Notes under the pieces: model-generated
The model's database searches: none
The model's input: the letters and a program-made list of their open reading frames with translations, nothing else
What the model was told of the DNA's origin: nothing
Virus record (IMG/VR): IMGVR_UViG_3300014047_000001
Span: 1-64,000 of that record
Strand: one strand, 5' to 3'
Source: a virus
Lineage: Duplodnaviria; Heunggongvirae; Uroviricota; Caudoviricetes
Length of the DNA stretch: 64,000 bases
In this document: positions 1-64,000 of the stretch, in pieces
Layout of the letters: each line of letters starts with the position of its first letter
How positions within the stretch are numbered: position 1 is the stretch's first letter
Program-made: the position numbers and the translations under genes

Positions 1-298
1 TGATATACCTAATACAAGTAATGTAAATCAAATAGGTTATAATATTAAAGGATCTGTTATACAAATTAACAGTATTCTTTATTTAAATACCATTATGAGC
101 AAGAAGAAAAACTTGCCGAATTATAAACTTGTATTAGATAATGAACGCTCAAAAGATAAAATATATAATACTCTTACATTATTAGTAATGGATGAAGAAC
201 CTTATTTTTTATCTATTGATTTAGCAGACATAAAGGAAATTATTAAATATAAAAAGAATATAACTATATTTGATAAATTAAAAAATATATTTAAATGA
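1..298 (+). CDS. hypothetical protein, 5' end outside window
   Basis: Frame 2 is open from position 2 into the track ORF 95..298. It ends at TGA 296-298, which overlaps the next ATG as ATGA. Confidence 0.4.
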   Translation, partial: DIPNTSNVNQIGYNIKGSVIQINSILYLNTIMSKKKNLPNYKLVLDNERSKDKIYNTLTLLVMDEEPYFLSIDLADIKEIIKYKKNITIFDKLKNIFK

Positions 299-861
299 AG
301 AATTTTCCATTTGATCATAACGGACAGGAATTTTGGTATTCACGTTCATGTACATCTGTTGCATTTGTATTTGCAAGAAGCAGAGAAACTGGTGAATGGC
401 ATGTATTAGCAAATAAAAGAGGTAAGAATGCTCCATCATGCAGAGGAATGTGGAATGTGCCGTGCGGATATTTAGATTTTGGTGAGAGAATTAGAGAAGC
501 GGCAGCTCGTGAAGCATATGAAGAAACCGGAATAAAAGTACCTGCATCATGTTTACGGTTCTTTCATATGAATGATAAACCAAAAGGGCAAAAGCAAAAT
601 ATAGCATTTTTACATTTTGGTATTTTAAATGATTATATAGAAGATTTACCATGTAATCTTGATCATATGGAACCTGGAGAAGTAGAAGAAGCTAAATGGA
701 TTCCTATTTCTCAATTAAAGAATTATAAATGGGCTTATCAGCATTATACTAAGATTATGGTGGTTTATGATACATTTGTAAATATTCCTTGGTATAAGAA
801 ATTATGGTTAAGTTTTGTATGGAGAATTACAGATCATTATAATAACATCTATACAGACTAA
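295..861 (+). CDS. Nudix hydrolase
   Basis: Nudix box G-x5-E-x7-REAYEETGI is present (GERIREAAAREAYEETGI). The ORF is intact and ends at TAA. Confidence 0.75.
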   Translation: MKNFPFDHNGQEFWYSRSCTSVAFVFARSRETGEWHVLANKRGKNAPSCRGMWNVPCGYLDFGERIREAAAREAYEETGIKVPASCLRFFHMNDKPKGQKQNIAFLHFGILNDYIEDLPCNLDHMEPGEVEEAKWIPISQLKNYKWAYQHYTKIMVVYDTFVNIPWYKKLWLSFVWRITDHYNNIYTD

Positions 862-1190
862 TTATAAAAAATAATATATAATAATTATAAATACAAATTT
901 GTATAGTTAATTTAGTATTCAACTTAATTTTCTGAATGGTTATTATGTTTGGCAAGATTCCTAAGAAATGTATTTGAAATGTTAGCAGGGCATAATGTTA
1001 AATGTTAGATATATGGAGGATGGTAAGGTTTTATGTCAACAATCCAAGCTTAATATGATTACGTAGGCATTAAAGGCGAATATAGATTAACGAAATTGGT
1101 TGGAACGTGTTTATAAAGAACACATTGGTAAATGTTGGCCGTGAGGTCAGCATTTATTTTTTATAAATATAGTATAATAAATGTGATATT
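862..1190. promoter_or_regulatory. 330-nt non-coding region with reiterated AAATGTTRG motifs
   Basis: All three plus-strand frames are closed by TAA/TGA. The motif AATGTTAG/AAATGTTGG occurs about four times between 975 and 1140. The region sits upstream of the long gene starting at 1218. Confidence 0.25.
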
Positions 1191-1217
1191 ATGAAATAGA
1201 TTATAATAAAGAAATCA

Positions 1218-3242
1218 ATGCTTTTAGAGATGGCTCGTCCTAAGGTAGAACGTACTATAGATCCACGCATATGGGCCGCTATGGCGTCACTTTGTTCACG
1301 TACCTATAAAAGTGACTTGGGAGAGTTTGCAAAGCCATTAGGGACAACGAAAGACGTGATAATGGCGAGATATGTATCAGGACTTATAATTATGAAATAG
1401 CCTTGCCCAACATCAGCAAATGACATAGATGAAATAAAAGCATTAAAGCAATATGGACATAAATTAGTTGACGAATTACATGTTCCTATTGAAGAGATAC
1501 AGACATTATATAATCAAAACTGTGGTAATTTACCAAAAGCGGAAATAAAGAAAGCATCTGCCAATAATTCTACCGGGGGATTCTTTAATCAAACAAATAT
1601 AGATAAACTTAAACAAACAAAAAAACCAAGTTTAACTGCAATAGCAAAAAAGGAAATAAAAAAATATATTACTTTTACTTATATAACACATCATGCAACA
1701 TTAGAAAAAAATGTAATTGCTGTTATATTAAAAGGTAGTGATAATCTTACATATTTCTCGTTAATATACCAACGAAAAAATAGTAGACATATTAGTATTG
1801 CTGATTATGTAGTTGATAATAAAAAAGTTCATATGATTAAATCAAAAGATTCAGATGAACTTCGTAATAATATGTTAGATGTTACAAAAAATTATATAAA
1901 TGATGATTTAAATTGCGATATAGATGATTGTGAAGTAACTTTTATAGCAAATGATTTTTCCGAATTATATTCAATATTAAATAATAATTTTAAGGAAATT
2001 ATAAATTTCTTAGAAGATCATATTGATGATATTGATACCACACAAAATACAAGAATAGAAATAGGTACACCTTTATATGCTAATTTATATAGAAAAGAAA
2101 AAGGATATGGGTAGGATGCATAGAGTTATTCTATAGATGATATAAGTGGCAAAGAGGTAGAGTTTAATGATTATGGATATACATATAAATCTATAAAAGT
2201 TGGAGAATGCATAGATATTTCCGGATCATATTATAAATTCTTATTAGATGTTAATAAAGTTGTTACATCAGTAGAAAGAACAAGTAGTATGAATAGAAGC
2301 GATAATTATTATTCAAAAGGGGTAAAATCGTTATATTCTCAAAATACAATAACAAATTATGTTCCTAAATATAAGATTCCTTATTATACTACTGCTGCAG
2401 ATGCAAAGAAAGATTTTGACGGTATAATGAATAGCATATTATTATCTAATAATTTTGATAATTATTCATTTAGCTATGGAGGTAATTGGATGATTGCTGG
2501 AGAATATTTAAGAGCATCATGGTCATATTATGATTTTAATGCAATATCATTAAAAGGTGGACAATATTTGCCGGCATTAGGAGAACTTATAAAATTATAT
2601 AAGAAAACTCCTGCTATGCAAAAACTTTCAGGTTTTTGGTGGAGTTCTACTCCTGCAGATAAAACAAAATTCTGGACATATGATGGCAGTAGAGCAAAAG
2701 CATTAGATATAATAAAAGATATGGCGCATGTTTCCCCTATAATTGCAATAAAGAAAAATAATATAGAGTGGGTACAATTAAATAATTATTTACGATTAGA
2801 TCCTATACAAATATATAGAGGTGATCCAACTAATTTTAGAATGAAACCAGTGGTAAAATTAACATTAGATGATATTAAGAAAAAATATAATTCATTATCT
2901 CTTATCACTCCAGTATTGAAAAAATATATGAAAGAAAAGGTTCCAATGGCAAGTGAAAACAGATATGAATTTATGCATAGAGATATGTTTAATAATCATT
3001 GGAATTATACAATAAATGGTATTGAATTATATAAAAATGAATTATTTTTCAATTACTGGACAGGCGGGGATTCTACTGATGAAGATGGTTCTATTTCTTT
3101 CGATGAATTACCACGATATGCGGGTCAGAGAAGTAAAATACATGCAAGACATGCAGGAACTACCATGACATTAGAATATGAAGATATGTTGTTAACAGCA
3201 TAGAAGTTCTTATATGAGATAATTAAAAAATATGGAGAATAA
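1218..3242 (+). CDS. hypothetical large protein (~675 aa) read through TAG codons
   Basis: Track ORFs 1218..1400, 1833..2114 and 2289..3203 are all frame 0 and separated only by TAG (1398, 2112, 2121, 3201). The first TAA is at 3240-3242. An alternative ATG lies at 1191. Confidence 0.55.
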
Positions 3243-3245
3243 CTT

Positions 3246-3593
3246 ATGGATGATAAAGAATACATTTGTCCACGATGTAAAGAAGGAATAGTACAAAGTA
3301 ATAATACAGGAATTGTAGAAATATATTTCTGGAAAGAACCTACATGTAGAAGTTTAGAAGAATTTAAGAAAAAATTTGGCCAAAAAGAACGAGCAATGAG
3401 GAAATTTGAATTTCATTATAAAAAATGTAATCAATGTGATTATGTAGTTTTATATGAATATAGAGAAATTCCATATTGGAATGAAAATATTGATTATACT
3501 AATTATCCTTTTATAGAAGGAGATATTATAAAAAACTGGAAATATGGAGCTAATAGCAATATTTATATAGGATCTAAAGTAATACAGTGGTAA
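3246..3593 (+). CDS. zinc-ribbon-like protein (CxxC...CxxC)
   Basis: 115-aa ORF with paired Cys motifs (CPRC...CNQC). It ends at TAA. Confidence 0.5.
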   Translation: MDDKEYICPRCKEGIVQSNNTGIVEIYFWKEPTCRSLEEFKKKFGQKERAMRKFEFHYKKCNQCDYVVLYEYREIPYWNENIDYTNYPFIEGDIIKNWKYGANSNIYIGSKVIQW

Positions 3594-3645
3594 TAACAAT
3601 AATCAATATAAGAATTATTATAGATAAAAATTTTAAATTAGTAAT

Positions 3646-4065
3646 ATGGCAATGTTTATATATAAAGATGGGTAGTTTACACCATCAGAAACAACAAAAA
3701 AGGAATTGATTTATACAGATTATACTGTTATAAAAGAAAATGTAGATAAAGAATACATTGAAAAAGATGGTACAATAAAGAGCACTAAGCATGATGGATA
3801 TTTAGGTGTATGGTCATATGAATTAGAAAAAGGTGCGCGTACATATTATATTGTACAAGATGATGAAATAAAAGAAGTCATTCTTTATAAGCAGCCTTCA
3901 CAGGGTGATACTGTTTATTATATTATTGAAATAAATGGTTCTATGTATAATTGTATTCCTGAAGATAATGATATAATTTATTCTACTTATAAAGAAGCGC
4001 GAATAAATTTGTTGGAACATTTACAAGCAGCAACAGATTTCATTCAATTAAGACAACAGATATAA
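3646..4065 (+). CDS. hypothetical protein
   Basis: ATG at 3646 is in frame with track ORF 3706..4065, which starts on TTG. One in-frame TAG lies near 3673. Confidence 0.45.
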
Positions 4066-4066
4066 G

Positions 4067-4106
4067 AAAAACGATGGTGGTTAAGCAACACCATCGTTTT
4101 CTTTTA
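4067..4106. terminator. rho-independent terminator hairpin (bidirectional)
   Basis: AAAACGATGGTG-loop-CACCATCGTTTT followed by a T-run. It lies between convergent genes. Confidence 0.5.
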
Positions 4107-4305
4107 TTATAAAACCTTCAATAATTTTTAATGCATCTTCTTTATCTACTTTATATTTTACACCCGCTTTTGTATGAATTTGGAGTGTATTTGCATTTAA
4201 AGTTTCTATAGAATCTATGCTATCCTCATTAACATATAAGTCAGATTTATGCTCTGTACCATTTCCGGATGTCCAAATCTCTGTAAATTTTAATAATCTT
4301 ACCAT
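4081..4305 (-). CDS. hypothetical protein
   Basis: 74-aa ORF. Its start overlaps the stop of the upstream gene (4299..4790). Confidence 0.45.
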   Translation of the reverse strand: MVRLLKFTEIWTSGNGTEHKSDLYVNEDSIDSIETLNANTLQIHTKAGVKYKVDKEDALKIIEGFIIKENDGVA

Positions 4306-4790
4306 TGCATTTCCTCATTAAAAAATTCGTCTATGTTATTATATAATTTAATCTTATAACGTTCTGCCACTATACGAACATTATCATAACGATAGAATTC
4401 TGGTGGGCAGATAATAAATAATTTCTTTGAACGTGCAAATAATCCAAGTTCTAATAAAGATATTGGAGACTTTGAATTAGGAAGCAAATTCATAAGTATT
4501 ATATTTGCTTTTTCTAAATGGTCTAACTCCCAATTAACTTGATATTCCATTTCATCTTTATCATCTCCCCAACTTTCTAAACGACGAGGGTTATAAAGAT
4601 GTATAGAGCTTTCTTTTGTTACTTTATCTTTATTCTCTTTTGCAAATTCTTCAAAACGTAATTTTACATCATGTTGCCAATCCTCACTGTCACCCATATC
4701 AATAGTTCCAGCTAAAAATATACTTAATACATTATTATTAATTATTTTACCTTCTGCTGTATGCGGTTTTATTTCTACTATATCAATCAT
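4299..4790 (-). CDS. nucleoside 2-deoxyribosyltransferase-like protein (tentative)
   Basis: 163-aa ORF. An N-terminal FLAGTIDMG motif is reminiscent of the flavodoxin-like deoxyribosyltransferase/DNPH1 fold. This is a weak, motif-level call. Confidence 0.35.
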   Translation of the reverse strand: MIDIVEIKPHTAEGKIINNNVLSIFLAGTIDMGDSEDWQHDVKLRFEEFAKENKDKVTKESSIHLYNPRRLESWGDDKDEMEYQVNWELDHLEKANIILMNLLPNSKSPISLLELGLFARSKKLFIICPPEFYRYDNVRIVAERYKIKLYNNIDEFFNEEMQW

Positions 4791-4952
4791 AATATATCAT
4801 TATTTTTTATAATATACTTAAATTAAACACCAAAAAAAGCAAATTGTTTTAATATATTTGTTAAAATTATCAAATATAATGAACTTTTTTATAAAAATAT
4901 TTTTTTATATCAATATATTATTGTAATTTTGTAACATGAAATAAAAGCGTAT

Positions 4953-5612
4953 ATGGAAAAAAATGACGAGAATATTACAATTAATGGTCCAGATAATCTA
5001 AAATTTGGCATTGATGAGTTTAAAAATCTCTCAAATGATAAGAATAAGAATATAACAAAAATATTAAAAAAAGAAATTATGAACGAAGCAGTAAAGTGGT
5101 GCGAAGAAAACATTAAGGGTTTCAACGTTTCCGTAAATACAGACGAGCAGGGTAATATCATTATTACCGGTAATTGCTATATCGATGATCCGAATATAGA
5201 AATGCTCCCTTATCGAATTCACAAGGTTGAAGGCAATTTCAGTGTTTGTGGTGATGCTACTGTCCCTCGTGTGATGGGGCTAAAGAGTCTGAATAATTTT
5301 CCAAGAATTGTTACGGGAAACTTCAAAATAAATCTGAATCATGAACTTACCTCTTTGGCAGGCGGACCTGTTGAAGTTGGCGGATATTATAATTGTGCGC
5401 ATTGTAATCTCAAAAATCTTAATGGCATTGCATCAAAGATTGGACAGTATATTGTTGCATATAAGAATCCATTTACAGATATTGATGATCTTGAAAATGT
5501 AGAATTCAGTAATATTGATTTGGAATATTGCGACGGTATTATGGAATCTGCAATGTATACAAAGCTTAAGGATAATGGTAAACTTTATGAAAATACTCAA
5601 TATAAAACATAA
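4953..5612 (+). CDS. hypothetical protein
   Basis: 219-aa intact ORF. A Bacteroides-type TAnnTTTG-like element (TATATTTG) lies upstream near 4850. Confidence 0.5.
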   Translation: MEKNDENITINGPDNLKFGIDEFKNLSNDKNKNITKILKKEIMNEAVKWCEENIKGFNVSVNTDEQGNIIITGNCYIDDPNIEMLPYRIHKVEGNFSVCGDATVPRVMGLKSLNNFPRIVTGNFKINLNHELTSLAGGPVEVGGYYNCAHCNLKNLNGIASKIGQYIVAYKNPFTDIDDLENVEFSNIDLEYCDGIMESAMYTKLKDNGKLYENTQYKT

Positions 5613-5614
5613 AT

Positions 5615-5839
5615 ATGAAACCCTCTGAATATACACGACCTCGATTAAGATGTATTAAAGCTTTTGAATTTGAAGATTCTGAAGCATGTGTTTTTGAAGT
5701 TAATATAGGCGATATTATACATACATGGTTTTGGAATAGTTTGGCAAGATGTTATTATCTTGATTTAGAAAAAGACTATTGTACAGAATATTGTAATTTA
5801 ACCGAAGAAGAATTAGATGAATATTTTGAACTTATATAA
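5615..5839 (+). CDS. hypothetical protein
   Basis: 74-aa ORF tightly packed after the previous gene. Confidence 0.4.
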   Translation: MKPSEYTRPRLRCIKAFEFEDSEACVFEVNIGDIIHTWFWNSLARCYYLDLEKDYCTEYCNLTEEELDEYFELI

Positions 5840-5850
5840 AGAATAAATTT

Positions 5851-6135
5851 ATGGTATTAAACACTAAGCAGTTAAAGAAACCATCCCAGTCGATTATTAT
5901 TTTAAAATCTACTCTTCCGGGTGTATATGGAGTTTATATTTTTAAAGCAGAAGATTTCTACTTTAGATATTATGGTACAGGCGAACCTGGGGGTGCCCGT
6001 CGTATTCATGAAGATATTGTAGATACATATATGAGATCTGAAGAGAATACATGGGGATATAATAAGGAGACTTTGATGGAATCTACAACCATTGAAATTA
6101 TAAACGATATGAATGCTTTTTATATTGAGTTATAA
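5851..6135 (+). CDS. hypothetical protein
   Basis: 94-aa ORF. Confidence 0.4.
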   Translation: MVLNTKQLKKPSQSIIILKSTLPGVYGVYIFKAEDFYFRYYGTGEPGGARRIHEDIVDTYMRSEENTWGYNKETLMESTTIEIINDMNAFYIEL

Positions 6136-6221
6136 ATATCTCATAATATATGATATTAAATCAACAGGATACTAAGGCACAATATTAAACCTTTAGTTTA
6201 TCCCTTGGTATTATTCATATA

Positions 6222-6275
6222 TTTTCCCGAATGACAGGAGAAGTGCACATCCTGAATCATTCGGGATTTTTATAA
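6222..6275. terminator. terminator-like long hairpin
   Basis: TCCCGAATGA...TCATTCGGGA arms with an internal sub-stem, followed by TTTTTAT. It lies downstream of 5851..6135. Confidence 0.35.
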
Positions 6276-6383
6276 ATATATTACAAGTACAACAATTAAT
6301 TTAGAATTATGAGCTTTTTTGGAAATAAAGAAAATATTGAAAAACTAAAATAGTAGGATAAGTAGAAGCAATCTGTTCGAAAT

Positions 6384-6965
6384 ATGATAAGAGAGATCAA
6401 GCGAGCAGATTTAGGAGATATTGTATTATTTTCAAAAGATGAAAATACTTTTGTTGTTTATAAACCTGATTGGAACTTACCATTAGATGATCCAAATTTT
6501 ATTGTTATCGGTATTGTTCTCGCACAAACAGAAACATTCAAAACTACTGTATTAATAAAAAGTTTCTTAATGGACTTGCCATTAAGAATACCAAGTAGTT
6601 ATTATGGAAAAGAACAATATATTCCGGTTTATGTAAAGTAGATGTTTGAAAGGTATGCAAGGGGATTTATAAAGAAATGTCCAAGTTATAAGAAATTAAA
6701 GAGGATGAAACTCAGAATTCTTTCTCTCACAAACCTCCTTGATTTTCTCAGCTATTCCATAATGTATGAATAGCTTAAAAAGATTATAGGTGATGAGAAA
6801 ACAAAGGAATTTTACAAGAAGATAGAGAACTATCACATATATGTAAATGATAGGGGTAAGTTGCGTACCTGGCAAAAGCCAAAAAATGAGAAAGATGATA
6901 ATAATGTAGAAGATGTCAGTACGGTTGGGGGTCATTTTCTTACAGTGTTTGATTTTTAGATTTAA
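6384..6965 (+). CDS. hypothetical protein with TAG read-through
   Basis: Frame 0 continues from track ORF 6384..6641 through TAGs at 6639 and about 6780 and 6957, to TAA at 6963-6965. The antisense track ORF 6696..6935 is low-complexity. Confidence 0.4.
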
Positions 6966-7729
6966 ACTCGTTTAGGACGTTTCACTCCTTTAATATAATA
7001 TGCACCAATAGGAGAACTTGTATGACGAGCATCTTGATAACGGGCTATTTCTATTTGATGCATATTGAATTTTTGATGTATCTTATATTTCTCCCATCCA
7101 GTATATCCAACTTGATGTAATTTATCCCAGAATTCATTATACTATGCTTCATTTTGGAATACCCATCCTTTATTAATACCAACAACAGTATTCTTACCAA
7201 TAGGAGTAAATTTAATTTTCTTAAATTTATTAATAAAATCCTAATCTAACTCTATGAAATTTTGATCGGATATGTAATGATTATAACCTTGATAATCTAG
7301 CCATAATCCGCAATTCATTATACCATGACACATCCATATACCTTCTATCTTACCATCAATTAACCTACCTATCTCATAAACTTCATAATCACTATCTTTA
7401 ATAAGCTCAAATATTGTAGGTGTTATATCTAAACAACCATGCTATCCGCTATAAATTGCTATTTGCTTTGTACTTACAAGCTTTATGATAAATTCTTCAC
7501 CAAATCCTTCTAAATTGAAATGTGCTTCTAATTCATCATAATTTACTTCTACATGTATTTTTGTATCAACAGCAACGAATCCCGGGTACACAACATGAAC
7601 AATGAATTTGTTTAAGTATTTAATACATTCATCAAGATAATGTTTGTTTATTTCATTATGTATTGTATTTGATAAATTTTTATTTTTATTATCTTTTACG
7701 CTGTTGAAATCAAAGTTCTCAAATAACAT
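6962..7729 (-). CDS. hypothetical protein
   Basis: Track ORF 7442..7729 ends on TAG. Manual translation continues in frame through three TAGs to TAA at 6962-6964, about 255 aa. A 57-nt divergent gap separates it from the terminase gene. Confidence 0.5.
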
Positions 7730-7786
7730 AAATTTAAAATAGTATTTTTATATTTATAAATACTTTATAAAACGAGCATTTATTTT

Positions 7787-9982
7787 ATGGCAAGAATTCG
7801 TAGACAATATGATATAAGAAGCAATGCTTTGGATAAACAGTCAGAGAAAGAAAAGCGCTCAAAGATTTATACATCAGAAATAATAGAAGAAATATTAAAA
7901 GATAAAACCGGTAAATAGGATTTAAATCCATTTTGGCATGGTCAAATAAATTACAGGGATTCTGGCGTTATTTTTGAGTATACTGATTGGGAAAAACATG
8001 AATTAGAAAAATGTGCAGATGATTGTTTATACTTTGCAGAGCATTATGCAAAATTTAAGAATGATAAAGGACACACACTTGTAAAACTTCGCGATTATCA
8101 AAAGCGTTTGCTTAGATTATTCAGTGAAGAAGAATATGATCCTGTATCTGAAACAGTTATTCCAAAAAATTCAAGAGCAATACTTCTTTAGAGTAGATAG
8201 ACTGGTAAGACAACAACAGTATGCTGTTATTTTACCTGGTTCCTTATATTCCATGATGATAAGACAAGTTTCGTGTCTGCAAATAAAGGATCAACTGGTA
8301 AAGAAATTATAAGTAAGATTAAAGACGTTCTTGAAGGTTTGCCATTCTTTATGAAACCTGGTATATTGAACCTTAGTGAAACTCGTATAAAATTTGAAAA
8401 TGGTTCATCGCTAAAAACAGCAGCAGCTTCTAAATCTCCTGCTACTGGTGATTCTTTACAGTTATTATATATTGATGAGGCTGCCCTTATTCCTGCACAT
8501 ATTATTGATGAATATTGGGCATCTATTCAGCCAACAATGTCTTCATTTAGAGGTAATCAGATTATATTTTCATCTACTCCACGCGGTAAAGGTAATTTAT
8601 TCTATAACATATATACAAAAGCAATTCCTTGGGATTCTCCGGCAAGAAAAGATCCAGCAAATAAAAATAAGTTTGTTAGCTCTCGTGTAGACTGGTGGGA
8701 AGTTCCTGGTCGTGATGAAGAATGGGAAAAACAACAGAGAGATGAATTAGGAGATGAGAAGTTTAATCGAGAATTTGGATTATCTTTTGAATCATCTACT
8801 ACACGTCTTATTAATGCATGGACTATTAATTTCATGAATAAAATTAAGAAACACTTTGTTTCAAGACCATTATATAATGTTCCTAATGATATATGTGAAA
8901 AGATTATATGGCACCCGGATTTTGATCCAAACTCATTAACATTATATGATTTGCTATATAATATATTCTTATTTGTTATTGACTTAGCACAAGGTATAGA
9001 AGCAGGTGTTGCAGGTAAAGAAGATGCAGACTATAATATTATACATATATATCGTATAGAATTGATGTCGCCAAGGAAGATAGAAGAAAACCGAGATTGG
9101 CAACATCCTATTGATATACGTAATGTTATACAATATAAAGAAATTGGTATTTATGCAGATAATTTTAAAGATGAGGAAATGTGTGCAGAAGCATGCAAGT
9201 ATTTAGCATTCAATGTATTTAAAACAGGATATAGTGACGGTGTGAATAATATTGATAATGTACGAATTTTATATGAAGTAAATTTCAATGGTAAAAACTG
9301 GTATAATAAATTTAAAGCACATCCGGGTTTTTATGATCAGATTATTATAAAAACACAAAATGGGGTAGATAAGAACGGAAATCCTGTACTTATGAATGGT
9401 TTCAGAACAAAGAATGGTTCAAAAGGAAAGAAATACTATTGTGATTTGGGAGAAAAAATGTTACGTCAACGTTAGATTATTGTGTCACAATATGATTCTA
9501 ATATTAATCTGTCTACAATATATCAATTAGAAAACTTTGGTAAAGATAAGAAAGGTAATTATAATGGAGCTGCTTGCCATGACGACTTATCTATAACTGT
9601 ATTTTTTGTAAGTATTGCTGGTGAATAGGAATATTTCAGAATATGGGTTGAAGAATGGTTAGAGAATATGATATTGACTCCAAAAGTTTAGATAATCCGC
9701 CAGATGTTAGAAATGTATGTAGAAACTGAACCAGAAATTACTGATCAAGAATTTACGGGATTCTATAATATGGCATCTGCTGGATTTGGTAAGATTACAA
9801 AACAGAGTAATTCATATAGTTCTTTAATGAATGGTAACAATACAAATAATTATGGATTATAGTAGCCGAGATATGGTAATATGCAACCGCGATATGGCAA
9901 TATGTAGCCGAGATATAATGGAATGCCTTATTAGTCTTAGCGAAATATAGCAGCAATGTCCAGATTTGTTAAATTTAAATGA
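7787..9982 (+). CDS. terL: terminase large subunit (T4 gp17-like)
   Basis: ATG at 7787 is in frame 2 with track ORF 8273..9475. The Walker A SRQTGKTTT, matching the T4 gp17 SRQLGKT motif, has its conserved Gln encoded by TAG. A Walker B-like LLYIDEAA follows. About 11 in-frame TAGs are present, and the gene terminates at TGA 9980-9982. Confidence 0.8.
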
Positions 9983-10010
9983 TGTATGTTTCCATACATC
10001 ATTTTTTATT
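9979..10010 (+). terminator. rho-independent terminator after terL
   Basis: ATGATGTAT-GTTTCC-ATACATCAT followed by TTTTTT. Confidence 0.5.
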
Positions 10011-10081
10011 GTTAAATATTTCCAATATATAAACTATTATAAAAAATAAAGTAAAATATAAAATGTTATCTTTGTATATTA

Positions 10082-10261
10082 ATGGAAATAAAGTTTTGTA
10101 AAGAGAAAATAAATCAAGGTGATTGTCAAACTTGCACACGTTATAAATCAAATAGTTATGATTATACAATAAAATGTACAGTTACAGATAATGATATTAT
10201 TAATGATTTTCAAGGCTTTTATTGTCCATTATATAATAATGGCGAACCTATAAAGATTTAA
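10082..10261 (+). CDS. small Cys-rich protein
   Basis: 59-aa ORF (MEIKFCKEK...), below the track cut-off. It ends at TAA. Confidence 0.3.
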   Translation: MEIKFCKEKINQGDCQTCTRYKSNSYDYTIKCTVTDNDIINDFQGFYCPLYNNGEPIKI

Positions 10262-10267
10262 TAGTTT

Positions 10268-10573
10268 ATGTTATATGTAAAACCACATGGATATTATTAT
10301 GTTGAAGGCATCGGCTGTATTAATTATGCAGATATTCAACATGGTTTAATTTCATGTTATAATGGATGCCCATTTTTTACACAATGTGATTCAGATGAAA
10401 GAAGTTATTGTAAAGCAAATACAGACACAATATTTCTTAAACTTATAGTAAAATCTGGTCATGTTATAAATGTTCCATATAAGTATTATAATGAATTTGC
10501 AAAGCATTGCAAATATTTGGGTATGCCATTATATGATATAAAGGTAGGTCAAAAATTAACAGCAGAACCATAA
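10268..10573 (+). CDS. Cys-rich hypothetical protein
   Basis: 101-aa ORF. Confidence 0.45.
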   Translation: MLYVKPHGYYYVEGIGCINYADIQHGLISCYNGCPFFTQCDSDERSYCKANTDTIFLKLIVKSGHVINVPYKYYNEFAKHCKYLGMPLYDIKVGQKLTAEP

Positions 10574-10974
10574 TGGCAACAATAAATGATATTTCTGGAA
10601 ATATTATAAAACAAACAGTAAAAAAAGCTTTAGAAGAAGCTTTTATAGAAGAATCATTTAAAGAAAAAACAAATGAATCTCAAAATAAATTATGGGATAA
10701 AGATAAACTTATATTAATATTCTATATTGGTATTGGAGGTATTAGTCAACAAAAAGCATATGAAATATTACAAAATATAAGTCATGAAATAGAAGATATG
10801 TTTGATGAATCGGTTAAATCAATTATTATGCCTGTAAGAGATAGAGGCGATATAAGGGTAGAACCAATTTATATGCAGACAATTACAAATAATGAAGATA
10901 ATAATCGTTTAATGGAAACAATTAATAAATTAGAACGAGCAGTAAAAAACTTATATGATACACAAATCGCTTAA
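10573..10974 (+). CDS. hypothetical protein
   Basis: 133-aa ORF. Its start overlaps the stop of the previous gene. Confidence 0.45.
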   Translation: MATINDISGNIIKQTVKKALEEAFIEESFKEKTNESQNKLWDKDKLILIFYIGIGGISQQKAYEILQNISHEIEDMFDESVKSIIMPVRDRGDIRVEPIYMQTITNNEDNNRLMETINKLERAVKNLYDTQIA

Positions 10975-11512
10975 TAAAACAAAGGAACGTCAGAGACAAT
11001 ATGACATAGCATATATGAAGATGGCAGAAGCTTTTGCTACTTTAAGTTATGCAAAGAGAAAACAGGTTGGTGCAATTATTGTTTCTAAGAATGATCAGGT
11101 CATTTCACAAGGGTTTAATGGTACTCCTCATGGATTCTCTAATATATGTGAAGAGATTCTATTTGCTGATGATGTTAAATTAAACTTGGATAATGATATT
11201 GAAAAGTTTAATGCATATGCAGATAATCTTGCTGCAGGTACATGGCAAAAAATGTCAGAGATTCCATATAGACTAAAAACAAAACCTGAAGTATTACATG
11301 CAGAGACTAATGCTATTACTAAATGTGCAAAATACAGTAATTCTACAGAAGGTGCAACATTATATGTAACATTAGCTCCATGTTTGAATTGTGCAAAGCT
11401 TATTGTTCAGGCGGAGATTGCAAGAGTAGTATATAAGGAATATTATAATGAGGATGCAGGACTTAATTTCCTTAGATCTTGTGGGGTGGAGGTCGTAGAG
11501 TTAACATATTAA
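10955..11512 (+). CDS. dCMP deaminase
   Basis: Zinc-binding HAETNAI and PCLNC motifs of the cytidine/deoxycytidylate deaminase family are present. There are no internal TAGs. Confidence 0.75.
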   Translation: MIHKSLNKTKERQRQYDIAYMKMAEAFATLSYAKRKQVGAIIVSKNDQVISQGFNGTPHGFSNICEEILFADDVKLNLDNDIEKFNAYADNLAAGTWQKMSEIPYRLKTKPEVLHAETNAITKCAKYSNSTEGATLYVTLAPCLNCAKLIVQAEIARVVYKEYYNEDAGLNFLRSCGVEVVELTY

Positions 11513-11514
11513 AT

Positions 11515-11787
11515 ATGGAAAATTATAAAGTCAATAAAGTTATAACGTTTTTCAATGGTTCTGAAATATTAGAGACTGAAAAATTTCAGTTGCATTCACC
11601 AGATGAATTACAGGATGCATTAAAATTGTGTATTGCAGAAACAATGAAGCAATATAAAAGCGAAAGAGTAGATGATGTTCGTTTTTATGGATTAGAAAAA
11701 GTTGAATATTTAGAAGTAAAGAATATTCTTCCAGAAGATATTAGGGAAGAATATATTTTAAATTTATACCACCAAATTAATAAGTAA
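11515..11787 (+). CDS. hypothetical protein
   Basis: ATG at 11515 is in frame with track ORF 11479..11787. Confidence 0.4.
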   Translation: MENYKVNKVITFFNGSEILETEKFQLHSPDELQDALKLCIAETMKQYKSERVDDVRFYGLEKVEYLEVKNILPEDIREEYILNLYHQINK

Positions 11788-11790
11788 ATT

Positions 11791-12165
11791 ATGATTACAT
11801 TTGTTATTGCTATTTTTTTACTTTTATTGTGTTATAACATTGTTAACAGAACCGTGTTTATTAATACATGTACATTTAAAGTTAAGAAACATTCAAAAAT
11901 TAAAAATTTTTATATTCTTTTGTTTCTTATAAATTTATTGTTATTTTTATTTAATAATACTATATATTGTATTATTGGCTGTAGTGCATTAATAGCTATA
12001 TGGATAATAAACAATATTTTATGTACAATATGTTCAAAACAATTAAATAAAAATGATAATTATTGTGATATTTGTATTGCAGTACGTTTGAAACATAAGA
12101 ATATATTTGATAAGATTATTCTCTTTATTCTTAAATGGATTAATGGAATTAAAAAGGTAAAATAA
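11791..12165 (+). CDS. small membrane protein
   Basis: 124-aa ORF with two hydrophobic segments and a Cys-rich tail. Confidence 0.45.
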   Translation: MITFVIAIFLLLLCYNIVNRTVFINTCTFKVKKHSKIKNFYILLFLINLLLFLFNNTIYCIIGCSALIAIWIINNILCTICSKQLNKNDNYCDICIAVRLKHKNIFDKIILFILKWINGIKKVK

Positions 12166-12971
12166 TGGCATATATTTCTTTTAATTATAAAGCAATACCA
12201 AAAAATCAGAATTCTCGTGGAAACAATATTGTTACACATGATTTCCCAGAAGAATATATTGTATCAATGGATGATATTGTATTAGATAACAGGGATGAAA
12301 CAATAGGTGCATTAAGGCAGTCTTATTTATATATGGATAAGACAGATTATAATTATATCAAACCTGTTATTATATGGCCAACACATACATTAAATGTTAT
12401 AGATGATTCTGACTATGAAGGTGCATTTATTGTTAGAACAATAGATGAGCGTGATGTTTTATGCTATATAGAAAAATGTGGAGAGGAATATAGATTGTGG
12501 CCTATTGATTATTTAATTCCTTGGAAACAACGAGTTAATCATGAAGAATTAAATCATATTTTTGTTTATAGGTTTCCAAAAAGAAACATCAAATGTTTTC
12601 TAAAAAAAGAAGACTATGAAAAAGATTTGTCTAAAAAATGCAAACATGCTGAAAAAGAATATGGGAAATATGTAGACAAAAAAGAAGAATTGTGTAATAT
12701 TCCTACATTTGCGTTAACAAGCCCGCAGTTTAAAATTATTTCAGTGGTTAAAAAAACTAAGTGGCTAACAGCAAAAGAAGGTGATGTTATTTATGGAAGC
12801 TTGCCTGTTATTGAAACAGATAATCAAGGGGTTGCACATAAACTTTTAAAAGGAATAGGAACACAGACAAATTATATAAATGTATATGTAAATGGAAAGT
12901 TTGAAAGACAAATGGGTCCATTAGATTTTCCGAAATTATTTTTAGAAAATTATAAAGTCGAAATTATATGA
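12165..12971 (+). CDS. hypothetical protein (paralog of 23627..24448)
   Basis: 268-aa ORF. Clear similarity along its length to the 273-aa ORF at 23627, for example FKIISVVKKTKWLTAKEGDVIYGSLPVIETDN against FKIEKIIKETEWTSAKEGDTIYGEIPVITKDN. Confidence 0.55.
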   Translation: MAYISFNYKAIPKNQNSRGNNIVTHDFPEEYIVSMDDIVLDNRDETIGALRQSYLYMDKTDYNYIKPVIIWPTHTLNVIDDSDYEGAFIVRTIDERDVLCYIEKCGEEYRLWPIDYLIPWKQRVNHEELNHIFVYRFPKRNIKCFLKKEDYEKDLSKKCKHAEKEYGKYVDKKEELCNIPTFALTSPQFKIISVVKKTKWLTAKEGDVIYGSLPVIETDNQGVAHKLLKGIGTQTNYINVYVNGKFERQMGPLDFPKLFLENYKVEII

Positions 12972-13264
12972 AAAAGTTTATATGGTTATTTCTATGTAGT
13001 ATTTTGTTCATATCTTGCGATGGTTTTTCTCGAGGGAAAGCTGCAGTAGAAGCTAAAACAGAAGATGGTAAAGAATACTTAGATATTAACGGACGCAGAT
13101 ATTTTAAAATAAAAGTATTTGACCATGATGCTTATCAGTGTATTTTTGATACACACGGAAGCTGGGGTTCGGATATAATTCATTTTTATGATAGATGTGA
13201 TTTCTGTAAAAAACATTTAAAGGATTATAAAGATTATACAAGTAATACAGATTTAATTAACTAA
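12968..13264 (+). CDS. small lipoprotein
   Basis: Signal peptide with a lipobox (LFISC). Confidence 0.45.
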   Translation: MKKFIWLFLCSILFISCDGFSRGKAAVEAKTEDGKEYLDINGRRYFKIKVFDHDAYQCIFDTHGSWGSDIIHFYDRCDFCKKHLKDYKDYTSNTDLIN

Positions 13265-13281
13265 TTTAAATTTAAACAACA

Positions 13282-14121
13282 ATGAAGAAAATTTTTAATC
13301 TTTGTTTTGGAATGTGCATGTTGATGATTGCACTTGTAAGTTTTACTGGTTGTACTGCTGCTGAGCCTGATGCTGATCAGGAAGGTGTATTGACAATGAA
13401 GCCTTGGTTCTTTGGACATGGTGGTGTAGATGATACTCCTATTCAGTCAGGTTTGACTTGGTGCGCATTGACAACCGATGTAAATTATGTAAAGGTAACT
13501 CCTGTTGCATATGATGAGCATATTGAAGATGCATATTCAGATGATAATACACAGCTTGACTTTGATATTCAGATTATTCTTCAGGTAGAACGTGGTAAGT
13601 CACCATTGCTGATTAAGAATTATGGAACAGATTGGTATAAGAACAATATTCATAAGATTTTTGTAAGTCATTTCTATAATCTTGTTGGTAATTATTCTCC
13701 ATTTGATTTGATGAGTAATCGTTCTGTTACTGATAGTATTGAGGGATTGATGAAGACTTATATGACTAATCATATTGCAAAACTTTCTAAGGCAAAGGGT
13801 GAGATGCCTGTTATTGTAAATAGTGTAACAGTTGGTAAGGGTACTCCTAATGAAGCTATGAAGAAAGAGATGGATCGTACTGCAGCAATGATTCAGGAAA
13901 GAAAGTCACAGGATCAGCGAGAGGCTGCACAGCGTTCACGTGAGAAGGCAGAGCGTCAGCGTGCTATTGCAGATAAGGCATATATGAGGGAAATGGGATT
14001 GACACCTGATCAGTATATTCAGCTCCGCGCATGGGATATTATTGAAAAGAAGCAGGGTGCAAATATTGACGTACTCTTTGATGGTTCAGCACAGCATATG
14101 TGGAATATCAAGAGGAATTAA
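13282..14121 (+). CDS. SPFH/band-7-like lipoprotein (tentative)
   Basis: Lipoprotein signal (SFTGC). A C-terminal charged helical region resembles the tails of the HflK/stomatin family. GC content and codon usage are distinctly higher than in the surrounding sequence. Confidence 0.45.
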   Translation: MKKIFNLCFGMCMLMIALVSFTGCTAAEPDADQEGVLTMKPWFFGHGGVDDTPIQSGLTWCALTTDVNYVKVTPVAYDEHIEDAYSDDNTQLDFDIQIILQVERGKSPLLIKNYGTDWYKNNIHKIFVSHFYNLVGNYSPFDLMSNRSVTDSIEGLMKTYMTNHIAKLSKAKGEMPVIVNSVTVGKGTPNEAMKKEMDRTAAMIQERKSQDQREAAQRSREKAERQRAIADKAYMREMGLTPDQYIQLRAWDIIEKKQGANIDVLFDGSAQHMWNIKRN

Positions 14122-14191
14122 ATATCACATCGTGAAATGTTTACATTCATTAAAATTTTCATTTAAAATTTTTTTAGTTATTTAAAAATTA

Positions 14192-14228
14192 AAGATCTAC
14201 TTATTAATTTAAGTAGATCTTTTTTAAT
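14192..14228. terminator. rho-independent terminator (bidirectional)
   Basis: Perfect 12-bp inverted repeat AAGATCTACTTA-TTAATT-TAAGTAGATCTT followed by TTTTTT. Confidence 0.55.
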
Positions 14229-14710
14229 GTATTCATTATATTATTAATAAAGCTAAGTATATAAAATTTATTAACAAATATTCTTTCCAATAATCCTTTC
14301 TTTTTCTTGCCATTAAATATTTCACCCTGTTCAATTTCGCCTGCTTTATATTTCTTAAAATCTCCTTGCCTTCCTGTTACAGATTTACCTGTTTCATTTG
14401 ACCATCTCTAATATACTTTTCTTGATTGTTTTGTAAAATGATCCAGACCTTTTTTACATATTTTAAAATATTGTTCTGGATCACATCCTATTAGTTCTTT
14501 TATCTGCTCTATTAAGAATGGTTTATATTTGAAATAATAATCATCTTTCTTTTTAGATCTGTATATATTTAATAGCCAATTAAAATTCTTAATGGTTTCC
14601 GCTATTTTCTTTGCCGTATCTGTATCTTTTATATTCTCTGAATATTGTGCTTCTGTATAAATTTCCTACAACCATGCAGCTACTTCATCTTTATCAAATC
14701 GATAATAAAC

Positions 14711-15580
14711 CTAAGGAATATAATATTTTATAAGATACCTTGCAGCATCAGGATCTGTTATTTCCAGTTTCATAGAATCTAATGCCTTTGAATATTGATT
14801 TGTGATTACATTATTACGTCTCTTAACAGATTGAAACATATGTTTTAATTCATGATTAATAGTACCTTTTATATCTGCTTTATATGCAGAAGTAAATTCA
14901 TCTGTTATTGGCCATAAAAAACTGAATATTATTTCTTTTGTTCCCGGACGCCAACAATTTTGAAATTTTGTACTATATGCGATATAATCATATTTTTCTT
15001 TAAATTCATCTTTAGGATTATATTGGAATAAATTAATAGTTATAGAAATATCAATACCATGAAAATCATATGATAATGATATAACTTTTGTATATATGTC
15101 ATTTTTTCCAGCACCTTCTCCTGTTGCATTTTTATATAATTCCCATGTATATTCTCTATGATGCTTTAAAATATAATTAAATATTTCATCTCCTATTTTT
15201 GTAATTTCATCTGATACGCCAAGGGATTCATCCATACGTAAAAGCTCCCTACTTATTCGTGACTCACCATGTTTCGGTGGTATATATGTTGGATGTTCTT
15301 GATATTTTGGTGCATTCTGTTGCTTATATTTTATTAATTCCTATGCTTGGTGTATTTTCTAATCTTCCTGCTTAATTTCATAAAGATATTGTGTTACACA
15401 ACGTTTAGCATTTTGTGTATTATATACTTCTACTTCTTTACCATTATAATATTTTTTAGTTGGTTTTAATCCATGTCTCTATAATACAATATGTATAGAT
15501 TTGAGCTATGGCTGATATGCATTATTGGTTGTACGTCTTATCTGTGATGCGAGTGTATTTACTGTAATAGTTGAATTCAT
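14711..15580 (-). CDS. HExxH zinc-metallopeptidase-like protein
   Basis: Track ORF 14711..15235 extends 5' in frame through five TAGs to an ATG near 15580. It carries an HELKH motif. The 3' end is uncertain: the track stop is TAG, and an open frame with no ATG continues to about 14197. Confidence 0.45.
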
Positions 15581-15986
15581 AATATTATTCATATTTTATA
15601 AATTATTTATTATATGAAATAAATATTAAAAATATTTGTAAATAGTATAATGATGTCTTTAAAGAAGTTTGATAATAATATAAATGTGCAAAATTATATA
15701 GAAAGCCATATTAATAAAAATATAATTATCACTAAACCAAATGCAGAAAATCCTGATAAAAAAGATATAATATACCATCGTGCTGGTGATATGGAAATAT
15801 ATACATAATTGCAGATCCTGAAGAAGACATATATTAGCTACACTTATACCAACATATGATGGAATGTGCTTTGCATTACAAGATTTACAATCATGTGGTT
15901 TGCCAAAGATGGTATAAGTGGCGTTGCCAACCAATAATGCAGTAGTATTAATAGACTTTTTTAAATATGTTAATATAATCTTTATT

Positions 15987-16940
15987 ATGAGACAATGTAA
16001 GATTATATTAACAAGAGGTATTCAAGGTTCAGGTAAGTCTACTTGGGCAAAAGCTTGGGTAAAAGAAGATCCGTTAAATCGAATACGATTTAATAATGAT
16101 GATATTAGAACAAGTCAAGGTGTTTATTGGCCGGATGATAATAAAGCATTGAAAAAGAAAGAATCATGCCTTAAGAAGATTAAAAAATATGCAATTCAAT
16201 GTTATATGGAATCTGGTTATGATATTGTTATTGATAATATGAATTTGAATCCTAATGAATGGACTTCTTTTAAAGATATTATTAAGAATTTTAACGATTC
16301 ACAGAAAGAATTTATTTATACATTAGAATTTCAGGATTTCTTTATTCCTGTAGAGGAATGTATTGCACGTGATGCATTGAGACCTAATCCTATTGGTGCA
16401 AAAGTTATTAAGGAAACATATAGACGTTATCGTCAGGAAATGATTGATATAGATAATCAGAAACTTAATAATGCCCGCCTTCCATATAATCCAGAACTTC
16501 CAAATTGTATATTGGCGGATATGGATGCAACATTATGTTTCAATACTTCAGGTCGTCCATATTTTGGCGATGGTTCGGCAGATAAGATGTATCTTGATGT
16601 GCCCAATGATCCAGTTATTAAGGTTGTTCGTAACTATTTGCGGTGTGCAGGTGAAAATGACCGCGTATTTATTGTAACAGGCAGAGAAGCAGCACCGGAT
16701 ATTAGAAAGGCTACAATAGATTATGTAAAAGAACATGTATCTGCAGATCCTCGTGTAGAGGTTATTATGAGGGTTGATAAAGATTACAGGAAGGGTGATA
16801 TTGTCAAGAAAGAACTTTATGAAACACATATTAAAGGAAAATACAATGTCGACTTTGTTCTTGATGATTCTATAAAGATTGTAAAGATGTACAGAGAATT
16901 AGGATTAACTGTGCTTCAGCCAAATGAAGGTAAGTATTAA
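15987..16940 (+). CDS. polynucleotide 5'-kinase/3'-phosphatase (T4 Pnk-like)
   Basis: N-terminal P-loop (TRGIQGSGKST) and C-terminal HAD phosphatase motif (DMDATL). Start chosen at ATG 15987 within track ORF 15918..16940. Confidence 0.65.
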   Translation: MRQCKIILTRGIQGSGKSTWAKAWVKEDPLNRIRFNNDDIRTSQGVYWPDDNKALKKKESCLKKIKKYAIQCYMESGYDIVIDNMNLNPNEWTSFKDIIKNFNDSQKEFIYTLEFQDFFIPVEECIARDALRPNPIGAKVIKETYRRYRQEMIDIDNQKLNNARLPYNPELPNCILADMDATLCFNTSGRPYFGDGSADKMYLDVPNDPVIKVVRNYLRCAGENDRVFIVTGREAAPDIRKATIDYVKEHVSADPRVEVIMRVDKDYRKGDIVKKELYETHIKGKYNVDFVLDDSIKIVKMYRELGLTVLQPNEGKY

Positions 16941-16942
16941 TT

Positions 16943-17293
16943 ATGGTAGAGCATACACGTGTTATATGTCTTGAAGAACAGACTGAATATTATCAGAAAT
17001 ATTTTGATTATTTTCTAAAGAAATATCGAATGGATCAAGTAATGGATCCGAAGGTATTAAATAGGGATATGCAGGATAGTATTACAGGCTCTAAATTACA
17101 AACATATAATACAACTAATGAAGCTGGTGTATTTCCATCAGATAATTATTTAACAGAATTTCTTATTAATGAACGACTATTAGGATTTGTTTATTTTCGA
17201 AGGAATTCATTTAATAATTGTGAGGTTATTATGGTGGATTTAGAAATAGAAATTCCAGAAGATTGGTATAAAAAGATAAAACATGAAGAATGA
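16943..17293 (+). CDS. hypothetical protein
   Basis: 116-aa ORF ending at TGA. Confidence 0.45.
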   Translation: MVEHTRVICLEEQTEYYQKYFDYFLKKYRMDQVMDPKVLNRDMQDSITGSKLQTYNTTNEAGVFPSDNYLTEFLINERLLGFVYFRRNSFNNCEVIMVDLEIEIPEDWYKKIKHEE

Positions 17294-17315
17294 AAAACTT
17301 CTTCATGTTTTTTTG
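17283..17315 (+). terminator. rho-independent terminator
   Basis: ATGAAGAA-loop-TTCTTCAT followed by GTTTTTTT. Confidence 0.4.
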
Positions 17316-17350
17316 TATAATATATAGTATAAAATATTTTTTAATTAATA

Positions 17351-18112
17351 ATGGGTAAAAGAACAGGATAGGATGAGATTATTGTTGGTGTTGTTGAGTC
17401 TATTGATGATCCAACATATTCTGGTCGTATAAAAGTAAGAGTAAAAGGATTTCATGATAATTTAAAAACAGAAGAGCTCCCTTGGTGTACATATGCAGGT
17501 TCATCAAATTTCTCAGGTACTGGTGGCGGTTCTATTTCTATTCCAAGAGTAGGTGCAACTGTACGAGTAAGGTTTAAAGATGAGAAATCTACATCAATGG
17601 AATGGACAGGCACAGGTACATTGGATAAGGATTTAATAAATGAAATCAAATCAGATTATGCAGGTTCACATGTTTTACTTTATGATACTGCTTCTGATAT
17701 TTCTATAAAATTCCAACCCGGATCTGGTTTAGTTTTATATTATAAAGGATCTTATATTCAAATAACGCCTGATAATAATATTACTATCCATTATGGAGAA
17801 GGTGCGACAGGAACACAAATACAATTATCTAATGGTCGTGTAGATATTCAAGCGCAAACACAGATTAATATAACATCTGGTAAAGCTATAAACCTTGAAG
17901 CAGATACAATTACATTAAATGGTAATACTGCTGTTCAGATAAAGGGTGATAAAGCTGGAGAGTGCGCCATAAATGGTGTACAACTTATATCAGCATTATT
18001 ACAGTTAGCGCAAGGTATTGATGCAAAAGTTCCGCAAACAGCCGGTCAAGAAGTAAGTTATGTAAATGCTGTTAAAGAAGGATTGTTAAATCAAAGTATT
18101 CAGTATATATGA
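17351..18112 (+). CDS. baseplate central spike protein (gpV/gp5 OB-fold plus beta-helix)
   Basis: ATG at 17351 is in frame with track ORF 17597..18112, across a TAG at 17369. The N-terminus (VGVVESIDDPTYSGRIKVRVKGF) matches the gp5/gpV OB domain. The C-terminal part has beta-helix-like repeats. Confidence 0.6.
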
Positions 18113-18474
18113 TTAATGATATAATGGAAAAACCCGATAGGATAAGCCCTACAAAACTTCCAACAGATTATATGTCTGGTGATGAGGTATTTAGGACTTT
18201 TTATAATCAAGGGTGGTATAAAGATAGGGATTATATTCCTTATGAATTAAAAGAGAAAAATTGGAAACCTGACGAAAAGCAAGAGTATTTAGTTTGGTAT
18301 CATCATACTAATCCAGCAGATCCAGCAGATTGTGGAGAAGATGTATTGGATTATATAGAGGTGGCAAATTTTTATATGGACTTTATTAAATGTGAAATAC
18401 GAGATAAAATCAGTACACTTAAACCATATGAATTATTGAATCTTGCAAGATATTTGAAAATTGAAAACAAATGA
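18109..18474 (+). CDS. hypothetical protein (spike-associated?)
   Basis: 121-aa ORF whose start overlaps the stop of the spike gene. It ends at TGA. Confidence 0.4.
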   Translation: MINDIMEKPDRISPTKLPTDYMSGDEVFRTFYNQGWYKDRDYIPYELKEKNWKPDEKQEYLVWYHHTNPADPADCGEDVLDYIEVANFYMDFIKCEIRDKISTLKPYELLNLARYLKIENK

Positions 18475-18477
18475 ATT

Positions 18478-19080
18478 ATGGGTAAATTTTTTATAGATTC
18501 TCCTTGGCAAACTTAGAATGTAACATATTAGCCAATATCAAATGATCGTTATTTTTTAGAATGTAAAGATAATGGCGCACGTATAGAAATTAGTGATATG
18601 TCTATGACTAATGAAAGCTATTCAGCATCTACTATTGATGCCACTATTATCAATGATACAGGCAGTATTGGAAAAGTATTTAATCTAGCTATATTACATG
18701 ATATGTTTGAAAAACTTTCTTATAGGAAAGCTGATTATGTATCAGATTTAATATTATATAAGAGAGATAAAAACGGAAAGGAAACAAAAGAAATGGAATT
18801 ATTTAATTGTATGATTCATAGTTATTGTACAGAAAATTCTACCATTTCATTTACAGCCGATCATATTATAAGAGATTTTAATGAAGGCTCATCATGTTCT
18901 ATGGCAGATAATATAATGAAAGCTAATATTACAGATGCTAAACTTACATTAGATAGTTGGAAGACATTAGATTATTATGAAGAATTTAATCATCTTTTTG
19001 ATGATGACGATGATGACGATGATGAAATAGCTATTAGTAAAGTTGAAGAAATAAACAATTTAGCATTATTATACTTATGA
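18478..19080 (+). CDS. hypothetical protein with poly-Asp tail
   Basis: ATG at 18478 is in frame with track ORF 18598..19080, across two TAGs. A run of about nine Asp codons (GAT/GAC) lies at 18997-19026. Confidence 0.4.
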
Positions 19081-19526
19081 GTAAATTAACTATTGAAGAC
19101 ATAATGCCATATATACCTTTTGGATTAAAGGTTAAGGTTAAGGAAAAGCCTGATGAAATATGGACAGTAGAAGGAAAGAATATTGATGGTTTATTAGAAA
19201 TGTCATTAGATGAAAATACTACAGCGATGGCAAGTATTGATAATATTATTCCTATATTATATCCAATGGATTTATTAGATAAACCTATTATATTTAATAA
19301 AAAAGAGATTATCCTTACAAAAGCAATGAGAGAACCTGTTGCTGCAAGAGGTGGCACAGCACAGTTTTATACAGATGCGGTTCATACACCAATGTCTCAT
19401 TTTGGAGACGTATTTCCTTATACATTTATGGATGAAGTACTTACATGGTTATGGAAATATAAATTCGATTATAAAGATTTAATCGGTAAAGGTTTAGCTA
19501 TTGCTGCAGAAAAAGAATATGAATAA
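19077..19526 (+). CDS. hypothetical protein (paralog of 20607..21158)
   Basis: C-terminal W..L..K.FD...LI.KG.AI pattern is shared with the ORF at 20607. Confidence 0.45.
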   Translation: MSKLTIEDIMPYIPFGLKVKVKEKPDEIWTVEGKNIDGLLEMSLDENTTAMASIDNIIPILYPMDLLDKPIIFNKKEIILTKAMREPVAARGGTAQFYTDAVHTPMSHFGDVFPYTFMDEVLTWLWKYKFDYKDLIGKGLAIAAEKEYE

Positions 19527-19529
19527 TAT

Positions 19530-19706
19530 ATGAAAGTATATAGAATACAATATAATACCGAAGATGAAGATGGTACAAGTCATAGTTTTTTGCCAGGAAT
19601 TTATATTTCAAGAGAAATAGCAGAAAAACATAAACCCGAAGATTATGAATGGCCATGGGAAGAAGTCACATATGAAGTAATAGAACAAGAAATAATAGAA
19701 GAATGA
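19530..19706 (+). CDS. small hypothetical protein
   Basis: 58-aa ORF, below the track cut-off. Its TGA overlaps the next ATG. Confidence 0.3.
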   Translation: MKVYRIQYNTEDEDGTSHSFLPGIYISREIAEKHKPEDYEWPWEEVTYEVIEQEIIEE

Positions 19707-20203
19707 TAACAGAAGATAAAGTAAAGAAAGCTTGGCAGGAATATTATGATTACAAGGAGCGTCATTTCGGAGGTCCTGGTAATGGTTGTGATGATTATAG
19801 AGATATATCTGATGAAGTTTTTAAAAAGAAAAGAGAACTGGAAGAAAAAGCAAGAAAGCTTCAAAAGGAATATAATGAATCTCAACATTTTGTAGATAAT
19901 GATGTATTTAAATTTAGAATATCATTAAAAAGAGAATTTGAAGATGAAGAAATAACTATATATACAAAACCGTTTCCAGATTTTCCTGTTGGCGAATATA
20001 AATCAGAGGAACAAGTACAAGAATTTTATGATAAACAAGAAGATTTAGTTCAGGAAAAATATTTTACACAGCAAAAAATTGATGAATTAAAACTTAAGTT
20101 TATTCAAAGAATACAAGAATGTAAAAATCCTTTTTATATTTGTTGTGTAGATAAAGATGGTGGATATAATGTAACAAAAGAACAATTATTTAATTTAGAT
20201 TAA
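19703..20203 (+). CDS. hypothetical protein
   Basis: 166-aa ORF. Confidence 0.45.
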   Translation: MITEDKVKKAWQEYYDYKERHFGGPGNGCDDYRDISDEVFKKKRELEEKARKLQKEYNESQHFVDNDVFKFRISLKREFEDEEITIYTKPFPDFPVGEYKSEEQVQEFYDKQEDLVQEKYFTQQKIDELKLKFIQRIQECKNPFYICCVDKDGGYNVTKEQLFNLD

Positions 20204-20207
20204 TAAT

Positions 20208-20417
20208 ATGAAAGAAAATCCTCAAGAAATTTATATAGTATGTGATAACAAAAATGGTCATTATACTATTCATTTTGATGAACCTGTATTTGATGAAAAA
20301 TCTGGAATATTTAGATCTCTTAATGGAGAATGGACAGATGTACCTGATTTAAGATGGTGGCTAGACGGTTTAGAGCCAGGACATTATCTAAAATTTAAGT
20401 TAGAAAAGTATGTGTAA
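20208..20417 (+). CDS. hypothetical protein
   Basis: 69-aa ORF. Confidence 0.4.
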   Translation: MKENPQEIYIVCDNKNGHYTIHFDEPVFDEKSGIFRSLNGEWTDVPDLRWWLDGLEPGHYLKFKLEKYV

Positions 20418-20606
20418 TGAATATATTATATGGGAATCTGAATTGCCTTGGTGGTTTTTCTGGATACATCCATTAGATAATTGTGCATTTGAACATTATG
20501 GTTATGTTTGTTATGGTAGAATTCCTCCAAAAAGATATTGGAAATATATTAGGAGCAGATACCCAGAATTAATATAAAGAATAATTATTTAATTTAGATT
20601 AATGAT

Positions 20607-21158
20607 ATGAAAAAACTTATAAAAGTATTAACAGAAAAAGAAAACTTATTAATTGCAGAAATAGGTGCCAAACTCCGTTTTGATATTATTGTGAACTATA
20701 CTATTAATGGTATAGAAAAGAACCGTTTATGTAAATGCTTAATGGAAGATGCAGTAACAAAAGATTGGCTTGTATTTATTGATGTAGATGAAGATGAGCA
20801 TATAGACAAGGTAAAGATTGATAATGTAAAACCATTATTATTTCCAATGTCTATGCTTAATGAATCATTTACTATAGATGGTGAGGTATATGAAAAACCT
20901 TTGGATATTCTTATTGAATATTTAAATCATAAAGGATATGGTTGGTGGTTTTCAAGAAAGAAACTCAATATGGAGTTTGGTGATAATCTTTGGATTTATA
21001 ATTTAAGAGATTATGAGTGTGTGCCTGTATGCATGATGATAGACATTATAACATGGTTAGATTTACACCATTTTGATTGTAGAGGATTAATAGATAAAGG
21101 CTTTGCTATTCCTATACAATATAAGAATAATGTATATAAAGAGAGAGATTTTCGCTAA
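20607..21158 (+). CDS. hypothetical protein (paralog of 19077..19526)
   Basis: 183-aa ORF with a shared C-terminal motif. Confidence 0.45.
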   Translation: MKKLIKVLTEKENLLIAEIGAKLRFDIIVNYTINGIEKNRLCKCLMEDAVTKDWLVFIDVDEDEHIDKVKIDNVKPLLFPMSMLNESFTIDGEVYEKPLDILIEYLNHKGYGWWFSRKKLNMEFGDNLWIYNLRDYECVPVCMMIDIITWLDLHHFDCRGLIDKGFAIPIQYKNNVYKERDFR

Positions 21159-21225
21159 ATAATACAAAAATATTTTTATATTATAATTTCTTTTTGTACC
21201 TTTGCAGTAATAAAATAATAAAGTT

Positions 21226-21480
21226 ATGATGAAAGTTAAAGCAAAGTGTATCAAAGAAACTTATACCTGGTCCGGTGATGGTAAGCAACATCATTTTCCT
21301 TATGTAAAGTTAGGACTTGTATATGTGTTTAATAAAGAAGAGCAGTTTGAACCATATCGTCGGACGGTTTATTGGTTGGATAAAACACAGCTTCCTAATC
21401 CGCAAGATTATGAGTATATTGATTATTGTAGTCGTGGATTAGAAACAAAGGAGTTCATGGAAATGTTTGAACTCGTTTAA
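21226..21480 (+). CDS. hypothetical protein
   Basis: 84-aa ORF. Confidence 0.4.
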   Translation: MMKVKAKCIKETYTWSGDGKQHHFPYVKLGLVYVFNKEEQFEPYRRTVYWLDKTQLPNPQDYEYIDYCSRGLETKEFMEMFELV

Positions 21481-21497
21481 AATTTACATAATTTATT

Positions 21498-21749
21498 ATG
21501 TCAAGAAGTCGAAGGAAAACAAAGGCAATGAAAATGTATGGTGGAGATTCTGATAAAAAAGATAAACGCCTTGCAAACAGAGCTTTTAGACGCTTTGCAA
21601 AAATTCGAGTACAAAAAGCAATAATGTCTGATGAAGATGATGTGAATATTCCTGTAGATATGGATGAAGTTTCAAATGTATATTCATTCAGTTCTGATGG
21701 TGGAGCATATTATCGCGAAGATTTGGACGAAAAATTTATGAGAAAATAA
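21498..21749 (+). CDS. small basic protein
   Basis: 83-aa ORF with a Lys/Arg-rich N-terminus. Confidence 0.4.
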   Translation: MSRSRRKTKAMKMYGGDSDKKDKRLANRAFRRFAKIRVQKAIMSDEDDVNIPVDMDEVSNVYSFSSDGGAYYREDLDEKFMRK

Positions 21750-22282
21750 TGGAATTAAATAAGTATTCAATGCTTAGTTCAGAAAGAGCGGATGGTTCAA
21801 ACAAATTCAATGAGAATAAATTTGTTTTTAATCATCTGTTTACTCATGATGAGTGTTTTAACAGACTTGTAAAAGAAGCCGAAAAATATAATAACGGAAT
21901 TATTGTCGCTTTTGATTTTGACCATACTATTTTCAATTATAGAGAATATGGAGATAAGTTGGAAGAAATTGTAAAGGATAATAAAGCAGAAGAAGCTGCT
22001 TATATGTGTGTAGTAGAACTTCTTAAAGCTGCATCAAATGTAGGAATAATATTAGTTCTTTATACAGCAGAGAAAGATGAAAAAAGATTAGAAGTAAAGA
22101 AAGAATTTTGCAAGCAGCTTGGTATTAATTATACTTTTGTAAATGAGTCTCCAGTTATGAATGGTACTAATAAACCTTATTTTAACCTCATTCTTGACGA
22201 CCGTGCTGGTCTCGAAGAGTCATTTAATATACTTAGTAGGCTTGTAACAAAACTAAGCGATATGGAGCAAATAAACAAATAA
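21749..22282 (+). CDS. HAD-superfamily hydrolase-like protein
   Basis: HAD motif I (DxDxT) is present as VAFDFDHTIF. Confidence 0.45.
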   Translation: MELNKYSMLSSERADGSNKFNENKFVFNHLFTHDECFNRLVKEAEKYNNGIIVAFDFDHTIFNYREYGDKLEEIVKDNKAEEAAYMCVVELLKAASNVGIILVLYTAEKDEKRLEVKKEFCKQLGINYTFVNESPVMNGTNKPYFNLILDDRAGLEESFNILSRLVTKLSDMEQINK

Positions 22283-22299
22283 TTTAAATTTATAAATAC

Positions 22300-23163
22300 A
22301 TGCAGATTATAAATCTTATTAACAAGGACAAAGGTGATATTGTCTATGACATTATCAATTTTTCAGATGGTGAGAAACATCTCAAGTTTATCACAGAAAT
22401 CAATCGTAAGGATTCAGTAAAGGTAATTTGCCGCATTACTTCTATGGATGAGTTGTTTATTCTGATGCAGGTTGGAGATATTCTGAATCGCATGGAAGTA
22501 GAGTGGGCTTTAGTAATTACCTATTTGATGGGTATGCGTATGGATCGTGTAATGTCTTTCAATGAGGCATTCTCATTAAAGATTGTTGCAAAGACTATTA
22601 ATGATATGCATCCTGATGCAGTGTTTGTTGTTGAGCCACATTCAGACAGAACACTTAAGCTTATCAATAATTCTACACCATTGATGAATCACTTTGCTGA
22701 AGCAGCAATGACAGATCCGGAACATAATTATATGATTGTATTCCCTGATGCGGGTGCAAAGGCTCGTTATGGTGAGGCATTGGAAAATAAAGTTCCAATG
22801 ATGACATGCCATAAGAAGCGTGATCCAGCAACTGGTAAACTTTCCGGATTTGGTATTGATAATCCTGAAGTATTGAATGAATATCCTGAGTGTAATGCAT
22901 TCTTTGTTATTGATGATTTGTGCGATGGAGGCGGTACATTCTGTGGTATTGCTGATCAGTTGAAAGAACTTCGTCCAGATTTCCATCGTACACTTGCTAT
23001 CACTCATGCAGTAGCAGCAAGAGGAATCTATAAGGTAATGGATTACTATAATGATTTGTTTATTACAAATTCATATGCAGATTGGGGTAATGACCAGTTT
23101 GTAGCAAGTAATTCTGATCGTATCTTCGTGCTTGATACAGAAAAATATTATTTCAATGCATAA
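22300..23163 (+). CDS. ribose-phosphate pyrophosphokinase (Prs)-like phosphoribosyl-pyrophosphokinase
   Basis: N-terminal FSDGEKHLKF...RKDSVKVICRITS matches the Prs N-domain. A PRPP-binding loop (FVIDDLCDGGGT) is present. GC content is higher than in the flanking sequence. Confidence 0.6.
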   Translation: MQIINLINKDKGDIVYDIINFSDGEKHLKFITEINRKDSVKVICRITSMDELFILMQVGDILNRMEVEWALVITYLMGMRMDRVMSFNEAFSLKIVAKTINDMHPDAVFVVEPHSDRTLKLINNSTPLMNHFAEAAMTDPEHNYMIVFPDAGAKARYGEALENKVPMMTCHKKRDPATGKLSGFGIDNPEVLNEYPECNAFFVIDDLCDGGGTFCGIADQLKELRPDFHRTLAITHAVAARGIYKVMDYYNDLFITNSYADWGNDQFVASNSDRIFVLDTEKYYFNA

Positions 23164-23405
23164 TGGATATTAATAATATAAAGTGGCGTCCTGCTACTGA
23201 AAAACCAGAGGATTGGGATGAACCAATCCTCTGTTGTACTTCTAAAGGAAAGTTGTGTGTATTCAAAGATACAAAAGGTAAATATCCATCAAAAGATAAA
23301 GAACCTAAATATATTTCATTATTTAATCGTATTAAGAATGATTATAATGTTGTATATTGGGTTTATCAAAAGGATGTTTTACCAGAAGAATTTAAAAATA
23401 AATGA
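23163..23405 (+). CDS. small hypothetical protein
   Basis: 80-aa ORF with weak similarity to the next small ORF. Confidence 0.35.
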   Translation: MDINNIKWRPATEKPEDWDEPILCCTSKGKLCVFKDTKGKYPSKDKEPKYISLFNRIKNDYNVVYWVYQKDVLPEEFKNK

Positions 23406-23408
23406 GTA

Positions 23409-23624
23409 ATGAATTGGCCTATGTTAAATTGGAAAAGGGTACAGGATGAAGTACCAGATAATGATAGACTTGTTATCTGTTGGATTAAAGGAGGAAAAGT
23501 AGGATTTGGTATTTATACAGATAAACTTAGTAAAGAATATAATGGTGAAAAACGTTTTGTTGTTTATGATTATGTAAATGAAAACGTTATTGCATGGGCA
23601 GATTTTAACGCATATCCAGAATAA
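23409..23624 (+). CDS. small hypothetical protein
   Basis: 71-aa ORF. Confidence 0.35.
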   Translation: MNWPMLNWKRVQDEVPDNDRLVICWIKGGKVGFGIYTDKLSKEYNGEKRFVVYDYVNENVIAWADFNAYPE

Positions 23625-23626
23625 TT

Positions 23627-24448
23627 ATGAGTAAATCAGTAACATATAAAATAACAGGAAATTATCCTAAATCAGTTATTACACATAATATTGATCCATC
23701 AAAAATAGTGGAATTAGATGAATTGAAAATCAATACACTTAAAGAAGGATCAATATATATAACTTATCACGGAGTTTTGAAAGAAGGTGTATATGATAAT
23801 ATAGCAAATCGTATTATATTCCCTTCTGCTGTATTGCATGAATGTAGTGGCTATCATAGAGGATTATATGATGATACGTATGTTGGGGCAATCCTTGTAC
23901 GTACACCAGACAATAAAGATATTCTTACTTTTTTGTATAAGTATGAAGATGATGGTAAAAAATATATAGAGATCCATCCTATTACAAATCCTTATGAATA
24001 TTTAAAATCTGGTAATAACTGCTGTAAATGCCAATGGGGATACAAGTATCCTAAACGTGCAGTAAAAATATTTGATACTTTTGCAGAATATAAAGCGGAT
24101 AAGAAAGCGAAAGAAGATAAGTCAGAAGAGAATTTATGTGCAACAGAAAAGAAGAAAAAAGTTGTACAAGCAACAACACCAGTATTTTCTTTTACTACAC
24201 CTAAATTTAAGATTGAAAAAATTATTAAAGAAACTGAATGGACTTCTGCAAAAGAAGGAGATACTATTTATGGAGAAATACCGGTAATTACAAAGGATAA
24301 TGGTTCACCGCAAACCCGCTTGTATGGTGGAAACAGCTATACAAATGATGTATGTGTATATGTTAATGACAAATTTGACAGAGCAATAAGTCCTTTGATA
24401 TTCCAGAAATTATTCATGAATAATTATATAGTACAAGAGATAAAATAA
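23627..24448 (+). CDS. hypothetical protein (paralog of 12165..12971)
   Basis: 273-aa ORF. See the paralog note at 12165. Confidence 0.55.
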   Translation: MSKSVTYKITGNYPKSVITHNIDPSKIVELDELKINTLKEGSIYITYHGVLKEGVYDNIANRIIFPSAVLHECSGYHRGLYDDTYVGAILVRTPDNKDILTFLYKYEDDGKKYIEIHPITNPYEYLKSGNNCCKCQWGYKYPKRAVKIFDTFAEYKADKKAKEDKSEENLCATEKKKKVVQATTPVFSFTTPKFKIEKIIKETEWTSAKEGDTIYGEIPVITKDNGSPQTRLYGGNSYTNDVCVYVNDKFDRAISPLIFQKLFMNNYIVQEIK

Positions 24449-24516
24449 TTCAATATAGCGAATGACTTTTTTAGTTATTCGCTATATAATTATTATTAAA
24501 TTGTACTATATAAATT

Positions 24517-25209
24517 ATGGCTAAAAAGAAAGTAAAAGAAGAGCCGAAAGAAATGTCAATGTATGAAGAAGACTTAATATGGATGTCATACAGATACTGT
24601 ATTGGCAGACATACTATTGCAGCTTCTATGCATGCAGGAGAGATAGCAAAACATGAATATTATAGATTATCTCCAGAAAGACGTCAGTTTATGGCATTTG
24701 ATATTCGCCGAGAAATCGCATCTACTTTAAGTTTTGGACCTTTGAATTTCCGAATGGATCCAAATATAAAAGAAGAAAATTATAAGCCCCTTGAATTATT
24801 GTTAGAATTCTTCGATGATAATGATATTCATACCCGTGAAGATTTAGCAAAGATTGCAAGCATTCATACCCATATCACCTCTTATAATAATCCGCAAGAA
24901 ATTTATATTACAACAACCTCTAAAGATGTAAAAGAAGAATCACATATATCAACATTTGATATATTAGATTTAATTCCATGGGCAAACCTTGCTGCATGCT
25001 TTGATGTTAATAATCATAAGTGGTGTACTGTTAATGTAAATGGTGAAGAAAAGACTATTGAATACTTTGAAGCATGGGTAGAAGCAAATAGAAAAGAAGG
25101 TCAAGATTTTAATTTCACAAAAGTAAAAATAGGTGTAGATTCATATTTAAAGAATCCTAATTATTGCGGATACCTTATAGAAGATTATATTGTAAAAGAT
25201 GGAGTATAA
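24517..25209 (+). CDS. hypothetical protein
   Basis: 230-aa ORF. Confidence 0.5.
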   Translation: MAKKKVKEEPKEMSMYEEDLIWMSYRYCIGRHTIAASMHAGEIAKHEYYRLSPERRQFMAFDIRREIASTLSFGPLNFRMDPNIKEENYKPLELLLEFFDDNDIHTREDLAKIASIHTHITSYNNPQEIYITTTSKDVKEESHISTFDILDLIPWANLAACFDVNNHKWCTVNVNGEEKTIEYFEAWVEANRKEGQDFNFTKVKIGVDSYLKNPNYCGYLIEDYIVKDGV

Positions 25210-25435
25210 TTGGCATTAGATAACCGAATTACCAGAACATGATGGATGGATATGGTTATGTACAGGAAATAAAGGGTTAGGATCAAAAATAAGAGTATTC
25301 TATTATAATTATGAAAACCAAATAAAGCATGGACATACACGCCTTAAAGATATGTTAGTTGGTTCATTGAATACTGCAAAATACTGGATGTATGCTATAC
25401 CTATTCCTGAAGAATTAAAAGCAAATAAATTATGA
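25199..25435 (+). CDS. small hypothetical protein with in-frame TAG
   Basis: Frame-2 ORF of 78 aa (MEYNWH-Q-ITELPEHDGW...), hidden from the track by a TAG near 25217. Its TGA overlaps the next ATG. Confidence 0.3.
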
Positions 25436-25668
25436 GAAGAATAATAATATTAGATACAGAATCAAAAAGATTATTGAATATTATTTTATCTCCTGAACAA
25501 GAAAAATATTTAACAGAAGAGCTTAATAATGATATAGATCTTTTTATAAATGAAATTGTTGTAAAACTTTATCATATAAACTATAATAAATGTGCATATA
25601 TTACCGGTGATGTAAAGGATATAAAAGAAGAACATTATTACGGACCTAAAGTATTAGATAAAGTATAA
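25432..25668 (+). CDS. hypothetical protein
   Basis: 78-aa ORF. Confidence 0.4.
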   Translation: MRRIIILDTESKRLLNIILSPEQEKYLTEELNNDIDLFINEIVVKLYHINYNKCAYITGDVKDIKEEHYYGPKVLDKV

Positions 25669-25670
25669 TT

Positions 25671-26156
25671 ATGAGATATAATAGAGATAAGATTAAAGAA
25701 GAAATTGATATTTATGGACAGCATTATCCATGTCCAAAATCAAAGACAGTAGTAGAAACACATGATGGTAAACAATACTGGCGTCATTATGAATTTGGTG
25801 CAATATATGGTTTTGTTTTATTTAATGAATATGTTGCATATAGAGATGAAGAGCCAAAAGAAATGTATAGAATCATGTCTATTAATGAAGATGATGAAAA
25901 TTGGAGTATTCCACATGGCAGTATGACAATGGATACTGCTTGGATTACTGCAGTCAATAATACATGGCAACGTGCAGTAGAATGGAGTAATAAGCACCTA
26001 ATCCAGGGATGGGAAAAGGGTTCAGATATTACAGATCCTGGTCAATATGTACGTAAGCAGAAAGAACCTATTGTAAATGAAACCGTTCAATGGGATGATG
26101 TACCTGATAACGCTGTTTTAAATACAAAGTATGCATATATAGAAAATGAAGATTAA
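25671..26156 (+). CDS. hypothetical protein
   Basis: 161-aa ORF. Confidence 0.45.
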   Translation: MRYNRDKIKEEIDIYGQHYPCPKSKTVVETHDGKQYWRHYEFGAIYGFVLFNEYVAYRDEEPKEMYRIMSINEDDENWSIPHGSMTMDTAWITAVNNTWQRAVEWSNKHLIQGWEKGSDITDPGQYVRKQKEPIVNETVQWDDVPDNAVLNTKYAYIENED

Positions 26157-26167
26157 ATTAAGTAAGT

Positions 26168-27160
26168 ATGGAAAATAATACACAACAAAATAATACACAA
26201 CAGCATGTAACTCAAAAACTTTTTACTGAGTTATTTCGTCCACAAACATTAGAACAAGCTATATTAGTACCAAGAGTAAGGCAAGAATTGGAAAAAGGGT
26301 TGCAAGACAATATATTACTTTATTCTAATACTCCGGGCACTGGTAAAACTACATGTACGAGAATTCTTGCAAAATTGGGCGCGGACCCATTAGAAATAAA
26401 TGCATCTCTTGAAAGAGGTATTGATGTTATTCGTGAAAAGGTAATGAGTTATGCCAGCGCATCGTCATTATTTGGAGGAGAAGAGCAGATGAAAGTTGTT
26501 ATTCTTGAAGAGTGTGATAATTTAACATATGATGCATGGGCGTCTTTAAGAGCATTAATAGAGCAATTTCATAGTCATGTACGCTTTATTGCAAACTGTA
26601 ATTATATAGATAAAATCCCTGAGCCTATTCTATCAAGGTTTAATTGTATTTCTATCCTCCCAATTAATCAGGAAGAAGAAACATATCTTATTGCACAATA
26701 TGAAGAGCGTGTGAAGCTTATTCTTAATGCTTGCCATATTTCGTTTACAGATGAAAATGTAAAAACATTCGTTAAGAATAGTTTTCCTGATATGCGTACA
26801 CTGATTAAGAAAATTCAGCAGTTGTATACAAGAGGATGCAAAGAATTAACAGCAGATGCATTAGGTTCAACATTTGATTGCTCAACATTGTTCAATGTAA
26901 TTATGCAGCCTGGTAATCCTTGGGATAATTACAAATATTTGGTTGGCGACTGGAGTAATAAAGCTGATGATGCAATACTTGCAATAGGACAACAATTCCC
27001 AGAATACCTTATGACTACTTGTCCTCAGAAAATTGGGAAACTTCCATTGATTATAATCGCGATAGGAGAGTATAATTCAATGTTAGCAACATCTATAGAT
27101 AAATTTGTAACATTATTGGCATTAGTATTTAAATTGCAGATGATTTTACAACAAGCATAA
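26168..27160 (+). CDS. clamp loader AAA+ ATPase subunit (T4 gp44/RFC-like)
   Basis: P-loop NTPGTGKTT, DExx box (ILEECD) and an SRC-type SRFNC motif. Confidence 0.65.
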   Translation: MENNTQQNNTQQHVTQKLFTELFRPQTLEQAILVPRVRQELEKGLQDNILLYSNTPGTGKTTCTRILAKLGADPLEINASLERGIDVIREKVMSYASASSLFGGEEQMKVVILEECDNLTYDAWASLRALIEQFHSHVRFIANCNYIDKIPEPILSRFNCISILPINQEEETYLIAQYEERVKLILNACHISFTDENVKTFVKNSFPDMRTLIKKIQQLYTRGCKELTADALGSTFDCSTLFNVIMQPGNPWDNYKYLVGDWSNKADDAILAIGQQFPEYLMTTCPQKIGKLPLIIIAIGEYNSMLATSIDKFVTLLALVFKLQMILQQA

Positions 27161-27182
27161 TTTTTCTCATAATTGTATTTAG

Positions 27183-27248
27183 TTATTCTCCTTATCATAG
27201 AAGTATTTCCGTGATATAGGAGAATATTTATTTTTAATATAAATATTA
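27183..27248 (+). terminator. terminator-like hairpin
   Basis: TATTCTCCT, a 25-nt loop, AGGAGAATA, followed by TTTATTTT. Confidence 0.3.
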
Positions 27249-27271
27249 TAAAATTTAACGGTATTTAATCT

Positions 27272-28135
27272 ATGAAATTTCCGTATGAATTATCAGAATA
27301 GAGATTAAGTTTATTATCAGAGGATGATCGTATTCTTTATGAATATGAGCATTCACCATTTTATAGTTATGAAGATAAAGTTCGTTCTATAAATGAGTAT
27401 AATCAGGCTCGCTATGGACGTTATCAAAACTATTATAATCAGTTAAATGAAGATGAAGAATTCAAAGATTTGAGTGAAGATGAAAAAGCAGAAATGTCAA
27501 AGCAATTGACAAATGTTGAAGCTACTCAAATCTATGAAGAGGTTATTGAGCCATTAGTATATCCTATATTAATGGAAACAATGACAAGTGATGAATATAA
27601 AACGCTTAAAGAAGCTACATTAAAACAAATGTATGAAATGCCTATTACCGCAGATGTTATTAATGAAGGTACTGCTCCAGGTAAAGATCAAACTTTCTGG
27701 ATTCCAAATATGGGTTGGCTTGGTGCAATTGCTGGAGGTATACTTACAACAGGTTTAGCAGGTATGATAGGATTATTTATGGCTGGTAAAGATAAAGCAG
27801 CAGCAAAAGCACTTGAAAAATATATGAGAAAACTTGTAGAAACTGTTGATATGGGTTTATACAAGAAAAAATCATTTTGGAATTGGTTAGGTGGTAAATT
27901 TGGTAGTAAATCTAAAGGAACATCTGGTGATCAATCACGTGCATGTTTTAGAAACATACAAGAATTAGTAGAAAGAAAAATGTGTACAGATATATTAGTT
28001 GCTGGAAAAGCATGCGGATTCTTTGGTAATGATCCAATAAAAGATGCAATTACACATAATGTTGAATCTGGTGGATTAAATCTTTTATTTAAAGAAAAAA
28101 TAGCAGATAAAATAAATACGCTCATTGTAAGTTGA
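27272..28135 (+). CDS. tail-associated protein (possible tail assembly chaperone)
   Basis: ATG at 27272 is in frame with track ORF 27470..28135, across a TAG. It has one hydrophobic Gly-rich segment. TGA at 28133-28135 is followed by the next ATG at 28137. Confidence 0.4.
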
Positions 28136-28136
28136 T

Positions 28137-31100
28137 ATGAAAAAGATAAAGTTAACAAATAAAATATATTCTCAATATAAATCTATAAATGAAGATACAT
28201 CTACTGGTACAGCAGGTGCAGCTTTTGAATTATAGATACCCGAAAATATTTTAAAGCCTATAGAAGATAGTATAGAATAGGAAATTTATAATGATAATAT
28301 TTTTGTTCGTGTAAAAATGACAAAAAATTTTTACGATGCAATGAGTTTCCCTACTGCATGTACAGAATTAAATCGTTTAGTAGAATTTGTAGATTTCCCT
28401 GGTTATTTAAAAGATTTAGGCGGACGATTAGATTCTGATCCAAAAATTAATATTAAATAGGCACCTGATTATGCGGCAGCTGCATTTGCAAATACAGAAT
28501 TTAATATATTTACAGCAAGTCCATTAAAGAAAACACATGAAAGTGTTTCATATAATAGTAATTCTGTATTAAATGAAGATATTTTACCAACAATGACACA
28601 AGTTGGGCAAGCTGCTGGAGAATTAGGTGTTATGATTGGACAAGGTGTTGCTGATGGTATTAGTGGTTTTGCTAGTACTGTTGGACCGGCTATTGGTAAT
28701 GCTGCTGCATCAGCAGCTCCTACAATAGGTTTAGGAATTGCTGGTTTATGGGGTGCTGGTTATGCAACAGGTGCTGCAATTGGTACATTAAGCAGTGATT
28801 AGAATCCTAACAGATTTACTAATGATAAACAATATGATATTGATTATACAGCAATTCCAGAAGAATCAAAAACAACATCAAATGACCCAATAGTTGCTAT
28901 AGATGATTATATAAGAAATATACAAGCAAGTGTTTCTAAATTATTATCTTATATTACAGCTAGATCTGCAAGACAAGATATTTCAGAGTTAGAAAAAACT
29001 ATTAATACATTAACAGGTAAAGCAAATAAAAGTATTGAATAGTTTATTAGAGATAATAATGAAACATTTAAAGAAAAACAAGAATTAGAACGTCAACAAG
29101 AAACAATAAATGCTACTAGAAAGGCAGAAATGGCACAAATTAGAGCACATATATGGTCAATATTAGGACGTAATAATTTAGTAAGTCAATATACATCAGA
29201 ATTAAAGAAGATTGATAATATGAAGCTTATAGAATTATAGGCATTAGAAAAACGATTATAGGAATATGATAGAGCTTCTTCTAGAAAAACAACCGATGAA
29301 TCTATAAAGAATATTAATCTCTTCTTTAATCAATTAAATGAAAGTGATGCGATTACTTCATCAGACAATGGAAAATATTTAATATTTAATGCAGATCCTA
29401 TATATGATGATATAAAAACTACATTAACAGAAAAAGTTATAAAAATTCTTTCTACTGATCCAGAAGATTGGGAATCAATAAAATGGGCAAGAAAAGAAAT
29501 GGATGTTATGCAAGAAGGCGCTGATAAAGAAATTCTTGCAAAGATTGATATTATTTGCCGTACTGGTAATGTAGAGCAAATGGGATTAGGAGCAAAACTT
29601 GGAGCATTTATTCATAAGCATCCAATGAGAGCTGAATATCTCAAAGGCTTATGGGGAAGATATATGCGTGATTTGGATGTACGTAAGCAAAAACGTATAG
29701 ATAATATGACAACACCTGATAATGCTTCTCCACTTGGTATGTGTACTTCTTTCTTAAAGAATACTTATCCATCGCTTATAGCAATGATGATAACATATAA
29801 AGCTATTATTAAATTAGTTACAGATACACGAGTATAGAATAAGTATGTAGATATTATTGAAGACCCTAATAAACAAGCTTCTCAAAAACAATAGCAAATA
29901 AAAGCAATATCTACAAAATTAGAGGCTTCATTTAGAGGAGAAGGTATATATCTTGCAGCAAAGAATAATAATGGTAATCCTATATATGACGATGAAAAAC
30001 ATGTATTTACTGTGGCACCAAATATATTAACAAGATTTGGATTATTCATGTCACAATTTTCACCAGAAAGATCTTTGACAAAAGATAATATAGATAAGTA
30101 TGGATTAGACTTTATTAATATGGTAAATCTAATAGTACCAAATGATACTAATGCTACATAGAGCTTCTTTACACGTTTTATATCATTCTTGAATAATTTC
30201 GGTAATACAAGTGCATTACAAAAATGTAATATTGATCCATACTTTATTAATTTAAATGCAAATCAAGAATTAGTTAAAATTATTGATTTATTAGATAATA
30301 TAACAGCTATAAAAAATAAAGTTGATAATGATTCTTTCTTCTCAAAATTAGCTAATAATAGTTTAACAGAATCAGATAAAAATAAGTTCTGTTATTTACT
30401 TGCATATATCCGCAGTACAAGAGGATTATTCTTATCTAATTATGAGAAATTAAAATCACAAATTTTAGGATTAGAAGTAAAAGATAAAAATGATAAAGAT
30501 CTTAAATCTATAAGAGAACAATTACATATTAATGGTGATATATCATCTATAAGTGCCACAATTGATGATATTAAAGCAGAATTACCATGGGATTCTCTTA
30601 AATATATTCTTGGATATAATTTTAATGATAGTTATATTTTATCTGCATTATTATATTATAAATTAGGTTTATATGAATGTGATAAATTTAAAAATGAATT
30701 TAATACAAATATAAATTATAGTTTAATAAAATCATTTATTGAATTACTTGGTGATAACTTTAATAAAGTTACAATGTTATTTGATAATGATGCAGCAATA
30801 TTTGATCTTGAACATTTCCGAAATGAATATATGGGTACTAATGGCGCTATAGACGCGAAAGGCTTATATGATTTATTACATATATTTACAAATACAGATA
30901 AAAAAGATTTAAAGGATTATCAAGCATATGCGCAAACAATAGATAAGCAACTAAAATCTACAAACCCTATTGTTCCATCAGGAGAAAATATAAAAGTTAA
31001 TAATATTAATAGTTTTAATGATATTATTACATTATTTGGATTTGATTCACATAAAATAAAGAGTATTGATGGATTTATACAAAATCTTAAGAAAGATAAT

Positions 31101-31712
31101 TTAAAAGACTTGGATATAGAAAAATGTTCAATAATTTTTAAAGAATATCTTGCACAAGTTATTAAAAAATTTGATGAAGATTTTGATAAACAAGATTTAT
31201 CTGCATTTGAAAAGTTTGTGGGTAATGTAGATGATAATAGTCATATAGAAAAAGAAACAATATTTGTAGGATATGACAGCAATGATAATGCAGCACATGT
31301 TTCATTATCACAATTCTTATCAATATATTCTGAAGTTGTTTCATATGCATTAAATGATAGTAATGTTAAAACGAATCTTACTAAACTTACTAATGATATT
31401 GATGCAGAAATTAAAAAAGCATTTAAACAAAAAACAGGTTTAGAATTTAATTTTAATTTCGTTAATATAAATGATGGTTTGCTTGTATAGATGTCTGAAA
31501 AAGATATGACGCCTGGTAATATTAAGGGTATAATAGATACATTAGAAGTTACAAGCAATGGACAAGTATATAAAGCTAATACAGATATGCTTGTTAAAAA
31601 CAGCTTATTAAATTTCTTGCCGGATATATTTAATCTTCCAATTATGACGAGATTTGTAAATATTATGTTTGGTAATGAAAATGGTAAAATTTATAAATAT
31701 CAGAAATCATGA
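28137..31712 (+). CDS. tape-measure-like giant protein (1191 aa)
   Basis: Frame 0 is open from ATG 28137 through track ORFs 28593..28802, 29499..29837, 30189..31490 and 31491..31712, crossing about 12 TAGs, to TGA 31710-31712. It has a Gly/Ala-zipper hydrophobic stretch and long coiled-coil-like regions. Its position follows a tail-chaperone-like gene. Confidence 0.5.
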
Positions 31713-32242
31713 AAATAGATGAATTATATTTTGGCTATACGCCTTATTCAAAATATACATTAAATGAAGATGAAAATACAGATTCATCTAATGATAATAG
31801 TGAATAGGAAAGCTCTGCAGAAAAAAAGAATACGAAAGAGAAAGTAAATAAAAATACAAAAGTAAATATTGATGCATATTTTAAATTAACTAATGATGAA
31901 TCTACTGGTCAAAATGGTCCAAAAGGATTTGCTGAAGAGCTGGAAGATTTATTAAGTGTTCCACATGTAGCAGATTCAATGGCTGCTAAATTAAAAGATA
32001 CAGAAAATAAAATAACAGAAAAAGATAAAGAGATAGAAGAGCTATCTAAAAAAATGGAAGAGCTGAATAATACAGCAGATGCAATATTAACAGCAGGTGC
32101 TAATGCACAAACAGAATTAGTTAATATGAAAAAGCAAGCAAATCCAGAAAAGAATAATAACAAACCTAATAATTCTAATAATAATGATAATCCTCCTGGG
32201 GATAATGACCTATTGAATGCTATTAAAGGTGTCGGAAAATAA
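31709..32242 (+). CDS. coiled-coil protein with Asn-rich tail
   Basis: ATG at 31709 (ATGA overlap) is in frame with track ORF 31979..32242, across one TAG near 31805. Confidence 0.45.
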
Positions 32243-32277
32243 AAGATAATAAATAATATAAGTTAAATAATTTTAAT

Positions 32278-33519
32278 ATGACAACAGAAGAAAAATTATA
32301 GATGAGTAGAGATATTAAGCAATTAGTATCAATACATAATGATATTTTGGATCTTTATAATAATACATTATATGAAGATTCATGGGATGATAGTGTCATA
32401 TAGAATTTTGAATCATTATTAGTTGATTATAATACAACACTTGAAGATTTACGTACATTAGTAGATCAATATGAATGGGAAGATGAATAGAAGAAACAGG
32501 ATTTTTTTAAAATTTATCATAATGTAATAGAAGCAGATAATAAAGCATTTAATGCAGCTAAAATACGTCATGATGCATATCTTACTTACCGTTCAAAGCG
32601 TAAATCTATTATAAAATTCCTTTGTGATGCATGTGGTATAGTTCGTAGAAAAGGAAAGAATTACCCAGAATTATTTGATTATTTTAATAAAGCTTGTGCA
32701 AAGGTAAAATTATATGACAATATGGATAATGAAGGTGGAATATCTGCTACACATACACCTGTATTAAAATATTGGTTACAACATCGTTTAGGTACAGTAT
32801 TACATGAAATTAATAATTCTGTAAGTATTATAGATACATATACAGAAGATGATTTAAAGACAGTATTTGCAAAATATGTACATTGTCGTGAAATGGCATA
32901 TGCTATATTTAATATGATAACATCTACTAATGAAGTAAATGGTTATAAGAAATATCATAATATTCTTGATGCTTACTGTAATGCAGAATTAAATGATAAA
33001 TAGTATGAGCGCTTATATCAAGCGGTACAAGACGAGGGTGAATTTATGCCATCAGATGATTATCAGCAACATATGGATCAATTGTCTTGGAATATGAAAG
33101 GTGTTTATGAAGATCGTTTCTATGGTTTATTCATAAAAGATGAGCCAAAAGATAAGACAAAGATAAAGCAGGTAAATATGGTTCCTCGTAATGCAAATCA
33201 ATGTAAGATTCTTTCTGATGGTCGTTCTATTTACACAGGTGTTGCAATGTTCCCAGGTGATATAATAGAAATCTGTCCAACTAAACAAATAGATAAGTCT
33301 GCTTTATATTCAAAAGATATGAGAGACATTGTATTTGAAGTTGAAAGAAATGAAAAGTATGTTATTCCATTCGGATATTGTCAATACTATGATATAGCAG
33401 ATGAGAAGCACCCCGCAAATTGTGATTATATATGGGATCCAAATACAAACACAATAGTCATAAAAGCTTTATTACGCTTACCAAAGGATACGAAATTGTA
33501 TCTAAATTTGCAGAAATAA
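32278..33519 (+). CDS. hypothetical protein (413 aa)
   Basis: Track ORFs 32722..33003 and 33046..33519 are both frame 1 and joined across TAG 33001. The ATG at 32278 is in frame across three further TAGs. Confidence 0.5.
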
Positions 33520-33584
33520 TTTTTTATAAAAATTACGATAAATAATTTAAGTAATAATAAAAACAAAATAACTTTTATTAAAAT

Positions 33585-34064
33585 ATGAAAAGTTTTAGCA
33601 CAGTATATAATAATTCTAAGAAAGAAGTTTTAGCCACAAGGGCATCATTATATGAATCTCAAAAAGTACAGATCGTGAATGTTTTAAAGGAAGCATACAT
33701 GATCACGGGTAATATTTCCGATATGCCTATGGATGTACAGCGTGAGTTAGCAACAAAGGTGCTCGAATATTGGTCACCTAAAACCGGTATCAATAGAGCT
33801 GGCTTAAAATTGTTAACGGAAAATGAAATCACACTTTCTCCTCGTTCAACAAAAGAGGACATTAAGTTGTATATTGAAAAACAAGTTAAGAAGCATCTTG
33901 CTGCTATTACTGAAGCTTATCGTAATAGTAATGTTACTGCAGTTACAGAAGCGTTTAAAGAAGATATTGAACCACAAGTTAAGAAGACTCTTAAAGAATC
34001 TTTCATTAACAATACAGTTTGGAGCGTTATTTCAGACCGTATTAAGAATGGTATTAATTATTAA
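33585..34064 (+). CDS. hypothetical protein
   Basis: 159-aa ORF ending at TAA. Confidence 0.5.
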   Translation: MKSFSTVYNNSKKEVLATRASLYESQKVQIVNVLKEAYMITGNISDMPMDVQRELATKVLEYWSPKTGINRAGLKLLTENEITLSPRSTKEDIKLYIEKQVKKHLAAITEAYRNSNVTAVTEAFKEDIEPQVKKTLKESFINNTVWSVISDRIKNGINY

Positions 34065-34115
34065 TCTGACACCCGTTAACTTCAAAATAATAAATTTTAA
34101 TTATTATAAACAAAT

Positions 34116-34146
34116 AGGACTGGTATATTCCCAGTCCTTTTTTATA
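34116..34146. terminator. rho-independent terminator (bidirectional, between convergent gene blocks)
   Basis: AGGACTGG-TATATTC-CCAGTCCT followed by TTTTTT. Confidence 0.55.
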
Positions 34147-34266
34147 TTATTATGTAAAGTTCTTTATAATATTTGCTCTTATAAACTATGCCATGGTTAA
34201 TCCGTTATATTGGCAATTCGCATCTGATAATGCTGTTGCTGTTCCATCAATAACTGCTTGTATTTT

Positions 34267-34854
34267 CTAATCTAGGTTTGTAGTAGATGCTTTTATTATA
34301 TTTGCTGTTGCTAATCCAGAATCTTCTCCGAAATACATTCTACCATTTCTTATTGTTACTGCTGTTGTACCGTCTTCAGAAATATAAGGAACTATATAAT
34401 CGCCATTCTCTAAATTATCTTGTACAGCAGATTTAATTTCTTTCTTCTTAAGATTCTCATATGGTGTTTTATCTTTCTTATAATCCTGATTAGCAAATTT
34501 AAACATATTCCTAATTTGTGCTTCAACTGCCTTATTATCTGTAGTTGTTTGACCTTCCGCTGTACGAGCTTCTGCTTCTTCTTCATTAGGAATCATTAAT
34601 ATATCATCATCTTTTAATGAAAATGGATTAGATATACCAGAATATTTAAGGATAAACTCGGTATCCTTTGTATTACCATATTCTGTATTTGCTACCAAAT
34701 CTGGCCTCATTTCAAAAAATGATGACATTCTTTTTACGGTATATGACTATATCTCTGCTGCACTTTCTTTAAACATAGATGCAGCAAGATTAACGATTTC
34801 ATTACCTTTATCATCCACTATATGTGGTTTTTCATCTATAGAATGTGTAAACAT
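34267..34854 (-). CDS. hypothetical protein
   Basis: Track ORF 34267..34728 is extended 5' in frame across one TAG to an ATG near 34854. Confidence 0.4.
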
Positions 34855-34865
34855 ATAATATAATA

Positions 34866-37526
34866 TTATGTAGTAAATTTTCTTGTAATACCTAATGCTC
34901 TAACAGTTGATATATTAGAATTATTTATAAATGCTCTTGTATTAATATCTGATAATGTTTGATTTGCTTGTGATAAGGCAGCACCATTAAATTTCGTAAT
35001 AAGCTATGTATTATAATTTCCTGTATTTGATGATTCATGCCCTTGATCAAGTTTTACAGATTGATATGTACTACCAGAAACCCCAGCTTTTGCTTTTATT
35101 TCATTTGTATGCATATATCCAGGATTTCTAAAAGCAGAACCTCCAGTAAAATTATCTACGTGTGTTTCGAATTCACTTGAAGAGCGAATATAGTCAGGCA
35201 ATTCATATATAGCACCCATACCTCTATTAAACATCGACTGTATCGCCTTTTTATCACGCTGCATACCATGTTGTAAGGTATATACAACTTTAAGCTCTGT
35301 AGGAAAATCATCTGGCCCCAATTCTTCTCCAAATTGTACATCCATCTTCTCACATATCAAGTTACCAACAACAATAATAGGATTCAATGGATTACCGACT
35401 GTTAAATGCCATTCACCAACAGGATCACCAATAAGTATTGCATTCATTCCATGAATTTGTGGAGCAACAGATTTTGCAAGAACTTTTGAGTGCCACATTG
35501 TATTTAGATTATTAAATACATTATTAGCTGCAGCTTTTAAAGCATCATTATTTTTTCCACTTACTGCTTGCGCCCCTTTATCTAATATTGTAGATAATGC
35601 ATTTGTACCTTCACCAAATAATGCTGTTGTTACTGAACTTACAAGAGAACTTATACATGCTAAACCAGTTCCAAGCATACCACCTAATTTAGATGTAATA
35701 TTTGACCAATCAAAGCCTCCAGTATCACCAGTACCAAATTCTTTTACACCTTTTAACACAGTAGCAATTGCTCCATTATCACCAAAAATTTTACCATCAT
35801 AAAGTTTCTTCATGAAGTTATCACGCCATCCACCATCATGGAATGGATACATATGAGGTGTTATCATAAATCTATGGCCACCTCCCCAGAATATTGCAGT
35901 TGGAGAAACCATTTCCATACAGTTTGCCAGTATATCAAGCATTGCTGCTTTTGGATTTATACCGCCAATAGATTTTGTAACATATGTACATGTAACTTGG
36001 TAAGATGAATCAAATATAATACCTTCTTTTCTGCGTTTTACTGCTTGTATTCTATCTAACGGTCCTTGAATACGGTGTGAATATATATTTTCATATGGAT
36101 TCATATTTGCTGCTAACAGTTTCATCTGTGCATTTTCTGTCAAATCAACTTTTTTGTTTATCGCCATTGCCATTTTACCAAATGATAATATACGGTTGGT
36201 AACATTAGTACCTAAACTTAATAAGCCATTAAATGCATTATTATCAGCACCACCGAAACCACCATCACTACCAAACATTTCATCAATAACAGCTTGTGGA
36301 TCAGAACCATCTTCACCAGATACATCCCATATATCTGCAGTAGCTTCATCCCAATTAATACCCGTGGAGAATTTTAAAAAATCTTGGAAACTATTACCGG
36401 TTTCAGATCCAATATAAGAAACTACTGTACATCTTGGTGCAAACAATGTTGGTTTTTTTCCTCCGTCATTAGAAGATGTTCCTCCATTATCATCTCCGTA
36501 CATCTATTCAAATTGTAAATTATCTCTTGTTGGTGCATGATAGCGTCTTAATGTAATCAACCTATTATTTGGAATAATACCAAACCATTTACAATATACA
36601 AAATCTTGATAACTATAAGGAGTTCTGCCCCATATATCTTTATTAGACCATTCTATAATATGTGTTACTGTTGGTGATGCTACTTGTGTTATAGTATCAG
36701 GAGTACCTGTACCAGTATAACTATAAAATCTACGAGAGTCACGTATATCATACATAAAATTCTATGGGTTATCATCTGCACTTGTTGGCGCTTCAAAAGA
36801 ACCGACTAATTTTGTTAATGAATAAGGATTCATTAATGATGCAGCACCATAAAATTTACCATCTGTTTCATATTGGCGTATAACATCTTCTCCCATAACA
36901 GGAACTAAATCTCTCCTATTCTATGGAGAATTTGCAGCAATATCTACTTTTGGATCTGCTGGTTTACCATTTTTCTCCAAAGTTTTTTGGGCAACAGCAG
37001 CAGGTAACATATATACCATATCTGCAAATGCAGTAGCGACAGTATCAGAACCAAACGGAACTATTATTTTTGCTCCAGGTTCTCCATTATCAACAGCTTG
37101 TGATAATGACATATAAAATGTTTCCATACGTGATAAACGTGGATCCCATGCCATTAAATGCTAAATAGCTTCTTCATTCTTTTTTTCTGGACTTTCTTTG
37201 TCCAATTCTTCTTGTATAGCTAAACTATTCTCTCTACTACGATTTGCTAATAAATTGTCTCTTATATTATTAACAAAACTTTCTACAACTTCTCCATATA
37301 CAGTAGGATTATCCCCATACATAATAGCTAATGTATTAAGTACAGGGTTATCATAATTTTCATTTATCCATCTTTTAACATCGTCCTCTTTGTCTAACCA
37401 ATCTTTGACATTAATATCTACTTGATTACCAAATATATCTGTAAATGATTCATTAATATCTGTATTATTTGATAGATATGATGCTTTTATTCTTTCATAA
37501 AAATCATTTAATAATTGATCTGTCAT
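34866..37526 (-). CDS. virion structural protein (~886 aa)
   Basis: Track ORFs 35004..36503, 36504..36755, 36921..37154 and 37161..37526 are all in the same minus frame and abut at TAG codons. Read-through past TAG 35004 continues to TAA at 34866-34868. Confidence 0.5.
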
Positions 37527-37535
37527 TGTTAATTA

Positions 37536-39104
37536 TTTACATTATTTTATAGGACTAATAAATCTCATCTTATTAGCATTATTTGGTGTATCTACCAATA
37601 TAAGTTTACTAGCATTACGAGTAATAGGAGAATACATATCCACCTTATAAGTATCACCAATAGAATATTTATTTTCATATAATCGTATATTGCACATATG
37701 AACATTTTTATTCATATTATCAATAGTAAAATATTCTATATCAAAGCTTTCTGCTTTTATTGTATCTTCTTTGTCAATATTCTTTATCTGTTTTATCTTG
37801 CCGGTTTTTGCATTTAAATTTTCTTCTATTACTATTACATGTAATTCATTAGAGGATAAATCTACTGCAAGATAATGCCAGTTATTAAAATCAGGAGTTT
37901 TATCAAATGTATATGCCTTTAATATATTTCCAAAACGTATACATATTTCTGATTTACTTACATTAATATTATAAATATTATCTCCCTATGAATATCCGCT
38001 GAATAAATCAAATGAAGAAATCTTCTATGCCTTCCAAATACCAGTTGACCACCAATTTGTAAGTTTCTTATTAATTTTCAGCACATCTGATAATGCTATG
38101 CGTAAAACATATCCAAAATCACATTCACGAGGTTCTACCGTAGCTTTAACAGAAATCATATTACCTCTACTTAATATTATTTCATCACCCGGATGCAATG
38201 TTACAGCAGACTATGTTATTTCAAAATACCAGAATGATTTTTCTTTTGTATATATTTCTGGGAATTTTATAATTCCTTCTTCCATATCATCTGTACCTAA
38301 TATTCTAAACCACGTAGTAAATATCCAATGATTTGCTTCTAAATCATTTTTATCATATACTGCATCTACATGATATTTTATATTCTGTTTAGCTTTACTG
38401 AAATCATAGTAAGCATCTGTAATAAGATTATTCTTATAACCTTCTATATGTTCCATAACAATAGAATCTATATCATAATCTTTTAATGGATCTACATAAG
38501 TAGAATTATTATATGCTGTTTCTACTTCAACTGCAGCATCTGCTACTTCTTTAGAAATATCATCTCCAAATAATACATCTTGTGAAGTTGTAAGTTCATC
38601 AATAGAAATACGGAAGTCTTCTGATTCTCTACGAGATGCCTGACGCTGATATTTCCTCAATACACATTTATAAGAAGTTGGCATAGAAGTTAATGTATAA
38701 ACTACTTGTGAAGAAGATACTTCATATGCACGGTTTATTAATTTGATTATTAATATATCACCTTTCTAAGGCATTGTGTCTTTACCATATACAGCTTCCC
38801 AATCAGGAAGATTAATACTTATAGATAAATCACTGTCAAAATCTATACCTAATGCACCAAAAGTAAAAGTACCTGCTTGATAATCTGTTTTGTCGCATAT
38901 TACCTTTAAAGGCTTTGGACATTCTACATTACTTAATGTATATTCTTGTACTATAACATCTTCAGAATTCTCATATGGCAAAGCTCTGCACCACAAAACA
39001 TCTAAGCCTACCATCTATGTAGCAGACTGCTATAACTGCATAACTGTATTATAAACAGATGCAGCCATTGCATTCATATCTATAGGAGAATTGATTACAG
39101 CCAT
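37536..39104 (-). CDS. virion structural protein (~522 aa)
   Basis: Track ORFs 38211..38684 and 38766..39014 share a frame and are joined by TAGs. Manual translation of 37527..38210 is open apart from TAGs, until a TAA near 37536. The upstream ATG at 39102-39104 is reached across two TAGs. Confidence 0.45.
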
Positions 39105-39105
39105 A

Positions 39106-40761
39106 TTATTTTTCTATTAGTTTTTTAATTTCATAGGTATCCATTAATTTATCAATAGCATCGAAATGTGCATTTATATCATTTGAACCATTCTGAAGCT
39201 TATCCATATATCGTTGTATACCTTTTGTTGTTCCTGCTTCAGAAGCATCTTCCTCTTCACGTTCTTTTAAATATGCTTCAAAATCTTCAAGAGTTCGTTT
39301 CAAACGACTTATTTCATATAATACACCATTTATATGATTTTGTATGTTTTCTACATAATTTAAAGTCATATCTTTTGCATTTAAATAATTATCTTCTACA
39401 GCCTCTACTTTTTCTAAATATTTTAATGCCTTATTACTAAAATCTTTAATAGATTTACTGAATAATATAACTTCTTTATTAGATGAACGCTGTTTAACAA
39501 GATAGCGATAATGCTCTACGTTTTTCTGACGAATTCTTAAATTAAATGCATCAGCATATTTCAAATTTGATGATACAGGAGTAGCAATAGCTTTACCATT
39601 TTCATCAAACTCAAAAGTATATTTCTCACCATCAATAGTATAAGGAATTATATTACCCATATCATCCTTATTCCATTTATACTTTCTATATAATGTAGAT
39701 ATTGCATAATCTTTACGCTTCTCATTTCTGCTTTCGCTATTCTATGCTTTCCATGAATTATAATCTGAACGTATACCAAAGGCTGGACCTTTAATGCGGC
39801 CTTCTTCATCTTTCATAAATTCTTCCGGCATATAAATTATAACATATCCATCTTTATCCCATCCTGCTTTATTTCTAATTGGAGAGGTATTTACAAATGG
39901 ATTACCGATAACATATGGATTATATGATCCAGAACCACTACGTGGAAATATCATACCATGCGAATTTAAATAATTATATCCATATTGTTTAGCACCATAA
40001 TTAGTATTTGATAAACAATACCAATCAAGTTTTGTTCCATCAGGTAACATATCAACTCTTATGTCAGATATAAGATATTCTTTTTGTGCCATTCTATCCA
40101 AATGCTCTCTATTTGTTGGGAATGCATGACGTTTTGAATAATTATTTGTATCAACAAATTGTGTACCAAACTGAATAATTTTCCCGTCTCTGGATATTGC
40201 TAATAATTGTTTAGTTTTTCCATCAAACCAGAATACTGTATAGCGATTACTTGTACATATATCATTAAATTCATCTTTATTATCACGACATTCTTTATAT
40301 GTCATTTTCTTGAAATGATCATCAGTAATATTATACAAATCAGCATCATAATCAGTATTAACAAACCAACCAAATACACGAGGATGTGGATAATCGAATA
40401 TATGAGACATTGCCTTTATATATTTCCAAACAAGTGCATTATATTCCTTATTATATTTTTTAACTTGTTCTATAGAAAGATTATATTTTTTCATACAATC
40501 TTCTAACTTATACCATGATGTTATAGTAGAAGTTCCAAATACTTTATGGCAAACATCTCCCATTTGCTATAAATATTTCCTTGCATCACCAATTAAATTA
40601 TGATTATTACTATATTTAAAGTTGTTTGTATCTATATCAATACTTCTTTCTTTTGGAAGCATTTGAAAATATCTAAATAAGCCGCCGGGTTCATTTAATA
40701 TTTCCCTATATAAAGTTGTTGATTGTAATGATTCATTAAGGTAATTATTTAAACTAAACAT
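39106..40761 (-). CDS. structural-module protein (~551 aa)
   Basis: Track ORFs 39106..39660, 39742..40563 and 40567..40761 share a frame and abut at TAG codons 39742 and 40567. The gene ends at TAA 39106-39108, with a coiled-coil-like C-terminus. Confidence 0.5.
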
Positions 40762-40839
40762 AATAAAATATACTTCTCTATCTTTTGTAGTATTTATCTT
40801 CTAATTATAAATATAGTAATAATAAAGTATAATTATATA

Positions 40840-43800
40840 ATGGGAAAACGATTAGACTTTGCAGGTGCAGCATTTGATCCAGTTGTAATGCGCTGGTATT
40901 ATGGAAATACAGATAAAGAACCAAATTCAATATATTCAGTTAAATCAGAAGTATTTAAGTAGGGTTATGAAGATCCTACTTATATGACTTTCCGTGTAGA
41001 ATTCGGAGAATGGGGAGCATCTGTTTTACATAGAAATGCTTTTACAATGCATGGAGGAATGGTATTGAATTCATAGCATCAAGATTATGATCAATTACCA
41101 AATGGCTTATTGGATTTACATTTTATTCCTGAAGAAACTTAGGAACAATATCCATTTTATACATTTAATAATCAAACATATTATAATGCTTATAATTATC
41201 TTAAACAACGTAATGAAGATGCAAGAGCAGAATATTTAAAGGCTTTTGTAACGGGATTATTTGAAATACAAAAAGATCACCCATATCTTTTTCAGAGTAT
41301 ATCAGGATTAGATGGTTTAAGCAATTTTTCACCAGAAAGTGGTCAACGTTTAAATAAAGATACATTTGTTACTATAGAATGTATTGAAGGGTTATCATTA
41401 AAGATAAAAACATTATTACAATTATATAGAAAGGCTGCATGGGATGATGCATGGCAAAGATGGGTTTTACCATTAAATATGCGTTAGTTCAAAATGATCA
41501 TTTATATTTTTGAACGTCGTATGTTTTAGGAAGTTAATAGGGTAAGTCCATTTACTTCTGAAAAACAATTACATACTGTAAATACAGATATTCCTGTTTA
41601 TGCATTTGAATGTAATCCTTGTGAATTTGTAATAGAGAATATATGGAATGGTAATTATGATGCAACATGGGGAGGTGATGCTGAAAAAACAAAGATAACT
41701 ATCCGTGTCAATAATGTAATGACATATTATAGAAATGGTTTACTTGATAGAAAATTGAATAATATATTAATTTATGATTTATTTGATGCTATAGATCGTC
41801 AAAGTACCACTACAGTATATAGTTCCAATACTAATATGTCTGTAAATCAAACAAAAGGTCAATTCTTAAAAAAACATATATTATTAGAAAATGAAGATGT
41901 TGCTATAAATGATTCTCGCATAATGTATGGTACAGGTGAAGAATTATTAGATGAGGATCCATATATAGCAGAACCATATTATAGAGAAATAATTAATACC
42001 ATGATGCCTCATTCTTTATTAGGTGAACGCATAAAAGCTAATTGGTGGCATGAAGCTACGGTAGAAGGCCGTGATTACTGGAGTAGCATGAGCGGATGGG
42101 ATGGTTTATTTGGCGGAGGCACATGGAGAAATATTGGTAAAGGCTTATGGAATGTTATAACTGCTGCTACTACGCAAATTCGTGTATCTCAGAATTACAG
42201 CACTCATAATTCTACAGTATTTTATAATATTCTTGATTATATAGAAACTGAAGGTTCCCCTGCAGAAGAAACTTATAGTATGGCTACTGAATATCTTTTA
42301 CCCGTACGTAAAGATTTGAAACATAATGCAGATGCAGCAACTCGTGGAGAATCTTCATGGGCTACAAGAGAAGTAGGTAAAGGCAAATTCAGAGATTAGT
42401 CAAGAGAATTGGATGCAATAGATTCTGAAGCATTAACAGAGAATGATTATTCATGGGCAACAGATGATAAAGATGCCGAAGGAAATCATGATTGGACAAA
42501 ATTCAGAGATAATCCTAATAAACGTCAAAAATCAAAATTTAACTGGAATAAAATAGATTCCAGTACAATGACCGGTGGAGATTTTTCATGGGCTACTACT
42601 GATTATAATGAAGCAGGAAATGTAAAAGGAAATGATTGGTAGAATTCTGCACAATATAAATCATCAGAAGTACCTCGTCAAAAGAATGGATTTGTATGGA
42701 ATAATATAGATTCTAATACATTAACTGGTGGAGATTTTTCATGGGCTACAGATGATAAGAATAATCATACAGATCATAAATGGGAAGATTTTGATAAAGA
42801 TCATATGCAAGACGGCCAACGTTAGAAACAAGCATTTGTTTGGAATAGTATAGATTCTAATAAATTATCGGAAAACGAAAGGTCAAAAGCAACGAAAGAT
42901 GGTAATAAAATACAAGAAGGACTTAATAGAGATTTATTAACAGAATATGATTATTCATGGGCTACTCAAGGAGAAGGATAGAAAGAACATGATTCTAATA
43001 TGGCATTCAGAAAACCCGATAATACTGAAAGAAATTCTGTTATAGATAAACCTATAGAAAGCGGGGGTATAGATTCTGCTGATTTAACAAATTATGATTA
43101 TTCATGGGCTACTCAAGACCTTATGAATGAATATGATCATCCTGTAAAAATAAAAGGTGGAGGGTTAGATACATCTATAAGAGAATAGAATAATAATATT
43201 CAAGTATCATTAGAAGATCCTCGTCTAGATCCTAGTTTAAATTTAATTTCAGTTGAAAGAAAAGATCGCAAGGGCAATAATGAAATATAGTATCCTATTT
43301 TAGATACATCTCGTGGATATGAAAAAACATTTAATTCAACAGATTTTTCCAATAGAGAAATGAATGAGCAGCTTCCCCCAACATTAGAAAGGGAATCTAA
43401 AAATTTTGTAAAACCTAATCTAAGAACTGTTGATGATACTGAACGTGGTATAAATGAAGAAATAATATTTGCTGGTTTAGATGAACGTACATTAAATACG
43501 GATATTGTATATGATCCATTAAAAGAAAGAAAATTAGATAAACCGGAATTCAGAGATATTGATAATGAACGTACTTTACCAGAATCACAATTTGGTGAAA
43601 TTCAGGGTACACGTAATATTGACAGAGATATTCAAATGAAATTAGAAAATCCTCGTTCAATACCAGAGCAAATAATGAATAATACTGAAGAAGAAAGGAA
43701 ATTTGACAGTAATTTACGTGAAACAGATTTTAAGGATCGTACAATAAATCAAAGCGTTGAACCATTAGAATATCAAGATAGAGAATAGAATAATAATGTT

Positions 43801-44877
43801 CATTTATAGATAGAAGATGCACGAGAACTTCCAAATTATCAAAATAACCAAAATGTATTAGAAGAGCGTAAAATTATTGATCAAGCATTAAGGCAACCAG
43901 ATAAAGAATTAATACGTCCGGAACATAGTTTAACTTCTGTAGATACGCATAAACGCGGTATAAATGATAATAGTTATTTCTCATTACAAAATACAGAAAG
44001 ATTCATAGATAATAATATTCAAATAGAAAATTATGAAGCACGTGTTATTAATGAGTAGCAATTAAGGAGTTTGAGCGATGAAGAAAGAAAGCAGGTAGAA
44101 GTTGTATTAAATCGACCAGATATATTAAATTATATTAGTAAAGCAACTAATGCAGCATTTAATGCAGAATTCCGTAAGGTTGATCAAGAATCATCAAGAA
44201 TAGACGCGACTGCTAAAGGTATGTTATAGAACTCTGAAGTATTCAAGAATTTACAATATGATGAAAATATAAAGGACAAGGATTTGACACAAGTTTTGGC
44301 TTTTGCAAAAGCTTATTCAGACGAATCTGACGCGATGAAAAATGCTTTCATTACTCGTATATAGGGGTTATAGAAAGAACTCAAAGAACAAACATTAAAC
44401 ACAGTCAGAGACATTCCTGAAATGGAGTATTAGATAATGAAAGATGAGAAATCGGAAAAGCAAGAACCTATTCTATTATCTGTAGAGCAAGTAGAGCAAA
44501 TAAAGAATAATGTAAAACTTGCTTCATTGGCAGACGCAGAAATAAGAGATTTATCTTATAAAGGTTTAATTTCTTTACATGATGCATTGGAGAATAATAT
44601 TGTAAAAACAATGATATTATAGAAACCTGATACCGTTGATGATAGAAGTATTGCAACAGATTTAGATAATCCACCTAAGCCAATTATAAATGGGAAAATA
44701 GATTAGGGGGAAGATAAAGATCCAAAGAAAATTGTAAATGGTAAGACAGAAGGTAATAATGCAAAGAATCTATATAATAATATTAGCAATGCAAAAATTG
44801 AGCAACCATCTAAGAAGCAAAGACCAATATTAGGACATAGATTAGATGATAAAAAATATAAAAAAGAGGGTTAGTAA
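40840..44877 (+). CDS. giant virion protein (1345 aa) with tandem (D/E)(Y/F)SWAT repeats
   Basis: Frame 1 is open from ATG 40840 through track ORFs 41719..42399, 42409..42642, 43000..43188, 43360..43788 and 44437..44622, crossing about 25 TAGs, to TAA 44875-44877. Confidence 0.55.
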
Positions 44878-44895
44878 AATTAACCCTCTTTTTAT
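44866..44895. terminator. rho-independent terminator (bidirectional)
   Basis: AGAGGGTTA-GTAAAAT-TAACCCTCT followed by TTTTTAT. It lies between convergent genes. Confidence 0.5.
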
Positions 44896-47800
44896 TATTG
44901 ACCTTCATTTTCAAAAACAGTATTTTGTAATTGTATCTCTGCTGTTCTATAATTATATGCATTATAATTATCTATTGTAAATTGTCCACCTGCATATTGT
45001 ATAGGGTTATTACCATAATAATCTTTTGCAGTTTTCCAGAAATCATCCTGGTGCTCATCATCTGTTCCAATATGTATATGCTTGCTTTGCGTACCCATAT
45101 CATCTGTGGAAACCTCTATATAAGCAGAAACACCATGATCATACATAAGCTTTAATACACCGCCATTACCAAATATATGATTCTTTAATACGTCATTAAA
45201 AGATATACCGTTATTAATTATATCAATAGCTTCACCATATAAATGTCTAGAATTATTTGTACTGATATACATTATATTTCCACGAGCATCCTTACATTTA
45301 TACTTATCTCCACTCTTTACAAATGCATTACCTTCAACTTTTTCTCCATTAGTATCTACTGCATATCTCCTTGCACCAACGAGTTTTATTTTATGTGCAG
45401 AAGACTCATCTATAGCTCTGTAAATATCTTTCATGAAATCTTTTAAACCAGTCAAAGGTACATCACCCACGTTATCTTCTTCAGCTACTTTATTATCCTA
45501 AGAAATTTCTTCTTCTGTTTTATTTGCTGTTACGTTATCACCTGTTGGTGTATTTGGATTAGGATTTGTACTTTCATTTGTAGGTATATTATTCTATTGT
45601 TCCGCTAAAGAATTCTTTACATTTTGATAACCAGGAATTGGCCATTCTCTGCGTGTTAATTCTAATTCTGTAGACCATGCTGATTCAGCGCGCTTTGGCG
45701 TACTTGTAAATATCCATTTAATAGATTTAATAATAAACCATCCAGATAATGTTGTATAAGTACAAGTGTTTAAGAAACGTGCATGCAAAGTATTTTCATC
45801 AACTTTTACTTCTTTTCCTGTAGATGGATCAAATGTTACCGGATTAGTGCTCAAAAGTGATGTTAATTTGTTATTGTCCAAGAATAATGTAGGAATTTTT
45901 TCACCTCTCATCATTGCAAAGTTTGCGCCATTCAATTTAACCTTTACAATCTTCTTAAGTAATTGCATGTTATTAATCTTATTATGCTCAAAAGCGGCAT
46001 CATAAAATTTATTAACATTACCGGTAGCTAATTCATTACTTCCTGTATCTGCAATAGTTTCTCCATCGGAATCTGCCATCATATCAGAATCTCTACCTCC
46101 ACGTTTCTTTGTATTCTATTTAACATAAGAACCATTATCTGCTTGTACATAAGTTCCATTAGTACCTGGACCTACTAATATATAGAAACCACCATTTGGA
46201 TATTTAGCAGCATTATATGGTATTGAATATGTCATTTCTACTGCATTATTATCTGGTTCAACGCCCTGATTATTAATAACAAAATTTGTTGTTACTGATA
46301 TACCAACCTGCTTTGTTATTTCTGCTGCTTGATTGACTTCTTTAAAATCTATAGCATATAATGCTGTACCAGCTTCATCATCATTCGGTATATTTGTAAT
46401 TAATTTCAACTACGGACGCGGAGCTGATTTTTGTTCTCCATCTGTTGCAGAACCATGCTGATTATCTACACCTCTATTATGCTTAAACACATCATTAAAT
46501 AAAGTTATATCAAATGTTTCATCAGGACCGTCTTCACCAAGCATTTTATTAACATTCAAGAAAGTCAATCCATAACGGGGATCTATCCAAGCATCAAAGA
46601 ATGATTCAAAGTTTTTCCATGAATGTGCAACTGTATCCTTAATATAATCCATTAAATTTGAACCTTGTGCTTTACCCTCTTCATCTGAAGATTCTGCCAT
46701 ACAATACCATAATTGGTTGTCATCTGTATTTTCTGGATCACAGAAGAAAAAGCCTAATCCTAATTTTGCTGCTGCATCTATCATTGCATCTCTACTAGTT
46801 CCTGCAAAAGAGAATGACATATTAGCATTATGTAAATTAGGTATAAACAATTCGCCCATTATGGTAAAATTATAAGGAACATTTAATTGATTCTATGAAA
46901 CTTCACTACTATCTACATAAGTTATAAGAAAATCACAACGTAAAGATTTTATCATACCATGACCTGGCGAACAGAATACTGCAATAATATCGCCTTCTTT
47001 TGGAACATTTGTTTTTAATAAGTCATTATTAGTTGTTGTAATTTCTAATGTAATTGTAGGAATAAATCCTACACATGCTATTTCCATTCTATCTATTTCT
47101 TTCTATGAGAAATAATAATCATTAATACGAATAATAGGATATGTAGCGCCAACTTCCAATGTAATATCTGGCTGATTTCCAGAAAGCTTCTAAGAACCTG
47201 CAGACATATCTTCAACATTTGCATATGTTGCTGTACTTGAATCCGCTGAATAATGCATACCAGTAGCAGGATTTATAGGTGTATTATTACCATCCATTGG
47301 TAAAGATAATTCGTCAAGCTATATAGTAGGTTCACTATACTTATAAATACGTGTACGTTTTTGTCCGTCTTCAGTACCACCAGCTGATAACTATGAATAT
47401 ATATTATCGCCGGCAGTTGCCAATACACTTGGTGCATTAGAAGAATATTGATTCTATACACCTGCAAGCTGATCATAATAATTATCCATATTATTTTCAT
47501 CTATTGGTGGAGTGGGTGCATTTCCATCATATCCTTCTGAATAAAATAAATTTGCTTCTCTTATTCGACGTCTTCTTAAGCCTTTTTCATGGCGAGAACC
47601 CGGTAATACATAAGAAGATTGCCATGTAGTTGTAACCTTTGATTTATTTTTATATCCATTACCCTATATAGTTTTTCCTAATGTAGTACGTGATATATTA
47701 CCATGATTATATGCAATACTAAACATAGCATCAAACATACTTTGCGTCATACCAGTATGCCATATTTTGTTTACATCCGCAGAAATAGTTTTTGAATCCT

Positions 47801-47975
47801 ACTTAAAGAATGCCATACATTCTGTATCTGAATAACGTTTACCATTAACGAGATCTCTAGAATGATGTCCAAATCCAACAGTTGGATATGATTCGCCATC
47901 TAATATATATGCAACATTAGAATAACCTTCTGCAGTTTTTAAAAAATTAAACCCGTTTTGACTTATCTATGCCAT
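44895..47975 (-). CDS. virion-associated dual-domain lysin: N-terminal GH24 (T4-lysozyme-like) plus C-terminal M15 peptidase (1026 aa)
   Basis: Track ORFs 44895..45470, 45594..46082, 46116..46409, 46410..46859 and 46893..47087 share one frame and are joined by TAG. Manual translation of 47088..47975 is open apart from TAGs. The N-terminus TAEGYSNVAYILDGESYPTVGFGHH matches the T4 lysozyme EG...TIGIGH motif. The C-terminus SRHLYGEAID...HIH is M15/VanY-like. Confidence 0.6.
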
Positions 47976-48011
47976 TTTGAATTATAATAGATTTATATAA
48001 TATATATACAA

Positions 48012-48050
48012 TAAAAAATGTGCTATCAAAATTGGTAGCACATATTTTCT
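48012..48050. terminator. terminator hairpin (AAAAATGTGCTAYCA core), copy 1
   Basis: ATGTGCTATC-AAAATT-GGTAGCACAT flanked by A- and T-runs. It lies 3' of the LRR gene. Confidence 0.45.
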
Positions 48051-48122
48051 TATATAATTTAGTATTTAAATTGTTATTAATAAGTAACAGCCCGGATAGA
48101 TAATTCATAATATTTTAATTTA

Positions 48123-51100
48123 TTATTGTTCTACTTTAGTCCAATTATAACTACCTAAATAATAACTATCTGTACTCATCCATGTATCATAACCAGTACT
48201 ACCAGCAGGTACTGTTAATGTGCCACCTCGCTTTACACTGTTAAATGTACGCTTTACTATTGTAGGTGCTGTCATCGCATTAGATACTATATTTGTTAAA
48301 CCGCTACAATCATTGAAAGCATAATTACCAATACTTGTAACACTATTTGGAATTGTTACACTTGTTAAACCGCTACAGTTACTGAAAGCCCAACCACCAA
48401 TGTTTGTAACACTATCCGGTATGACTATACTTGTTAAACTACTACAACTACCGAAAGCACTACTACCAATACTTGTAACATCGCTTGGTATAACCGTATT
48501 TTTGCAACCACTAATAAGAGTATTTGTTGCAGTCTCAATAATTGCATTACAGTTATTACGTGAGTCATATACTGTATTATTGCTATCAACGGTAATACTT
48601 GTAAGACTACTACATCCCATGAAAGCACTACTGCCAATACTTGTAATACCACTACCAATGATTACATTTGTTAAACCATCACACCATTCCAAAGCATAAT
48701 TACCAATACTTGTAACACTATTTGGTATATTTATGCTTGTAAGACCACTACATCCTTGGAAAGCACTTTCACCAATGCTTGTAACTCCACTACCAATAGT
48801 TACACTTGTTAAACCGCTACAGTTATTGAAAGCTTTATTATCAATGTTTGTAACACTATCCGGTATGACTATACTTGTTAAACTATTACAACCATAGAAA
48901 GCCTCATTACCAATTGATGTTACTGAATCTGGTATAATTACATTCGTAAGTCCTGTACAATAACTGAATGCATTGTTACCAATTGATGTGATACCTTCAG
49001 GTAATGTAAATAAAACAGTATGTTCACCTGTTGAATTAAATGTATAGTATTTTTCAACTTTTTTTTCCTCGCCATCCACTTTCATTGAACTAAAATTATT
49101 AGTACTATCTAATAATGTTGTTGGGTGGCTTGTATCAGCAACATTATATTTGCACAATACTTGGTTTTCTTCTAATATTGTCCAATTATACTTACCTAAA
49201 TAATAATCGTCGGTTCCCATCCAAACATCATATCCAGTAGAACCTGCTGGTACAGTTAATATACCATCTGACTTAATACTTTGGAATGTCCAATCTTGTA
49301 TAGTTGGAGCAGTAGTTGCATTACATGTTATATTCATAAGACCTGAACAATTATAGAATGCGGTATCACCTATAGATGTTACTGAATCGGGTATAGTTAT
49401 GCTTGTAAGTTCAGAACAATTTTGGAATGCAGCGCTACTTATTGATGTCACAGAGTTGCCTATAATTACACTTGTAAGTCCTCTACAACCAGAGAATGCA
49501 GCACTACTTATTGATGTCACAGAGTTGCCTATAATTACACTTGTAAGTTCAGAACACTCATAGAATGCAGCACTACTTATTGATGTTATAGAATCGGGTA
49601 TAATTATGCTTGTAAGTCCTGAATCAGAGAATGTATATTCACCTATTGATGTTACTGAATCGGGTATAGTTATGCTTGTAAGCCCTGAACAACCAGAGAA
49701 TGCATAATCACCTATTGATGTGACTGAATCAGGTATAGTTATGCTTGTAAGCCCTGAACAATAAGCAAATGCATGATTACCAATTGATGTCACTGAATTA
49801 CCTAATGTCACACTTGTAAGTGCAGAACAATTATTGAATGCATATTCACCTATTGATGTGACGCCATCTGCTAATGTAAATAAAACAGTATGTTCACCTG
49901 TTGTACTAAATGTATATGAATTTGCAATTTCAAGTTGTTTAACTCCATCTATTGACATAGAACTAAAATTATTAGTAGTACTATTTAATAATGTTGTTGG
50001 ATTTGCTATAGAAGTAACATTATATTTGCATAATACTTGGTTTTCTTCTAATATTGTCCAGTTATACTTACCTAAATAATAATCGTCGGTTCCCATCCAA
50101 ACATCATATCCTATAGAACCTGCTGGTACAGTTAATATACCGCCTGCCTTAATATGGTAGAATGTATTAGATGATATAGTTGGTGCGGTAGTTGCATTAC
50201 ATATTATACTTGTAAGTCCAGTACAATAAGCAAATGCGCTTCCATCTATAGATGTTACAGAATTACCTATTGTTACGCTTGCAAGTGCTGAACAACAAGC
50301 GAATGCACCTAAACCTATTGATGTTACAGAATTACCTATTGTCACACTTGTAAGTCCAGTACAATTAGCGAATATACTTGCACTAATTGATGTTACAGAA
50401 TTACCTATTGTCACACTTGTAAGTCCAGAACAACCCATGAATGCACCTCCACCTATTGATGTTACAAAATTAGGTATAATTACACTTGTAAGTCCCGAAC
50501 AACCAGAGAAAGCATTATCACCTATAGATGTTACAGAATTAGGTATAATTACGCTTGTAAGTCCTGAACAATTTTTGAATGCATTGTTACCTATAGATGT
50601 GACAGAATTACCTATTGTTACACTTGTAAGTCCAGAACAACCCATAAATGCACCTCCACCTATTGATGTGACTGAATTTGGTATAATTATACTTGTAAGT
50701 CCTGAACAACTATTGAATGCAGCTCCATCAATTGATGTTACAGAATCTGGTATAGTTACGCTTGTAAGAACAGAACAATTTTGGAAAGCACCAGAACCTA
50801 TTGATGTCACTGAATTTGATATGATTATGTTCGTAAGTCCAGAACAATTGACGAATGTGCCTGGTTCAATTGATGTGACAGAGTTACCTATAATTACACT
50901 TGTAAGTTTAGAACAATCTTGGAATGCACTTGTACCCATTGATGTTATACCATCTGCTAATGTAAATAAAACAGTATGCTCACCAGTTGTATCAAATGTA
51001 TATGAATTTGCAACTTCTTTTTCTTCTCCATCAATCTCCATTGACTTGAATATATTCTGCCCATAGCTTGTTCTTAATGTTGTTGGTATGCCTGTAGAAG

Positions 51101-51944
51101 TAACATTATATTTGCATAATACTTGATTTCCTTCTAATATTGTCATTGTCCAGTTATACTTACCTAAGTTTTCTGAGTAATAATCATCTTTTCCCACCCA
51201 AATATCATAACCCGTAGAACCTGCCGGTACTATTAATGTACCTCCAGACTTAATACCTTGGAATGTATTTGGATATATTGATGGAGCAGTTATCACATTA
51301 CATATTATATTCGCAAGTGCAGAGCAATTATTGAATGCACCATAACTAATATCTGAGATTGAATTACCTATTGTTACATTTATAAGTCCAGAACAATCAG
51401 CAAATGCACCTGCACTAATTGATGTTACTGAATCTGGTATAGTTATGCTTGTAAGTCCAGAACAATATTGGAATGCGGCAGAATTAATATATATTACAGA
51501 ATCTGGTATAGTTATACTTGTAAGAGCAGAACAACCAGAGAATGCACCTGGACCAATTGAGGTAACTGAGTTGCCTATAATTACGTTTGCAAGTGCAGAA
51601 CAATTTTCGAATGCTCCTGTATCTATTGATGTTACACCATCTGCTAATGTAAATAAAACGGTATGTTCACCAGTTGTATTAAATATATATGATTTTGTAA
51701 CTTCTTTTTCTTCATCATCCACTATCATTGAACTAAAATTATTAGAACTATTAAATAATGCTGTTGAAGTATTAATATCAGTAACATTATATTTGCACAA
51801 TATTTTAGATCCGGTAAAAGGATTAAAATAAGGTTTATTCTAATCTTCACATAAAGATACATTGGGTAAAATAAATTTTGATATATCAGATGCATAAGCT
51901 TGATATTCCTATACAGTATTAAATAATTTTATGTATCTCCCCAT
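48123..51944 (-). CDS. BspA-type leucine-rich-repeat (LRR_5) surface/receptor-binding-like protein (1274 aa)
   Basis: The 1225-aa track ORF has no internal TAG. An upstream in-frame ATG at 51942-51944 is reached across two TAGs. About 22-aa repeats (F..C..L.S(V/I)TIP.SVTSIG..AF) are organised in four modules of about 300 aa, each opening with NQVLCKYNVTS...TTGEHTVLFTL. The gene ends at TAA. Confidence 0.65.
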
Positions 51945-51974
51945 TTTACTAATTAATTATTTATTATATTTATT

Positions 51975-52026
51975 TAATATTATATATAAAATAAAAATGT
52001 GCTACCATTAAAGAATGGTGCACATC
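51975..52026. terminator. terminator hairpin (AAAAATGTGCTAYCA core), copy 2
   Basis: ATGTGCTACCATT-AAAG-AATGGTGCACAT, with a T-run on the minus strand. It lies 3' of the minus-strand lipoprotein gene and 5' of the LRR gene. Confidence 0.45.
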
Positions 52027-52066
52027 ATCGGCATTTATTAAAATAGTTTTTGTGTAATCTTGCTAA

Positions 52067-52252
52067 TTACTCAGCTACGACTGTATCAACTGCTGCTGTG
52101 TCAGCAACTACAGAATCTACTGCAGCTGAGTCAACGACAGTAGTATCTACTGCAGTACTATCTGCATCAGCAGCACCAGCAACGCTGTTACCGCAACCTA
52201 CGAATGCACTTACTGCAACAAATAATGCCATTGTGTAAAAAAGCTTCTTCAT
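52067..52252 (-). CDS. small repeat lipoprotein
   Basis: Signal peptide with a lipobox (AFVGC), followed by four copies of a 7-aa (A/T)AVD(S/T)(V/T)V repeat. Confidence 0.4.
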   Translation of the reverse strand: MKKLFYTMALFVAVSAFVGCGNSVAGAADADSTAVDTTVVDSAAVDSVVADTAAVDTVVAE

Positions 52253-52267
52253 AATTTTTTAATTTAA

Positions 52268-53452
52268 TTAATTTTTGTTATTATTTATTTTTATATCTGA
52301 CATAAGATTTAATAAATCCATTTCAAAGTCAGAATCTAATATTATATCATCTTTTATAATTTTGTCTATACTTTCAGAAGTATTTTCATTATTTTCTTTT
52401 GATTTTCCTATTCCATATATTATATCATAATATATTTCATACATCTTCTTTAGCATCCTTGCTAAAATTCTTTTATAATGTGTTCCTAACTTTGATAAAA
52501 GTTTCAAACCATCACCTTGCACATTTATATGTATATTCCGTGTTTTAAAAAGTTTTATAAATACCTCTCTATTTTTTAAAATAATGTCATCTAATAGATC
52601 TAGATCAATTTTATTTATATTATTCCAGAAAATATATAATGCTCTATAAATTCTAAATATACTTATATCATAATATGTAAATGATAAAATATTCTATACA
52701 TTTGCTGCCCATTGGTCAGATCTGGTAAGTTTATTATAATCTTTTTTTAATAGATTTGTTTTTTCAAATGCATCTATAATTTCATCTATATGGCTTTGTG
52801 CTAACATTTTTAATGAAACCGCATACTCCTATAAAAATGCTTGTACTTCTCCCGGATTAATATAATATATAGATTTAAATATAGTAGATGTAATATATTC
52901 TTCATCTGTATATATTTTCTAATTCACTTCTAAATAATCATGACTCCAATTTGCAATAAGTGGACATTTGTTAGCATATTGTATACCCAATTTATATAAA
53001 TCATTATCAATATCATATAAACCGGTATTTGTTGTTTTCTTTATATAATCTGTATAAGCATGACGGAATTCATGGGTGAGCTCTTTAAAAAATTGCTCAT
53101 ATGATTTTCCTGAATGATCAACAATAGCAATAGTAAAATCTAATTTATTATTATTTAATACTGCATCATGTTTATAACATGCAGAATATATTTGATTATT
53201 ATACTCTTCTATTTCTATATAGAAATTGCCTATCCAATTAGGAATAATAGAATTATCAAATAATTGGTTATTTTTATATTTCCAATAGCTTTTGAGTATA
53301 GACATAGTAATAATAGGCTATTCAGACGGATTTAAATCTATATAATTATTTAATCCGTCTTCTGCATCATATATATAGTCTGCAATAAGTTTTACTAATT
53401 TATCTGTTATTTTTAACTAATCTGTTAAAATGCCATGAGATTCATTTATCAT
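52268..53452 (-). CDS. HExxH zinc-metallopeptidase-like protein (394 aa)
   Basis: Track ORFs 52268..52522 and 52919..53305 share a frame, joined through several TAGs. It is extended to an ATG near 53452 across two more TAGs. HEFRH motif present. Confidence 0.5.
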
Positions 53453-53589
53453 TATAAATGAAATTTATTTTTATTATTTATTTACTGGATACAATAACAC
53501 AAATATTTTATCAATTATCAGCAAAGTTGTTTTTATTTTTGATAAATAAAAAGATAAATAATTTATAAAAATATATTTTTTAAAAGAAT

Positions 53590-54192
53590 ATGGCAGATAC
53601 AACTAGTAATGGTTTAATGAGATTACCACACTTTACAAGTTCTAAAGTCAGCATGGACAAAGACGAACCTATATACACTAACCTGTTCACTATCACGTTA
53701 GTCCCACCAGCATCTATTGCAAATGAAAATGATTAGGATACGTTGGTAGTTCTTGAAGGTATCAAGAGTATATCTGGTTTGAATACACAGCCAGGTAATG
53801 GTACAGTATCTCAGAAGTATAAGTTTGCTGAGCGTATGTTCGCAGGTCCAGCACCATCTCAGACACACTTGACATTGAATATAGCATTCCAGCTTAATGT
53901 CCGTCCTGGTGTTGCATCTGATGAAAACTATACTTATAAGTTCTTGCGTAAGTGGCATGACCTTGTATATGATCCATTGACAGGTCGTATGGGTATCAAG
54001 CAAGAATATGCTGCATCTAGTATGACAATTACAATGCAAGATCGTAGGGGTGTTCCATATTGGCAGTGGATTTGTTATAACGTTTGGCCTTCTGGTCAGC
54101 TTAATGGTCCAGATCTTTCATATGACGGTGGGCAGATTATGGAAGCACAGTGTCAGTTTGAGGCAGACTACTTCGATGAATCAATTCTTTAA
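53590..54192 (+). CDS. tail tube protein (T4 gp19 family)
   Basis: ATG at 53590 is in frame with track ORF 53743..54192, across one TAG. The NLFTITL motif corresponds to gp19 NLFQVEI. GC content is higher here. Confidence 0.6.
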
Positions 54193-54204
54193 TCTCATAG
54201 AAAT

Positions 54205-54245
54205 AAAAAAGGAAGAACTTAAATGTTCTTCCTTTTGTTTTTATA
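54205..54245 (+). terminator. rho-independent terminator
   Basis: AAGGAAGAAC-TTAAAT-GTTCTTCCTT followed by TTGTTTTT. Confidence 0.55.
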
Positions 54246-54258
54246 TTATTTTACTTAT

Positions 54259-54513
54259 TTAAAATAGAGTAATTGCTCCAAAGAATACAATAGATGAAAT
54301 TATAATATATTTTATAATTTCTTTTATTGATGCAGTTTCTCTATTTTCATCAAACAATTTCATTTCTTTCCTTGCAGGATTATCTTTGAAATGAAAATCC
54401 CAATCGGTGAAATTACTTTTTGTTGGATTCATTGCAAACACTTTTTCCCAAGGTGTATTTGCATTTACATTACTTGTTATCTGTACAGGATAACCATTAG
54501 AATAATCTATCAT
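54259..54513 (-). CDS. tail-anchored small membrane protein
   Basis: 84-aa ORF with a C-terminal transmembrane segment. It overlaps the stop of the HD gene. Confidence 0.4.
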   Translation of the reverse strand: MIDYSNGYPVQITSNVNANTPWEKVFAMNPTKSNFTDWDFHFKDNPARKEMKLFDENRETASIKEIIKYIIISSIVFFGAITLF

Positions 54514-55169
54514 ACAATCTCATTTGTTTTTAAATCATACTCAGTTTCCATCAAGAATGATGCAAAGCAATCTGCTTGTGCAATAACCATTACAAGAGGT
54601 ACATCATTAATAGCCTTCATAAAAGCAGGTTTTTCATAGAATGAAAGGAATGTGCCAGGATCTGTAAATCCCATATGCCATCTGATTGCAAGAATTTCTT
54701 CACCCGTTAAACGAATAAATTGCTGTGCAATCAATACAGACTTTTCTCCATGTCCCAATGGAAATGTATCATTAATATCATATGCGATATATTTCTTCCA
54801 TTGATTACCATATGGTGCATTTTCATCCTTCCATGTTTTTATAGCAGGTACATAATAATTAATCTTACACAAATCATGAAGCAATGCAGCAACTATAAGA
54901 GTTTCATCACTAATAGAATCAATATTCTTTTCTGGTAAAGCAATATCCTTCATATTGTCTCTAATCTTTACTGCAGCTTTATATACATTCAATGAATGTG
55001 CAAGTAATCCGCCCTTACAATTATTATGATACTTAGTAGAAGATGGTGCTTCATAAAAATCACATTTATCTAGCCATTCTATTAAGTTCTCAATACCTGG
55101 TCGTTGAACAGAAGACAAAAGCTGTTTATACACTGCCTTCATTTCTTCTAATTGTAAATTTGTAAACAT
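54510..55169 (-). CDS. HD-domain phosphohydrolase
   Basis: H...HD motif (LLHDLCK) plus downstream His and Asp residues typical of the HD superfamily. Confidence 0.65.
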   Translation of the reverse strand: MFTNLQLEEMKAVYKQLLSSVQRPGIENLIEWLDKCDFYEAPSSTKYHNNCKGGLLAHSLNVYKAAVKIRDNMKDIALPEKNIDSISDETLIVAALLHDLCKINYYVPAIKTWKDENAPYGNQWKKYIAYDINDTFPLGHGEKSVLIAQQFIRLTGEEILAIRWHMGFTDPGTFLSFYEKPAFMKAINDVPLVMVIAQADCFASFLMETEYDLKTNEIV

Positions 55170-55184
55170 ATCTAAATTAATAAT

Positions 55185-55535
55185 TTATTCTAAATTAACT
55201 AATAAACTTCCTACTTGATCACATTTATTAGGTTCTTCTAATATCTTTTCTTTTGTTAACCTGTATAATTCTGGTCGATTTTTTAAATCCTTCTTTGGTA
55301 TATTTGTTGCCATTAATAAGCAAAGTAAAACATGCAAGTCTAGCTCTTTTGCTTCTGACATAATAGACAGCAAAAATTTATCTATTGCTTTTATACTTTT
55401 CCATTCAAACATAAAAGACTTATATATATGATACATTACTTCATTAATAATGTTTAAGTCTGAAAGTTTTTCATCAGACAATACATAATATCTTAATGCT
55501 TCTGGTGTATATACTTTATTTGATTCCTTTATCAT
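55185..55535 (-). CDS. hypothetical protein
   Basis: 116-aa ORF ending at TAA. Confidence 0.45.
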   Translation of the reverse strand: MIKESNKVYTPEALRYYVLSDEKLSDLNIINEVMYHIYKSFMFEWKSIKAIDKFLLSIMSEAKELDLHVLLCLLMATNIPKKDLKNRPELYRLTKEKILEEPNKCDQVGSLLVNLE

Positions 55536-55929
55536 TATTCTTAAATATAGAAAATTTTATACCATCAATAGGATCAAAATATACAGTGAATTGCATTTTC
55601 TCTAAAAATTTCTTATATCTATATCCCCATTCATTTTCTCTGCGTATATCATCTTCTACCAATTTAACTCTAAATTCATATGTGCCGGGAGTATAAGAAA
55701 TTATATTAAGCTCATCCTTATCTTTTCCTACAAGCTTGATAATTATTTTATTTGTTGTTTTATCATATTTTACTGAGCCTTTTTGATATTCGATTCTGCA
55801 TAACAAAGTAAAAACAAGATCTTCAAATTGCTTAAAATCTTGTTTTGACAGCATTTCATCTATATCATTATCTTCCCAAGATATTAAAAGATTTACTGCC
55901 CTTGCAAAATCTGGTTCAATAAATTTCAT
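55516..55929 (-). CDS. hypothetical protein
   Basis: 137-aa ORF. Confidence 0.45.
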   Translation of the reverse strand: MKFIEPDFARAVNLLISWEDNDIDEMLSKQDFKQFEDLVFTLLCRIEYQKGSVKYDKTTNKIIIKLVGKDKDELNIISYTPGTYEFRVKLVEDDIRRENEWGYRYKKFLEKMQFTVYFDPIDGIKFSIFKNNDKGIK

Positions 55930-56240
55930 TTTATTTCGTTGTTTATGAACATTTTATTAAATGTATACTTATCATCCTTTAATTTGTTATAATAACTATC
56001 TGCTTCTGGATGCTCTGTTGTTCGTTGAATAGAATTCAATAAAGTATCAATAGCTTGGTTCTTTGTTATACGAGCAAGTTTCAAAAGATGATTAAAGAAT
56101 GCATATGATGATTCATCCTCAAACGGATTATTAGAATGCAGAGCTGTATGTGTATCAGCATAATCCTTTAATACCTATGCCATAAAAGACAAATAAAAAG
56201 GATTATTTGTATCCAATAATAGATTTTGCATATTTTCCAT
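55928..56240 (-). CDS. hypothetical protein with one TAG
   Basis: About 104-aa ORF (MENMQNLLLD...) hidden from the track by a TAG. Its TGA overlaps the ATG of 55516..55929. Coordinates are approximate. Confidence 0.3.
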
Positions 56241-56348
56241 TATTATAATAGATGTTTCTGATTATAGCATTTTATAGAAAAAAGTCTGATTATAAAAACT
56301 TTATTTTTATTTCTTATATATTATATTAGTAACAAATTTGAAAAGTAT

Positions 56349-57239
56349 ATGATTAATCAAGTAGATTTAAGAGCATATAAGAGTGTAAAATATGTAGGCG
56401 ATATACATGGCTTATTTAAAACACTTGTATTCGATGCTATAGACCGTAGAAAATATAAGGATTGCCTTATAATTGTCTGCGGTGATATTGGTTTTGGGTT
56501 TGTTTCTTTCAAGAAAGAAAAAGAGAATTTGATATATCTTGAAAGAGATTTAGCAAAAAATAACATTTGTTTAGCATTATTTAGAGGCAATCATGATGCA
56601 CCAGATGTTTTCAAAGTAGATAATCCTTGGAGATTGTCTATTGAGGAGATATGTCCGCATATTAAGATTATTCCTGATTACTCCATTCTTAATACTGTTG
56701 ATGGTAATATTTTGGTAGTTGGTGGAGCACGTTCTATTGACAAGGCAAATCGTATTCCAGATTATAGCTGGTGGGCAGATGAAATGGTACAACCAGTACC
56801 AGAGAATTTTTATCAGGAGTTGAATGATAACAATATTAAGATTAATGTTGTTTGTACACATACATCTCCTATATTCTGTAAGCCTTTTAATCCTTCTAAA
56901 GATGATCAGGGATATTTTGTAGAGCAGTGGTCAAAGTATGATGATACATTAAAAGAAGATAATTGGGTAGAGCGTTGTGCATTGAAAATTATGTATCAAG
57001 ATTTAGTGAATAATGGACATCCTATTACTTACTGGATTTATGGTCATTTCCATGATCATTTTGAATTGGAATATGAAGGCAGAAAATTCATAGGCCTTGA
57101 TATGTGTTACCAGAATAAGCGGAGAGTTGATGTAGAGGATCCAAGTACCTATGAAGTAGTTGAAACTTATTATAAAGTATTAGATGATTGGTATTGGCTT
57201 TCTGAAAAAGGAAAAATTGGCAATAGAGTAGAGAAATGA
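56349..57239 (+). CDS. calcineurin-like metallophosphoesterase
   Basis: GDIHG, GDxGxG and GNHD motifs are present. Confidence 0.65.
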   Translation: MINQVDLRAYKSVKYVGDIHGLFKTLVFDAIDRRKYKDCLIIVCGDIGFGFVSFKKEKENLIYLERDLAKNNICLALFRGNHDAPDVFKVDNPWRLSIEEICPHIKIIPDYSILNTVDGNILVVGGARSIDKANRIPDYSWWADEMVQPVPENFYQELNDNNIKINVVCTHTSPIFCKPFNPSKDDQGYFVEQWSKYDDTLKEDNWVERCALKIMYQDLVNNGHPITYWIYGHFHDHFELEYEGRKFIGLDMCYQNKRRVDVEDPSTYEVVETYYKVLDDWYWLSEKGKIGNRVEK

Positions 57240-57391
57240 CATTACATGATTTAGATGAGATAAAAGATTATATAAAAAAGAATCTGAAAATAGAGCATAG
57301 ACAATTAAAGATGGGTTCTACTAATACAGTAGAAATTATTCTTAAATTGGATAATCAAGAAATAAGTACAACCAAATTTTCAATAGTTTAA
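57236..57391 (+). CDS. small hypothetical protein
   Basis: 51-aa ORF in ATGA overlap with the previous gene, below the track cut-off. Confidence 0.3.
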   Translation: MTLHDLDEIKDYIKKNLKIEHRQLKMGSTNTVEIILKLDNQEISTTKFSIV

Positions 57392-57392
57392 T

Positions 57393-57878
57393 ATGGAAAA
57401 ATTAGAAAAGATAGGTTTTTATCCTGGTAGTTTTGATCCTTTTCATGAAGGTCATAGCTATATTGTAAATATGGCATTAGATATTTTTGATAAAGTAATT
57501 ATATGTATTGCTATTAATTCTGACAAGACTCCATTCTTTCCTTATAAGCAAAGAGAAGATATTATTAAGGAAATATACAAGGATAATGATCGTGTGGAAG
57601 TAGTATTATGTGATGGGCTAGTTGCTATGAAAGCAGCAGAACTTAATGCTTCTGCAATTATTAAAGGAGTAAGAGATGAAAAAGATTTTGGATATGAAAT
57701 GAAACAAGCAGATTGTAATATGTTTATTAATCATATTCCTACTGTTTTTATTCCAAGCAGTCCAAACCTTTCATTTATAAGCAGTACATTAATTCGTGCA
57801 ATTATTACTGGAGTAAAGGATAAAAAGAAAATTCATGATATGCTTTTGGGCATAGTTAATAGAAAGTTTTATGAGTAA
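57393..57878 (+). CDS. cytidylyltransferase-fold nucleotidyltransferase (PPAT/NMNAT-like, HxGH)
   Basis: N-terminal GFYPGSFDPFHEGH is a CoaD-like YPGSFDP motif with the PFHxGH of NadM-type NMN adenylyltransferases. Confidence 0.6.
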   Translation: MEKLEKIGFYPGSFDPFHEGHSYIVNMALDIFDKVIICIAINSDKTPFFPYKQREDIIKEIYKDNDRVEVVLCDGLVAMKAAELNASAIIKGVRDEKDFGYEMKQADCNMFINHIPTVFIPSSPNLSFISSTLIRAIITGVKDKKKIHDMLLGIVNRKFYE

Positions 57879-58173
57879 AATTGATTGGAATTTGATGCAT
57901 CTCGTTGATAAAGATTTACGAGAAGCTATAGGTATAGAATCACGTGATTGGAAATTTAATAATAGTCCTGCTGGAATGATTAATGTCGCAAGACGTGAGA
58001 AAAAACTTGATCCATTCCATTATTTACGAGAAGCTGTTAGTTATATTTTATTACAGAAAACATCAACAATAGAAGATGAAGAAGAAGCAGCAAAGTTTAT
58101 GAACAATGGAATACATGGATTTAGTGTATTCATTGAAGAAAATGAAAATCTTAAAAAGTTTTTAGATTCTTGA
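57871..58173 (+). CDS. hypothetical protein
   Basis: 100-aa ORF. Confidence 0.45.
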   Translation: MSKIDWNLMHLVDKDLREAIGIESRDWKFNNSPAGMINVARREKKLDPFHYLREAVSYILLQKTSTIEDEEEAAKFMNNGIHGFSVFIEENENLKKFLDS

Positions 58174-58236
58174 CTTTGGATAAACTATTATTTGATTGTT
58201 AAATATAATTAATGTATCAAAAAATAATTTAGAAAA

Positions 58237-58794
58237 ATGAGAGAGAATATTAATAAACGTGTATAGTTTACTAAGTCAAGAAATGTAAAAACTCCAGTTC
58301 GTGCCAACCGTCATGACGCTGGTACGGACTTTTTTGTACCTTTTTATGATCAGCAATTTATTGAAGATATGCTGATTAAGAATAAGGATAATAGAATTTT
58401 CTATAGACCTATTCTTGATGAAAATAATACTGTAGTAGATATGGAATTTGTTATTCCTGCAGGAGAGCAGATTAACATCCCTTCTGGTATTCATGTATGG
58501 ATTCTTGATAAGTCTACATTCCTTCAGGCTACTAATAAATCTGGTGTAGCATCAAAGTTTCATTTGGATGTAATGGCAAATACTATTGATGCAGATTATC
58601 AGGGTGAAGTGCATATCAACTTAAGTAATAATGGTAATACAGAAATTACTATTAAGACTGGTCAGAAGCTTGTACAGTTTATTCATAAGGAATATATTGA
58701 TACAGAATGGGAAGAAATTTCTACAGATGATTATGCAAAGATTGATGTATCTGACAGAGGATCCGGTGCATTTGCAAGTACAGGAAGTTTTTAA
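58237..58794 (+). CDS. dut: dUTPase
   Basis: ATG at 58237 is in frame with track ORF 58369..58794, across a TAG at 58264. Motifs DAGTD and C-terminal RGSGAFASTG are present. Confidence 0.7.
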
Positions 58795-58813
58795 AATTAA
58801 TTATTAATTAACC

Positions 58814-59959
58814 ATGATAGCAGTACCTGATAACTTATTGTTACAACCACATATACAAAAGGTATTAAATGCTTATAAACATCAGTATAATCAGAATTCT
58901 TATGGTGGATTATATATAAAATCTATTACAACAGAATTAAATTATTATGAGGTGTTAGATGGTGCTGAAACTTATAAGCGTGGTAAAGTAAAAGAATTTT
59001 TATATAAGATTACAAATTTTTTTGGCCTTACTAATAAAAATTTGGAATATGTGGAATTTAATATTTCTAATTTACGTAATTGGGTATATTATCCAACTTT
59101 CGATCCTAAACCAACAGAAGTTGGTATTAAACGATTTGAATATGAATATAGAGAATGTAATTGGAGTAAACGACCTACATTTACTTTTGATATACCAAAG
59201 GTATTAAGTGAAATGCATAATATACCTATAATAACCCGCCAAATGGTTATTGATGCTATTAATAAAGCATTACATATATCAAATAATCAATTGACTTTAT
59301 ATGTAAGAAACGTGGAAGTTGATGGAAAACCTTGTACTATTAAATTTATATTTGACATTGTTAGCTATGATACAAATTATGTTCCTATAGAAGATGATAT
59401 AACTAAACTTGGCCAAGAAGCACTTACAAACTTCTTATCAAATGTTAAGAATCATGCAATGCTGACGAAGATAAACAGTATAGAAAATGGCAAAGTTAAT
59501 ATTGCAAAAGACGGTACAGAAACATATGTATTAGACGAATATATACCAAGTATAGAAGAAATGATAATGTTCTCAGATTTTGCATTAAAACAAAATGGTA
59601 TAGAGTTAAAGTCATTCTTTAAGAAAAAACTTGAAAATTATGAACGTACTGAGTTACAAGCATTTTATGATAAAAGTCAATTATTGAATTATATAGATCC
59701 TAAAACAATATTTAATGAAGCTGCAGCAGATAAGGAAGATGATATTAAGCCAAAGGCAGTAAAGACACGTGTTAGAAAAAAGAAAGAAGAAACAAAAAAA
59801 GAAACTGCCGAAGAGAAAGTCATTAAAGACACAAAAGTTAAAGTAGCAAAAACAACCACAAAAACCACAAAAACCACAAAGGCTACTAAGAAAAAAGACG
59901 ACGAAAAAGAAAAGAAAATAACAAGAAAGACTGCAGCAAAAAAGAAGAAGGAAAATTAA
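58814..59959 (+). CDS. hypothetical protein with Lys/Thr-rich basic C-terminal tail
   Basis: 381-aa ORF. A tandem 9-nt ACAAAAACC repeat encodes TTKTTKTTK. Confidence 0.5.
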   Translation: MIAVPDNLLLQPHIQKVLNAYKHQYNQNSYGGLYIKSITTELNYYEVLDGAETYKRGKVKEFLYKITNFFGLTNKNLEYVEFNISNLRNWVYYPTFDPKPTEVGIKRFEYEYRECNWSKRPTFTFDIPKVLSEMHNIPIITRQMVIDAINKALHISNNQLTLYVRNVEVDGKPCTIKFIFDIVSYDTNYVPIEDDITKLGQEALTNFLSNVKNHAMLTKINSIENGKVNIAKDGTETYVLDEYIPSIEEMIMFSDFALKQNGIELKSFFKKKLENYERTELQAFYDKSQLLNYIDPKTIFNEAAADKEDDIKPKAVKTRVRKKKEETKKETAEEKVIKDTKVKVAKTTTKTTKTTKATKKKDDEKEKKITRKTAAKKKKEN

Positions 59960-59982
59960 TTCCTTCTTCTTTATTTTTATAA

Positions 59983-61020
59983 TTATTTTAACATTGAATA
60001 TCTGAATACTTTATTTGGACACCATTTATTAAAGAATTCCCCTGGTACCCACTTACCATTCCTTAATTTAATTTTATCAGATTCTTTCTTGGTTAATGAT
60101 GCATTCATATCATGGAGTAATTCTCTACGACGTTTACACCATTCTTTATATTCTGGTGTATCTTTCTTGAATTCATGTGTTGCCCATTCTTCCCAAGCAT
60201 CTAATTCTGCAGAATATTTTTTATATTCAGGATCTTCAAATTTTGAATATGAACCAGGTTTGTTTAATACCTTTTTATACTTCTGTTGAAGTTCATCATA
60301 TTTTGCTGTATATGCATCATAATATGGTGTATCTATTTCCTCTATATATTTTTCTAACTGCATTAATTCAACATACATATTAAAAGCAGTTTCTTCATCA
60401 TATCTTGTTATAGGTTGACCATTAGAATTTCTTTCAATTTTGTCTTGTTTCTTTTGTTTCTTTTCATCAACATAATAAGTGACTTTACCTGTTTGTTTTA
60501 TTATAAAACCGTATGTATATATTTCTCCATTAAAATAAAAACTATTGGTATCAAAAGAAACAAACACTAATCCTTTATCCGGAGAAACTAATAAATCTCT
60601 GCACTTCTACTTTGCATCCTATTCATCTTCATCATATAAATCCAGCTATCGAAGTATTTCTACAAAATCTTCATCCTTATGATGTAAATATGCCCAGTTG
60701 AATCCATTACGTAAAATCTTAACATAATCCGAAATAGGTTTACTCCATTCAAATCTATTAGTTACACGCTTTTTAGAACCATACCAATATACAGGCATTT
60801 CATCTTTGTCTATTGCATCTTTACCACCACGCATGAATGGGATATTCATTGACTGCAGAATTGCACTAATTTTTACATTTTTCTATACAGCATCTCTCAT
60901 AGCAGATGTAAGGTGAGAATTTTTATTATCTGTACTTACACTGCTAAAATCAAATGCTTCATTTATTTCTTTTTTTACTATCTTTGCCACCTCGTTTATA
61001 ATTTTACTATATAAAGACAT
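59983..61020 (-). CDS. hypothetical protein (345 aa) sharing an N-terminal module with the DUF285 gene
   Basis: Track ORFs 59983..60567 and 60646..60849 share a frame, joined by TAGs. It is extended to an ATG near 61020. The N-terminus [25 protein letters not shown] closely matches that of the adjacent gene. Confidence 0.5.
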
Positions 61021-61041
61021 AAATTAAAATTATATTTTTTA

Positions 61042-61929
61042 TATTTATTTTTTAATATTTTTTGGCTTATATTCATCTATAATATTACAATTATCAAACA
61101 TATATTCTATACTACACCTAGGATTTATATTCCAATTACTAATATCATGATTAAATTCTGTATTTTCAAACATAAAGCTCATTGTCATAACATTACTAAC
61201 ATCCCATTTACTGATATTCTAATTAAATGATGAGCGCTGAAACATCTAAGACATTGAAGTAACATTACTAACATTCCAATTACCAATATTTCTATTAAAA
61301 ACAGAATGTGCAAACATATAATGCATATTAGTAACATTTCCTACATCCCATTTGCTGATGTTATTATTAAATTTAGAATATGAAAACATATAGCTCATAT
61401 CTGTTATATTTTCAACATCCCAATTACTTATATCTCCATTAAATTCAGACTGCCAAAACATATATTGCATATTTATTACATTACTTACATCCCAATTACT
61501 TATATCACCGTTGAATATTGAATTTGCAAACATATAATCCATATTAGTTACCTTACTTGTATTCCACTAAGATATATCACCATTGAATTTGGTATTTTCA
61601 AATATATTTGACATATTAGTAATATCAGATGTATCCAGCCAATTAAGATCGCAATCAGGTCCAAAGAGTTTTATAGAACGAGTTACTATTGCTTTTAATT
61701 CCATTCTACTGATAGGTTTAACAATAGGCATAGAATTTTTCATAGATTTTAAAAATTCTTTTTCTTCCTATGTTAATTTTTTATATGGTGTTTTTATAAG
61801 TTCCCTAATTTTTGGAAATATATTTATAGGTTTCTTTCCTTTATTAATAGATCCAAAATCAAATGCTTCATTTATTTCTTTTTTAACAACTTTTGCAACT
61901 TCATTTATAATTTTTTTATATAATGACAT
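61042..61929 (-). CDS. DUF285 (PF03382)-type repeat protein
   Basis: Track ORF 61246..61542 is extended in both directions through TAGs: 5' to an ATG near 61929 and 3' to a TAA near 61042. It carries about seven repeats of F..S.FNGDIS.W(D/N)VSNVT.M..MF. The antisense track ORF 61583..61978 is hydrophobic low-complexity. Confidence 0.55.
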
Positions 61930-61983
61930 AAACAAAATTATAATTTTTTTATATTTATTATATAAATGTAGTTATTAATATTT

Positions 61984-62262
61984 ATGGAAGATGAAGATTT
62001 TAAAGAGATTGAATGTACTATAACTGTCACTTGCCGTACACCTTTATGCATGGTAGAAGACGGTAATAGTATACAAGAAAGAATGAAAGCTTTCCAAAAG
62101 ATGATAATCGACGATTTAGATTATCCTTGGAATTCTTATGGAGACTTTGATTATAAAATAGAATCAGCAAAAACAAAACTTATTGATACTAACACTGAAG
62201 ATGGTGTACCTGTTGATTTAGAAGAATTAAAAGATGCGCCAATAGATATAGAAGAATATTAA
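61984..62262 (+). CDS. hypothetical protein
   Basis: 92-aa acidic ORF. Confidence 0.4.
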   Translation: MEDEDFKEIECTITVTCRTPLCMVEDGNSIQERMKAFQKMIIDDLDYPWNSYGDFDYKIESAKTKLIDTNTEDGVPVDLEELKDAPIDIEEY

Positions 62263-62264
62263 TT

Positions 62265-62984
62265 ATGAAAGAATATACACAAGAGGAATTAAGACAACAT
62301 ATTATTTGTACATTTCCACACGGTTCATCTGTATATAACATTATGCCTACAGAATTTTCTGATATAGACATAATTGCTATTGTAGATGATTCCCTTGATT
62401 TTTCAGAATATCCAAATAAGATATATGAGCAAACATATAATCTTGAATTAAAGGATTTTCCTGGTACTGTAACATTTAATCAGCAACCAATTAATAGAGA
62501 TTATATGGATTTTGATTTTCAGTATATCAATGAATCGACTTTTATTGAAATGATGAAGAATCACCATATTATAGCTATTGAAAGTTTATGGTTAAGAGAA
62601 GATTTATATCATGGTAAATTTGATTATGCCAAATATTTTACATTAGATAAATGGAAGTTGCGCCAGGTAATCTCTGGTATTGTTAATAATTCTTGGGCAA
62701 AGTGTCATAAGAAGTTAACGGTTGAAAAAGATTATGATTTCTATAGAGCCATCAAATCATTATTCCACTGTTTACGCTTATATACATTTGGTATTCAGAT
62801 TGCAAGAGATGGTAAGATAACAGATTATTCTGCTGCTAATCATTATTGGGAAGATTTATGGAACAAAGATATTGTTCCTTCACATAAATGGGAAGATTAT
62901 AAAGCATTATATCAACCACAATTGAATGCTTTACGTAGTGAGTTTGTTAAATATTGTCCAAAACCTGTACAAAATGGTAAATAA
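62265..62984 (+). CDS. nucleotidyltransferase-domain (Pol-beta-like minimal NTase) protein
   Basis: hGS...SDIDII motif (FPHGSSVYNIMPTEFSDIDIIAIVDD). Confidence 0.45.
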   Translation: MKEYTQEELRQHIICTFPHGSSVYNIMPTEFSDIDIIAIVDDSLDFSEYPNKIYEQTYNLELKDFPGTVTFNQQPINRDYMDFDFQYINESTFIEMMKNHHIIAIESLWLREDLYHGKFDYAKYFTLDKWKLRQVISGIVNNSWAKCHKKLTVEKDYDFYRAIKSLFHCLRLYTFGIQIARDGKITDYSAANHYWEDLWNKDIVPSHKWEDYKALYQPQLNALRSEFVKYCPKPVQNGK

Positions 62985-63147
62985 CAGAAATACAAAAGCT
63001 GTATTAAAATATAAATCATTTTATGAGCAGCGTTATTTATGTGATTTCGTAAATGCATATAATGTAGAAATTGTAAGTATTATACCATATAATAATTTAA
63101 TAACATTATTTTATTATGAATCTGATACAAATTCAAAAGACGTATGA
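62974..63147 (+). CDS. small hypothetical protein
   Basis: ATG inside track ORF 62926..63147. It overlaps the end of the previous gene. Confidence 0.3.
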   Translation: MVNNRNTKAVLKYKSFYEQRYLCDFVNAYNVEIVSIIPYNNLITLFYYESDTNSKDV

Positions 63148-63440
63148 AAATAACAAAGATAGAATTTATTGAACATATTGTTCCCAAAGGGAGTTGTGGT
63201 ACCGGATATTCAGAACCTGATAAATTTCATATATATGGAGATAACGGTTTAGAAACTGATATATTAGTGGATATTTGGTATAAACAAGAAAAATATGTTA
63301 AAAGAGAATTTATTAACGGTTTAAGATGGGCTGGTTGGGATAATTGTGAAAATATTGATGAAGCATTTGAAATGTATATAAATGCATTGAAACCTACAAA
63401 CAGCTGCCCATATTATTGGTTAAAAAGACATAAAAAATGA
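63144..63440 (+). CDS. hypothetical protein
   Basis: 98-aa ORF. Confidence 0.4.
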   Translation: MKITKIEFIEHIVPKGSCGTGYSEPDKFHIYGDNGLETDILVDIWYKQEKYVKREFINGLRWAGWDNCENIDEAFEMYINALKPTNSCPYYWLKRHKK

Positions 63441-63859
63441 AAATATCTGTAGATCACGTTACATTTCCAAAGAATTCAAATGCTGAAGCACATGAACATG
63501 CCGGTATTTTTACAATACCAAATAATGACATGTTTTTCAGTAGTCCTGGATATTTCTGTAATTTATGCCTTAGTGTAGAAGGTATAAAATTTTTGGAGCT
63601 TTCTAAAAAACCATTTGATGGAATTTTTAATGTAACTGTATTAGAAGAAGATCCACCAAAAGTCCCTGAAGGAGATAACTTAAATACAGTACAAGATTTA
63701 ATAAATTATCTTTCTACATTAGATACCAAAAAATATATTAGTGGAGAATATGTTAAAATCATTCTGGATGCACATATTGGTAATGAAAGCAGACCTTTAT
63801 TGAAATCTCTTATAAAAAATGAAGGTGATCATTATACATTTGGTCCAATGATATATTAA
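63437..63859 (+). CDS. hypothetical protein
   Basis: 140-aa ORF. Confidence 0.45.
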   Translation: MKISVDHVTFPKNSNAEAHEHAGIFTIPNNDMFFSSPGYFCNLCLSVEGIKFLELSKKPFDGIFNVTVLEEDPPKVPEGDNLNTVQDLINYLSTLDTKKYISGEYVKIILDAHIGNESRPLLKSLIKNEGDHYTFGPMIY

Positions 63860-63870
63860 ATATAGGTAAT

Positions 63871-64000
63871 TATGAAAGAGCCAATTACACGTATAATAAA
63901 AGTAAGGTTTATTGATAAGGATAACTCTATACATAAATATAATACTCCTTATTATGTACGAGTTTTTAATTGGTCAATTAAAGATTTTGTTGAGCCTTTA
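63871..64000 (+). CDS. hypothetical protein, 3' end outside window
   Basis: ATG at 63871 with an open frame to the window edge. Confidence 0.3.

Follow-up and report, generated by a model that had tools for sequence, protein, structure and literature searches.

Evidence that TAG encodes glutamine in a 64-kb window from a probable Lak-like megaphage

Gene content of the window

The window is the whole stretch of viral DNA analyzed here, positions 1 to 64,000 of IMG/VR record IMGVR_UViG_3300014047_000001. Gene models came from a crude ORF tiler that accepted ATG starts only and read through TAG, and public automated gene calls for the scaffold agree with these TAG-as-sense models. The first 16 kb contains a hypothetical protein of 683 amino acids (1191 to 3242, plus strand) with five in-frame TAGs, four of them opposite CAG in the syntenic relative L001, and two further TAG-rich genes (6309 to 6965, plus strand, six TAGs; 6962 to 7729, minus strand, three TAGs) in which most TAGs likewise have a CAG or CAA partner in that relative. 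The large terminase, TerL (7787 to 9982, plus strand; PHROG terminase large subunit, E 7e-47), has 11 in-frame TAGs, and its homologs were found at full length, spanning the TAG positions. A plus-strand block encoding a dCMP deaminase, a Band_7 protein, and others (10082 to 14121; Pfam names taken from L001) has no in-frame TAG and reads the same in both codes. A lone minus-strand gene of 462 amino acids (14204 to 15592) within a plus-strand TAG-free block contains seven.

The next plus-strand block (15650 to 27160), which includes PNKP-like and AAA ATPase genes, is mostly TAG free, with three genes carrying TAG near the 5′ end only. These are a spike/OB gene (17351 to 18112, plus strand; PF04717) with TAG at codon 7, a gene with TAG at codons 13 and 18 (18478 to 19080, plus strand), and a gene with TAG at codon 7 (25199 to 25435, plus strand). 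The spike TAG is also TAG in L001, and the peptide upstream of it is conserved. A TAG-using module of four plus-strand genes follows (27272 to 33519): 27272 to 28135 (one TAG), 28137 to 31712 (1,191 amino acids, 11 TAGs), 31709 to 32242 (one TAG), and 32278 to 33519 (four TAGs), the last with a weak major-head-like match. The TAG-using virion module on the minus strand (34150 to 40761) likewise has four genes, encoding a tail-sheath-like PHROG match (34150 to 34854, three TAGs), an 886-amino-acid protein (34866 to 37526, five TAGs), a 520-amino-acid virion protein (37542 to 39104, six TAGs), and a 551-amino-acid protein (39106 to 40761, two TAGs).

Downstream, a repeat-rich protein of 1,345 amino acids (40840 to 44877, plus strand) contains 21 in-frame TAGs, most of which are also TAG in relatives L008 and L009, with five opposite CAA or CAG there. 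The adjacent minus-strand gene (44895 to 47975; 1,026 amino acids, 13 in-frame TAGs) has an N-terminal phage lysozyme domain at residues 14 to 140 (PF00959, E 2e-18) that spans two TAGs (codons 59 and 104), and alignments to PDB lysozymes run on past both. The largest gene in the window encodes a BspA-type leucine-rich-repeat (LRR) protein of 1,273 amino acids (48123 to 51944, minus strand; PF13306, E 8e-271). Its only TAGs are at codons 12 and 35, leaving the following 1,238 codons without TAG, and it is absent from the syntenic site in relatives L008 to L011; by this comparison, the gene is a lineage-specific insertion.

Beyond it on the minus strand are a small Gln-rich ORF (65 amino acids) and a 394-amino-acid gene with five TAGs each (together 51970 to 53452). 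The tail tube gene (53590 to 54192, plus strand; phrog_45, E 4e-11) has a single TAG, at codon 49, and a match to phrog_32623 spans tail tube residues 10 to 198, across this codon. A set of mostly TAG-free enzyme genes (HD, CTP-transferase-like) not confined to one strand occupies 54259 to 59959 and includes a dUTPase (58237 to 58794; PF00692) with a single TAG at codon 10. Two paralogous minus-strand genes with a common N terminus (59983 to 61929) contain four TAGs each, and one of them (61045 to 61929) matches DUF285 (PF03382, E 8e-78).

TAG as a sense codon

Five runs of ORFs described in the earlier note as sharing a frame and being split by TAG were all present. Every step within them crosses TAG only, with one exception: on the minus strand, TAA,TAA also lies between 37161-37526 and 38211-38684. 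This pair, between 37526 and 37542, marks a true boundary between genes 34866 to 37526 and 37542 to 39104, which share a frame by chance. In crude ORF tiling of the window, re-calling genes with TAG as sense raised coding density from 74.7% under code 11 to 95.8%, compared with 76.0% for a TGA-sense control, so that coding density was restored specifically by TAG. Reassignment of TGA or TAA was rejected on the basis of this control and of the tiled gene ends, which were TAA in 63 of the 82 genes, TGA in 19, and TAG in none. This bears out the claim that TAA or TGA ends every merged gene; there were 12 gene overlaps of the ATGA type and 4 of the TAATG type. TAG fell within the last five codons of 2 genes, versus 2.6 expected. 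In this window, TAG is never a terminator, and TAA and TGA are kept as the sole stops.

In the 19 genes with at least two TAGs, neither TAA nor TGA occurs in frame across 11,086 codons, a pattern far beyond chance in sequence of 29.5% GC. That TAG is nonetheless a true stop, with the fragments representing pseudogenes, assembly errors, or low-level programmed readthrough, is extremely improbable. Standard-code gene calling does yield many short ORFs, but the interruptions are always TAG, no gene requires TAG as a terminator, TAG sits inside essential motifs, and 61 TAG positions recur in relatives that were assembled independently from different samples. Pseudogenes and assembly error were rejected because only TAG interrupts the genes and its positions are conserved in relatives. 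The N termini of the dUTPase, spike OB domain, tail tube, and lysozyme do lie upstream of TAGs, as had been claimed (codons 10, 7, 49, and 59/104, respectively), and homolog alignments of TerL, lysozyme, and the tail tube continue across TAG rather than stopping there; homology also runs across the TAG of the spike gene. One generalization in the earlier note was too broad: the standard code does not fragment every large gene, as the largest, encoding the LRR protein, keeps a 1,238-amino-acid ORF.

The TerL Walker A motif bears on which residue TAG specifies. Positions 8183 to 8218 read CTT CTT TAG AGT AGA TAG ACT GGT AAG ACA ACA ACA, which translates as LL*SR*TGKTTT, or LLqSRqTGKTTT with TAG as glutamine. 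When TerL is aligned to T4 gp17 (PDB 3cpe/3ezk), the second of these TAGs, codon 138, falls on the Gln in SRQLGKT, in agreement with the proposal that the Walker A Gln is written as TAG. At conserved TAG columns of TerL, Gln was present in 76, 106, and 95 of 120 homologs.

In a codon-level comparison with relatives L001, L006, and L009, TAG was opposite TAG 61 times, and half of the 132 non-TAG partners were Gln codons (36 CAA and 30 CAG), followed by E and N (10 each) and K and R (8 each). Tyr, Leu, and Trp codons were never partners, though they are single-base neighbors of TAG. The log-likelihood of TAG identity was −271 for Gln; Lys ranked second, at −500. About a quarter of the aligned TAG sites (25 of 105) were paired solely with non-Gln residues, as would be expected at variable positions, although the comparison does not establish Gln for every site.

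That TAG specifies some different residue, such as Tyr, Leu, Trp, Lys, Glu, or pyrrolysine, is very unlikely. In its favor, TAG is opposite N, K, E, R, or S at some variable sites, and ARAGORN names the CUA tRNAs of Prevotella phage Lak-C1 "Pyl," although by convention. The partner counts (66 for Gln, 0 for Y/L/W/C/F), the 229 log-likelihood units separating Gln from the next residue, the alignment of TAG with the invariant Walker A Gln of T4 gp17, and the resemblance of one Lak-C1 CUA tRNA to a phage tRNA-Gln all argue against it. The sequence comparisons therefore support decoding of TAG as glutamine in the window. For crAss-like phages, proteomics has proven the same assignment (PMC9523058).

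Relationship to Lak phages and predicted decoding machinery

Hallmark proteins group with Lak phages, as judged from matches rather than a tree. The best named matches of TerL are Prevotella phages Lak-A/B/C (42 to 43% identity), the match to Wendovervirus sonii reaches 54% over 69% of the query, and the 520-amino-acid virion protein has homologs in W. sonii and on contigs of Lak size. These phages belong to the order Grandevirales, in the families Lakviridae (Prevotella phage Lak-A/B/C) and Epsomviridae (Wendovervirus sonii). Similarities also include low GC content (29.5% in the window versus 25.8% in Lak-C1), relatives on contigs of 300 to 670 kb, a comparable jump in coding density (from 64% to 90% in Lak-C1), and TAG as Gln, with TAG-free regions alternating with TAG-using structural modules (PMC6784885). 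The window very probably represents a Lak-like, Grandevirales-related megaphage using code 15, for which we infer host and decoding machinery from published work and related phages.

The phage nonetheless belongs to a distinct lineage, with TerL just 42 to 54% identical to those of Lak relatives and an LRR gene that lacks a counterpart in its closest relatives. Megablast of the 28- to 48-kb region against GenBank phages found no match, nor did IMG/VR scans with a TerL peptide pattern and an exact 44-mer. The source scaffold is 151 kb, compared with more than 200 kb for a Grandevirales genome and 299 kb for the closest large relative contig. TAG-recoded crAss-like phages (Crassvirales) and other code 15 gut phages (Garnet, Amethyst, and others; phAss-1) share the reassignment of TAG to Gln, the concentration of recoded codons in structural and lysis genes, and a suppressor tRNA(CUA), which is annotated in phAss-1. 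They differ in being unrelated lineages with much smaller genomes.

The earlier note suggested looking for a CUA tRNA and a release factor 2 (RF2) gene, and neither was present in the window or about 10 kb past its end. ARAGORN and Rfam detected no tRNA or RNA family in this region, no suppressor tRNA(CUA) was found in the window or loci L001 to L005, and a motif scan of the window and neighboring loci detected no protein with GGQ. The mechanism is therefore drawn from relatives. Lak-C1 has two tRNA(CUA) genes, one of which shares its D-arm and U1-A72 acceptor end with the tRNA-Gln of that phage. Lak-C1 also has an RF2-like gene that lacks TAG and encodes PCRF and RF-1 domains; the matches listed in a homolog search with this RF2 were all Lakviridae RF2 proteins of 98 to 100% identity. 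Code 15, patchy TAG, tRNA(CUA), and RF2 are already published for the Lak group (PMC6784885, PMC8346664), code 15 having been reported in 2019 and extended in 2021 to 2024, so the phenomenon itself is not new.

By analogy with these relatives, the host would be a standard-code member of the Bacteroidota, in which a phage-made Gln-type suppressor tRNA with a CUA anticodon would compete with host RF1 at TAG while phage-made RF2 keeps termination at TAA and TGA. Full-length products of TAG-containing genes would then form only once the suppressor machinery is present. The supE-type tRNA-Gln(CUA) of Escherichia coli, which derives from tRNA-Gln and is charged by GlnRS, uses the same decoding chemistry as proposed here in its competition with RF1 at UAG. 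Suppression by supE is partial and TAG is still a stop in that genome, whereas in the window phage TAG is never a terminator and is present in essential motifs.

Patchy and 5′-biased use of TAG

Reassignment of TAG across the whole window stood in the sense that the code is valid throughout, but sense TAGs (129 in total) are confined to modules comprising 29 of the 82 genes; the other 53 have none. Packaging, virion, and lysozyme genes account for most of those that use TAG, while most nucleotide metabolism genes lack TAG and read identically in both codes. A model in which recoding regulates late genes has been proposed, and the same preprint reports alternative coding for most Lak replication genes (bioRxiv 10.1101/2021.08.26.457843). 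Because of those genes and the TAG-containing dUTPase, the early/late split is not clean, and temporal gating of TAG-containing genes is a prediction.

In both the window and Lak-C1, TAG shows an excess over the first ∼50 codons of genes. The bias survives removal of the first 20 codons in both, and many 5′ TAGs fall within conserved aligned N termini; over-extended start codons were rejected as the sole cause on these two grounds. In phAss-1, no TAG enrichment was detected beyond codon 20 (15.5 versus 14.1 per 1,000, P = 0.57), so the bias is not general among code 15 phages. GC3 is likewise raised at gene 5′ ends, which leaves a general rare-codon ramp as an alternative to a gate.

Such a gate, in which Lak-like megaphages favor TAG within the first ∼50 codons and both the presence and the position of the codon have been selected for timing, is a tentative idea that we consider rather unlikely. 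A single TAG at codons 2 to 10, as in the spike, dUTPase, and other genes that follow the standard code elsewhere, would cause ribosomes to abort within a few residues before the suppressor tRNA appears and would permit full expression afterwards. Alternatively, TAG could always be sense with no regulatory role, its patchiness reflecting AT-biased CAG-to-TAG mutation accumulating in some genes, with fewer TAGs expected in conserved or recently acquired genes. CAG is indeed halved in TAG-rich genes (5.4 versus 11.0 per 1,000 codons), TAG and CAG swap freely between relatives, the inserted LRR gene is nearly TAG free, and TAG is present in some enzyme genes, such as that for dUTPase. This mutational explanation is also doubtful, as CAA is as common a TAG partner as CAG, TAG is 5′ biased in the same genes where CAA plus CAG is flat, and TAG-rich and TAG-free blocks track function and often strand, as in the minus-strand gene at 14204 to 15592.

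For annotation, the standard code splits TerL, virion proteins, and lysozyme, and translation table 15 is needed. The window adds a Lak-related lineage to the phages with a genetic code unlike that of their host and leaves the existing picture of Lak recoding unchanged. The 5′ positional bias may be the sole element beyond published work; if selected, it would support recoding as a timer of gene expression.

Reading frames and gene ends

The earlier note had proposed that TAG is reassigned from stop to sense across the entire window, pointing to five runs of ORFs separated only by TAG. These TAG-split ORFs were confirmed: all five runs are present, each in one shared frame, and TAG alone divides them in every run except the minus-strand run from 35004 to 38766, which has the common frame and TAG splits but also crosses a TAA,TAA pair. 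This pair is a true boundary between two genes (34866 to 37526 and 37542 to 39104) that by chance occupy one frame. When only TAA and TGA were listed as stops, the window (29.5% GC) contained long frames with many in-frame TAGs, for example, frames of 1375, 1194, 1029, 889, and 741 codons.

Genes were modeled with a simple ORF tiler using ATG starts and weighted interval scheduling. Coding density was 74.7% under code 11 (111 genes; mean, 144 aa) and 95.8% with TAG as sense (82 genes; mean, 251 aa), compared to 76.0% in a TGA-sense control and 88.0% in a poorer TAA-sense tiling with a mean gene length of 138 aa. Gene counts are approximate, because at 33582 to 34064 (plus strand), where public calls and relatives favor a single 159-aa gene, the tiler picked two small overlapping ORFs (33659 to 33862, minus; 33823 to 34200, plus). 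All 82 TAG-sense models end in TAA (63) or TGA (19), with none requiring TAG as terminator, and the start/stop overlaps that the earlier note had mentioned occur (12 ATGA type and 4 TAATG type). The models contain 129 in-frame TAGs; the 19 genes with at least two TAGs sum to 11,086 codons free of in-frame TAA or TGA, and TAG fell within the last five codons of 2 genes, versus 2.6 expected by chance. Exact protein matches put the window on ENA scaffold WOLF17-1_SAMN02302770-S001_METAG-scaffold_20 (151,201 bp), where public gene calls have the same lengths as TAG-sense models (e.g., 1191, 886, and 413 aa), and thus already treat TAG as sense.

Glutamine at TAG positions

Homology across TAG positions also supported the reading of TAG as a sense codon. 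The merged 731-aa protein at 7787 to 9982 is the large terminase, TerL (PHROG, E value of 7e-47), with hundreds of full-length homologs. Its Walker A motif was found to read LL-TAG-SR-TAG-TGKTTT (8183 to 8218). Three TerL TAGs lie in conserved columns, with Gln in 76, 106, and 95 of 120 aligned homologs, many of which come from gene predictions that already read TAG as Gln. Independent evidence was therefore sought in T4 gp17, a solved protein from a standard-code phage, where phmmer placed the second Walker A TAG opposite the Gln of SRQLGKT. The proposed lysozyme also held up, with PF00959 covering residues 14 to 140 of a 1026-aa protein (44895 to 47975) and alignments to solved lysozymes continuing past TAGs at codons 59 and 104. 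The identities of the tail tube (53590 to 54192), spike OB domain (17351 to 18112), and dUTPase (58237 to 58794) genes were borne out, each with one TAG.

Codon-by-codon comparison with syntenic relatives from other samples (L001, L006, and L009, with mean protein identities of 76%, 58%, and 85%) placed TAG opposite TAG 61 times. Among 132 non-TAG partners, 66 were Gln codons (CAA, 36; CAG, 30), followed by Glu and Asn (10 each), Lys, Arg, and Ser (8 each), and Ala (7). Tyr, Leu, Trp, Cys, and Phe were never partners (0 of 132), though TAT/TAC, TTG, and TGG are one base from TAG. The partner-profile log-likelihood was −271 for Gln versus −500 for the next residue. Counted per site, 39 of 105 aligned window TAGs were paired with a Gln codon in one or more relatives, 41 had only TAG, and 25 had only other residues. 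CAG was halved in TAG-rich genes (5.4 versus 11.0 per 1000 codons), a drop that replacement of CAG by TAG would predict. In this window, TAG is a glutamine sense codon and never a stop.

In a DUF285 repeat protein (61045 to 61929, minus; E value of 8e-78), one repeat has TAG at the Tyr/Phe position of the others (SMSqMF versus NMxYMF). The adjoining gene (59983 to 61020, minus) shares its nearly identical N terminus of ~25 residues, and the bodies differ.

Modular TAG use and decoding machinery

The claim of window-wide reassignment stands in that no model uses TAG as a stop, but sense use is modular, confined to 29 of 82 genes. TAG-rich units lie at 1191 to 3242, 6309 to 9982 (including TerL), 27272 to 33519, 34150 to 40761, 40840 to 44877, 44895 to 47975, 51970 to 53452, and 59983 to 61929, along with a lone minus-strand gene at 14204 to 15592. 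Units with essentially no TAG (10082 to 14121, 15650 to 27160, 54259 to 59959, and 61966 to 63859) encode enzymes, including dCMP deaminase, Band_7, PNKP-like, AAA, HD, and CTP-transferase-like proteins. This pattern agrees with the TAG-free regions and the structural regions that use TAG in Lak phages (PMC6784885) and with "multiple alternatively-coded modules" (bioRxiv 10.1101/2021.08.26.457843).

Several individual genes were also noted. The lone gene at 14204 to 15592, the sole minus-strand gene within a TAG-free plus-strand block, and TAG-rich 52268 to 53452 (minus) carry HExxH-like motifs (HELKH and HEFRH), hinting that they may be paralogous metallopeptidase-like proteins. A 1345-aa protein (40840 to 44877, plus) with a degenerate run of the repeat motif D(Y/F)SWAT(x)D has the window maximum of 21 TAGs and matches nothing in Pfam or PHROG. 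A 1273-aa BspA-type leucine-rich-repeat protein (48123 to 51944, minus; PF13306 in 11 stretches) contains just two TAGs, at codons 12 and 35, with none in the following 1238 codons, and has a GC3 of 0.15, equal to that of the phage. It is missing from the syntenic site in the closest relatives (L008 to L011), indicating a lineage-specific insertion.

No nucleotide-level match was found among GenBank phages. The nearest named TerL proteins are from Prevotella phages Lak-A/B/C (42 to 43% identity over 94 to 99% of the query); that of Wendovervirus sonii (Grandevirales, Epsomviridae) has 54% identity over 69%, and further relatives lie on contigs of 299 to 674 kb. The window and about 10 kb past its end contained no tRNA genes, no Rfam families, and no GGQ-motif release factor. 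The 540-kb Lak-C1 genome encodes two tRNAs with anticodon CUA, one having a U1-A72 acceptor end, A73, and a D-arm in common with phage tRNA-Gln(CUG). Its RF2-like gene lacks TAG and encodes PCRF and RF-1 domains with an SPY motif; near-identical proteins are named "peptide chain release factor 2" at source. Reading TAG as sense raised Lak-C1 coding density from 64% to 90%. These tRNA, RF2, and code findings are concordant with Devoto 2019 (PMC6784885) and Crisci 2021 (PMC8346664). Lak-C1 also has a tRNA with anticodon UUA, which reads TAA (L017, 4126 to 4198, minus), as reported for all Lak genomes; TAA as sense still gives the poorer window gene model.

A phage-encoded Gln-type suppressor tRNA likely decodes TAG in the window phage, probably with a phage RF2 acting alongside it in a standard-code host. 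Under a published hypothesis, TAG-containing genes would be translatable only after both products were made. This timing step is weakened because the dUTPase gene carries TAG and because replication genes in Lak phages are reported to use mainly the alternative code (bioRxiv 10.1101/2021.08.26.457843).

TAG at gene 5' ends

In TAG-containing genes of the window (e.g., 17369, 58264, 27299, 25217, and 57853), TAG was crowded toward the 5' end, and CAA plus CAG was flat. The first 50 codons held 38 of 129 TAGs versus 32 of 348 CAA/CAG codons (odds ratio, 4.1; p=1.5e-7). Excluding the initial 20 codons left a TAG frequency of 20.7 per 1000 at codons 20 to 49 versus 8.1 beyond 50 (p=0.001), and the bias was also seen in a paired test of genes of at least 300 codons (p=0.008). 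Seven of 10 single-TAG genes had it at codons 2 to 10, and the spike TAG, with a conserved peptide upstream, is kept as TAG in a relative. Although its TerL is only 42% identical, Lak-C1 (L012 to L022) has the same gradient (22.2 versus 13.0 per 1000; p=3e-9), also in a paired test of 117 long genes (p=0.016). The unrelated code-15 phage phAss-1 has no such gradient beyond codon 20 (15.5 versus 14.1 per 1000; p=0.57).

Either a translational gate or a ramp of rare codons may underlie the 5' bias. GC3 is likewise higher at gene 5' ends in both the window phage and Lak-C1, so a general rare-codon ramp explains the bias as well as a selected gate does. No mention of the bias was found in the published work that was text-searched, which is not proof of novelty. 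TAG recoding is already established for the Lak phage group, and the window adds a further lineage to this known recoding, one whose public gene calls already allow for TAG; the 5' TAG bias is a modest lead.

What the first reader, a model, noticed from the sequence alone, without database searches (positions are those of the whole stretch)
9859..9927. TAG alternates with CAA at the same position of a tandem 21-nt repeat in the TerL C-terminus, identifying the TAG-encoded residue as Gln
The three repeat units are tag-ccg-aga-tat-ggt-aat-atg, caa-ccg-cga-tat-ggc-aat-atg and tag-ccg-aga-tat-aat-gga-atg. They encode (Q)PRYGNM three times. The first codon is TAG in units 1 and 3 and CAA in unit 2. 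This internal control points to TAG = Gln rather than another amino acid. A C-terminal heptapeptide repeat on a large terminase is itself unusual.
Basis: seen in the sequence. Interest (0 to 1): 0.8.

Follow-up and report, generated by a model that had tools for sequence, protein, structure and literature searches.

The report
Amber-as-glutamine codons in a megaphage terminase tail
The repeat is real and TAG does encode glutamine here, but this is the already published "code 15" of Lak-type gut megaphages, and the repeat is a small, variable stutter in a floppy tail of the DNA-packaging enzyme.

Summary
Three 21-nt units lie at 9863-9925: tag-ccg-aga-tat-ggt-aat-atg, caa-ccg-cga-tat-ggc-aat-atg and tag-ccg-aga-tat-aat-gga-atg. 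They sit inside a 731-codon large-terminase (TerL) gene, 7787-9982 on the + strand, which has 11 in-frame TAGs. The gene ends at a TGA that lies inside a terminator hairpin.

The interpretation, TAG = Gln, is correct, but the repeat is the weakest evidence for it.
- TAG138 is the invariant Gln of the Walker A motif SRQxGKT in six standard-code phage TerLs and in gp17 crystal-structure chains.
- Across 14 strains of 78-96% nt identity, 22 of 24 TAG-polymorphic TerL codon columns alternate with CAA/CAG.
- Over 8 genes, 39 of 77 residues opposite TAG are Gln, against a 2.8% background.
- The 13 codons after the last TAG differ from a 78% relative by 6 synonymous and 0 non-synonymous changes.

The window belongs to a relative of the Prevotella Lak megaphages. 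TAG→Gln was published for these in 2019, and in 2022 it was inferred specifically from terminase alignments.

The repeat has 1, 2 or 3 copies among close strains and lies in a tail predicted to be disordered. The finding is ordinary: a new member of a known kind.

The parts
7787..9982 (+). Large terminase (TerL) gene, ATG to TGA, 731 codons with 11 in-frame TAG sense codons
   Evidence: Translation. Pfam Terminase_6N 8.5e-16. PHROG terminase large subunit 6.8e-47. gp17 chains 3ezk/3cpe 1.7e-36. Collinear with Lak TerL over residues 9-729.
8192..8212 (+). Walker A / P-loop S-R-q-T-G-K-T. The TAG at 8198-8200 occupies the invariant Gln position. Relatives carry an intein between 8209 and 8210.
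   Evidence: TAG138 aligns to Q in gp17 chains and in 6 of 6 standard-code TerLs. Intein in L016 and others.
9779..9979 (+). Low-complexity C-terminal tail (aa 665-731, rich in N/G/S/Q/Y), predicted disordered. Holds 5 of the 11 TAGs.
   Evidence: AlphaFold2 model of the 88%-identical ortholog P0001: residues 665-719 have pLDDT below 50 and no secondary structure. Tail composition and hypervariability in relatives.
9860..9862 (+). TAG just upstream of the repeat, first of a TAG-TAG doublet
   Evidence: It is TAG in all 12 close strains.
9863..9883 (+). Repeat unit 1: tag ccg aga tat ggt aat atg (qPRYGNM)
   Evidence: The orthologous first codon is TAG, CAG (L032/L033) or CAA (L034).
9884..9904 (+). 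Repeat unit 2: caa ccg cga tat ggc aat atg (QPRYGNM)
   Evidence: The orthologous first codon is CAA, TAG (L031, L035/L036) or CCA (L015, L029, L034).
9905..9925 (+). Repeat unit 3: tag ccg aga tat aat gga atg (qPRYNGM)
   Evidence: The first codon is TAG in every 3-unit strain.
9932..9940 (+). tag tct tag (q-S-q), the last two in-frame TAGs
   Evidence: In L017 and L020 these two positions align to CAA and CAG respectively.
9941..9979 (+). Conserved C-terminal peptide RNIAAMSRFVKFK
   Evidence: Identical peptide in relatives of 78-96% nt identity, with only synonymous differences (6 synonymous, 0 non-synonymous against L017). SRF[IV]K is retained in Lak phages at 43% aa identity.
9977..10009 (+). 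Intrinsic terminator: a 12-bp hairpin that contains the TGA stop (9980-9982), followed by a T-run
   Evidence: Terminator scan finds 1 site against 0.2 expected. The same hairpin follows the stop in all close relatives.

Best explanation
The window comes from a relative of the Prevotella Lak megaphages (order Grandevirales). In its late genes TAG is a sense codon for glutamine (genetic code 15).

The TerL gene (7787-9982) is translated through 11 TAGs to a TGA embedded in a terminator hairpin. Its last ~67 residues form a low-complexity tail that is predicted to be disordered and ends in a conserved basic/aromatic peptide (...MSRFVKFK).

In this lineage a 21-nt unit within that tail was amplified by replication slippage or unequal exchange, giving 2 or 3 copies. 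Because TAG, CAG and CAA are synonymous here, they drift into one another at the first codon of the units. The route is CAA<->CAG<->TAG, each step a single substitution, so TAG and CAA end up side by side.

Shown here:
- the reading frame and read-through to the TGA;
- Gln as the identity of TAG;
- copy-number polymorphism of the repeat;
- the predicted disorder of the tail.

Inferred from the literature, not seen in this window:
- decoding by a phage-encoded suppressor tRNA(CUA);
- the TAG-free early genes being translated before the code switch.

Inferred only: the tail acts as a flexible tether for a C-terminal docking peptide, and the repeat merely varies the tether length.
For: Identity and reading frame
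- TerL identity.
- Only Lak phages match at DNA level. TerL is 43% identical to Lak over residues 9-729 and 54% identical to a TerL named Wendovervirus sonii, order Grandevirales.
- Translation continues past the repeat. The peptide RNIAAMSRFVKFK is conserved with 6 synonymous and 0 non-synonymous differences against L017. SRF[IV]K is conserved in Lak phages. A terminator hairpin overlaps the TGA.

TAG = Gln
- TAG138 is the Walker A Gln in gp17 chains and in 6 of 6 standard-code TerLs.
- In 14 strains, 24 TerL columns are polymorphic for TAG. Of these, 22 have CAA/CAG as an alternative, and all 16 that lie outside the tail do.
- Over 8 genes and 7 loci, 39 of 77 column-level residues opposite TAG are Q, against a 2.8% background. 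The BLOSUM62 log-likelihood is -183.5 for Q and -227.4 for the next best residue, R.
- Repeat first codons are TAG 20, CAA 7, CAG 2 and CCA 3.
- Units 1 and 2 differ at 4 nt. All are synonymous if TAG = Gln: aga/cga, ggt/ggc, tag/caa.
- In TAG-using genes CAG is 0.46% and TAG 1.07% of codons; in TAG-free genes CAG is 1.17%.

Genome organisation: TAG-free and TAG-rich gene blocks.

Repeat as a polymorphic stutter in a disordered tail: alleles with 1, 2 and 3 units; pLDDT below 50 across the tail of the ortholog.

Literature
- Lak phages use code 15, inferred with FACIL, and carry predicted suppressor tRNAs (PMC6784885).
- Terminase alignments with stops translated as X show that TAG aligns best with Gln (bioRxiv 10.1101/2021.08.26.457843).
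- TAG→Gln was confirmed by proteomics in crAss-like phages (PMC9523058).
Against: - No tRNA gene, and so no suppressor tRNA, is present in the 64-kb window or in the flanks of relatives. The decoding machinery was therefore not observed here.
- There is no protein-level evidence for this phage.
- Three strains have CCA (Pro) at the first codon of unit 2. Other repeat positions also vary non-synonymously: P/Q/S, N/T, M/R/L/I. The within-repeat comparison is therefore not a clean synonymous-site control.
- In the TRF register the TAG at 9860 pairs with ATG.
- The structure model is of the ortholog P0001, which lacks the repeat expansion. The window protein itself could not be submitted.
Confidence: 0.9

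Rival explanations
1. TAG is a sense codon but encodes an amino acid other than Gln. Candidates are Pro, as the CCA alleles of the repeat would suggest, or a residue whose codon is one nucleotide away: Tyr, Lys, Glu, Leu, Ser or Trp.
For: In L015, L029 and L034 the first codon of unit 2 is CCA. Some TAG columns align with N, S, K or E in more distant relatives.
Against: Q accounts for 39 of 77 residues opposite TAG. The log-likelihood gap to the next residue (R) is 44 nats, and Pro is not among the top six. All 16 TAG-polymorphic TerL columns outside the tail have CAA/CAG as an alternative in close strains. TAG138 is the invariant Walker A Gln. CCA is one nucleotide from CAA, and it occurs at a site where CAA and TAG also occur.
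Confidence: 0.03
2. The TAGs are genuine stops. TerL would then be a fragmented or pseudogenised gene, or would end before the repeat at 9860, and the repeat would be untranslated 3' sequence.
For: Under the standard code the gene breaks into pieces. No suppressor tRNA is seen in the window.
Against: The single frame from 7787 to 9982 is collinear with Lak TerL to within 2 residues of its end. One TAG lies inside the Walker A motif. The 13 codons after the last TAG show only synonymous change. Indels in the repeat are exact multiples of 21 nt. The terminator follows the TGA, not any TAG. None of the 31 TAG-free genes of at least 100 codons has an in-frame TAG, so none of them ends at TAG.
Confidence: 0.01
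3. The heptad repeat is a selected, multivalent functional motif (a P-x-Y-G type short linear motif), for example for docking to the portal, the small terminase or a host factor, rather than neutral slippage in a linker.
For: Differences between units 1 and 2 are all synonymous. Distant TerLs of the same family independently carry 4-5 C-terminal copies of (S/T)NPYxGRGx (P0082, P0086). Tails across the family are enriched in Y, G, N and Q and end in basic/aromatic residues.
Against: Copy number is 1, 2 or 3 among strains of 78-96% nt identity. Repeat residues are polymorphic (Q/P, P/Q/S, N/T, M/R/L/I). Only 4 of 117 family members have any such repeat. The region is predicted to be disordered. 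No partner or assay is available.
Confidence: 0.2

Closest known systems
Lak megaphages of Prevotella (Devoto et al. 2019, PMC6784885); order Grandevirales
   Same: They are the only DNA-level matches. TerL is collinear and 43% identical. In-frame TAGs sit in structural and late genes alongside large TAG-free blocks. TAG is inferred to be Gln. The TerL tail has the same architecture: GFG[KQ]IT..., a low-complexity stretch, then SRF[IV]K.
   Different: This is a distinct lineage, with 43% TerL identity to Lak-A/B/C and 54% to the Wendovervirus TerL. The QPRYGNM repeat is absent from the named Lak phages. Genome size and host could not be determined from the window.
Terminase-alignment inference of recoding (Borges et al., bioRxiv 10.1101/2021.08.26.457843)
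   Same: The logic is the same as the decisive tests here: TerL with in-frame stops translated as X, and TAG aligning best with Gln. Their model is also the same: TAG is enriched in late or lytic genes, with suppressor tRNAs and occasionally RF2.
   Different: That is a much smaller sample, and some strains contradict it.
Code 15 crAss-like phages validated by metaproteomics (Peters et al. 2022, PMC9523058)
   Same: TAG is read as Gln in late structural proteins of gut phages whose hosts use the standard code.
   Different: A different phage order. There are no proteomic data for this phage or, as far as that paper reports, for Lak-type phages.
T4-type large terminase gp17 (PDB 3cpe, 3ezk)
   Same: The N-terminal ATPase has the Walker A motif SRQxGKT and matches Pfam Terminase_6N.
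   Different: The ~67-residue low-complexity tail with a tandem repeat and a conserved terminal peptide has no counterpart in the matched part of gp17, which aligns only to residues 38-351.
C-terminal docking tails of other phage large terminases (recalled from memory, not tested: lambda gpA, T3/T7 gp19, P22 gp2)
   Same: A short conserved peptide at the extreme C-terminus, reached through a flexible segment.
   Different: No sequence similarity was tested and no binding partner is known here. This is a lead, not a membership claim.

Membership tests
Genetic code 15 (TAG->Gln) recoded phage | In-frame TAGs inside conserved, essential genes that otherwise form one continuous ORF | tested here: met
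   TerL has 11 TAGs in one frame collinear with Lak TerL. Many other long ORFs appear only when TAG is read as sense.
Genetic code 15 (TAG->Gln) recoded phage | TAG positions align with Gln in homologs | tested here: met
   Walker A Q in 6 of 6 standard-code TerLs and in gp17. 39 of 77 residues opposite TAG are Q, and Q has the highest likelihood. 22 of 24 polymorphic columns alternate with CAA/CAG.
Genetic code 15 (TAG->Gln) recoded phage | Genome encodes a suppressor tRNA with anticodon CUA | tested here: inconclusive
   ARAGORN finds no tRNA in the 64-kb window or in 9 related loci. The window is only part of a much larger genome. Lak genomes are reported to encode suppressor tRNAs.
Genetic code 15 (TAG->Gln) recoded phage | TAG is not used as a terminator; TAG-free (early) blocks coexist with TAG-rich (late) blocks | tested here: met
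   About 20 ORFs between 10.5 and 27 kb have no in-frame TAG, apart from one minus-strand ORF (14204-15595) with 7. All ORFs in that scan were delimited by TAA or TGA. TerL and the large ORFs are TAG-rich. One TAG-rich ORF has an endolysin-like domain.
Genetic code 15 (TAG->Gln) recoded phage | Peptides with Gln at TAG positions | not testable with these tools
   Needs proteomics of an infected sample.
Lak megaphage / Grandevirales | TerL groups with Lak-type TerLs | tested here: met
   The best and only DNA hits are Lak phages. Protein identity is 43% full-length to Lak and 54% to Wendovervirus sonii. No phylogeny was built.
Lak megaphage / Grandevirales | Genome of about 0.5 Mb and a Prevotella host | not testable with these tools
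   The window is 64 kb. Contigs carrying TerLs that are at least 90% identical reach 262 kb, and a 76%-identical one reaches 299 kb. Host was not assessed.
T4-type large terminase (Terminase_6N) | Profile match above the curated cut-off, with Walker A | tested here: met
   58.7 bits against a cut-off of 22. SRqTGKT aligns to SRQLGKT of gp17.
Coding minisatellite (tandem repeat) | Head-to-tail copies, with copy number varying by whole units among close relatives | tested here: met
   TRF period 21, 3.1 copies. 3-unit, 2-unit and 1-unit alleles, with indels that are exact multiples of 21 nt.

The most novel reading that the evidence does not exclude
The P-x-Y-G type tandem units (QPRYGNM here; (S/T)NPYxGRGx in distant relatives) are a recurrent, selected multivalent docking module in the disordered C-terminal tail of megaphage terminases. 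On this reading, copy number tunes the binding strength or reach of the conserved terminal peptide towards the portal, the small terminase or another partner.
Probability: 0.1. Interest if true: 0.4.

Novelty: new member of a known kind. Interest (0 to 1): 0.15.

Why it matters
Practically, this window must be annotated with translation table 15. Under the standard code TerL and most large ORFs fall into fragments.

Scientifically, the result adds one more lineage to the known TAG→Gln Lak-type phages. It also illustrates, at strain level, that TAG, CAG and CAA exchange freely as synonymous codons.

It does not open a new question. The identity of the TAG-encoded residue in this phage group was already inferred from terminase alignments, and it has been validated by proteomics in other code-15 phages.

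Tried and rejected
An all-against-all blastp of 78 non-overlapping ORFs gave two paralog pairs with no TAG contrasts. Self-comparison of the eight ORFs of at least 500 aa gave no internal repeats at E<=1e-3, including the 1277-aa ORF homologous to an LRR-annotated gene. That test is uninformative here.
- Suppressor tRNA search. None was found in the window or in 9 related loci.
- A viral-contig scan with the single TerL protein found nothing. An alignment query was needed.
The 88%-identical ortholog P0001 was modelled instead.
- PHROG annotation of three TAG-rich ORFs gave only one hit, endolysin-like. The statement that TAG-rich genes are structural or late therefore rests mostly on TerL and the literature.
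- A first ortholog tabulation included shadow ORFs and intein-edge misalignments, which produced spurious TGG/TTA/AAT partners. It was redone on non-overlapping ORFs with gap-adjacent columns removed.
- The idea that the five TAGs in the last 40 codons form a translational gate was rejected. Two of them are copies by descent within the repeat. Relatives have 1-5 TAGs in the same tail. Six upstream TAGs already make TerL dependent on suppression.

Full report
**1. The observation**

The sequence at 9863-9925 reads tag ccg aga tat ggt aat atg / caa ccg cga tat ggc aat atg / tag ccg aga tat aat gga atg. The third unit encodes PRYNGM rather than PRYGNM.

Tandem Repeats Finder reports a period-21 array with 3.1 copies at 9851-9916. 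At nucleotide level it is the best period-21 triple in the window, with 29 of 42 adjacent matches. Only 3 of 200 Markov-1 simulated windows reach that score.

Relatives settle that it is a true tandem repeat. Strains of 90-96% nt identity carry either three units or exactly two. Relatives of 78-79% nt identity carry a single related unit, ccc gga tat aac agt atg.

**2. The gene**

Read with TAG as sense, one frame runs from the ATG at 7787 to the TGA at 9980-9982. It has 731 codons and 11 in-frame TAGs.

- It is a T4-type large terminase: Pfam Terminase_6N at 58.7 bits against a cut-off of 22, PHROG terminase large subunit at 6.8e-47, and gp17 structure chains 3ezk/3cpe at about 1e-36.
- The only DNA-level matches among 50,697 phage records are the Prevotella Lak megaphages.
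- By tblastn the Lak TerLs align to residues 9-729 in one piece at 43% identity.
- A 54%-identical database protein is named as the TerL of Wendovervirus sonii, order Grandevirales.

The window has about 29% G+C. It is split into ORFs with no in-frame TAG and ORFs with many. About 20 ORFs between 10.5 and 27 kb have none, with one minus-strand exception. Examples of TAG-rich ORFs are 21 TAGs in 40753-44877 and 13 in 44895-47981. The latter has an endolysin-like N-terminal domain.

**3. Translation passes through the repeat**

- The frame continues for 19 codons beyond the repeat, ending in the peptide RNIAAMSRFVKFK, and stops at a TGA.
- That TGA lies inside a 12-bp hairpin followed by a T-run. 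This is the only terminator-like site in 9700-10300, against 0.2 expected.
- The terminal peptide is identical in all close relatives. Against L017 its 13 codons show 6 synonymous and 0 non-synonymous differences; against L015 they show 3 and 0.
- The motif SRF[IV]K[RF] also ends the Lak TerLs.
- Length differences in the repeat among strains are exact multiples of 21 nt.
- One TAG lies inside the Walker A motif (section 4).

A stop at any TAG is therefore excluded in practice.

**4. Which amino acid TAG encodes**

Four independent lines point to Gln.

(a) A conserved motif. TAG138 (8198-8200) sits in S-R-q-T-G-K-T. It aligns to the Gln of SRQLGKT in gp17 crystal-structure chains. It also aligns to Gln in 6 of 6 standard-code phage TerLs: PAU, pT24, phiN3, PTm1, MaF61 and P-TIM40. 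TAG135 and TAG614 each align to Gln in 2 of those 6.

(b) Strain-level polymorphism. I compared 14 TerL alleles of 78-96% nt identity, recovered from metagenome contigs.
- 24 codon columns are polymorphic for TAG.
- 22 of them have CAA or CAG as an alternative, 17 of them exclusively.
- The other two lie inside the repeat, where 2-unit and 3-unit alleles cannot be aligned unambiguously.
- All 16 polymorphic columns outside the tail have CAA/CAG as an alternative.

(c) Wider orthologs. I used 8 genes and 7 related loci, restricted to non-overlapping ORFs and to columns away from gaps. 39 of 77 column-level residues opposite TAG are Gln, against a 2.8% Gln background. With BLOSUM62-derived conditional probabilities, Gln has log-likelihood -183.5 and the next candidate, Arg, -227.4.

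(d) Codon budget. Genes that use TAG have CAG at 0.46% and TAG at 1.07% of codons. TAG-free genes have CAG at 1.17%. This is what is expected if TAG arises from CAG by a C-to-T transition and is synonymous with it.

**5.

Over 12 strains and 32 repeat units the first codon is TAG 20 times, CAA 7, CAG 2 and CCA 3.

| Repeat unit | First codon across strains |
|---|---|
| Unit 1 | TAG, CAG or CAA |
| Unit 2 | CAA, TAG or CCA |
| Unit 3 | always TAG |

So the refuting condition, a first codon that is consistently non-Gln, is not met, and the TAG/CAG/CAA exchange is seen at orthologous sites.

Units 1 and 2 of the window differ at four nucleotides. All four are synonymous if TAG = Gln: aga/cga, ggt/ggc, tag/caa.

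Even so, the repeat alone is a single comparison and is fragile.
- In L015 and L029 the same reasoning would conclude that TAG = Pro.
- In the TRF register the neighbouring TAG at 9860 lies opposite ATG.
- Other repeat positions are polymorphic at the amino-acid level: P/Q/S, N/T, M/R/L/I.

The conclusion is right. The other evidence carries it.

**6. What the repeat is**

The last ~67 residues of TerL (nt 9779-9979) are rich in N, G, S, Q and Y and vary greatly across the family.

An AlphaFold2 model of the 88%-identical ortholog P0001 has mean pLDDT 80. Its residues 665-719 have pLDDT below 50 and no secondary structure. The window protein itself could not be submitted.

The repeat is specific to this lineage. 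It has 1, 2 or 3 copies among close strains, and the 2-unit alleles are explained by loss of exactly one 21-nt unit.

Only 4 of 117 full-length family members have a comparable C-terminal tandem peptide repeat. Two distant ones (P0082, P0086) carry 4-5 copies of (S/T)NPYxGRGx. Such repeats are therefore uncommon but recurrent.

My reading is a slippage-generated length variation in a flexible tether that presents a conserved terminal peptide. A selected multivalent motif is not excluded; I put it at about 0.2.

**7. Mechanism and what is already known**

TAG→Gln (code 15), TAG-free versus TAG-rich genome regions and predicted suppressor tRNAs were reported for Lak phages in 2019 (PMC6784885).

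Terminase alignments with stops translated as X were used to assign TAG=Gln across recoded phage clades, including Lak. The same work proposed that recoding delays translation of late and lytic genes (bioRxiv 10.1101/2021.08.26.457843).

TAG→Gln was confirmed by metaproteomics in crAss-like phages (PMC9523058).

In this window I could show the sense reading and the Gln identity, but not the machinery. No tRNA gene is present in the window or in the related flanks. That step remains an inference from the literature.

**8. Verdict**

The phenomenon is already described for this phage group, so this is a new member of a known kind. The repeat is a minor, polymorphic curiosity in a disordered tail. 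Interest is low, at 0.15.

Noticed in passing
window 8209/8210 (empty site); L016 3417-3962; also L018, L019, L022, L030, L034, L035/L036: Several close relatives carry a 182-aa in-frame intein that splits the Walker A motif GK|T of TerL. It starts with Cys and ends ...SHN, followed by Thr. Pfam Intein_splicing scores 39.9 bits against a cut-off of 35.8. The window's TerL is intein-free at the same site. The L016 intein contains 5 in-frame TAGs of its own.
   Followed up: partly
window 9977-10004, compared with L015-L021 just after the TerL stop: The terminator hairpin after TerL has the same stem in all strains. Its tetraloop is TTTC in the window and GAAA, the reverse complement, in every close relative. 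This looks like a flip of the hairpin loop.
   Followed up: no
window ~10500-27200: A block of about 20 mostly plus-strand ORFs has no in-frame TAG. It includes genes whose orthologs carry dCMP deaminase, Band_7 and polynucleotide kinase/phosphatase domains. The block is interrupted by one minus-strand ORF (14204-15595) with 7 TAGs. The pattern fits the published early/late partition of recoded phages.
   Followed up: partly
whole window (17 TAG-using genes compared with 31 TAG-free genes): CAG is depleted in TAG-using genes: 0.46% of codons against 1.17% in TAG-free genes. TAG makes up 1.07%. This suggests that TAG sense codons arise mainly from CAG by C-to-T transition.
   Followed up: partly
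proteins P0082 and P0086 (TerLs about 41% identical to the window's): Their C-terminal tails carry 4-5 tandem copies of a 9-residue unit (S/T)NPYxGRGx. This is an independent case of a P-Y-G type repeat at the end of a Lak-family terminase.
   Followed up: no
window 44895-47981 (-): A 1026-aa ORF with 13 in-frame TAGs has an N-terminal endolysin-like domain (phrog_7, 4e-26). It may be a virion-associated lysozyme.
   Followed up: no
window 9860-9940: Five of TerL's 11 TAGs fall in its last 40 codons, including a TAG-TAG doublet at 9860-9865. In the tail, 5 of 6 Gln codons are TAG, against 6 of 26 in the rest of the gene. Part of this is explained by duplication of the repeat unit.
   Followed up: partly
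L012 compared with L005 (IMG/VR TerLs 61-62% identical): Their tails differ by a small GGY expansion (SNGGYGGYGGGNS against SNNGYGGGNS). This is another sign that these terminase tails evolve by slippage.
   Followed up: no

What the first reader, a model, noticed from the sequence alone, without database searches (positions are those of the whole stretch)
7787..54192. In-frame TAGs are concentrated in packaging and structural genes and nearly absent from replication and nucleotide-metabolism genes
Approximate counts from this window are as follows. The giant repeat protein 40840..44877 has about 25 TAGs. The tape-measure-like gene has about 12, TerL about 11 and the dual lysin about 14. The 34866..39104 structural genes and the HExxH genes carry several each. 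In contrast dCMP deaminase, Pnk, clamp loader, Prs-like, HAD, metallophosphatase, HD, the HxGH NTase and Nudix have none, and dUTPase has one near its N-terminus. This fits a model in which a late-expressed suppressor gates late-gene translation. Neither a suppressor tRNA nor a release-factor gene lies in this window.
Basis: partly seen in the sequence, partly recalled or inferred. Interest (0 to 1): 0.75.

Follow-up and report, generated by a model that had tools for sequence, protein, structure and literature searches.

The report
Amber codons mark phage late genes
This stretch of an uncultured gut phage related to the Lak megaphages reads the stop codon TAG as glutamine, but only in a set of genes (DNA packaging, tail, lysis and large unannotated proteins) that also carry a T4-style late promoter; this pattern has already been published for Lak and other recoded phages.

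Summary
With TAG read through, 80 genes cover about 96% of the window. 54 genes (7,870 codons, 208 CAA/CAG) have no in-frame TAG. 26 genes hold 122 TAGs, about 27% of their glutamine codons. Off-frame TAG density and GC content are equal in the two sets. TAG means Gln: it sits at the invariant Q of the terminase Walker-A motif, and 24 of 32 TAGs align to CAG, CAA or TAG in a syntenic relative. HMM-annotated enzymes carry 1 TAG in 2,508 codons; terminase, baseplate hub, tube and lysin carry about 12 per 1,000.

New here: the T4 late-promoter motif NATAAATA lies 15-60 nt upstream of 16 of 26 TAG genes and 2 of 54 TAG-free genes. This independently marks the TAG genes as a co-regulated, probably late, class.

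No suppressor tRNA or release factor was found in the window or in the fetched flanks of this genome and a close relative. The gating model is therefore only partly supported.

The closest named relatives are Lak megaphages, for which Devoto 2019 and Borges 2021 already describe the same TAG pattern. This is a new member of a known kind. A possible extra is an excess of TAG in the first 15 codons, including genes whose only TAGs lie there.

The parts
1191..3242 (+). g03, 683-aa unknown protein with 5 in-frame TAG. TATAAATA at 1162-1169 lies 29 nt upstream, directly after a terminator-like hairpin at 1127-1158.
   Evidence: The ortholog in L006 has 7 TAG and the same motif.
6309..6965 (+). g11, 218 aa, 6 TAG (60% of its Gln codons). 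TATAAATA at 6271-6278, after the hairpin at 6249-6267.
   Evidence: Synonymous differences upstream of the codon-15 TAG against L006 show that the N-terminus is coding.
6962..7729 (-). g12, 255 aa, 3 TAG. TATAAATA at 7751-7758 on the minus strand, 29 nt upstream.
7787..9982 (+). Large terminase (T4-type Terminase_6N) with 11 TAG, two of them in the Walker-A SRQxGKT motif. TATAAATA at 7755-7762. Terminator-like hairpin at 9977-10004.
10082..14121 (+). TAG-free unit g14-g22 (dCMP deaminase 10955-11512, SPFH 13282-14121). About 91-92% nt identity to relative L006.
14204..15592 (-). g23, HExxH protein, 7 TAG. AATAAATA 19 nt upstream.
15650..27160 (+). Mostly TAG-free block g24-g47: PNK 15987-16940, HAD-like 21749-22282, Prs-like 22300-23163, clamp loader 26168-27160. 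4 TAG in 3,619 codons, all within the first 18 codons of g27, g29 and g44.
17351..18112 (+). g27, baseplate hub/spike (gp5/V OB domain). Its single TAG at codon 7 is conserved in L006 (M[G/A]KRTG-TAG). No alternative start within 60 codons.
27272..34064 (+). Unit g48-g52 with 17 TAG. TATAAATA at 27238-27245. The g48 TAG at codon 10 (MKFPYELSE-TAG) and the promoter are conserved in three phages. g51 (32278-33519) is not a capsid protein: its C-terminus has a SET-like fold.
34150..40761 (-). Unit g56-g53 (551, 520, 886 and 234 aa) with 16 TAG. GATAAATA upstream of g56. g53 has a weak match to a tail-sheath PHROG.
40840..44877 (+). g57, 1,345-aa repeat protein, 21 TAG. TATAAATA at 40806-40813.
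44895..51944 (-). Unit g60-g58. BspA-type LRR protein 48123-51944 has 2 TAG, at codons 12 and 35. The 1,026-aa lysozyme-domain protein 44895-47975 has 13 TAG. AATAAATA 21 nt upstream of g60.
52268..53452 (-). g62, HExxH protein, 5 TAG.
53590..54192 (+). Tail tube protein, 1 TAG among 12 Gln codons.
54259..59959 (.). TAG-poor units g64-g68 (-) and g69-g74 (+): HD, metallophosphoesterase, NTase and dUTPase. 2 TAG in 1,834 codons: g68 at codon 22 and dUTPase at codon 10.
59983..61929 (-). g76-g75 (DUF285 repeat protein and a 345-aa protein), 8 TAG.

Best explanation
The window is part of an uncultured gut phage of at least 151 kb whose terminase is closest to the Lak megaphages (order Grandevirales). 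It uses genetic code 15, in which TAG encodes Gln.

Its genes fall into two expression classes.
- Class 1 (54 genes) holds nucleotide-metabolism enzymes, the clamp loader and many small ORFs. It contains no TAG at all. These genes can be translated by the unmodified host, where TAG is a stop.
- Class 2 (26 genes) holds terminase, baseplate hub, tail tube, the lysozyme giant, HExxH proteins and large unannotated proteins. TAG supplies about 27% of their Gln codons. They sit in separate units that begin with a T4-type late promoter (NATAAATA), often right after a terminator.

Proposed sequence of events. Host RNA polymerase and ribosomes express class 1. Later, a phage late sigma-like factor turns on class 2, and a phage tRNA-Sup(CUA), encoded outside the window, makes the class 2 mRNAs translatable. 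Until then, any class 2 message ends at its first TAG.

What is shown: the two classes, TAG = Gln, and the link between promoter motif and TAG.
What is inferred: the timing, the suppressor, and the idea that TAG acts as a second lock and is not a mere by-product.
For: - Reading TAG through raises sequence in long ORFs from 38 to 57 kb, and gene coverage reaches 96%.
- TAG sits at the invariant Q of the TerL Walker-A motif.
- Window TAGs align to CAG (13), CAA (6), TAG (5) and other codons (8) in syntenic relative L006.
- 0 TAG against 208 CAA/CAG in 54 genes, compared with 122 against 336 in 26 genes, at equal off-frame TAG density and GC.
- Class membership is conserved in L006, L084 and L088 while sites turn over.
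- NATAAATA lies 15-60 nt upstream of 16/26 TAG genes and 2/54 TAG-free genes, p = 2e-8. For exact TATAAATA the counts are 7/26 and 0/54.
- The same holds among genes with an upstream gap of at least 50 nt: 12/16 against 2/10.
- The motif link is replicated in a region never used to find the motif: 4/8 against 0/20 in L083.
- The motif is conserved upstream of orthologs.
- TATAAATA at -13 to -6, with a variable first base, is the T4 late-promoter consensus (PMC1524935).
- All 81 genes end in TAA (63) or TGA (18), so no TAG-free gene uses TAG as its stop.
- Lak phages show the same regional TAG use and encode tRNA-Sup(CUA) plus RF2 (PMC6784885). The gating model is in Borges et al. (10.1101/2021.08.26.457843).
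Against: - No suppressor tRNA, RF2 or late sigma was found in the window, in about 14 kb of flanks of the same genome, or in relatives' loci.
- Function does not predict class perfectly. dUTPase (1 TAG), a RecA-like gene (3) and the L006 deoxyribosyltransferase (1) carry TAG. g52 and a ClpP-like gene in L083 do not.
- Most large TAG-rich genes have no HMM annotation, so calling them 'structural' rests partly on context.
- TAG genes already have their own promoters, which makes a translational lock redundant.
- In more distant recoded relatives the motif association is weak: 8/125 against 2/97, p = 0.19.
Confidence: 0.65

Rival explanations
1. Passive by-product. TAG has no regulatory role. In an AT-rich genome, CAG-to-TAG changes are neutral wherever the suppressor is present when the gene is expressed, so they drift into late or fast-evolving genes. 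They are purged from genes translated earlier. Timing is set by promoters alone.
For: - TAG sites turn over fast: only 5 of 32 are shared with L006, and most of the rest align to CAG/CAA.
- TAG genes are the fast-evolving ones, at 61-81% nt identity to L006 against 91-92% for the main TAG-free block.
- The same link to mutation rate was noted in 10.1101/2023.08.07.552389.
- TAG genes have their own late-type promoters.
Against: - Nine TAG-free genes that are just as diverged (60-83% nt identity, 997 codons) have 0 TAG where about 10 would be expected (my arithmetic).
- TAG is enriched in the first 15 codons (12 observed, 3.8 expected, p = 5e-4) while CAA/CAG is not (9 observed, 10.5 expected). 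The TAG share of Gln codons is 57% there and 25% elsewhere, p = 0.004.
- The codon-7 TAG of g27 and the codon-10 TAG of g48 are conserved across relatives while internal sites are not.
Confidence: 0.3
2. Module origin. The TAG-free genes are recent imports or recombinant modules from standard-code phages or hosts. They have not had time to acquire TAG. This would be independent of expression timing.
For: The main TAG-free block is 91-92% nt identical to L006, while neighbouring TAG genes are 61-78%. That mosaic pattern is compatible with recent exchange.
Against: - GC and off-frame TAG density are the same in both classes.
- TAG-free and TAG-bearing genes are interleaved at single-gene scale and on both strands.
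- Diverged TAG-free genes also lack TAG.
- TAG-free status is kept in relatives as distant as 70% protein identity; the clamp loader has 0 TAG and 19-23 Gln codons in three phages.
- No TAG-free gene uses TAG as its stop.
Confidence: 0.05
3. Artefact. The in-frame TAGs are real stops in fragmented genes or pseudogenes, or they come from wrong gene calls.
For: - One called ORF, g61 (5 TAG in 65 codons), was spurious.
- Two N-terminal TAGs (g72, g77) disappeared once the starts were corrected.
Against: - Full-length homologs exist, with Q at the TAG positions.
- TAG and CAG/CAA exchange between orthologs.
- The independent ENA gene calls are the same full-length genes.
- There are synonymous changes upstream of the N-terminal TAGs.
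Confidence: 0.01

Closest known systems
Lak megaphages (Prevotella phages Lak-A/B/C; order Grandevirales), Devoto et al. 2019, PMC6784885
   Same: - Closest named terminase: 42-43% identity to GenBank Lak genomes and 54% to Wendovervirus sonii.
- Code 15.
- TAG is unused in large parts of the genome and used in regions that encode structural proteins.
- Structural genes lie in several scattered TAG-using modules.
- AT-rich genome from an animal gut.
   Different: - The contig is 151 kb, not about 540-660 kb.
- In Lak, replication genes are mostly recoded. Here the clamp loader and the nucleotide-metabolism genes are strictly TAG-free.
- The suppressor tRNA and RF2 known from Lak were not seen in the part of the genome I could read.
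Stop-codon recoding as a regulator of late and lysis genes (crAss-like, Agate, Jade and other clades), Borges et al., 10.1101/2021.08.26.457843
   Same: - Early genes in standard code; structural and lysis genes with in-frame recoded stops.
- The proposed switch by a suppressor tRNA.
- A TAG-rich ORF interrupting a TAG-free gene (L083 IMPDH) parallels their recoded intron endonuclease.
   Different: - That paper does not mention a late-promoter motif tied to recoded genes.
- A search of the preprint for N-terminal, truncation or beginning found nothing on where TAG sits within genes.
- This lineage is not one of their named clades as far as I could test.
T4-type late transcription (gp55 sigma, gp33, gp45 clamp; promoter TATAAATA)
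   Same: - The octamer TATAAATA/NATAAATA lies 15-60 nt upstream of the ATG of late-type genes; exact TATAAATA lies at 29-38 nt for six unit leaders.
- The first base is variable, as in T4 relatives.
- T4-type terminase, and a clamp loader in the window.
   Different: - No gp55, gp33 or gp45 homolog was detected in the window.
- The host is probably a Bacteroidota member, not an enterobacterium.
- Promoter function is inferred from position only.

Membership tests
Code-15 (TAG to Gln) recoded phage | Genes are fragmented under code 11 and restored when TAG is read through | tested here: met
   Sequence in ORFs of at least 150 aa rises from 38.0 kb to 56.6 kb. There are 80 genes at 96% coverage. 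The ENA gene calls agree.
Code-15 (TAG to Gln) recoded phage | TAG aligns with glutamine in homologs | tested here: met
   Q is invariant at the TerL Walker-A TAG. 24 of 32 TAGs align to CAG, CAA or TAG in L006.
Code-15 (TAG to Gln) recoded phage | Phage-encoded tRNA-Sup(CUA) | tested here: inconclusive
   None in the window (ARAGORN default and -ps80; Rfam at E up to 1), in L001-L005 or in L083. About half of the 151-kb scaffold could not be read. Borges et al. detect one in only 40% of TAG-recoded genomes.
Code-15 (TAG to Gln) recoded phage | Release factor 2 gene (seen in some lineages; not universal) | tested here: inconclusive
   No RF-domain Pfam hit among the 60 window proteins of at least 95 aa. 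The rest of the genome was not read.
Code-15 (TAG to Gln) recoded phage | Recoded codons concentrated in structural, packaging and lysis genes | tested here: met
Lak megaphage / Grandevirales | Terminase groups with Lak terminases | tested here: met
   The best GenBank phage hits are all Lak (42-43%); the next is below 30%. The best named protein is from Wendovervirus sonii, order Grandevirales. No tree was built.
Lak megaphage / Grandevirales | Genome of about 0.5 Mb | tested here: not met
   The source scaffold is 151,201 bp. Close relatives sit on contigs of 58-299 kb. Completeness is unknown.
Lak megaphage / Grandevirales | Prevotella host | not tested
   There are only indirect hints of a Bacteroidota host: BspA and DUF285 repeat proteins, a lipoprotein, and weak TAnnTTTG motifs.
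T4-type late transcription | TATAAATA-type element upstream of late genes | tested here: met
   Conserved in relatives.
T4-type late transcription | gp55-like late sigma and gp33 co-activator | tested here: inconclusive
   No Pfam or PHROG hit among the window proteins. The rest of the genome was not read.
T4-type late transcription | Sliding clamp and clamp loader | tested here: inconclusive
   A clamp-loader AAA+ protein lies at 26168-27160. No sliding clamp was recognised.

The most novel reading that the evidence does not exclude
TAG may be used in two distinct ways in this lineage.

1. In units driven by the late promoter NATAAATA, TAG is scattered through the genes as an ordinary Gln codon.

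2. Six genes have no such promoter and sit inside otherwise TAG-free units: g05, baseplate hub g27, g29, g44, g68 and the dUTPase g73. They carry only 1-2 TAGs, and all 7 lie within the first 22 codons. A seventh gene, g48, leads a late unit and keeps a TAG at codon 10 in three diverged phages. Such N-terminal TAGs would act as cheap translational gates. Before the suppressor appears, ribosomes fall off after a few codons. The gene's protein output is thereby tied to the code switch, independently of transcription.
Probability: 0.3. Interest if true: 0.6.

Novelty: new member of a known kind. Interest (0 to 1): 0.35.

Why it matters
The finding gives a clean, quantitative example of the two-class TAG pattern in a much smaller relative of the Lak megaphages. 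It adds an independent marker, a T4-like late-promoter motif, that separates TAG-bearing from TAG-free genes without any functional annotation.

That marker makes the late-gene hypothesis testable on sequence alone in related genomes. It also helps gene calling and annotation of recoded phages, because promoter plus TAG status predicts the temporal class of unannotated genes.

If the N-terminal amber 'gates' are real, they would be the first sign that the position of recoded stops within genes is under selection. That would argue that recoding is used for control and is not merely tolerated.

Tried and rejected
- Megablast of 7.8 kb against GenBank phages found no match.
- A single-protein TerL scan of IMG/VR found nothing. 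The alignment-based scan gave 73 loci.
- I tried to walk along the source scaffold to find the suppressor tRNA. A homolog search returned only a 93% relative, which gave 10 kb more and no tRNA.
- The relaxed ARAGORN run (-ps80) gave 25 hits, none with a CUA anticodon and nearly all overlapping coding sequence, so I treated them as false positives.
- Sigma-70-type promoter scans were no better than shuffles. The Bacteroidota -7 motif TAnnTTTG lies upstream of some TAG-free unit leaders but is too frequent (128 hits) to count as evidence.
- Weak HMM hits (E about 1e-3 to 1e-4) suggested g51 is the major capsid protein. This is rejected: the AlphaFold model (pLDDT 79) is helical with a C-terminal SET-like domain.
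- PDB sequence searches for g51, g54 and g55 gave nothing useful.
- The N-terminal TAG excess is not seen in the heavily recoded Lak-type loci. Pooled over relatives it is marginal: 33 observed, 24.7 expected, p = 0.058.
- The low TAG density of the BspA protein, first taken as an exception, is explained by its low Gln content.

Full report
**What the window is**

The 64-kb window has 29.5% GC. It matches the start of a 151,201-bp scaffold from a wolf gut metagenome, WOLF17-1_SAMN02302770 scaffold_20. A second assembly of the same run extends it.

There is no near-identical DNA in GenBank phages. The large terminase is T4-type (Terminase_6N). Its homologs sit on contigs of 58 to 660 kb, and the best named one is from Wendovervirus sonii, order Grandevirales (54% identity). 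By tblastn, the only GenBank phages above 30% identity are the Prevotella Lak megaphages at 42-43%. So this is an uncultured, much smaller relative of the Lak lineage.

**Genetic code**

Reading TAG through raises the sequence in ORFs of at least 150 aa from 38.0 to 56.6 kb. It gives about 80 non-overlapping genes covering 96% of the window, and these match the independent ENA gene calls.

TAG is glutamine:
- In TerL, TAG occupies the invariant Q of the Walker-A motif SRQxGKT and two other mostly-Q columns.
- Against the syntenic relative L006 (TerL 86-88% identical), window TAGs align to CAG 13 times, CAA 6, TAG 5 and other codons 8.

**Checking the observation**

|---|---|---|
| 40840-44877 | 21 | about 25 |
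| 28137-31712 | 11 | about 12 |
| TerL | 11 | 11 |
| Lysozyme giant | 13 | about 14 |
| 34866-37526 | 5 | several |
| 37542-39104 | 6 | several |
| Two HExxH genes | 7 and 5 | several |

The annotations hold:
- Nudix, deoxyribosyltransferase, dCMP deaminase, PNK kinase-phosphatase, Prs-like PRTase, clamp-loader AAA+, HD, CTP_transf-like NTase and dUTPase by Pfam.
- HAD-like and metallophosphoesterase by PHROGs.
- Baseplate hub, tail tube and endolysin domain by PHROGs.

The dUTPase TAG at codon 10 is truly in frame.

The distribution is far from uniform:
- X2 = 176 on 80 df, p = 3.6e-9. There are 52 TAG-free genes against 29 expected.
- After correcting two starts and dropping one spurious ORF, 54 genes (7,870 codons, 208 CAA/CAG) have 0 TAG. 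The other 26 genes (12,444 codons) have 122 TAG and 336 CAA/CAG.
- Off-frame TAG (19.2 against 21.9 per 1,000) and GC (0.289 against 0.298) are the same in both sets.
- Annotated enzymes against HMM-annotated virion, packaging and lysis genes: 1/2,508 against 33/2,857 codons, p = 2e-8.

All 81 genes end in TAA (63) or TGA (18), so no TAG-free gene uses TAG as its terminator.

**Independent evidence that the TAG genes are a regulatory class**

The octamer TATAAATA is not over-represented in the window: 21 copies against 31.7 expected. Its placement is what stands out. Six copies sit 29-38 nt upstream of the ATG of TAG-bearing unit leaders (g03, g11, g12, TerL, g48, g57) and one sits upstream of g50.
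- Exact octamer 15-60 nt upstream: 7/26 TAG genes against 0/54 TAG-free genes, p = 2e-4.
- NATAAATA: 16/26 against 2/54, p = 2e-8.
- Restricted to genes with at least 50 nt of upstream spacer: 12/16 against 2/10, p = 0.014.

Terminator-like hairpins with T-runs abut the motif before g03 and g11. Another follows TerL.

The motif is conserved upstream of the orthologs in L006 and in L084 and L088. L083, a close relative's region outside the window, was not used to find the motif. There it precedes 4 of 8 TAG genes and 0 of 20 TAG-free genes.

TATAAATA at -13 to -6, with a poorly conserved first T, is the late-promoter consensus of T4 and its relatives, read by gp55 with gp33 and the sliding clamp (PMC1524935). 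No gp55, gp33 or gp45 homolog was recognised in the window. In more distant recoded relatives the association fades: 8/125 against 2/97.

**Conservation**

TAG-free and TAG-bearing status is conserved gene by gene in L006, L084 and L088. Individual TAG sites mostly are not.

TAG genes are also the fast-evolving ones. They show 61-81% nt identity to L006, against 91-92% for the main TAG-free block. That fits a published remark that recoded genes mutate more and feeds the passive-drift rival. However, nine TAG-free genes with 60-83% nt identity (997 codons) still have no TAG, where about 10 would be expected at the class 2 rate (my arithmetic). Divergence alone does not explain the pattern.

**Mechanism**

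The best-supported reading is the published temporal code-switch model. Early genes are written in code that the naive host can translate. Late genes, switched on from T4-like late promoters, contain TAG and yield full-length protein only once a phage suppressor tRNA is available.

The suppressor itself remains unseen. There is no tRNA in the window at default or relaxed thresholds, and no Rfam hit at E up to 1. There is none in L001-L005, L083 or the recoded relatives' TerL neighbourhoods. About 73 kb of the scaffold could not be reached with the tools.

Whether TAG is an active second lock or a passive consequence of late expression is open.

**What is already known**

- Devoto et al. reported that in Lak phages TAG is unused in large parts of the genome and used in regions encoding structural proteins. 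They also found tRNA-Sup(CUA) and RF2 in those genomes (PMC6784885).
- Borges et al. generalised this to eight clades. [quoted passage not shown]

The finding is therefore a correct rediscovery in a new member of a known kind.

**Side observation that may be new**

TAG is over-represented at the start of genes. 12 of 122 TAGs lie in the first 15 codons, against 3.8 expected (p = 5e-4). CAA/CAG are not enriched there: 9 of 336 against 10.5 expected. TAG makes up 57% of Gln codons in that stretch and 25% elsewhere (p = 0.004).

Six TAG genes lack the late motif and lie inside TAG-free units: g05, g27, g29, g44, g68 and g73. All their TAGs (7) fall within the first 22 codons. The chance of that under uniform placement is about 1e-6 by my arithmetic, but the test is post hoc.

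Start-site artefacts were checked:
- g27 and g73 have no alternative start.
- g03, g11 and g48 show synonymous differences upstream of the TAG in relatives.
- The g27 codon-7 TAG and the g48 codon-10 TAG are conserved.
- g05 and g29 keep N-terminal TAGs at different positions in L006.

The bias also appears in L006, the L008 group and L024. It is absent from heavily recoded Lak-type loci, and pooled over relatives it is marginal at p = 0.058. I found no mention of it in the Borges preprint. I rate it as a lead, not a result.

Noticed in passing
window 1162-1169, 6271-6278, 7751-7762 (both strands), 27238-27245, 31692-31699, 40806-40813: Exact T4 late-promoter octamer TATAAATA 17-38 nt upstream of TAG-bearing genes (29-38 nt for the six unit leaders, 17 nt for g50). 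With its NATAAATA variants it separates TAG genes from TAG-free genes (16/26 against 2/54). It is conserved in relatives.
   Followed up: yes
window: g05 3646-4065, g27 17351-18112, g29 18478-19080, g44 25199-25435, g48 27272-28135, g60 48123-51944(-), g68 55926-56240(-), g73 58237-58794: Excess of TAG in the first 15-22 codons. Several genes have only N-terminal TAGs. The codon-7 TAG of g27 and the codon-10 TAG of g48 are conserved across relatives. These may be translational gates.
   Followed up: partly
window 32278-33519 (g51): Weak HMM hits to capsid families are misleading. An AlphaFold model of the 97%-identical ortholog (pLDDT 79) is helical with a C-terminal domain that matches SET-domain methyltransferases such as vSET (target TM-score 0.68-0.74, rmsd about 2.1 Å). 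The family is confined to Lak-related phages.
   Followed up: partly
window 862-1190: This is the largest non-coding gap, 329 bp and relatively GC-rich. It is 88-92% identical to L006 although the next gene, g03, is only 69% identical at nt level. The predicted fold has z = -2.3. There is no Rfam or tRNA hit. It ends in the terminator plus late promoter of g03.
   Followed up: partly
window 1-19600 against L006: Mosaic conservation. TAG-free units g14-g22, g25-g26 and g30 are 89-93% nt identical to the relative (g16 is 83%), while TAG-bearing genes are 61-81%. g04 and g21 have no counterpart in L006.
   Followed up: partly
window 51970-52252 (-): The ORF first called here (g61, 5 TAG) is spurious. 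The real gene is a 61-aa lipoprotein at 52067-52252(-), MKKLFYTMALFVAVSAFVGC..., with AAVD repeats and no Gln codon.
   Followed up: yes
L083 9830-12527 (relative, outside the window): An IMPDH-like gene is split. The TAG-free halves (one with a Hint/intein hit) flank a 357-aa ORF that has 6 TAGs and its own AATAAATA motif. This resembles the recoded intron endonuclease described by Borges et al.
   Followed up: no
L004 16264-17568 (about window coordinate 69.7-71.0 kb): The RecA-like gene of the same phage carries 3 TAGs (codons 5, 10 and 89) and has no late motif. Recombination genes are therefore not all TAG-free.
   Followed up: partly
window 48123-51944(-) and 61045-61929(-): A 1,273-aa BspA-type leucine-rich-repeat protein (11 LRR_5 stretches) and a DUF285 repeat protein. 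Both are typical of gut Bacteroidota and Mycoplasma surface proteins, and both lie in TAG-bearing units.
   Followed up: no
window 12165-12971 (g20) and 23627-24448 (g42): Two TAG-free paralogs of about 270 aa and unknown function. g42 aligns to the L006 ortholog of g20 at 38% identity.
   Followed up: no
relatives P0003, P0004, P0008 (TerL homologs): Several related terminases carry an intein (PF14890). The window's TerL does not.
   Followed up: no

What the first reader, a model, noticed from the sequence alone, without database searches (positions are those of the whole stretch)
22300..23163. Prs-like phosphoribosyl-pyrophosphokinase with an adjacent HAD hydrolase in a phage: nucleotide salvage, or an NAD+-reconstitution (NARP1-type) anti-defence enzyme?
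A PRPP-synthetase-fold enzyme is uncommon in phages. Phage Prs homologs have recently been shown to act as ADP-ribose pyrophosphokinases that rebuild NAD+ depleted by bacterial immune effectors. In this window the gene is accompanied by a Nudix hydrolase (295..861) and an HxGH adenylyl/cytidylyltransferase with an NMNAT-like PFHxGH variant (57393..57878). An HD hydrolase and a metallophosphatase are also present. No NAMPT-like partner was seen in this window. The gene lies on a higher-GC segment, which suggests acquisition from the host.
Basis: partly seen in the sequence, partly recalled or inferred. Interest (0 to 1): 0.6.

Follow-up and report, generated by a model that had tools for sequence, protein, structure and literature searches.

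The report
Megaphage NAD-rebuilding enzyme, partner unlinked
The gene is not an ordinary PRPP synthetase but the first enzyme (Adps) of a known phage pathway that rebuilds NAD+ destroyed by bacterial immunity; it sits in a Lak-like megaphage beside a small, so far undescribed phosphatase partner, while the second pathway enzyme (Namat) lies far away in related genomes and was not found in this window.

Summary
The ORF at 22300..23163 (+, 287 aa) is real, and so is the HAD-type phosphatase gene just upstream (21749..22282). By profile scores, tree position and the published diagnostic motifs, the protein is an Adps-type ADP-ribose pyrophosphokinase (step 1 of NARP1), not a canonical Prs. The window comes from a Lak-like megaphage that reads TAG as a sense codon. 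No Namat (NARP1 step 2) exists in the 64 kb window, in about 10 kb beyond its right end, or in 3.8 kb upstream of the Nudix gene on a short contig from another sample. All 38 fetched Adps loci outside the Lak-like phages have Namat beside Adps. The Lak-like phages, down to 40% Adps identity, carry only the HAD-Adps pair. The complete Lak-B2 genome does encode a full-length Namat, 224 kb from the pair. All 15 Lak genomes encode Namat 84-224 kb away. So NARP1 is split in this family. The window lineage probably keeps its Namat outside the window, but I could not show this. The small HAD phosphatase is linked to NARP1 genes in Bacillus, crAss-like and Lak phages, and I found no description of it in the literature. 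The 'NMNAT-like' HxGH enzyme is CoaD. The high GC content does not indicate acquisition from the host.

The parts
22300..23163 (+). Adps-type ADP-ribose pyrophosphokinase (Prs-like fold), step 1 of NARP1
   Evidence: phrog_619 at E=1.6e-58. 332 bits against the HMM of Namat-linked Adps. Below all curated Prs cut-offs. Adps motifs KKRDPATG (172-179) and DDLCDGGGTF (205-214), with conserved equivalents of F18, R87, H121, D161, K185, D212, D213 and D216. Nested in the Adps clade. 76 natural variants keep the motifs.
21749..22282 (+). Small capless HAD-superfamily phosphatase (phrog_1238, mislabelled 'phosphoheptose isomerase'); a NARP1-associated accessory, probably co-transcribed with Adps (17-nt gap)
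   Evidence: phrog_1238 at E=8e-16. 137 bits against the HMM of HAD genes that lie between Namat and Adps. Motifs D56-x-D58-x-T60, T106, K142 and D150-D151 are invariant. AlphaFold2 pLDDT 91.2. Nearest solved folds are BT_0820, phage AfhF and the T4 PNK phosphatase domain. Adjacent to Adps or Namat in Bacillus, crAss-like and Lak phages.

Best explanation
The gene encodes an Adps enzyme. When a bacterial NADase effector (such as SIR2, TIR or DSR) cleaves NAD+ into ADP-ribose and nicotinamide, Adps uses ATP to pyrophosphorylate the terminal ribose of ADP-ribose, giving ADPR-PP. A Namat enzyme then joins ADPR-PP to nicotinamide to remake NAD+. This is the published NARP1 mechanism and is inferred here by homology. 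The gene sits in a Lak-like megaphage, in a tight co-directional pair with a small HAD phosphatase that recurs in NARP1 loci of unrelated phages. I infer that this phosphatase feeds the pathway by converting a phosphorylated ADP-ribose species into ADP-ribose. Candidate substrates are ADPR-1''-phosphate, 2'-phospho-ADPR derived from NADP, or the hydrolysed decay product of ADPR-PP. That role would be analogous to the known Macro-domain accessory Adpp. In Lak megaphages the pathway is split, with Namat encoded 84-224 kb from the HAD-Adps pair. The most likely situation for this phage is the same: its Namat lies outside the 64 kb window. Shown here: Adps-type sequence identity, the linkage patterns, and the split arrangement in Lak genomes. 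Inferred: the enzymatic activities, the phosphatase substrate, and the existence of a Namat in this particular genome.
For: Identity: 332 bits against a profile of Namat-linked Adps, against 56-60 bits for curated Prs models with cut-offs of 113-296. The alignment with the structurally characterised ICP1 Adps (UniProt F1D1Q1, PMC13586617), the DyoEdafos Adps and E. coli Prs shows the Adps beta-hairpin K-x-R-D-x-x-T-G with the catalytic Lys185 equivalent. It also shows the PP loop DDLCDGGGTF (Prs has DDMIDTGGTL) and no Prs-type N- or C-terminal helices. The neighbour-joining tree nests the protein among Namat-adjacent Adps, with E. coli Prs on a long outgroup branch. Selection: 76 full-length variants at 93-100% identity leave the motifs intact apart from a conservative D175E. 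Context: all 25 relatives first fetched have Namat beside Adps, and 12 of them have the HAD gene in between. Bacillus phages BPS13 and Kida have the order Adps-Namat-HAD. Family: the clamp loader is 64-65% identical to those of the 15 Lak genomes and to no other phage above 60%, and about 40 genes are shared with Lak-B2. Lak-B2 has HAD-Adps at 420.7-422.1 kb and a full-length Namat (692 bits; 43-44% identical to the ICP1 and DyoEdafos Namats) at 195.7-197.2 kb. All 15 Lak genomes have both, unlinked. Known accessories that generate ADPR inside NARP1 operons set the precedent: Adpp (bioRxiv 10.64898/2026.01.28.702374) and RyDEP (bioRxiv 10.64898/2026.05.28.727677).
Against: No Namat was found in the window, in about 10 kb to its right, or in the 3.8 kb upstream of the Nudix gene on a short contig from another sample (L032, ERZ27234811). 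Two large Namat searches, about 30 cluster listings and five context look-ups found no Namat on a contig attributable to this lineage. Osterman et al. report Namat within ten genes for 97% of Adps-clade genes, and that feature is not met here. ICP1 shows that Namat can be lost or inactivated while Adps stays intact (PMC11559045). The ADPR-contacting Phe92 of ICP1 Adps is Met here, although the Namat-linked crAss homologues also have Met or Ile at that position. The phosphatase substrate is pure inference: the nearest solved relative with a known reaction, AfhF, removes a sugar C5 phosphate, and the fold matches are weak (E about 2e-3). No activity was measured.
Confidence: 0.6

Rival explanations
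1. Orphan Adps. This lineage has truly lost Namat. The HAD-Adps pair is then either a remnant on its way to decay or works alone, for example by converting ADP-ribose or ADPR-derived molecules into ADPR-PP. That could serve as a sink that removes a toxic or signalling metabolite, or the product could be passed to a host enzyme.
For: No Namat in the roughly 78 kb examined. No Namat variant was found on contigs with the lengths of this lineage's contigs. The Namat-less local arrangement is conserved in relatives with 70%, 60% and 56% identical Adps. There is a natural precedent: 60 of 75 ICP1 isolates carry a nonsense mutation in Namat but keep Adps, and an active pathway is costly without a host NADase.
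Against: All 15 complete Lak genomes with the same Namat-less pair encode Namat elsewhere. Adps is under clear purifying selection across 76 variants and across deep divergence, which is hard to explain for a dead-end enzyme. Only about 78 kb of a genome of at least 151 kb, and perhaps about 714 kb, could be inspected. The Namat listings were capped at 120 hits and 15 members per cluster.
Confidence: 0.25
2. Ordinary PRPP synthetase (Prs) acting with a nucleotidase-type HAD hydrolase in nucleotide salvage, to boost precursor supply for replicating a very large genome.
For: Prs fold. The general catalytic residues shared by Prs and Adps are present. The best solved-structure sequence matches are Prs enzymes. 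Nucleotide-metabolism genes lie nearby: PNK, dUTPase and a deoxyribosyltransferase-like gene.
Against: Scores are far below every curated Prs cut-off. The ribose-5-phosphate loop is DGGGT preceded by Cys, not DTGGT. The flexible-loop motif is the Adps type. The Prs N-terminal helix and the C-terminal alpha11-alpha12 are absent. The protein clusters with Namat-linked Adps, far from E. coli Prs.
Confidence: 0.05
3. The HAD-Adps pair makes or trims a different activated pentose, for example for DNA or glycan modification. This would be analogous to the phage AfhE/AfhF kinase and phosphatase steps that prepare arabinose for DNA hypermodification.
For: The second-best structural match of the HAD model is AfhF, a phage pentose-1,5-bisphosphate phosphatase. 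In the Lak family the pair is physically uncoupled from Namat.
Against: Outside the Lak family, both genes were next to Namat in every locus examined: 38 of 38 Adps loci, and 20 of 20 loci that carry the HAD gene. No glycosyltransferase or nucleotidyl-sugar genes flank the pair here. The fold matches are weak (E about 2e-3).
Confidence: 0.07

Closest known systems
Adps of NARP1 (Osterman et al., bioRxiv 10.1101/2024.02.11.579819; structure and mechanism of ICP1 NrsA/Adps in PMC13586617)
   Same: Prs-like fold. The acceptor-site residues are conserved, as is the catalytic Lys of the beta-hairpin (K-x-R-D-x-x-T-G) and the remodelled PP loop DD[IL]CDGxx[ST]F. The Prs regulatory C-terminal helices are missing. 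The protein belongs to the almost exclusively phage-borne Adps clade.
   Different: Only 27% identical to ICP1 Adps. Phe92 is replaced by Met. There is a lineage-specific C-terminal tail of about 20 residues. Above all, there is no Namat within ten genes, nor within at least 22 kb upstream and 50 kb downstream.
NARP1-AP, NARP1 with the Macro-domain ADPR-1''-phosphate phosphatase Adpp (bioRxiv 10.64898/2026.01.28.702374), and NARP1 with the RyDEP glycosidase (bioRxiv 10.64898/2026.05.28.727677)
   Same: An extra hydrolase gene is embedded in or attached to the NARP1 genes. The proposed logic is the same: convert an ADPR derivative into ADPR, the substrate of Adps.
   Different: The accessory here is a capless HAD phosphatase, not a Macro or RyR domain. 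Its substrate is unknown. No paper in the searchable library links a HAD protein to NARP1.
Lak megaphages of Prevotella (GenBank MK250015-MK250029)
   Same: TAG read as sense, low GC, about 40 shared genes including a clamp loader at 64-65% identity, and the same HAD-Adps pair without a neighbouring Namat.
   Different: Adps is only 39-40% identical and HAD only 37-39% identical to the Lak proteins. Gene order is extensively rearranged. The lineage is absent from GenBank phages and IMG/VR. Its Namat, which is present in all 15 Lak genomes, has not been located.
Class I ribose-phosphate pyrophosphokinase (Prs, e.g. E. coli b1207)
   Same: Two-domain phosphoribosyltransferase-type fold with shared Arg/Asp/His/Lys catalytic residues.
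   Different: Fails all curated Prs cut-offs. The PP-loop and flexible-loop motifs differ. The terminal helices are missing.

Membership tests
Adps (ADP-ribose pyrophosphokinase, NARP1 step 1) | Belongs to the phage Adps clade, separate from cellular Prs | tested here: met
   332 bits against the profile of Namat-linked Adps. phrog_619 at E=1.6e-58. Nested in the Adps clade in a neighbour-joining tree rooted on E. coli Prs.
Adps (ADP-ribose pyrophosphokinase, NARP1 step 1) | Remodelled PP loop (ICP1 Cys215-Ser220) and catalytic beta-hairpin with Lys185 | tested here: met
   Window DDLCDGGGTF against ICP1 DDICDGAASF and E. coli Prs DDMIDTGGTL. Window KKRDPATG against ICP1 KIRDVKTG and Prs KRR--PRAN.
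Adps (ADP-ribose pyrophosphokinase, NARP1 step 1) | ADPR-binding residues Phe18, Arg87, Phe92, His121, Asp161, Asp212, Asp213, Asp216 | tested here: met
   Seven of eight are identical. Phe92 is Met here, as it is Met or Ile in the Namat-linked crAss homologues.
Adps (ADP-ribose pyrophosphokinase, NARP1 step 1) | Namat gene within ten genes (97% of the clade in Osterman et al.) | tested here: not met
   No Namat in the 64 kb window or its flanks. The same holds for the 70%, 60% and 56% relatives and for Lak-B2.
Adps (ADP-ribose pyrophosphokinase, NARP1 step 1) | [quoted passage not shown] | not testable with these tools
   Requires an enzyme assay with LC-MS.
Complete NARP1 pathway (Adps + Namat in one genome) | Namat encoded somewhere in the same genome | tested here: inconclusive
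   Present and unlinked in 15 of 15 Lak genomes. For this lineage only about 78 kb could be read, and database searches found no attributable Namat.
Canonical Prs (PRPP synthetase) | Reaches the curated family score (TIGR01251 113 bits; NF002095 296 bits) | tested here: not met
   56.4 and 59.8 bits. The Pfam domains are also below gathering scores.
Canonical Prs (PRPP synthetase) | Ribose-5-phosphate loop DTGGT and C-terminal alpha11-alpha12 regulatory helices | tested here: not met
   The loop is CDGGGT, and the C-terminus does not align with the Prs helices.
HAD-superfamily phosphatase (gene 21749..22282) | Four catalytic motifs (DxDxT, T/S, K, DD) on a Rossmann-like HAD core | tested here: met
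   D56/D58/T60, T106, K142 and D150/D151 are invariant in nine sequences from three phage groups. Model pLDDT 91.2. Top folds are 2obb, 9iqw and 2ia5.
Adpp (NARP1-AP phosphatase) | Macro domain homologous to yeast Poa1p | tested here: not met
   The neighbour is a HAD protein with no Macro domain. It may work like Adpp but is not a member of that family.
   CoaD TIGR01510 scores 128 bits, above its 103.3 cut-off. The best NMNAT-type model scores 30 bits against a cut-off of 112.

The most novel reading that the evidence does not exclude
The small HAD phosphatase is a third NARP1 component that has not been described, a non-homologous counterpart of the Macro-domain Adpp. It would let phages of Bacillus, Bacteroides and Prevotella rebuild NAD+ from a phosphorylated ADP-ribose species that plain NARP1 cannot use. 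In Lak-like megaphages, HAD-Adps would form a self-standing 'ADPR activation' module, genetically uncoupled from Namat and, in this lineage, possibly working without any phage Namat.
Probability: 0.3. Interest if true: 0.65.

Novelty: new variant of a known kind. Interest (0 to 1): 0.45.

Why it matters
NAD+ depletion is a major bacterial anti-phage strategy, and NARP1 is the main known way phages undo it. This locus gives three results. First, gut megaphages of the Lak type carry NARP1 in a split form that operon-based searches would score as an orphan 'Prs'. Second, a small HAD phosphatase travels with the NARP1 genes in at least three unrelated phage groups, which points to one more layer of the NAD+ arms race: another modified ADP-ribose species that phages must recycle, as with aRES and Adpp. 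Third, automatic labels mislead here: 'ribose-phosphate pyrophosphokinase' for Adps, 'phosphoheptose isomerase' for the HAD phosphatase, and an NMNAT-like reading of the HxGH motif for CoaD. The phosphatase is small, well modelled and easy to test biochemically.

Tried and rejected
1. I searched for Namat in the window by tblastn with the cr85_1 Namat and by a 22-sequence HMM against all six frames with TAG read as Gln. Nothing was found.

2. I extended the view with the look-up of encoding contigs on the first and last genes of the window. There is no Namat in the next 10 kb or so on the right, or in the 3.8 kb upstream of the Nudix gene on a short contig from another sample. Walking further was not possible, because only window proteins can be looked up.

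3. I searched the 5.8-billion-protein collection with a Namat profile and with the Lak-B2 Namat. I then listed members of 30 clusters to find a Namat on contigs with this lineage's lengths (151,201; 185,608; 189,808; 713,559; 714,857 bp). None matched. The five candidates I looked up (P0071, P0409, P0359, P0734, P0422) all belong to other phages that have Adps next to Namat.

4. I considered that the window's PNK-like gene (15988..16941) might be the orthologue of a kinase/phosphatase next to Namat. This is rejected. Its best Lak-B2 match lies at 484 kb, and the ORF beside the Lak-B2 Namat is a LAGLIDADG endonuclease.

5. Synteny with Lak-B2 cannot predict where a Namat would lie, because gene order is too rearranged.

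6. The megablast of 20 kb of the window against GenBank phages gave no match. IMG/VR holds no close relative.

7. The promoter scan was uninformative: 48 sites found against 46.8 expected.

8. The solved Adps structures cited in PMC13586617 are not in the PDB copy; only Prs chains matched.

9. No suppressor tRNA, or any other tRNA, lies in the window.

Full report
**Observation.** The ORF at 22300..23163 (+) is real: ATG start, TAA stop, 287 aa, no internal TAG. It lies 17 nt downstream of a 177-aa ORF (21749..22282, +), inside a tightly packed run of genes on the same strand. The upstream and downstream ORFs overlap their neighbours in TAATG junctions. The first terminator-like hairpin on that strand is at 24453..24487. 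The protein matches phrog_619 'ribose-phosphate pyrophosphokinase' (E=1.6e-58). It matches the two Pfam Prs domains only below threshold. The neighbour matches phrog_1238, labelled 'phosphoheptose isomerase' (E=8e-16). Homologues of the Prs-like protein occur in 1,507 of 50,697 GenBank phage records, so the fold is not rare in phages.

**Is it Prs or Adps?** Three independent lines say Adps.

- Scores. Against an HMM built only from homologues that sit beside a Namat gene, the protein scores 332 bits. Against the curated Prs models it scores 56-60 bits, where the cut-offs are 113-296.
- Residues. I aligned it with ICP1 NrsA, which is the Adps whose structures define the mechanism (UniProt F1D1Q1, PMC13586617). 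The alignment also included the biochemically used DyoEdafos Adps and E. coli Prs. The equivalents of Phe18, Arg87, His121, Asp161, Lys185, Asp212, Asp213 and Asp216 are all present. The two regions the structure paper describes as rewired in Adps have the Adps form. The beta-hairpin reads KKRDPATG (ICP1 KIRDVKTG, E. coli KRR--PRAN). The PP loop reads DDLCDGGGTF (ICP1 DDICDGAASF, E. coli DDMIDTGGTL). The Prs N-terminal helix and the C-terminal alpha11-alpha12 helices are missing. Phe92 is Met, as in the Namat-linked crAss homologues.
- Tree. A neighbour-joining tree puts E. coli Prs on a long outgroup branch and nests the window protein among Bacteroidota-phage Adps genes that are adjacent to Namat.

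**Where is Namat?** Osterman et al. found Namat within ten genes of 97% of Adps-clade genes. All 25 relatives' loci that I first fetched (crAss-like phages, phages of about 175 kb, others) have Namat beside Adps. Twelve of them have the phrog_1238 HAD gene between the two. The window has none. This holds by tblastn and by a Namat HMM over all six frames with TAG read as sense. It also holds for about 10 kb past the right end and for 3.8 kb upstream of the Nudix gene on a short contig from another sample.

**What genome is this?** The window matches the first 64 kb of a 151,201-bp metagenome scaffold, ENA ERZ28660974. Many genes contain in-frame TAG codons: 11 in the 1191-aa gene at 28138..31713 and 8 in the gene at 14244..15593 on the minus strand. 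The clamp loader is 64-65% identical to those of the 15 Lak megaphage genomes, and no other phage record exceeds 60%. About 40 window genes have Lak-B2 homologues, in rearranged order. Lak phages are known to use code 15 (stated in PMC7824862). The lineage is abundant: about 80 Adps variants at 93-100% identity, one of them on 62 contigs, with contigs up to 189,808 bp and two of 713,559 and 714,857 bp. The window is therefore a small part of a very large genome.

**The family-level answer.** The relatives with 70%, 60% and 56% identical Adps keep the HAD-Adps pair and the surrounding gene order, and they lack Namat within up to 10 kb on each side. Lak-B2 also has HAD (420,719-421,189) and Adps (421,213-422,094) with no Namat within 20 kb. 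I fetched the whole 549,839-bp Lak-B2 genome. It holds one full-length Namat at 195,658-197,250 on the minus strand. That Namat scores 692 bits against the Namat HMM and is 43-44% identical to the ICP1 and DyoEdafos Namats. All 15 Lak genomes encode Namat. Its distance from the HAD-Adps pair is about 84 kb in Lak-C1, 100 kb in A2, 103 kb in A1 and 224 kb in B2 (coordinates). NARP1 is thus split in this family. In the final tally of all fetched loci, Namat-less HAD-Adps pairs occur only in Lak-like phages.

**This lineage remains unresolved.** Two searches of the 5.8-billion-protein collection, listings of 30 clusters and five context look-ups found no Namat attributable to this lineage. Every candidate belonged to another phage with Adps next to Namat. 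These listings are capped, so absence is not shown. Three observations favour a functional pathway:

- The catalytic motifs are intact in 76 variants, with only a conservative D175E change.
- The pair is conserved across deep divergence.
- All 15 Lak genomes have Namat.

Against that, ICP1 shows that Namat can be inactivated while Adps persists, because an active pathway is costly when the host has no NADase (PMC11559045). I put about 0.7 on Namat being encoded elsewhere in this genome.

**The HAD partner.** The family is small: 431 clusters at 50% identity among 1.84 billion proteins, and 84 phage records. Those records comprise 54 Bacillus Herelleviridae phages, 15 Lak genomes, crAss-like phages and a few others. 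It is linked to NARP1 genes in three orders:

- Adps-Namat-HAD in Bacillus phages BPS13 and Kida.
- Namat-HAD-Adps in crAss-like phages and the phages of about 170 kb.
- HAD-Adps in Lak-like phages.

All four HAD motifs are invariant. The AlphaFold2 model is confident (pLDDT 91.2, pTM 0.83). Its nearest solved folds are capless HAD phosphatases: BT_0820, phage HY126 AfhF and the T4 PNK phosphatase domain. These matches are weak, at E about 2e-3. AfhF removes the C5 phosphate of arabinofuranose 1,5-bisphosphate (PMC13326640). The known NARP1 accessories Adpp (Macro domain, ADPR-1''-P to ADPR) and RyDEP (cADPR to ADPR) both produce ADPR. When the Lak pathway split, the HAD gene stayed with the ADPR-consuming enzyme. 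From this I infer, but have not shown, that it dephosphorylates an ADPR derivative to ADPR. ADPR-PP is also known to decay spontaneously to ADPR-cyclic phosphate, which is another possible source of a substrate. I found no paper that links a HAD protein to NARP1.

- The Nudix gene (295..861) is real. It is 36% identical (E=1e-27) to a Nudix gene that directly follows Adps in a Namat-Adps-Nudix operon of a jumbo phage of about 318 kb. A link to NAD or ADPR metabolism is therefore plausible.
- The HxGH enzyme (57393..57878) is CoaD, not NMNAT.
- The GC content of the Adps gene is high: 36.3% against 29.5% for the window. Its GC3 is only 0.295, lower than that of the neighbouring PNK gene (0.456). 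The gene is also an old resident of the Lak family. Recent acquisition from the host is therefore not indicated.

**Verdict.** This is an Adps-type enzyme of the known NARP1 anti-defence pathway. It occurs in an unusual genomic form: a HAD-Adps module with Namat unlinked at family level and unlocated in this genome. Its phosphatase partner appears to be undescribed. I rate it as a new variant of a known kind, of moderate interest.

Noticed in passing
window 28138..31713 (+), 14244..15593 (-), 27273..28136 (+), 31710..32243 (+), 17352..18113 (+): Many genes contain in-frame TAG codons (11 in the 1191-aa gene, 8 in the 449-aa gene), so the phage reads TAG as a sense codon (code 15-like), as Lak megaphages do. 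The Adps and HAD genes contain no TAG and end in TAA. No tRNA gene, suppressor or otherwise, lies in the window.
   Followed up: partly
whole window; contigs carrying variants P0128 and P0172: The window belongs to an abundant, uncatalogued lineage of Lak-like megaphages. The clamp loader is 64-65% identical to Lak, there is no nucleotide match in GenBank phages, and IMG/VR holds no close relative. Two contigs carrying near-identical Adps are 713,559 and 714,857 bp long. If they are complete genomes they would be among the largest phage genomes.
   Followed up: partly
window 57393..57878 (+): A phage-encoded pantetheine-phosphate adenylyltransferase (CoaD, TIGR01510, 128 bits, above its cut-off). 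A homologue is present in Lak-B2 (143,978-144,472). It is a coenzyme A biosynthesis step, not an NAD one.
   Followed up: partly
window 295..861 (+); L080:12428-12907: The window's Nudix hydrolase is 36% identical (E=1e-27) to a Nudix gene that directly follows Adps in a Namat-Adps-Nudix operon of a jumbo phage of about 318 kb. Nudix may therefore be another recurrent NARP1-associated gene. Its weak family matches are to ADPR-pyrophosphatase-type Nudix domains.
   Followed up: partly
L058:11581-12516, L064:7434-8438, L043:7595-8596: A kinase/HAD-phosphatase fusion of 311-334 aa (AAA_33 + NT5C/NIF) sits directly after Namat in two unrelated metagenomic phage groups, and a polynucleotide kinase follows Namat in DyoEdafos. 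It may be a further NARP1 accessory. The window's own PNK-like gene (15988..16941) is not its orthologue.
   Followed up: partly
Lak-A1 records MK250015-18; cluster members P0635/P0636; Lak-B2 194,701-195,657: In Lak-A-type genomes Namat appears as two pieces (about 432 and 106 aa; tblastn finds two places). In Lak-B2 a LAGLIDADG-type homing endonuclease ORF lies directly downstream of Namat. This suggests mobile-element activity at the Namat locus.
   Followed up: no
L007:1-366 against window 21749..22282: A JGI contig carries an identical Adps but a HAD gene only 75% identical over 97 aa, which points to recombination mosaicism between the two genes of the pair.
   Followed up: no
L034:9231-12360: A Bacteroidota prophage with an integrase carries a Tad2-like/Sequestin gene immediately upstream of Namat-Adps. 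This looks like an anti-Thoeris sponge and NARP1 side by side in one anti-defence island.
   Followed up: no
window 4299..4796 (-): A nucleoside 2-deoxyribosyltransferase-like gene (PF15891), conserved in Lak-B2 at 51% identity. The same Pfam family also occurs about 3 kb upstream of Namat in L064. Its function here is unknown.
   Followed up: no
window 23206..23233: A perfect 11-bp inverted repeat with a 6-nt loop (CAGAGGATTGG...CCAATCCTCTG) lies inside the small ORF just downstream of Adps. The terminator scan picked it up on both strands.
   Followed up: no

Follow-up and report, generated by a model that had tools for sequence, protein, structure and literature searches.

A conserved SWAT repeat array in the periodic extension of a predicted tail-tube-family protein from a relative of the Lak megaphages

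Introduction

Periodic repeats with Trp or Phe as markers are a feature of tape measure proteins, and the number of repeats scales with the length of the tail (PMC8616913). In T4, the tape measure passes through the lumen of the tail tube from the terminator to the hub; its N-terminal end is uppermost, and its C-terminal end binds the hub (PMC12929629). T4 gp54 and gp48 are proteins of ~160-360 aa and have no long extension, whereas the predicted tube domain of the protein described here is followed by 850 aa of repeats and a C-terminal segment.

The protein is encoded in a stretch of viral DNA of 64,000 nucleotides (the window), which derives from a relative of the Lak megaphages, a gut-type giant phage that reads TAG as Gln. 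To our knowledge, no Lak-like megaphage has been cultured or imaged, no virion structures exist for the group, and the structural genes are mostly unannotated. A preliminary description of the window drew attention to tandem repeats with a SWAT core. Here, we describe the layout, conservation and family context of this array and propose a role for it in the phage tail.

Results

Under the standard code, the region 40840-44877 is broken into short ORFs. With TAG as a sense codon it becomes a single ORF of 1345 aa, which over its 4 kb contains no in-frame TAA or TGA:

40840..44877, plus strand: gene of the 1345-aa predicted tail protein, TAG read as Gln, 21 in-frame TAG codons, TAA stop at 44875-44877

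Across the whole window, ORFs of 100 aa or more add up to 55 kb, and to 74 kb with TAG read-through. The 71 Gln-type codons of the gene comprise 45 CAA, 21 TAG and 5 CAG, and the counterparts of TAG across four orthologous genes are mainly CAA (46), TAG (36), GAA (23) and CAG (19). The alternation of TAG with Gln codons in orthologs, and a frame that is open only when TAG encodes Gln, mark this as a code-15 (TAG=Gln) Lak-like gene. A reading as a fragmented pseudogene was rejected. No tRNA genes were found in the window, and a megablast search of 24 kb of it against phage genomes returned no match.

The 1345-aa protein has three parts: a ~490-aa N-terminal domain, a ~600-aa periodic and probably non-globular region, of which the SWAT array forms the proximal 300 aa, and a conserved C-terminal segment. 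Along the gene these are arranged as follows:

40957..41784, plus strand: N-terminal core (aa ~40-315), predicted tail-tube (gp19/Hcp) fold, closest to T4 gp54 by AlphaFold2 model
41785..42309, plus strand: conserved accessory region (aa ~316-490) with the motifs ANWWHEATV and ITAATTQIR, low model confidence
42298..43155, plus strand: SWAT repeat array, 7 units with 12 Trp, from unit HMM and alignment
43210..44109, plus strand: second repeat region (aa ~791-1090), acidic-x-R-x-(L/I)-(P/D), 14/28-aa period, no Trp, Pro about every 14 aa in the sequence
44110..44649, plus strand: conserved C-terminal segment (aa ~1091-1270), ...LASLADAEIRDLSYKGLISL..., present in most of the family

The N-terminal domain was modelled with AlphaFold2 on aa 1-500 of the ortholog P0001 (91% identical overall), using a 61-sequence alignment. 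The model is confident at aa ~40-315 (pLDDT 75-92), where the monomer has the beta-sandwich with flanking helix of tube proteins. Fold comparison returned the tail-tube fold, with the T4 baseplate-tube junction protein gp54 as best match. The core of the N-terminal domain is thus predicted to adopt a tail-tube fold nearest to that of gp54. Neither Pfam nor PHROGs gave a tube-family match for the 1345-aa protein, a comparison by hhalign between the family profile and the tube protein of the phage itself gave no significant alignment (probability 0.4%), and a PDB profile search with the family alignment gave spurious coiled-coil matches only. The tube assignment is structural and finds no support at the level of sequence. 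The UniRef name of the homolog P0048, 'Portal protein', proved unsupported: no portal structure is found among the fold matches, and the N-terminal domain does not show the portal fold with its clip, stem, wing and crown. The portal-vertex PCR primers published for Lak phages (PMC8755567) do not occur in any of the three Lak loci carrying this gene.

The array contains six exact SWAT cores at residues 506, 538, 583, 634, 706 and 755 (nt 42355, 42451, 42586, 42739, 42955 and 43102) and a degenerate SKAT core at residue 682 (nt 42883), which together span 42355-43113 in one frame. A unit HMM run over the window locates seven units, all of them at nt ~42298-43155, bearing out the initial count of at least six:

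42298-42414, 42382-42513, 42517-42645, 42670-42801, 42811-42933, 42910-43014 and 43033-43155, plus strand: envelopes of the seven units by HMM

From core to core the spacings are 32, 45, 51, 48 (to SKAT), 24 and 49 aa. The regular unit is thus ~48-51 aa, which replaces the ~40-aa unit and 35-45-aa spacing first reported. In the DNA, a 35-nt core occurs six times at spacings of 96, 135, 153, 216 and 147 nt, each divisible by 3. Tandem Repeats Finder did not report the array on DNA because the units are too diverged.

The unit consensus is RQKxxFxWNxIDSxxLTGGD(Y/F)SWATxD...(H/N)xW, and each unit holds three Trp-centred sub-motifs (aromatic-x-W-x-x-x-D) ~16 aa apart. Successive Trp residues in the array are separated by 13, 17, 15, 16, 20, 15, 13 and 20 aa (~13-20), and the pattern aromatic-x-W-x(2,3)-D is observed 8 times against 0.2 expected. 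All 12 Trp lie in aa 491-800, with none beyond residue 800. That the tandem repeats are real is shown by aligning 48-aa blocks, which do not collapse: the mean pairwise local alignment score is 58.7 versus 23.3 +/- 1.3 for shuffled blocks, and none of 300 shuffles reached the observed score. The residues W, Y, D, N, G, S and T are abundant in the array. It is acidic (D 12.3%, N 10%, net charge -17), D-x-x-x-x-G-N-like stretches stand behind several SWAT cores, and charged low-complexity linkers lie between the units. Of the acidic or His-rich segments attributed to the units, only the acidic character holds, as there are, counted by eye, ~8 His per 300 residues.

TAG codons do fall between most cores, as had been noticed:

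42397..42399, plus strand: in-frame TAG, Gln 520, within the SWAT array
42640, 42823 and 42979, plus strand: further TAG codons of the array
43186, plus strand: TAG just past the array end

A role as separators does not follow from this. The TAG density of the array equals that of the whole gene (21 in 1345 codons), and the array TAGs keep to no single repeat register. In one register, units read CGT-CAA-AAA, CGT-CAA-AAG and CGT-TAG-AAA, so that the TAG at 42823 stands against the CAA of its sister units. Given this density, this register and the mostly CAA, CAG and TAG counterparts in orthologs, the TAGs are ordinary Gln codons and not unit boundaries.

Full-length orthologs (P0001-P0005) share 91-53% identity with the protein. 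All SWAT cores are kept in P0001-P0003 and P0005, and a single core of P0004 reads SWGT. Down to 53% identity the core spacing is the same to within one residue, no SWAT unit has been gained or lost, and there are almost no indels. The P0006-8 clade (29% overall) has two intact and two decayed units, and the array is absent from every other homolog, including those of Lak phages. Several W, D, G and S positions do not vary among nine sequences that include the 29-38%-identical clade, and many W, D, G, S and I positions are kept even in that clade. Relative to an 83%-identical ortholog (dS about 0.6), dN/dS along the gene is:

tube-fold core: 0.08
accessory region (aa ~316-490): 0.084
SWAT array: 0.11
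14-aa region (aa ~791-1090): 0.33
C-terminal segment: 0.035, the minimum of the gene

The SWAT array is therefore under strong purifying selection. With its low dN/dS, fixed core spacing and invariant positions, it shows constraint on its sequence, on the number of units and on their spacing, and in this differs from a passive linker.

Structure prediction, which had been suggested as a check on the repeats, returned no folded module. The whole array was modelled with AlphaFold2 on P0001 (aa 471-800; the 91%-identical ortholog, not the window protein) and a seven-sequence alignment. The result is coil with one helix and a pLDDT of 31, and no residue of the model is confident. With an alignment this shallow and an ortholog as query, a fold could have been missed; the model suggests that the SWAT array is a non-globular region.

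Pfam searches of four separate segments, relaxed to E<=10, gave nothing relevant; the array matched no family at all, be it choline-binding, RTX, EF-hand or Ig-like, and the 1345-aa protein was also without a match in PHROGs. An exhaustive profile search with 25 SWAT units and no word filter against 1.84 billion (1.84e9) representative proteins returned seven matches, namely the ortholog cluster, three short ortholog fragments and three unrelated low-complexity or Ig-like repeat proteins. The three fragments are products of standard-code gene calling. An IMG/VR scan found two loci only, at 33% identity. From these searches, the SWAT repeat is an orphan confined to its clade. The profile check proposed at the outset thus recovered orthologs and their fragments besides the three unrelated proteins, and the original impression of an unrecognised repeat family is upheld. 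The protein P0088 contains LTDGDYSVAAV..AGN, an Ig-like adhesin strand motif with a weak likeness to the SWAT unit.

In a large protein database, 85 homologs of the 1345-aa protein were found. Almost all share the N-terminal domain, and most share the C-terminal segment (...LSLADAEIRxLSYKGLISL...). By tblastn, aa 34-487 are 37-38% identical to proteins of all Lak-A, -B and -C Prevotella megaphages, with weaker similarity to ~360-410-aa proteins of the jumbo phages PAU, PTm1 and pT24. These short homologs have no extension of any kind, and the extension must thus be dispensable for the core role. The middle of each homolog is a tandem array specific to its lineage:

Lak-A, -B and -C: NYVEPEMNLDKxDQ, DMDMTxLN
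P0048: NMEEMDPLREVPDQ
P0009: QEVDKGRVVDQQTL
P0016: ELEPERELxxQQFK
P0085: GNPGNAGLTGGESNIE; C-terminal segment missing

The sequences of these repeats are unrelated, yet the autocorrelation of nearly all homologs is dominated by a period of 14, 28 or 42 residues. Of the 33 protein lengths in the Lak group, 22 belong to two classes modulo 14, which indicates gain and loss of whole units, although these sequences are related and hence not independent.

Several genes in the surroundings bear on the context of the protein:

28137-31712: 1191-aa helical protein with a Gly/Ala hydrophobic segment, length kept in relatives
34866..39104, minus strand: divergent conserved neighbours, proteins of 886 aa and 520 aa, syntenic across clades
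44895..47975, minus strand: convergent neighbour, 1026-aa protein with an N-terminal phage lysozyme domain (Pfam, PHROGs, phmmer versus PDB)
53590..54192, plus strand: major tail tube protein, 200 aa (phrog_45 'tail tube', E 3.9e-11)

The lysozyme-bearing neighbour is retained in orthologous contigs. In phmmer searches against the PDB, its lysozyme domain was the only part matched, and the 886-aa and 520-aa neighbours gave nothing useful. A peptidase-like motif, SxHxxGxAxD...HxH, was seen by eye at the C-terminus of the 1026-aa protein. A variable BspA-type LRR protein is also among the neighbours. In PTm1, the short homolog lies directly upstream of a gene for 'baseplate hub subunit and tail lysozyme'. 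Homolog searches with the 1191-aa protein found unannotated relatives only; this protein could be the real tape measure. The earlier placement of the repeats on a tail or baseplate protein agrees with the predicted gp54-like tube fold and with the tube gene and lysozyme-bearing virion protein nearby.

Discussion

We tentatively propose, with rather less than even confidence, that the SWAT units are putative linear motifs for multivalent docking, and that the tube-family tail protein carries them on an extension resembling a tether or ruler. Through their Trp and Asp anchors, the units would attach to a structural partner that is itself repeated within the tail. The most plausible candidates are ring subunits of the tube or baseplate, either successive or adjacent, with docking in or near the tube lumen. 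The extension would then be a tether- or ruler-like element that joins the ring-forming, tube-like domain to the conserved C-terminal segment. In the sister clades, where the ~14-aa period but not the sequence is kept, the periodic regions may have the same role. The in-frame repeat, the tail gene context, the periodicity across the family, the low pLDDT and dN/dS of the array and the regular Trp spacing are all consistent with docking. The Trp- or Phe-marked repeats of tape measures, and the course of the T4 tape measure along the lumen, offer a precedent. As the Trp/Asp array is conserved yet unfolded in the model, it can be likened to multivalent short linear motifs that dock on a folded, repeated partner. 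The periodic tail would be the most economical such partner, since the extension is covalently linked to the domain with the predicted tube fold and its period is conserved while its sequence is not.

A more specific form of the docking model is doubtful, in our view. Here, the protein would be a putative covalent fusion of two elements: a tube-family ring protein, acting as cap or initiator, and a non-helical ruler, punctuated by Pro and with a 14-residue period, that threads the tail tube. The Trp-x-x-x-Asp motifs of the SWAT units would dock on successive tube rings. This would be a new way for megaphages to measure or tether their very long tails. By our own arithmetic, 14 extended residues measure ~42-46 A, near the tube-disc rise of roughly 40 A. 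The SWAT array model, which covers only part of the extension, does not show the long alpha-helical coiled coil of a tape measure. Trp residues of the array follow one another at 13-20 aa, and the period of the family is 14, compared with the canonical 11 aa (PMC8616913). The Pro-punctuated sequence and non-helical array model, the different period, the short homologs without extension and the presence of a 1191-aa helical candidate argue against strict identity with a tape measure.

The preliminary description had suggested a metal- or glycan-binding module. As a module this does not hold up, for the array has no predicted fold, matches no choline-binding, RTX, EF-hand or Ig-like family and is not rich in His. 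It is unlikely, though worth weighing, that the units are glycan- or envelope-binding repeats exposed on the baseplate at the host surface, with Trp, Tyr and Asp forming sugar sites. The W-, Y-, D-, N-, G-, S- and T-rich composition and the purifying selection would fit such a function, and a clade-specific repeat would be expected of a host-range determinant; the lysozyme-bearing virion protein, the variable BspA-type LRR protein and the weak likeness to the Ig-like adhesin strand motif of P0088 point the same way. However, the array lacks a predicted fold, and Pfam is empty even at E<=10. The attached domain is moreover a predicted tube fold, a type found inside the sheath and baseplate; in contractile tails, tube-fold domains are not located at the periphery. 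Host-range modules also usually vary among close strains, whereas the SWAT array is near-invariant in length and motifs.

We regard as improbable a Ca2+- or metal-dependent element, whose acidic D/N/G-rich loops would be disordered alone and fold or stiffen with cations. The high content of Asp and Asn, the net negative charge and the D-x-x-x-x-G-N-like stretches after several cores are what such an element might look like, but EF-hand and RTX consensus sequences, a Pfam match and an abundance of His are all lacking, and the conserved positions are as much aromatic or hydrophobic (W, F/Y, I, L) as acidic. There is a similarly small chance that the extension is a delivered payload, carried via the tube into the host in the manner of T6SS Hcp, where the SWAT units would bind a host target. 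The order of the parts, a predicted tube fold and then a long C-terminal extension, is compatible with this, and the contents of the tail lumen are ejected at infection. Against it, Pfam and PHROGs detect no enzymatic or toxin domain, and in all clades the extension is a periodic sequence of low complexity, which suggests a structural role.

A passive spacer, or repeat expansion without sequence-specific function, is very improbable: predicted disorder and the unrelated repeats of varying copy number in sister clades would suit it, but dN/dS in the array is near the value of the folded core, W, D, G and S positions are invariant in nine sequences including the 29-38%-identical clade, and the number of units is constant in orthologs down to 53% identity. 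Hardly credible is a portal protein with a repetitive C-terminal extension, which has in its favour the UniRef name of P0048 and a Peptidase_S77 gene (T4 gp21-type prohead protease) downstream in the P0016 contigs, and against it the lack of portal structures among the fold matches and of the portal-vertex primers at the gene's three Lak loci. None of these five explanations (glycan, cation, payload, spacer and portal) receives positive support from family or fold searches.

A conserved gene that is mislabelled 'portal' on one homolog can now be placed, from its predicted structure, in the tail-tube family. The architecture, in which a predicted tube-fold domain is combined with 450-900 residues of periodic repeats, is new for this family, and it is the period of the repeats that is conserved across clades and not their sequence. 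Should the extension prove to be a ruler or tether, it would offer a handle on how length is set in very large contractile tails, and Lak strains whose homologs differ by whole 14-residue units (1258 to 1386 aa) would constitute a natural experiment. The SWAT array further provides a clear demonstration, within a single gene, of the recoding of TAG to Gln.

Among described proteins, T4 gp54 and gp48 and the tail-tube family (gp19, gp3, Hcp) have the fold that is predicted for the N-terminal core, although sequence similarity between the 1345-aa protein and gp54 or gp48 is undetectable. Tape measures (T4 gp29, lambda gpH, TP901-1 TMP) are likewise long proteins of the tail module, and their aromatic-marked tandem repeats, which vary by whole units (PMC8616913), may be comparable. 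They are, however, helical coiled coils with an 11-aa repeat (PMC8616913) and no tube-fold domain, whereas the 1345-aa protein has periods of ~14-16 and 48 aa, Pro every ~14 residues and an array that is predicted to be non-helical. The homologs of Lak phages (Lak-A1, B5, C1 and 'Wendovervirus sonii' P0048) have the same N-terminal domain at 37-46% identity and the same three-part architecture, but their NYVEPEMNLDKxDQ, DMDMTxLN or NMEEMDPLREVPDQ repeats have a 14-aa period and include no SWAT units. Choline- and cell-wall-binding repeats (Pfam CW_binding_1) and other aromatic beta-hairpin repeats are similarly ~16-20 aa long, centred on Trp or Tyr and furnished with Gly, Asp and Asn; the SWAT array differs in having no Pfam match, no predicted solenoid, and charged low-complexity linkers between its units. 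In T6SS Hcp proteins with a C-terminal extension, the tube-fold domain likewise precedes the extension, but there the extensions are folded toxin domains, while that of the 1345-aa protein is periodic and probably non-globular. Taken together, tube-family tail proteins are known, and what is new here is the periodic extension with its clade-specific, strongly conserved SWAT array.

Length variation and possible recombination within the tail-protein gene

The gene encoding the 1345-aa tail protein of the window (40840-44877) has homologs in the Lak group, of which P0052-P0084 were taken into a comparison of lengths together with the loci L001-L003 (5779-9942). Taken modulo 14, the lengths of these homologs tend to group in two classes:

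Class one: 1274, 1302, 1316, 1330, 1358 and 1386 aa
Class two: 1258, 1286, 1300, 1314, 1328, 1342 and 1356 aa

This implies that Lak strains differ from one another by the gain and loss of complete 14-residue units.

Compared with its close full-length orthologs P0001-P0003, the window protein shows a similarity that varies by segment in a mosaic-like manner. P0002 is 96% identical in the SWAT array, 94% in the 14-aa region and 98% in the C-terminal part, but only 85 and 76% in the N-terminal parts. In P0001 and P0003, by contrast, identity is more uniform, and its minimum lies in the 14-aa region rather than in the N-terminal domain. This difference in pattern suggests that recombination has occurred inside the gene.

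Genomic neighbourhood of the tail gene

Two genes on the opposite strand follow the tail gene:

44895-47975, minus strand: virion-type protein of 1026 aa whose N-terminal part carries a phage lysozyme domain (PF00959)
48123-51944, minus strand: BspA-type leucine-rich-repeat (LRR) protein of 1273 aa (Pfam LRR_5, E 4e-138)

The product of 44895-47975 could serve as a hub or spike protein of the double-lysin type, its peptidase part being putative. The adjoining LRR gene is, on comparison with the 53%-identical relative contig (L008), a variable insertion, because only a 62-aa ORF is found at the equivalent position there; the LRR protein possibly plays a role in host interaction. Inspection by eye of the C-terminus of the lysozyme-bearing protein revealed the motif SRHLYGEAIDI...HIHIG, which is LAS/M15-type peptidase-like.

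Further genes of the window are:

28137-31712, plus strand: protein of 1191 aa in which a hydrophobic stretch rich in Gly and Ala (aa ~150-225) precedes coiled-coil-like sequence
61045-61929 and 59983-61020, both minus strand: adjacent pair with near-identical N-termini

Candidate roles for the 1191-aa protein are tape measure and ejection protein. Its relatives, one of them encoded on a 713.6-kb contig, maintain a length of 1180-1219 aa across 46-97% identity, and neither the protein nor any relative carries an annotation. The paired proteins share the N-terminus MSLY[SK]KIINEVAK[IV] plus 11 further residues, which points to a leader module duplicated on variable proteins; one of the two contains DUF285 repeats (PF03382, E 8e-78).

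TAG sense codons are unevenly spread. In 10268-27160, 22 of the 25 nucleotide- and DNA-metabolism genes (PNKP, clamp-loader-like AAA, PRTase-like) contain none, whereas the structural genes and the large terminase (28137-53452 and 7787-9982) hold 1-21 each. This distribution fits stop-codon recoding linked to late genes. No tRNA genes were found within the window.

Comparison with related phages

In the P0016 clade, synteny with the window clade is kept on the upstream side only. Downstream of the homolog, the lysozyme protein gene of the window clade is replaced by one for a 602-aa Peptidase_S77 protein of the T4 gp21 prohead protease family (L006, 12855-14663). The homolog P0048 of Wendovervirus sonii (Lak 'Sonny') is named 'Portal protein' in UniRef. 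This label is probably a mis-annotation, since a portal identity is contradicted both by the tube fold and by the published Lak portal PCR target.
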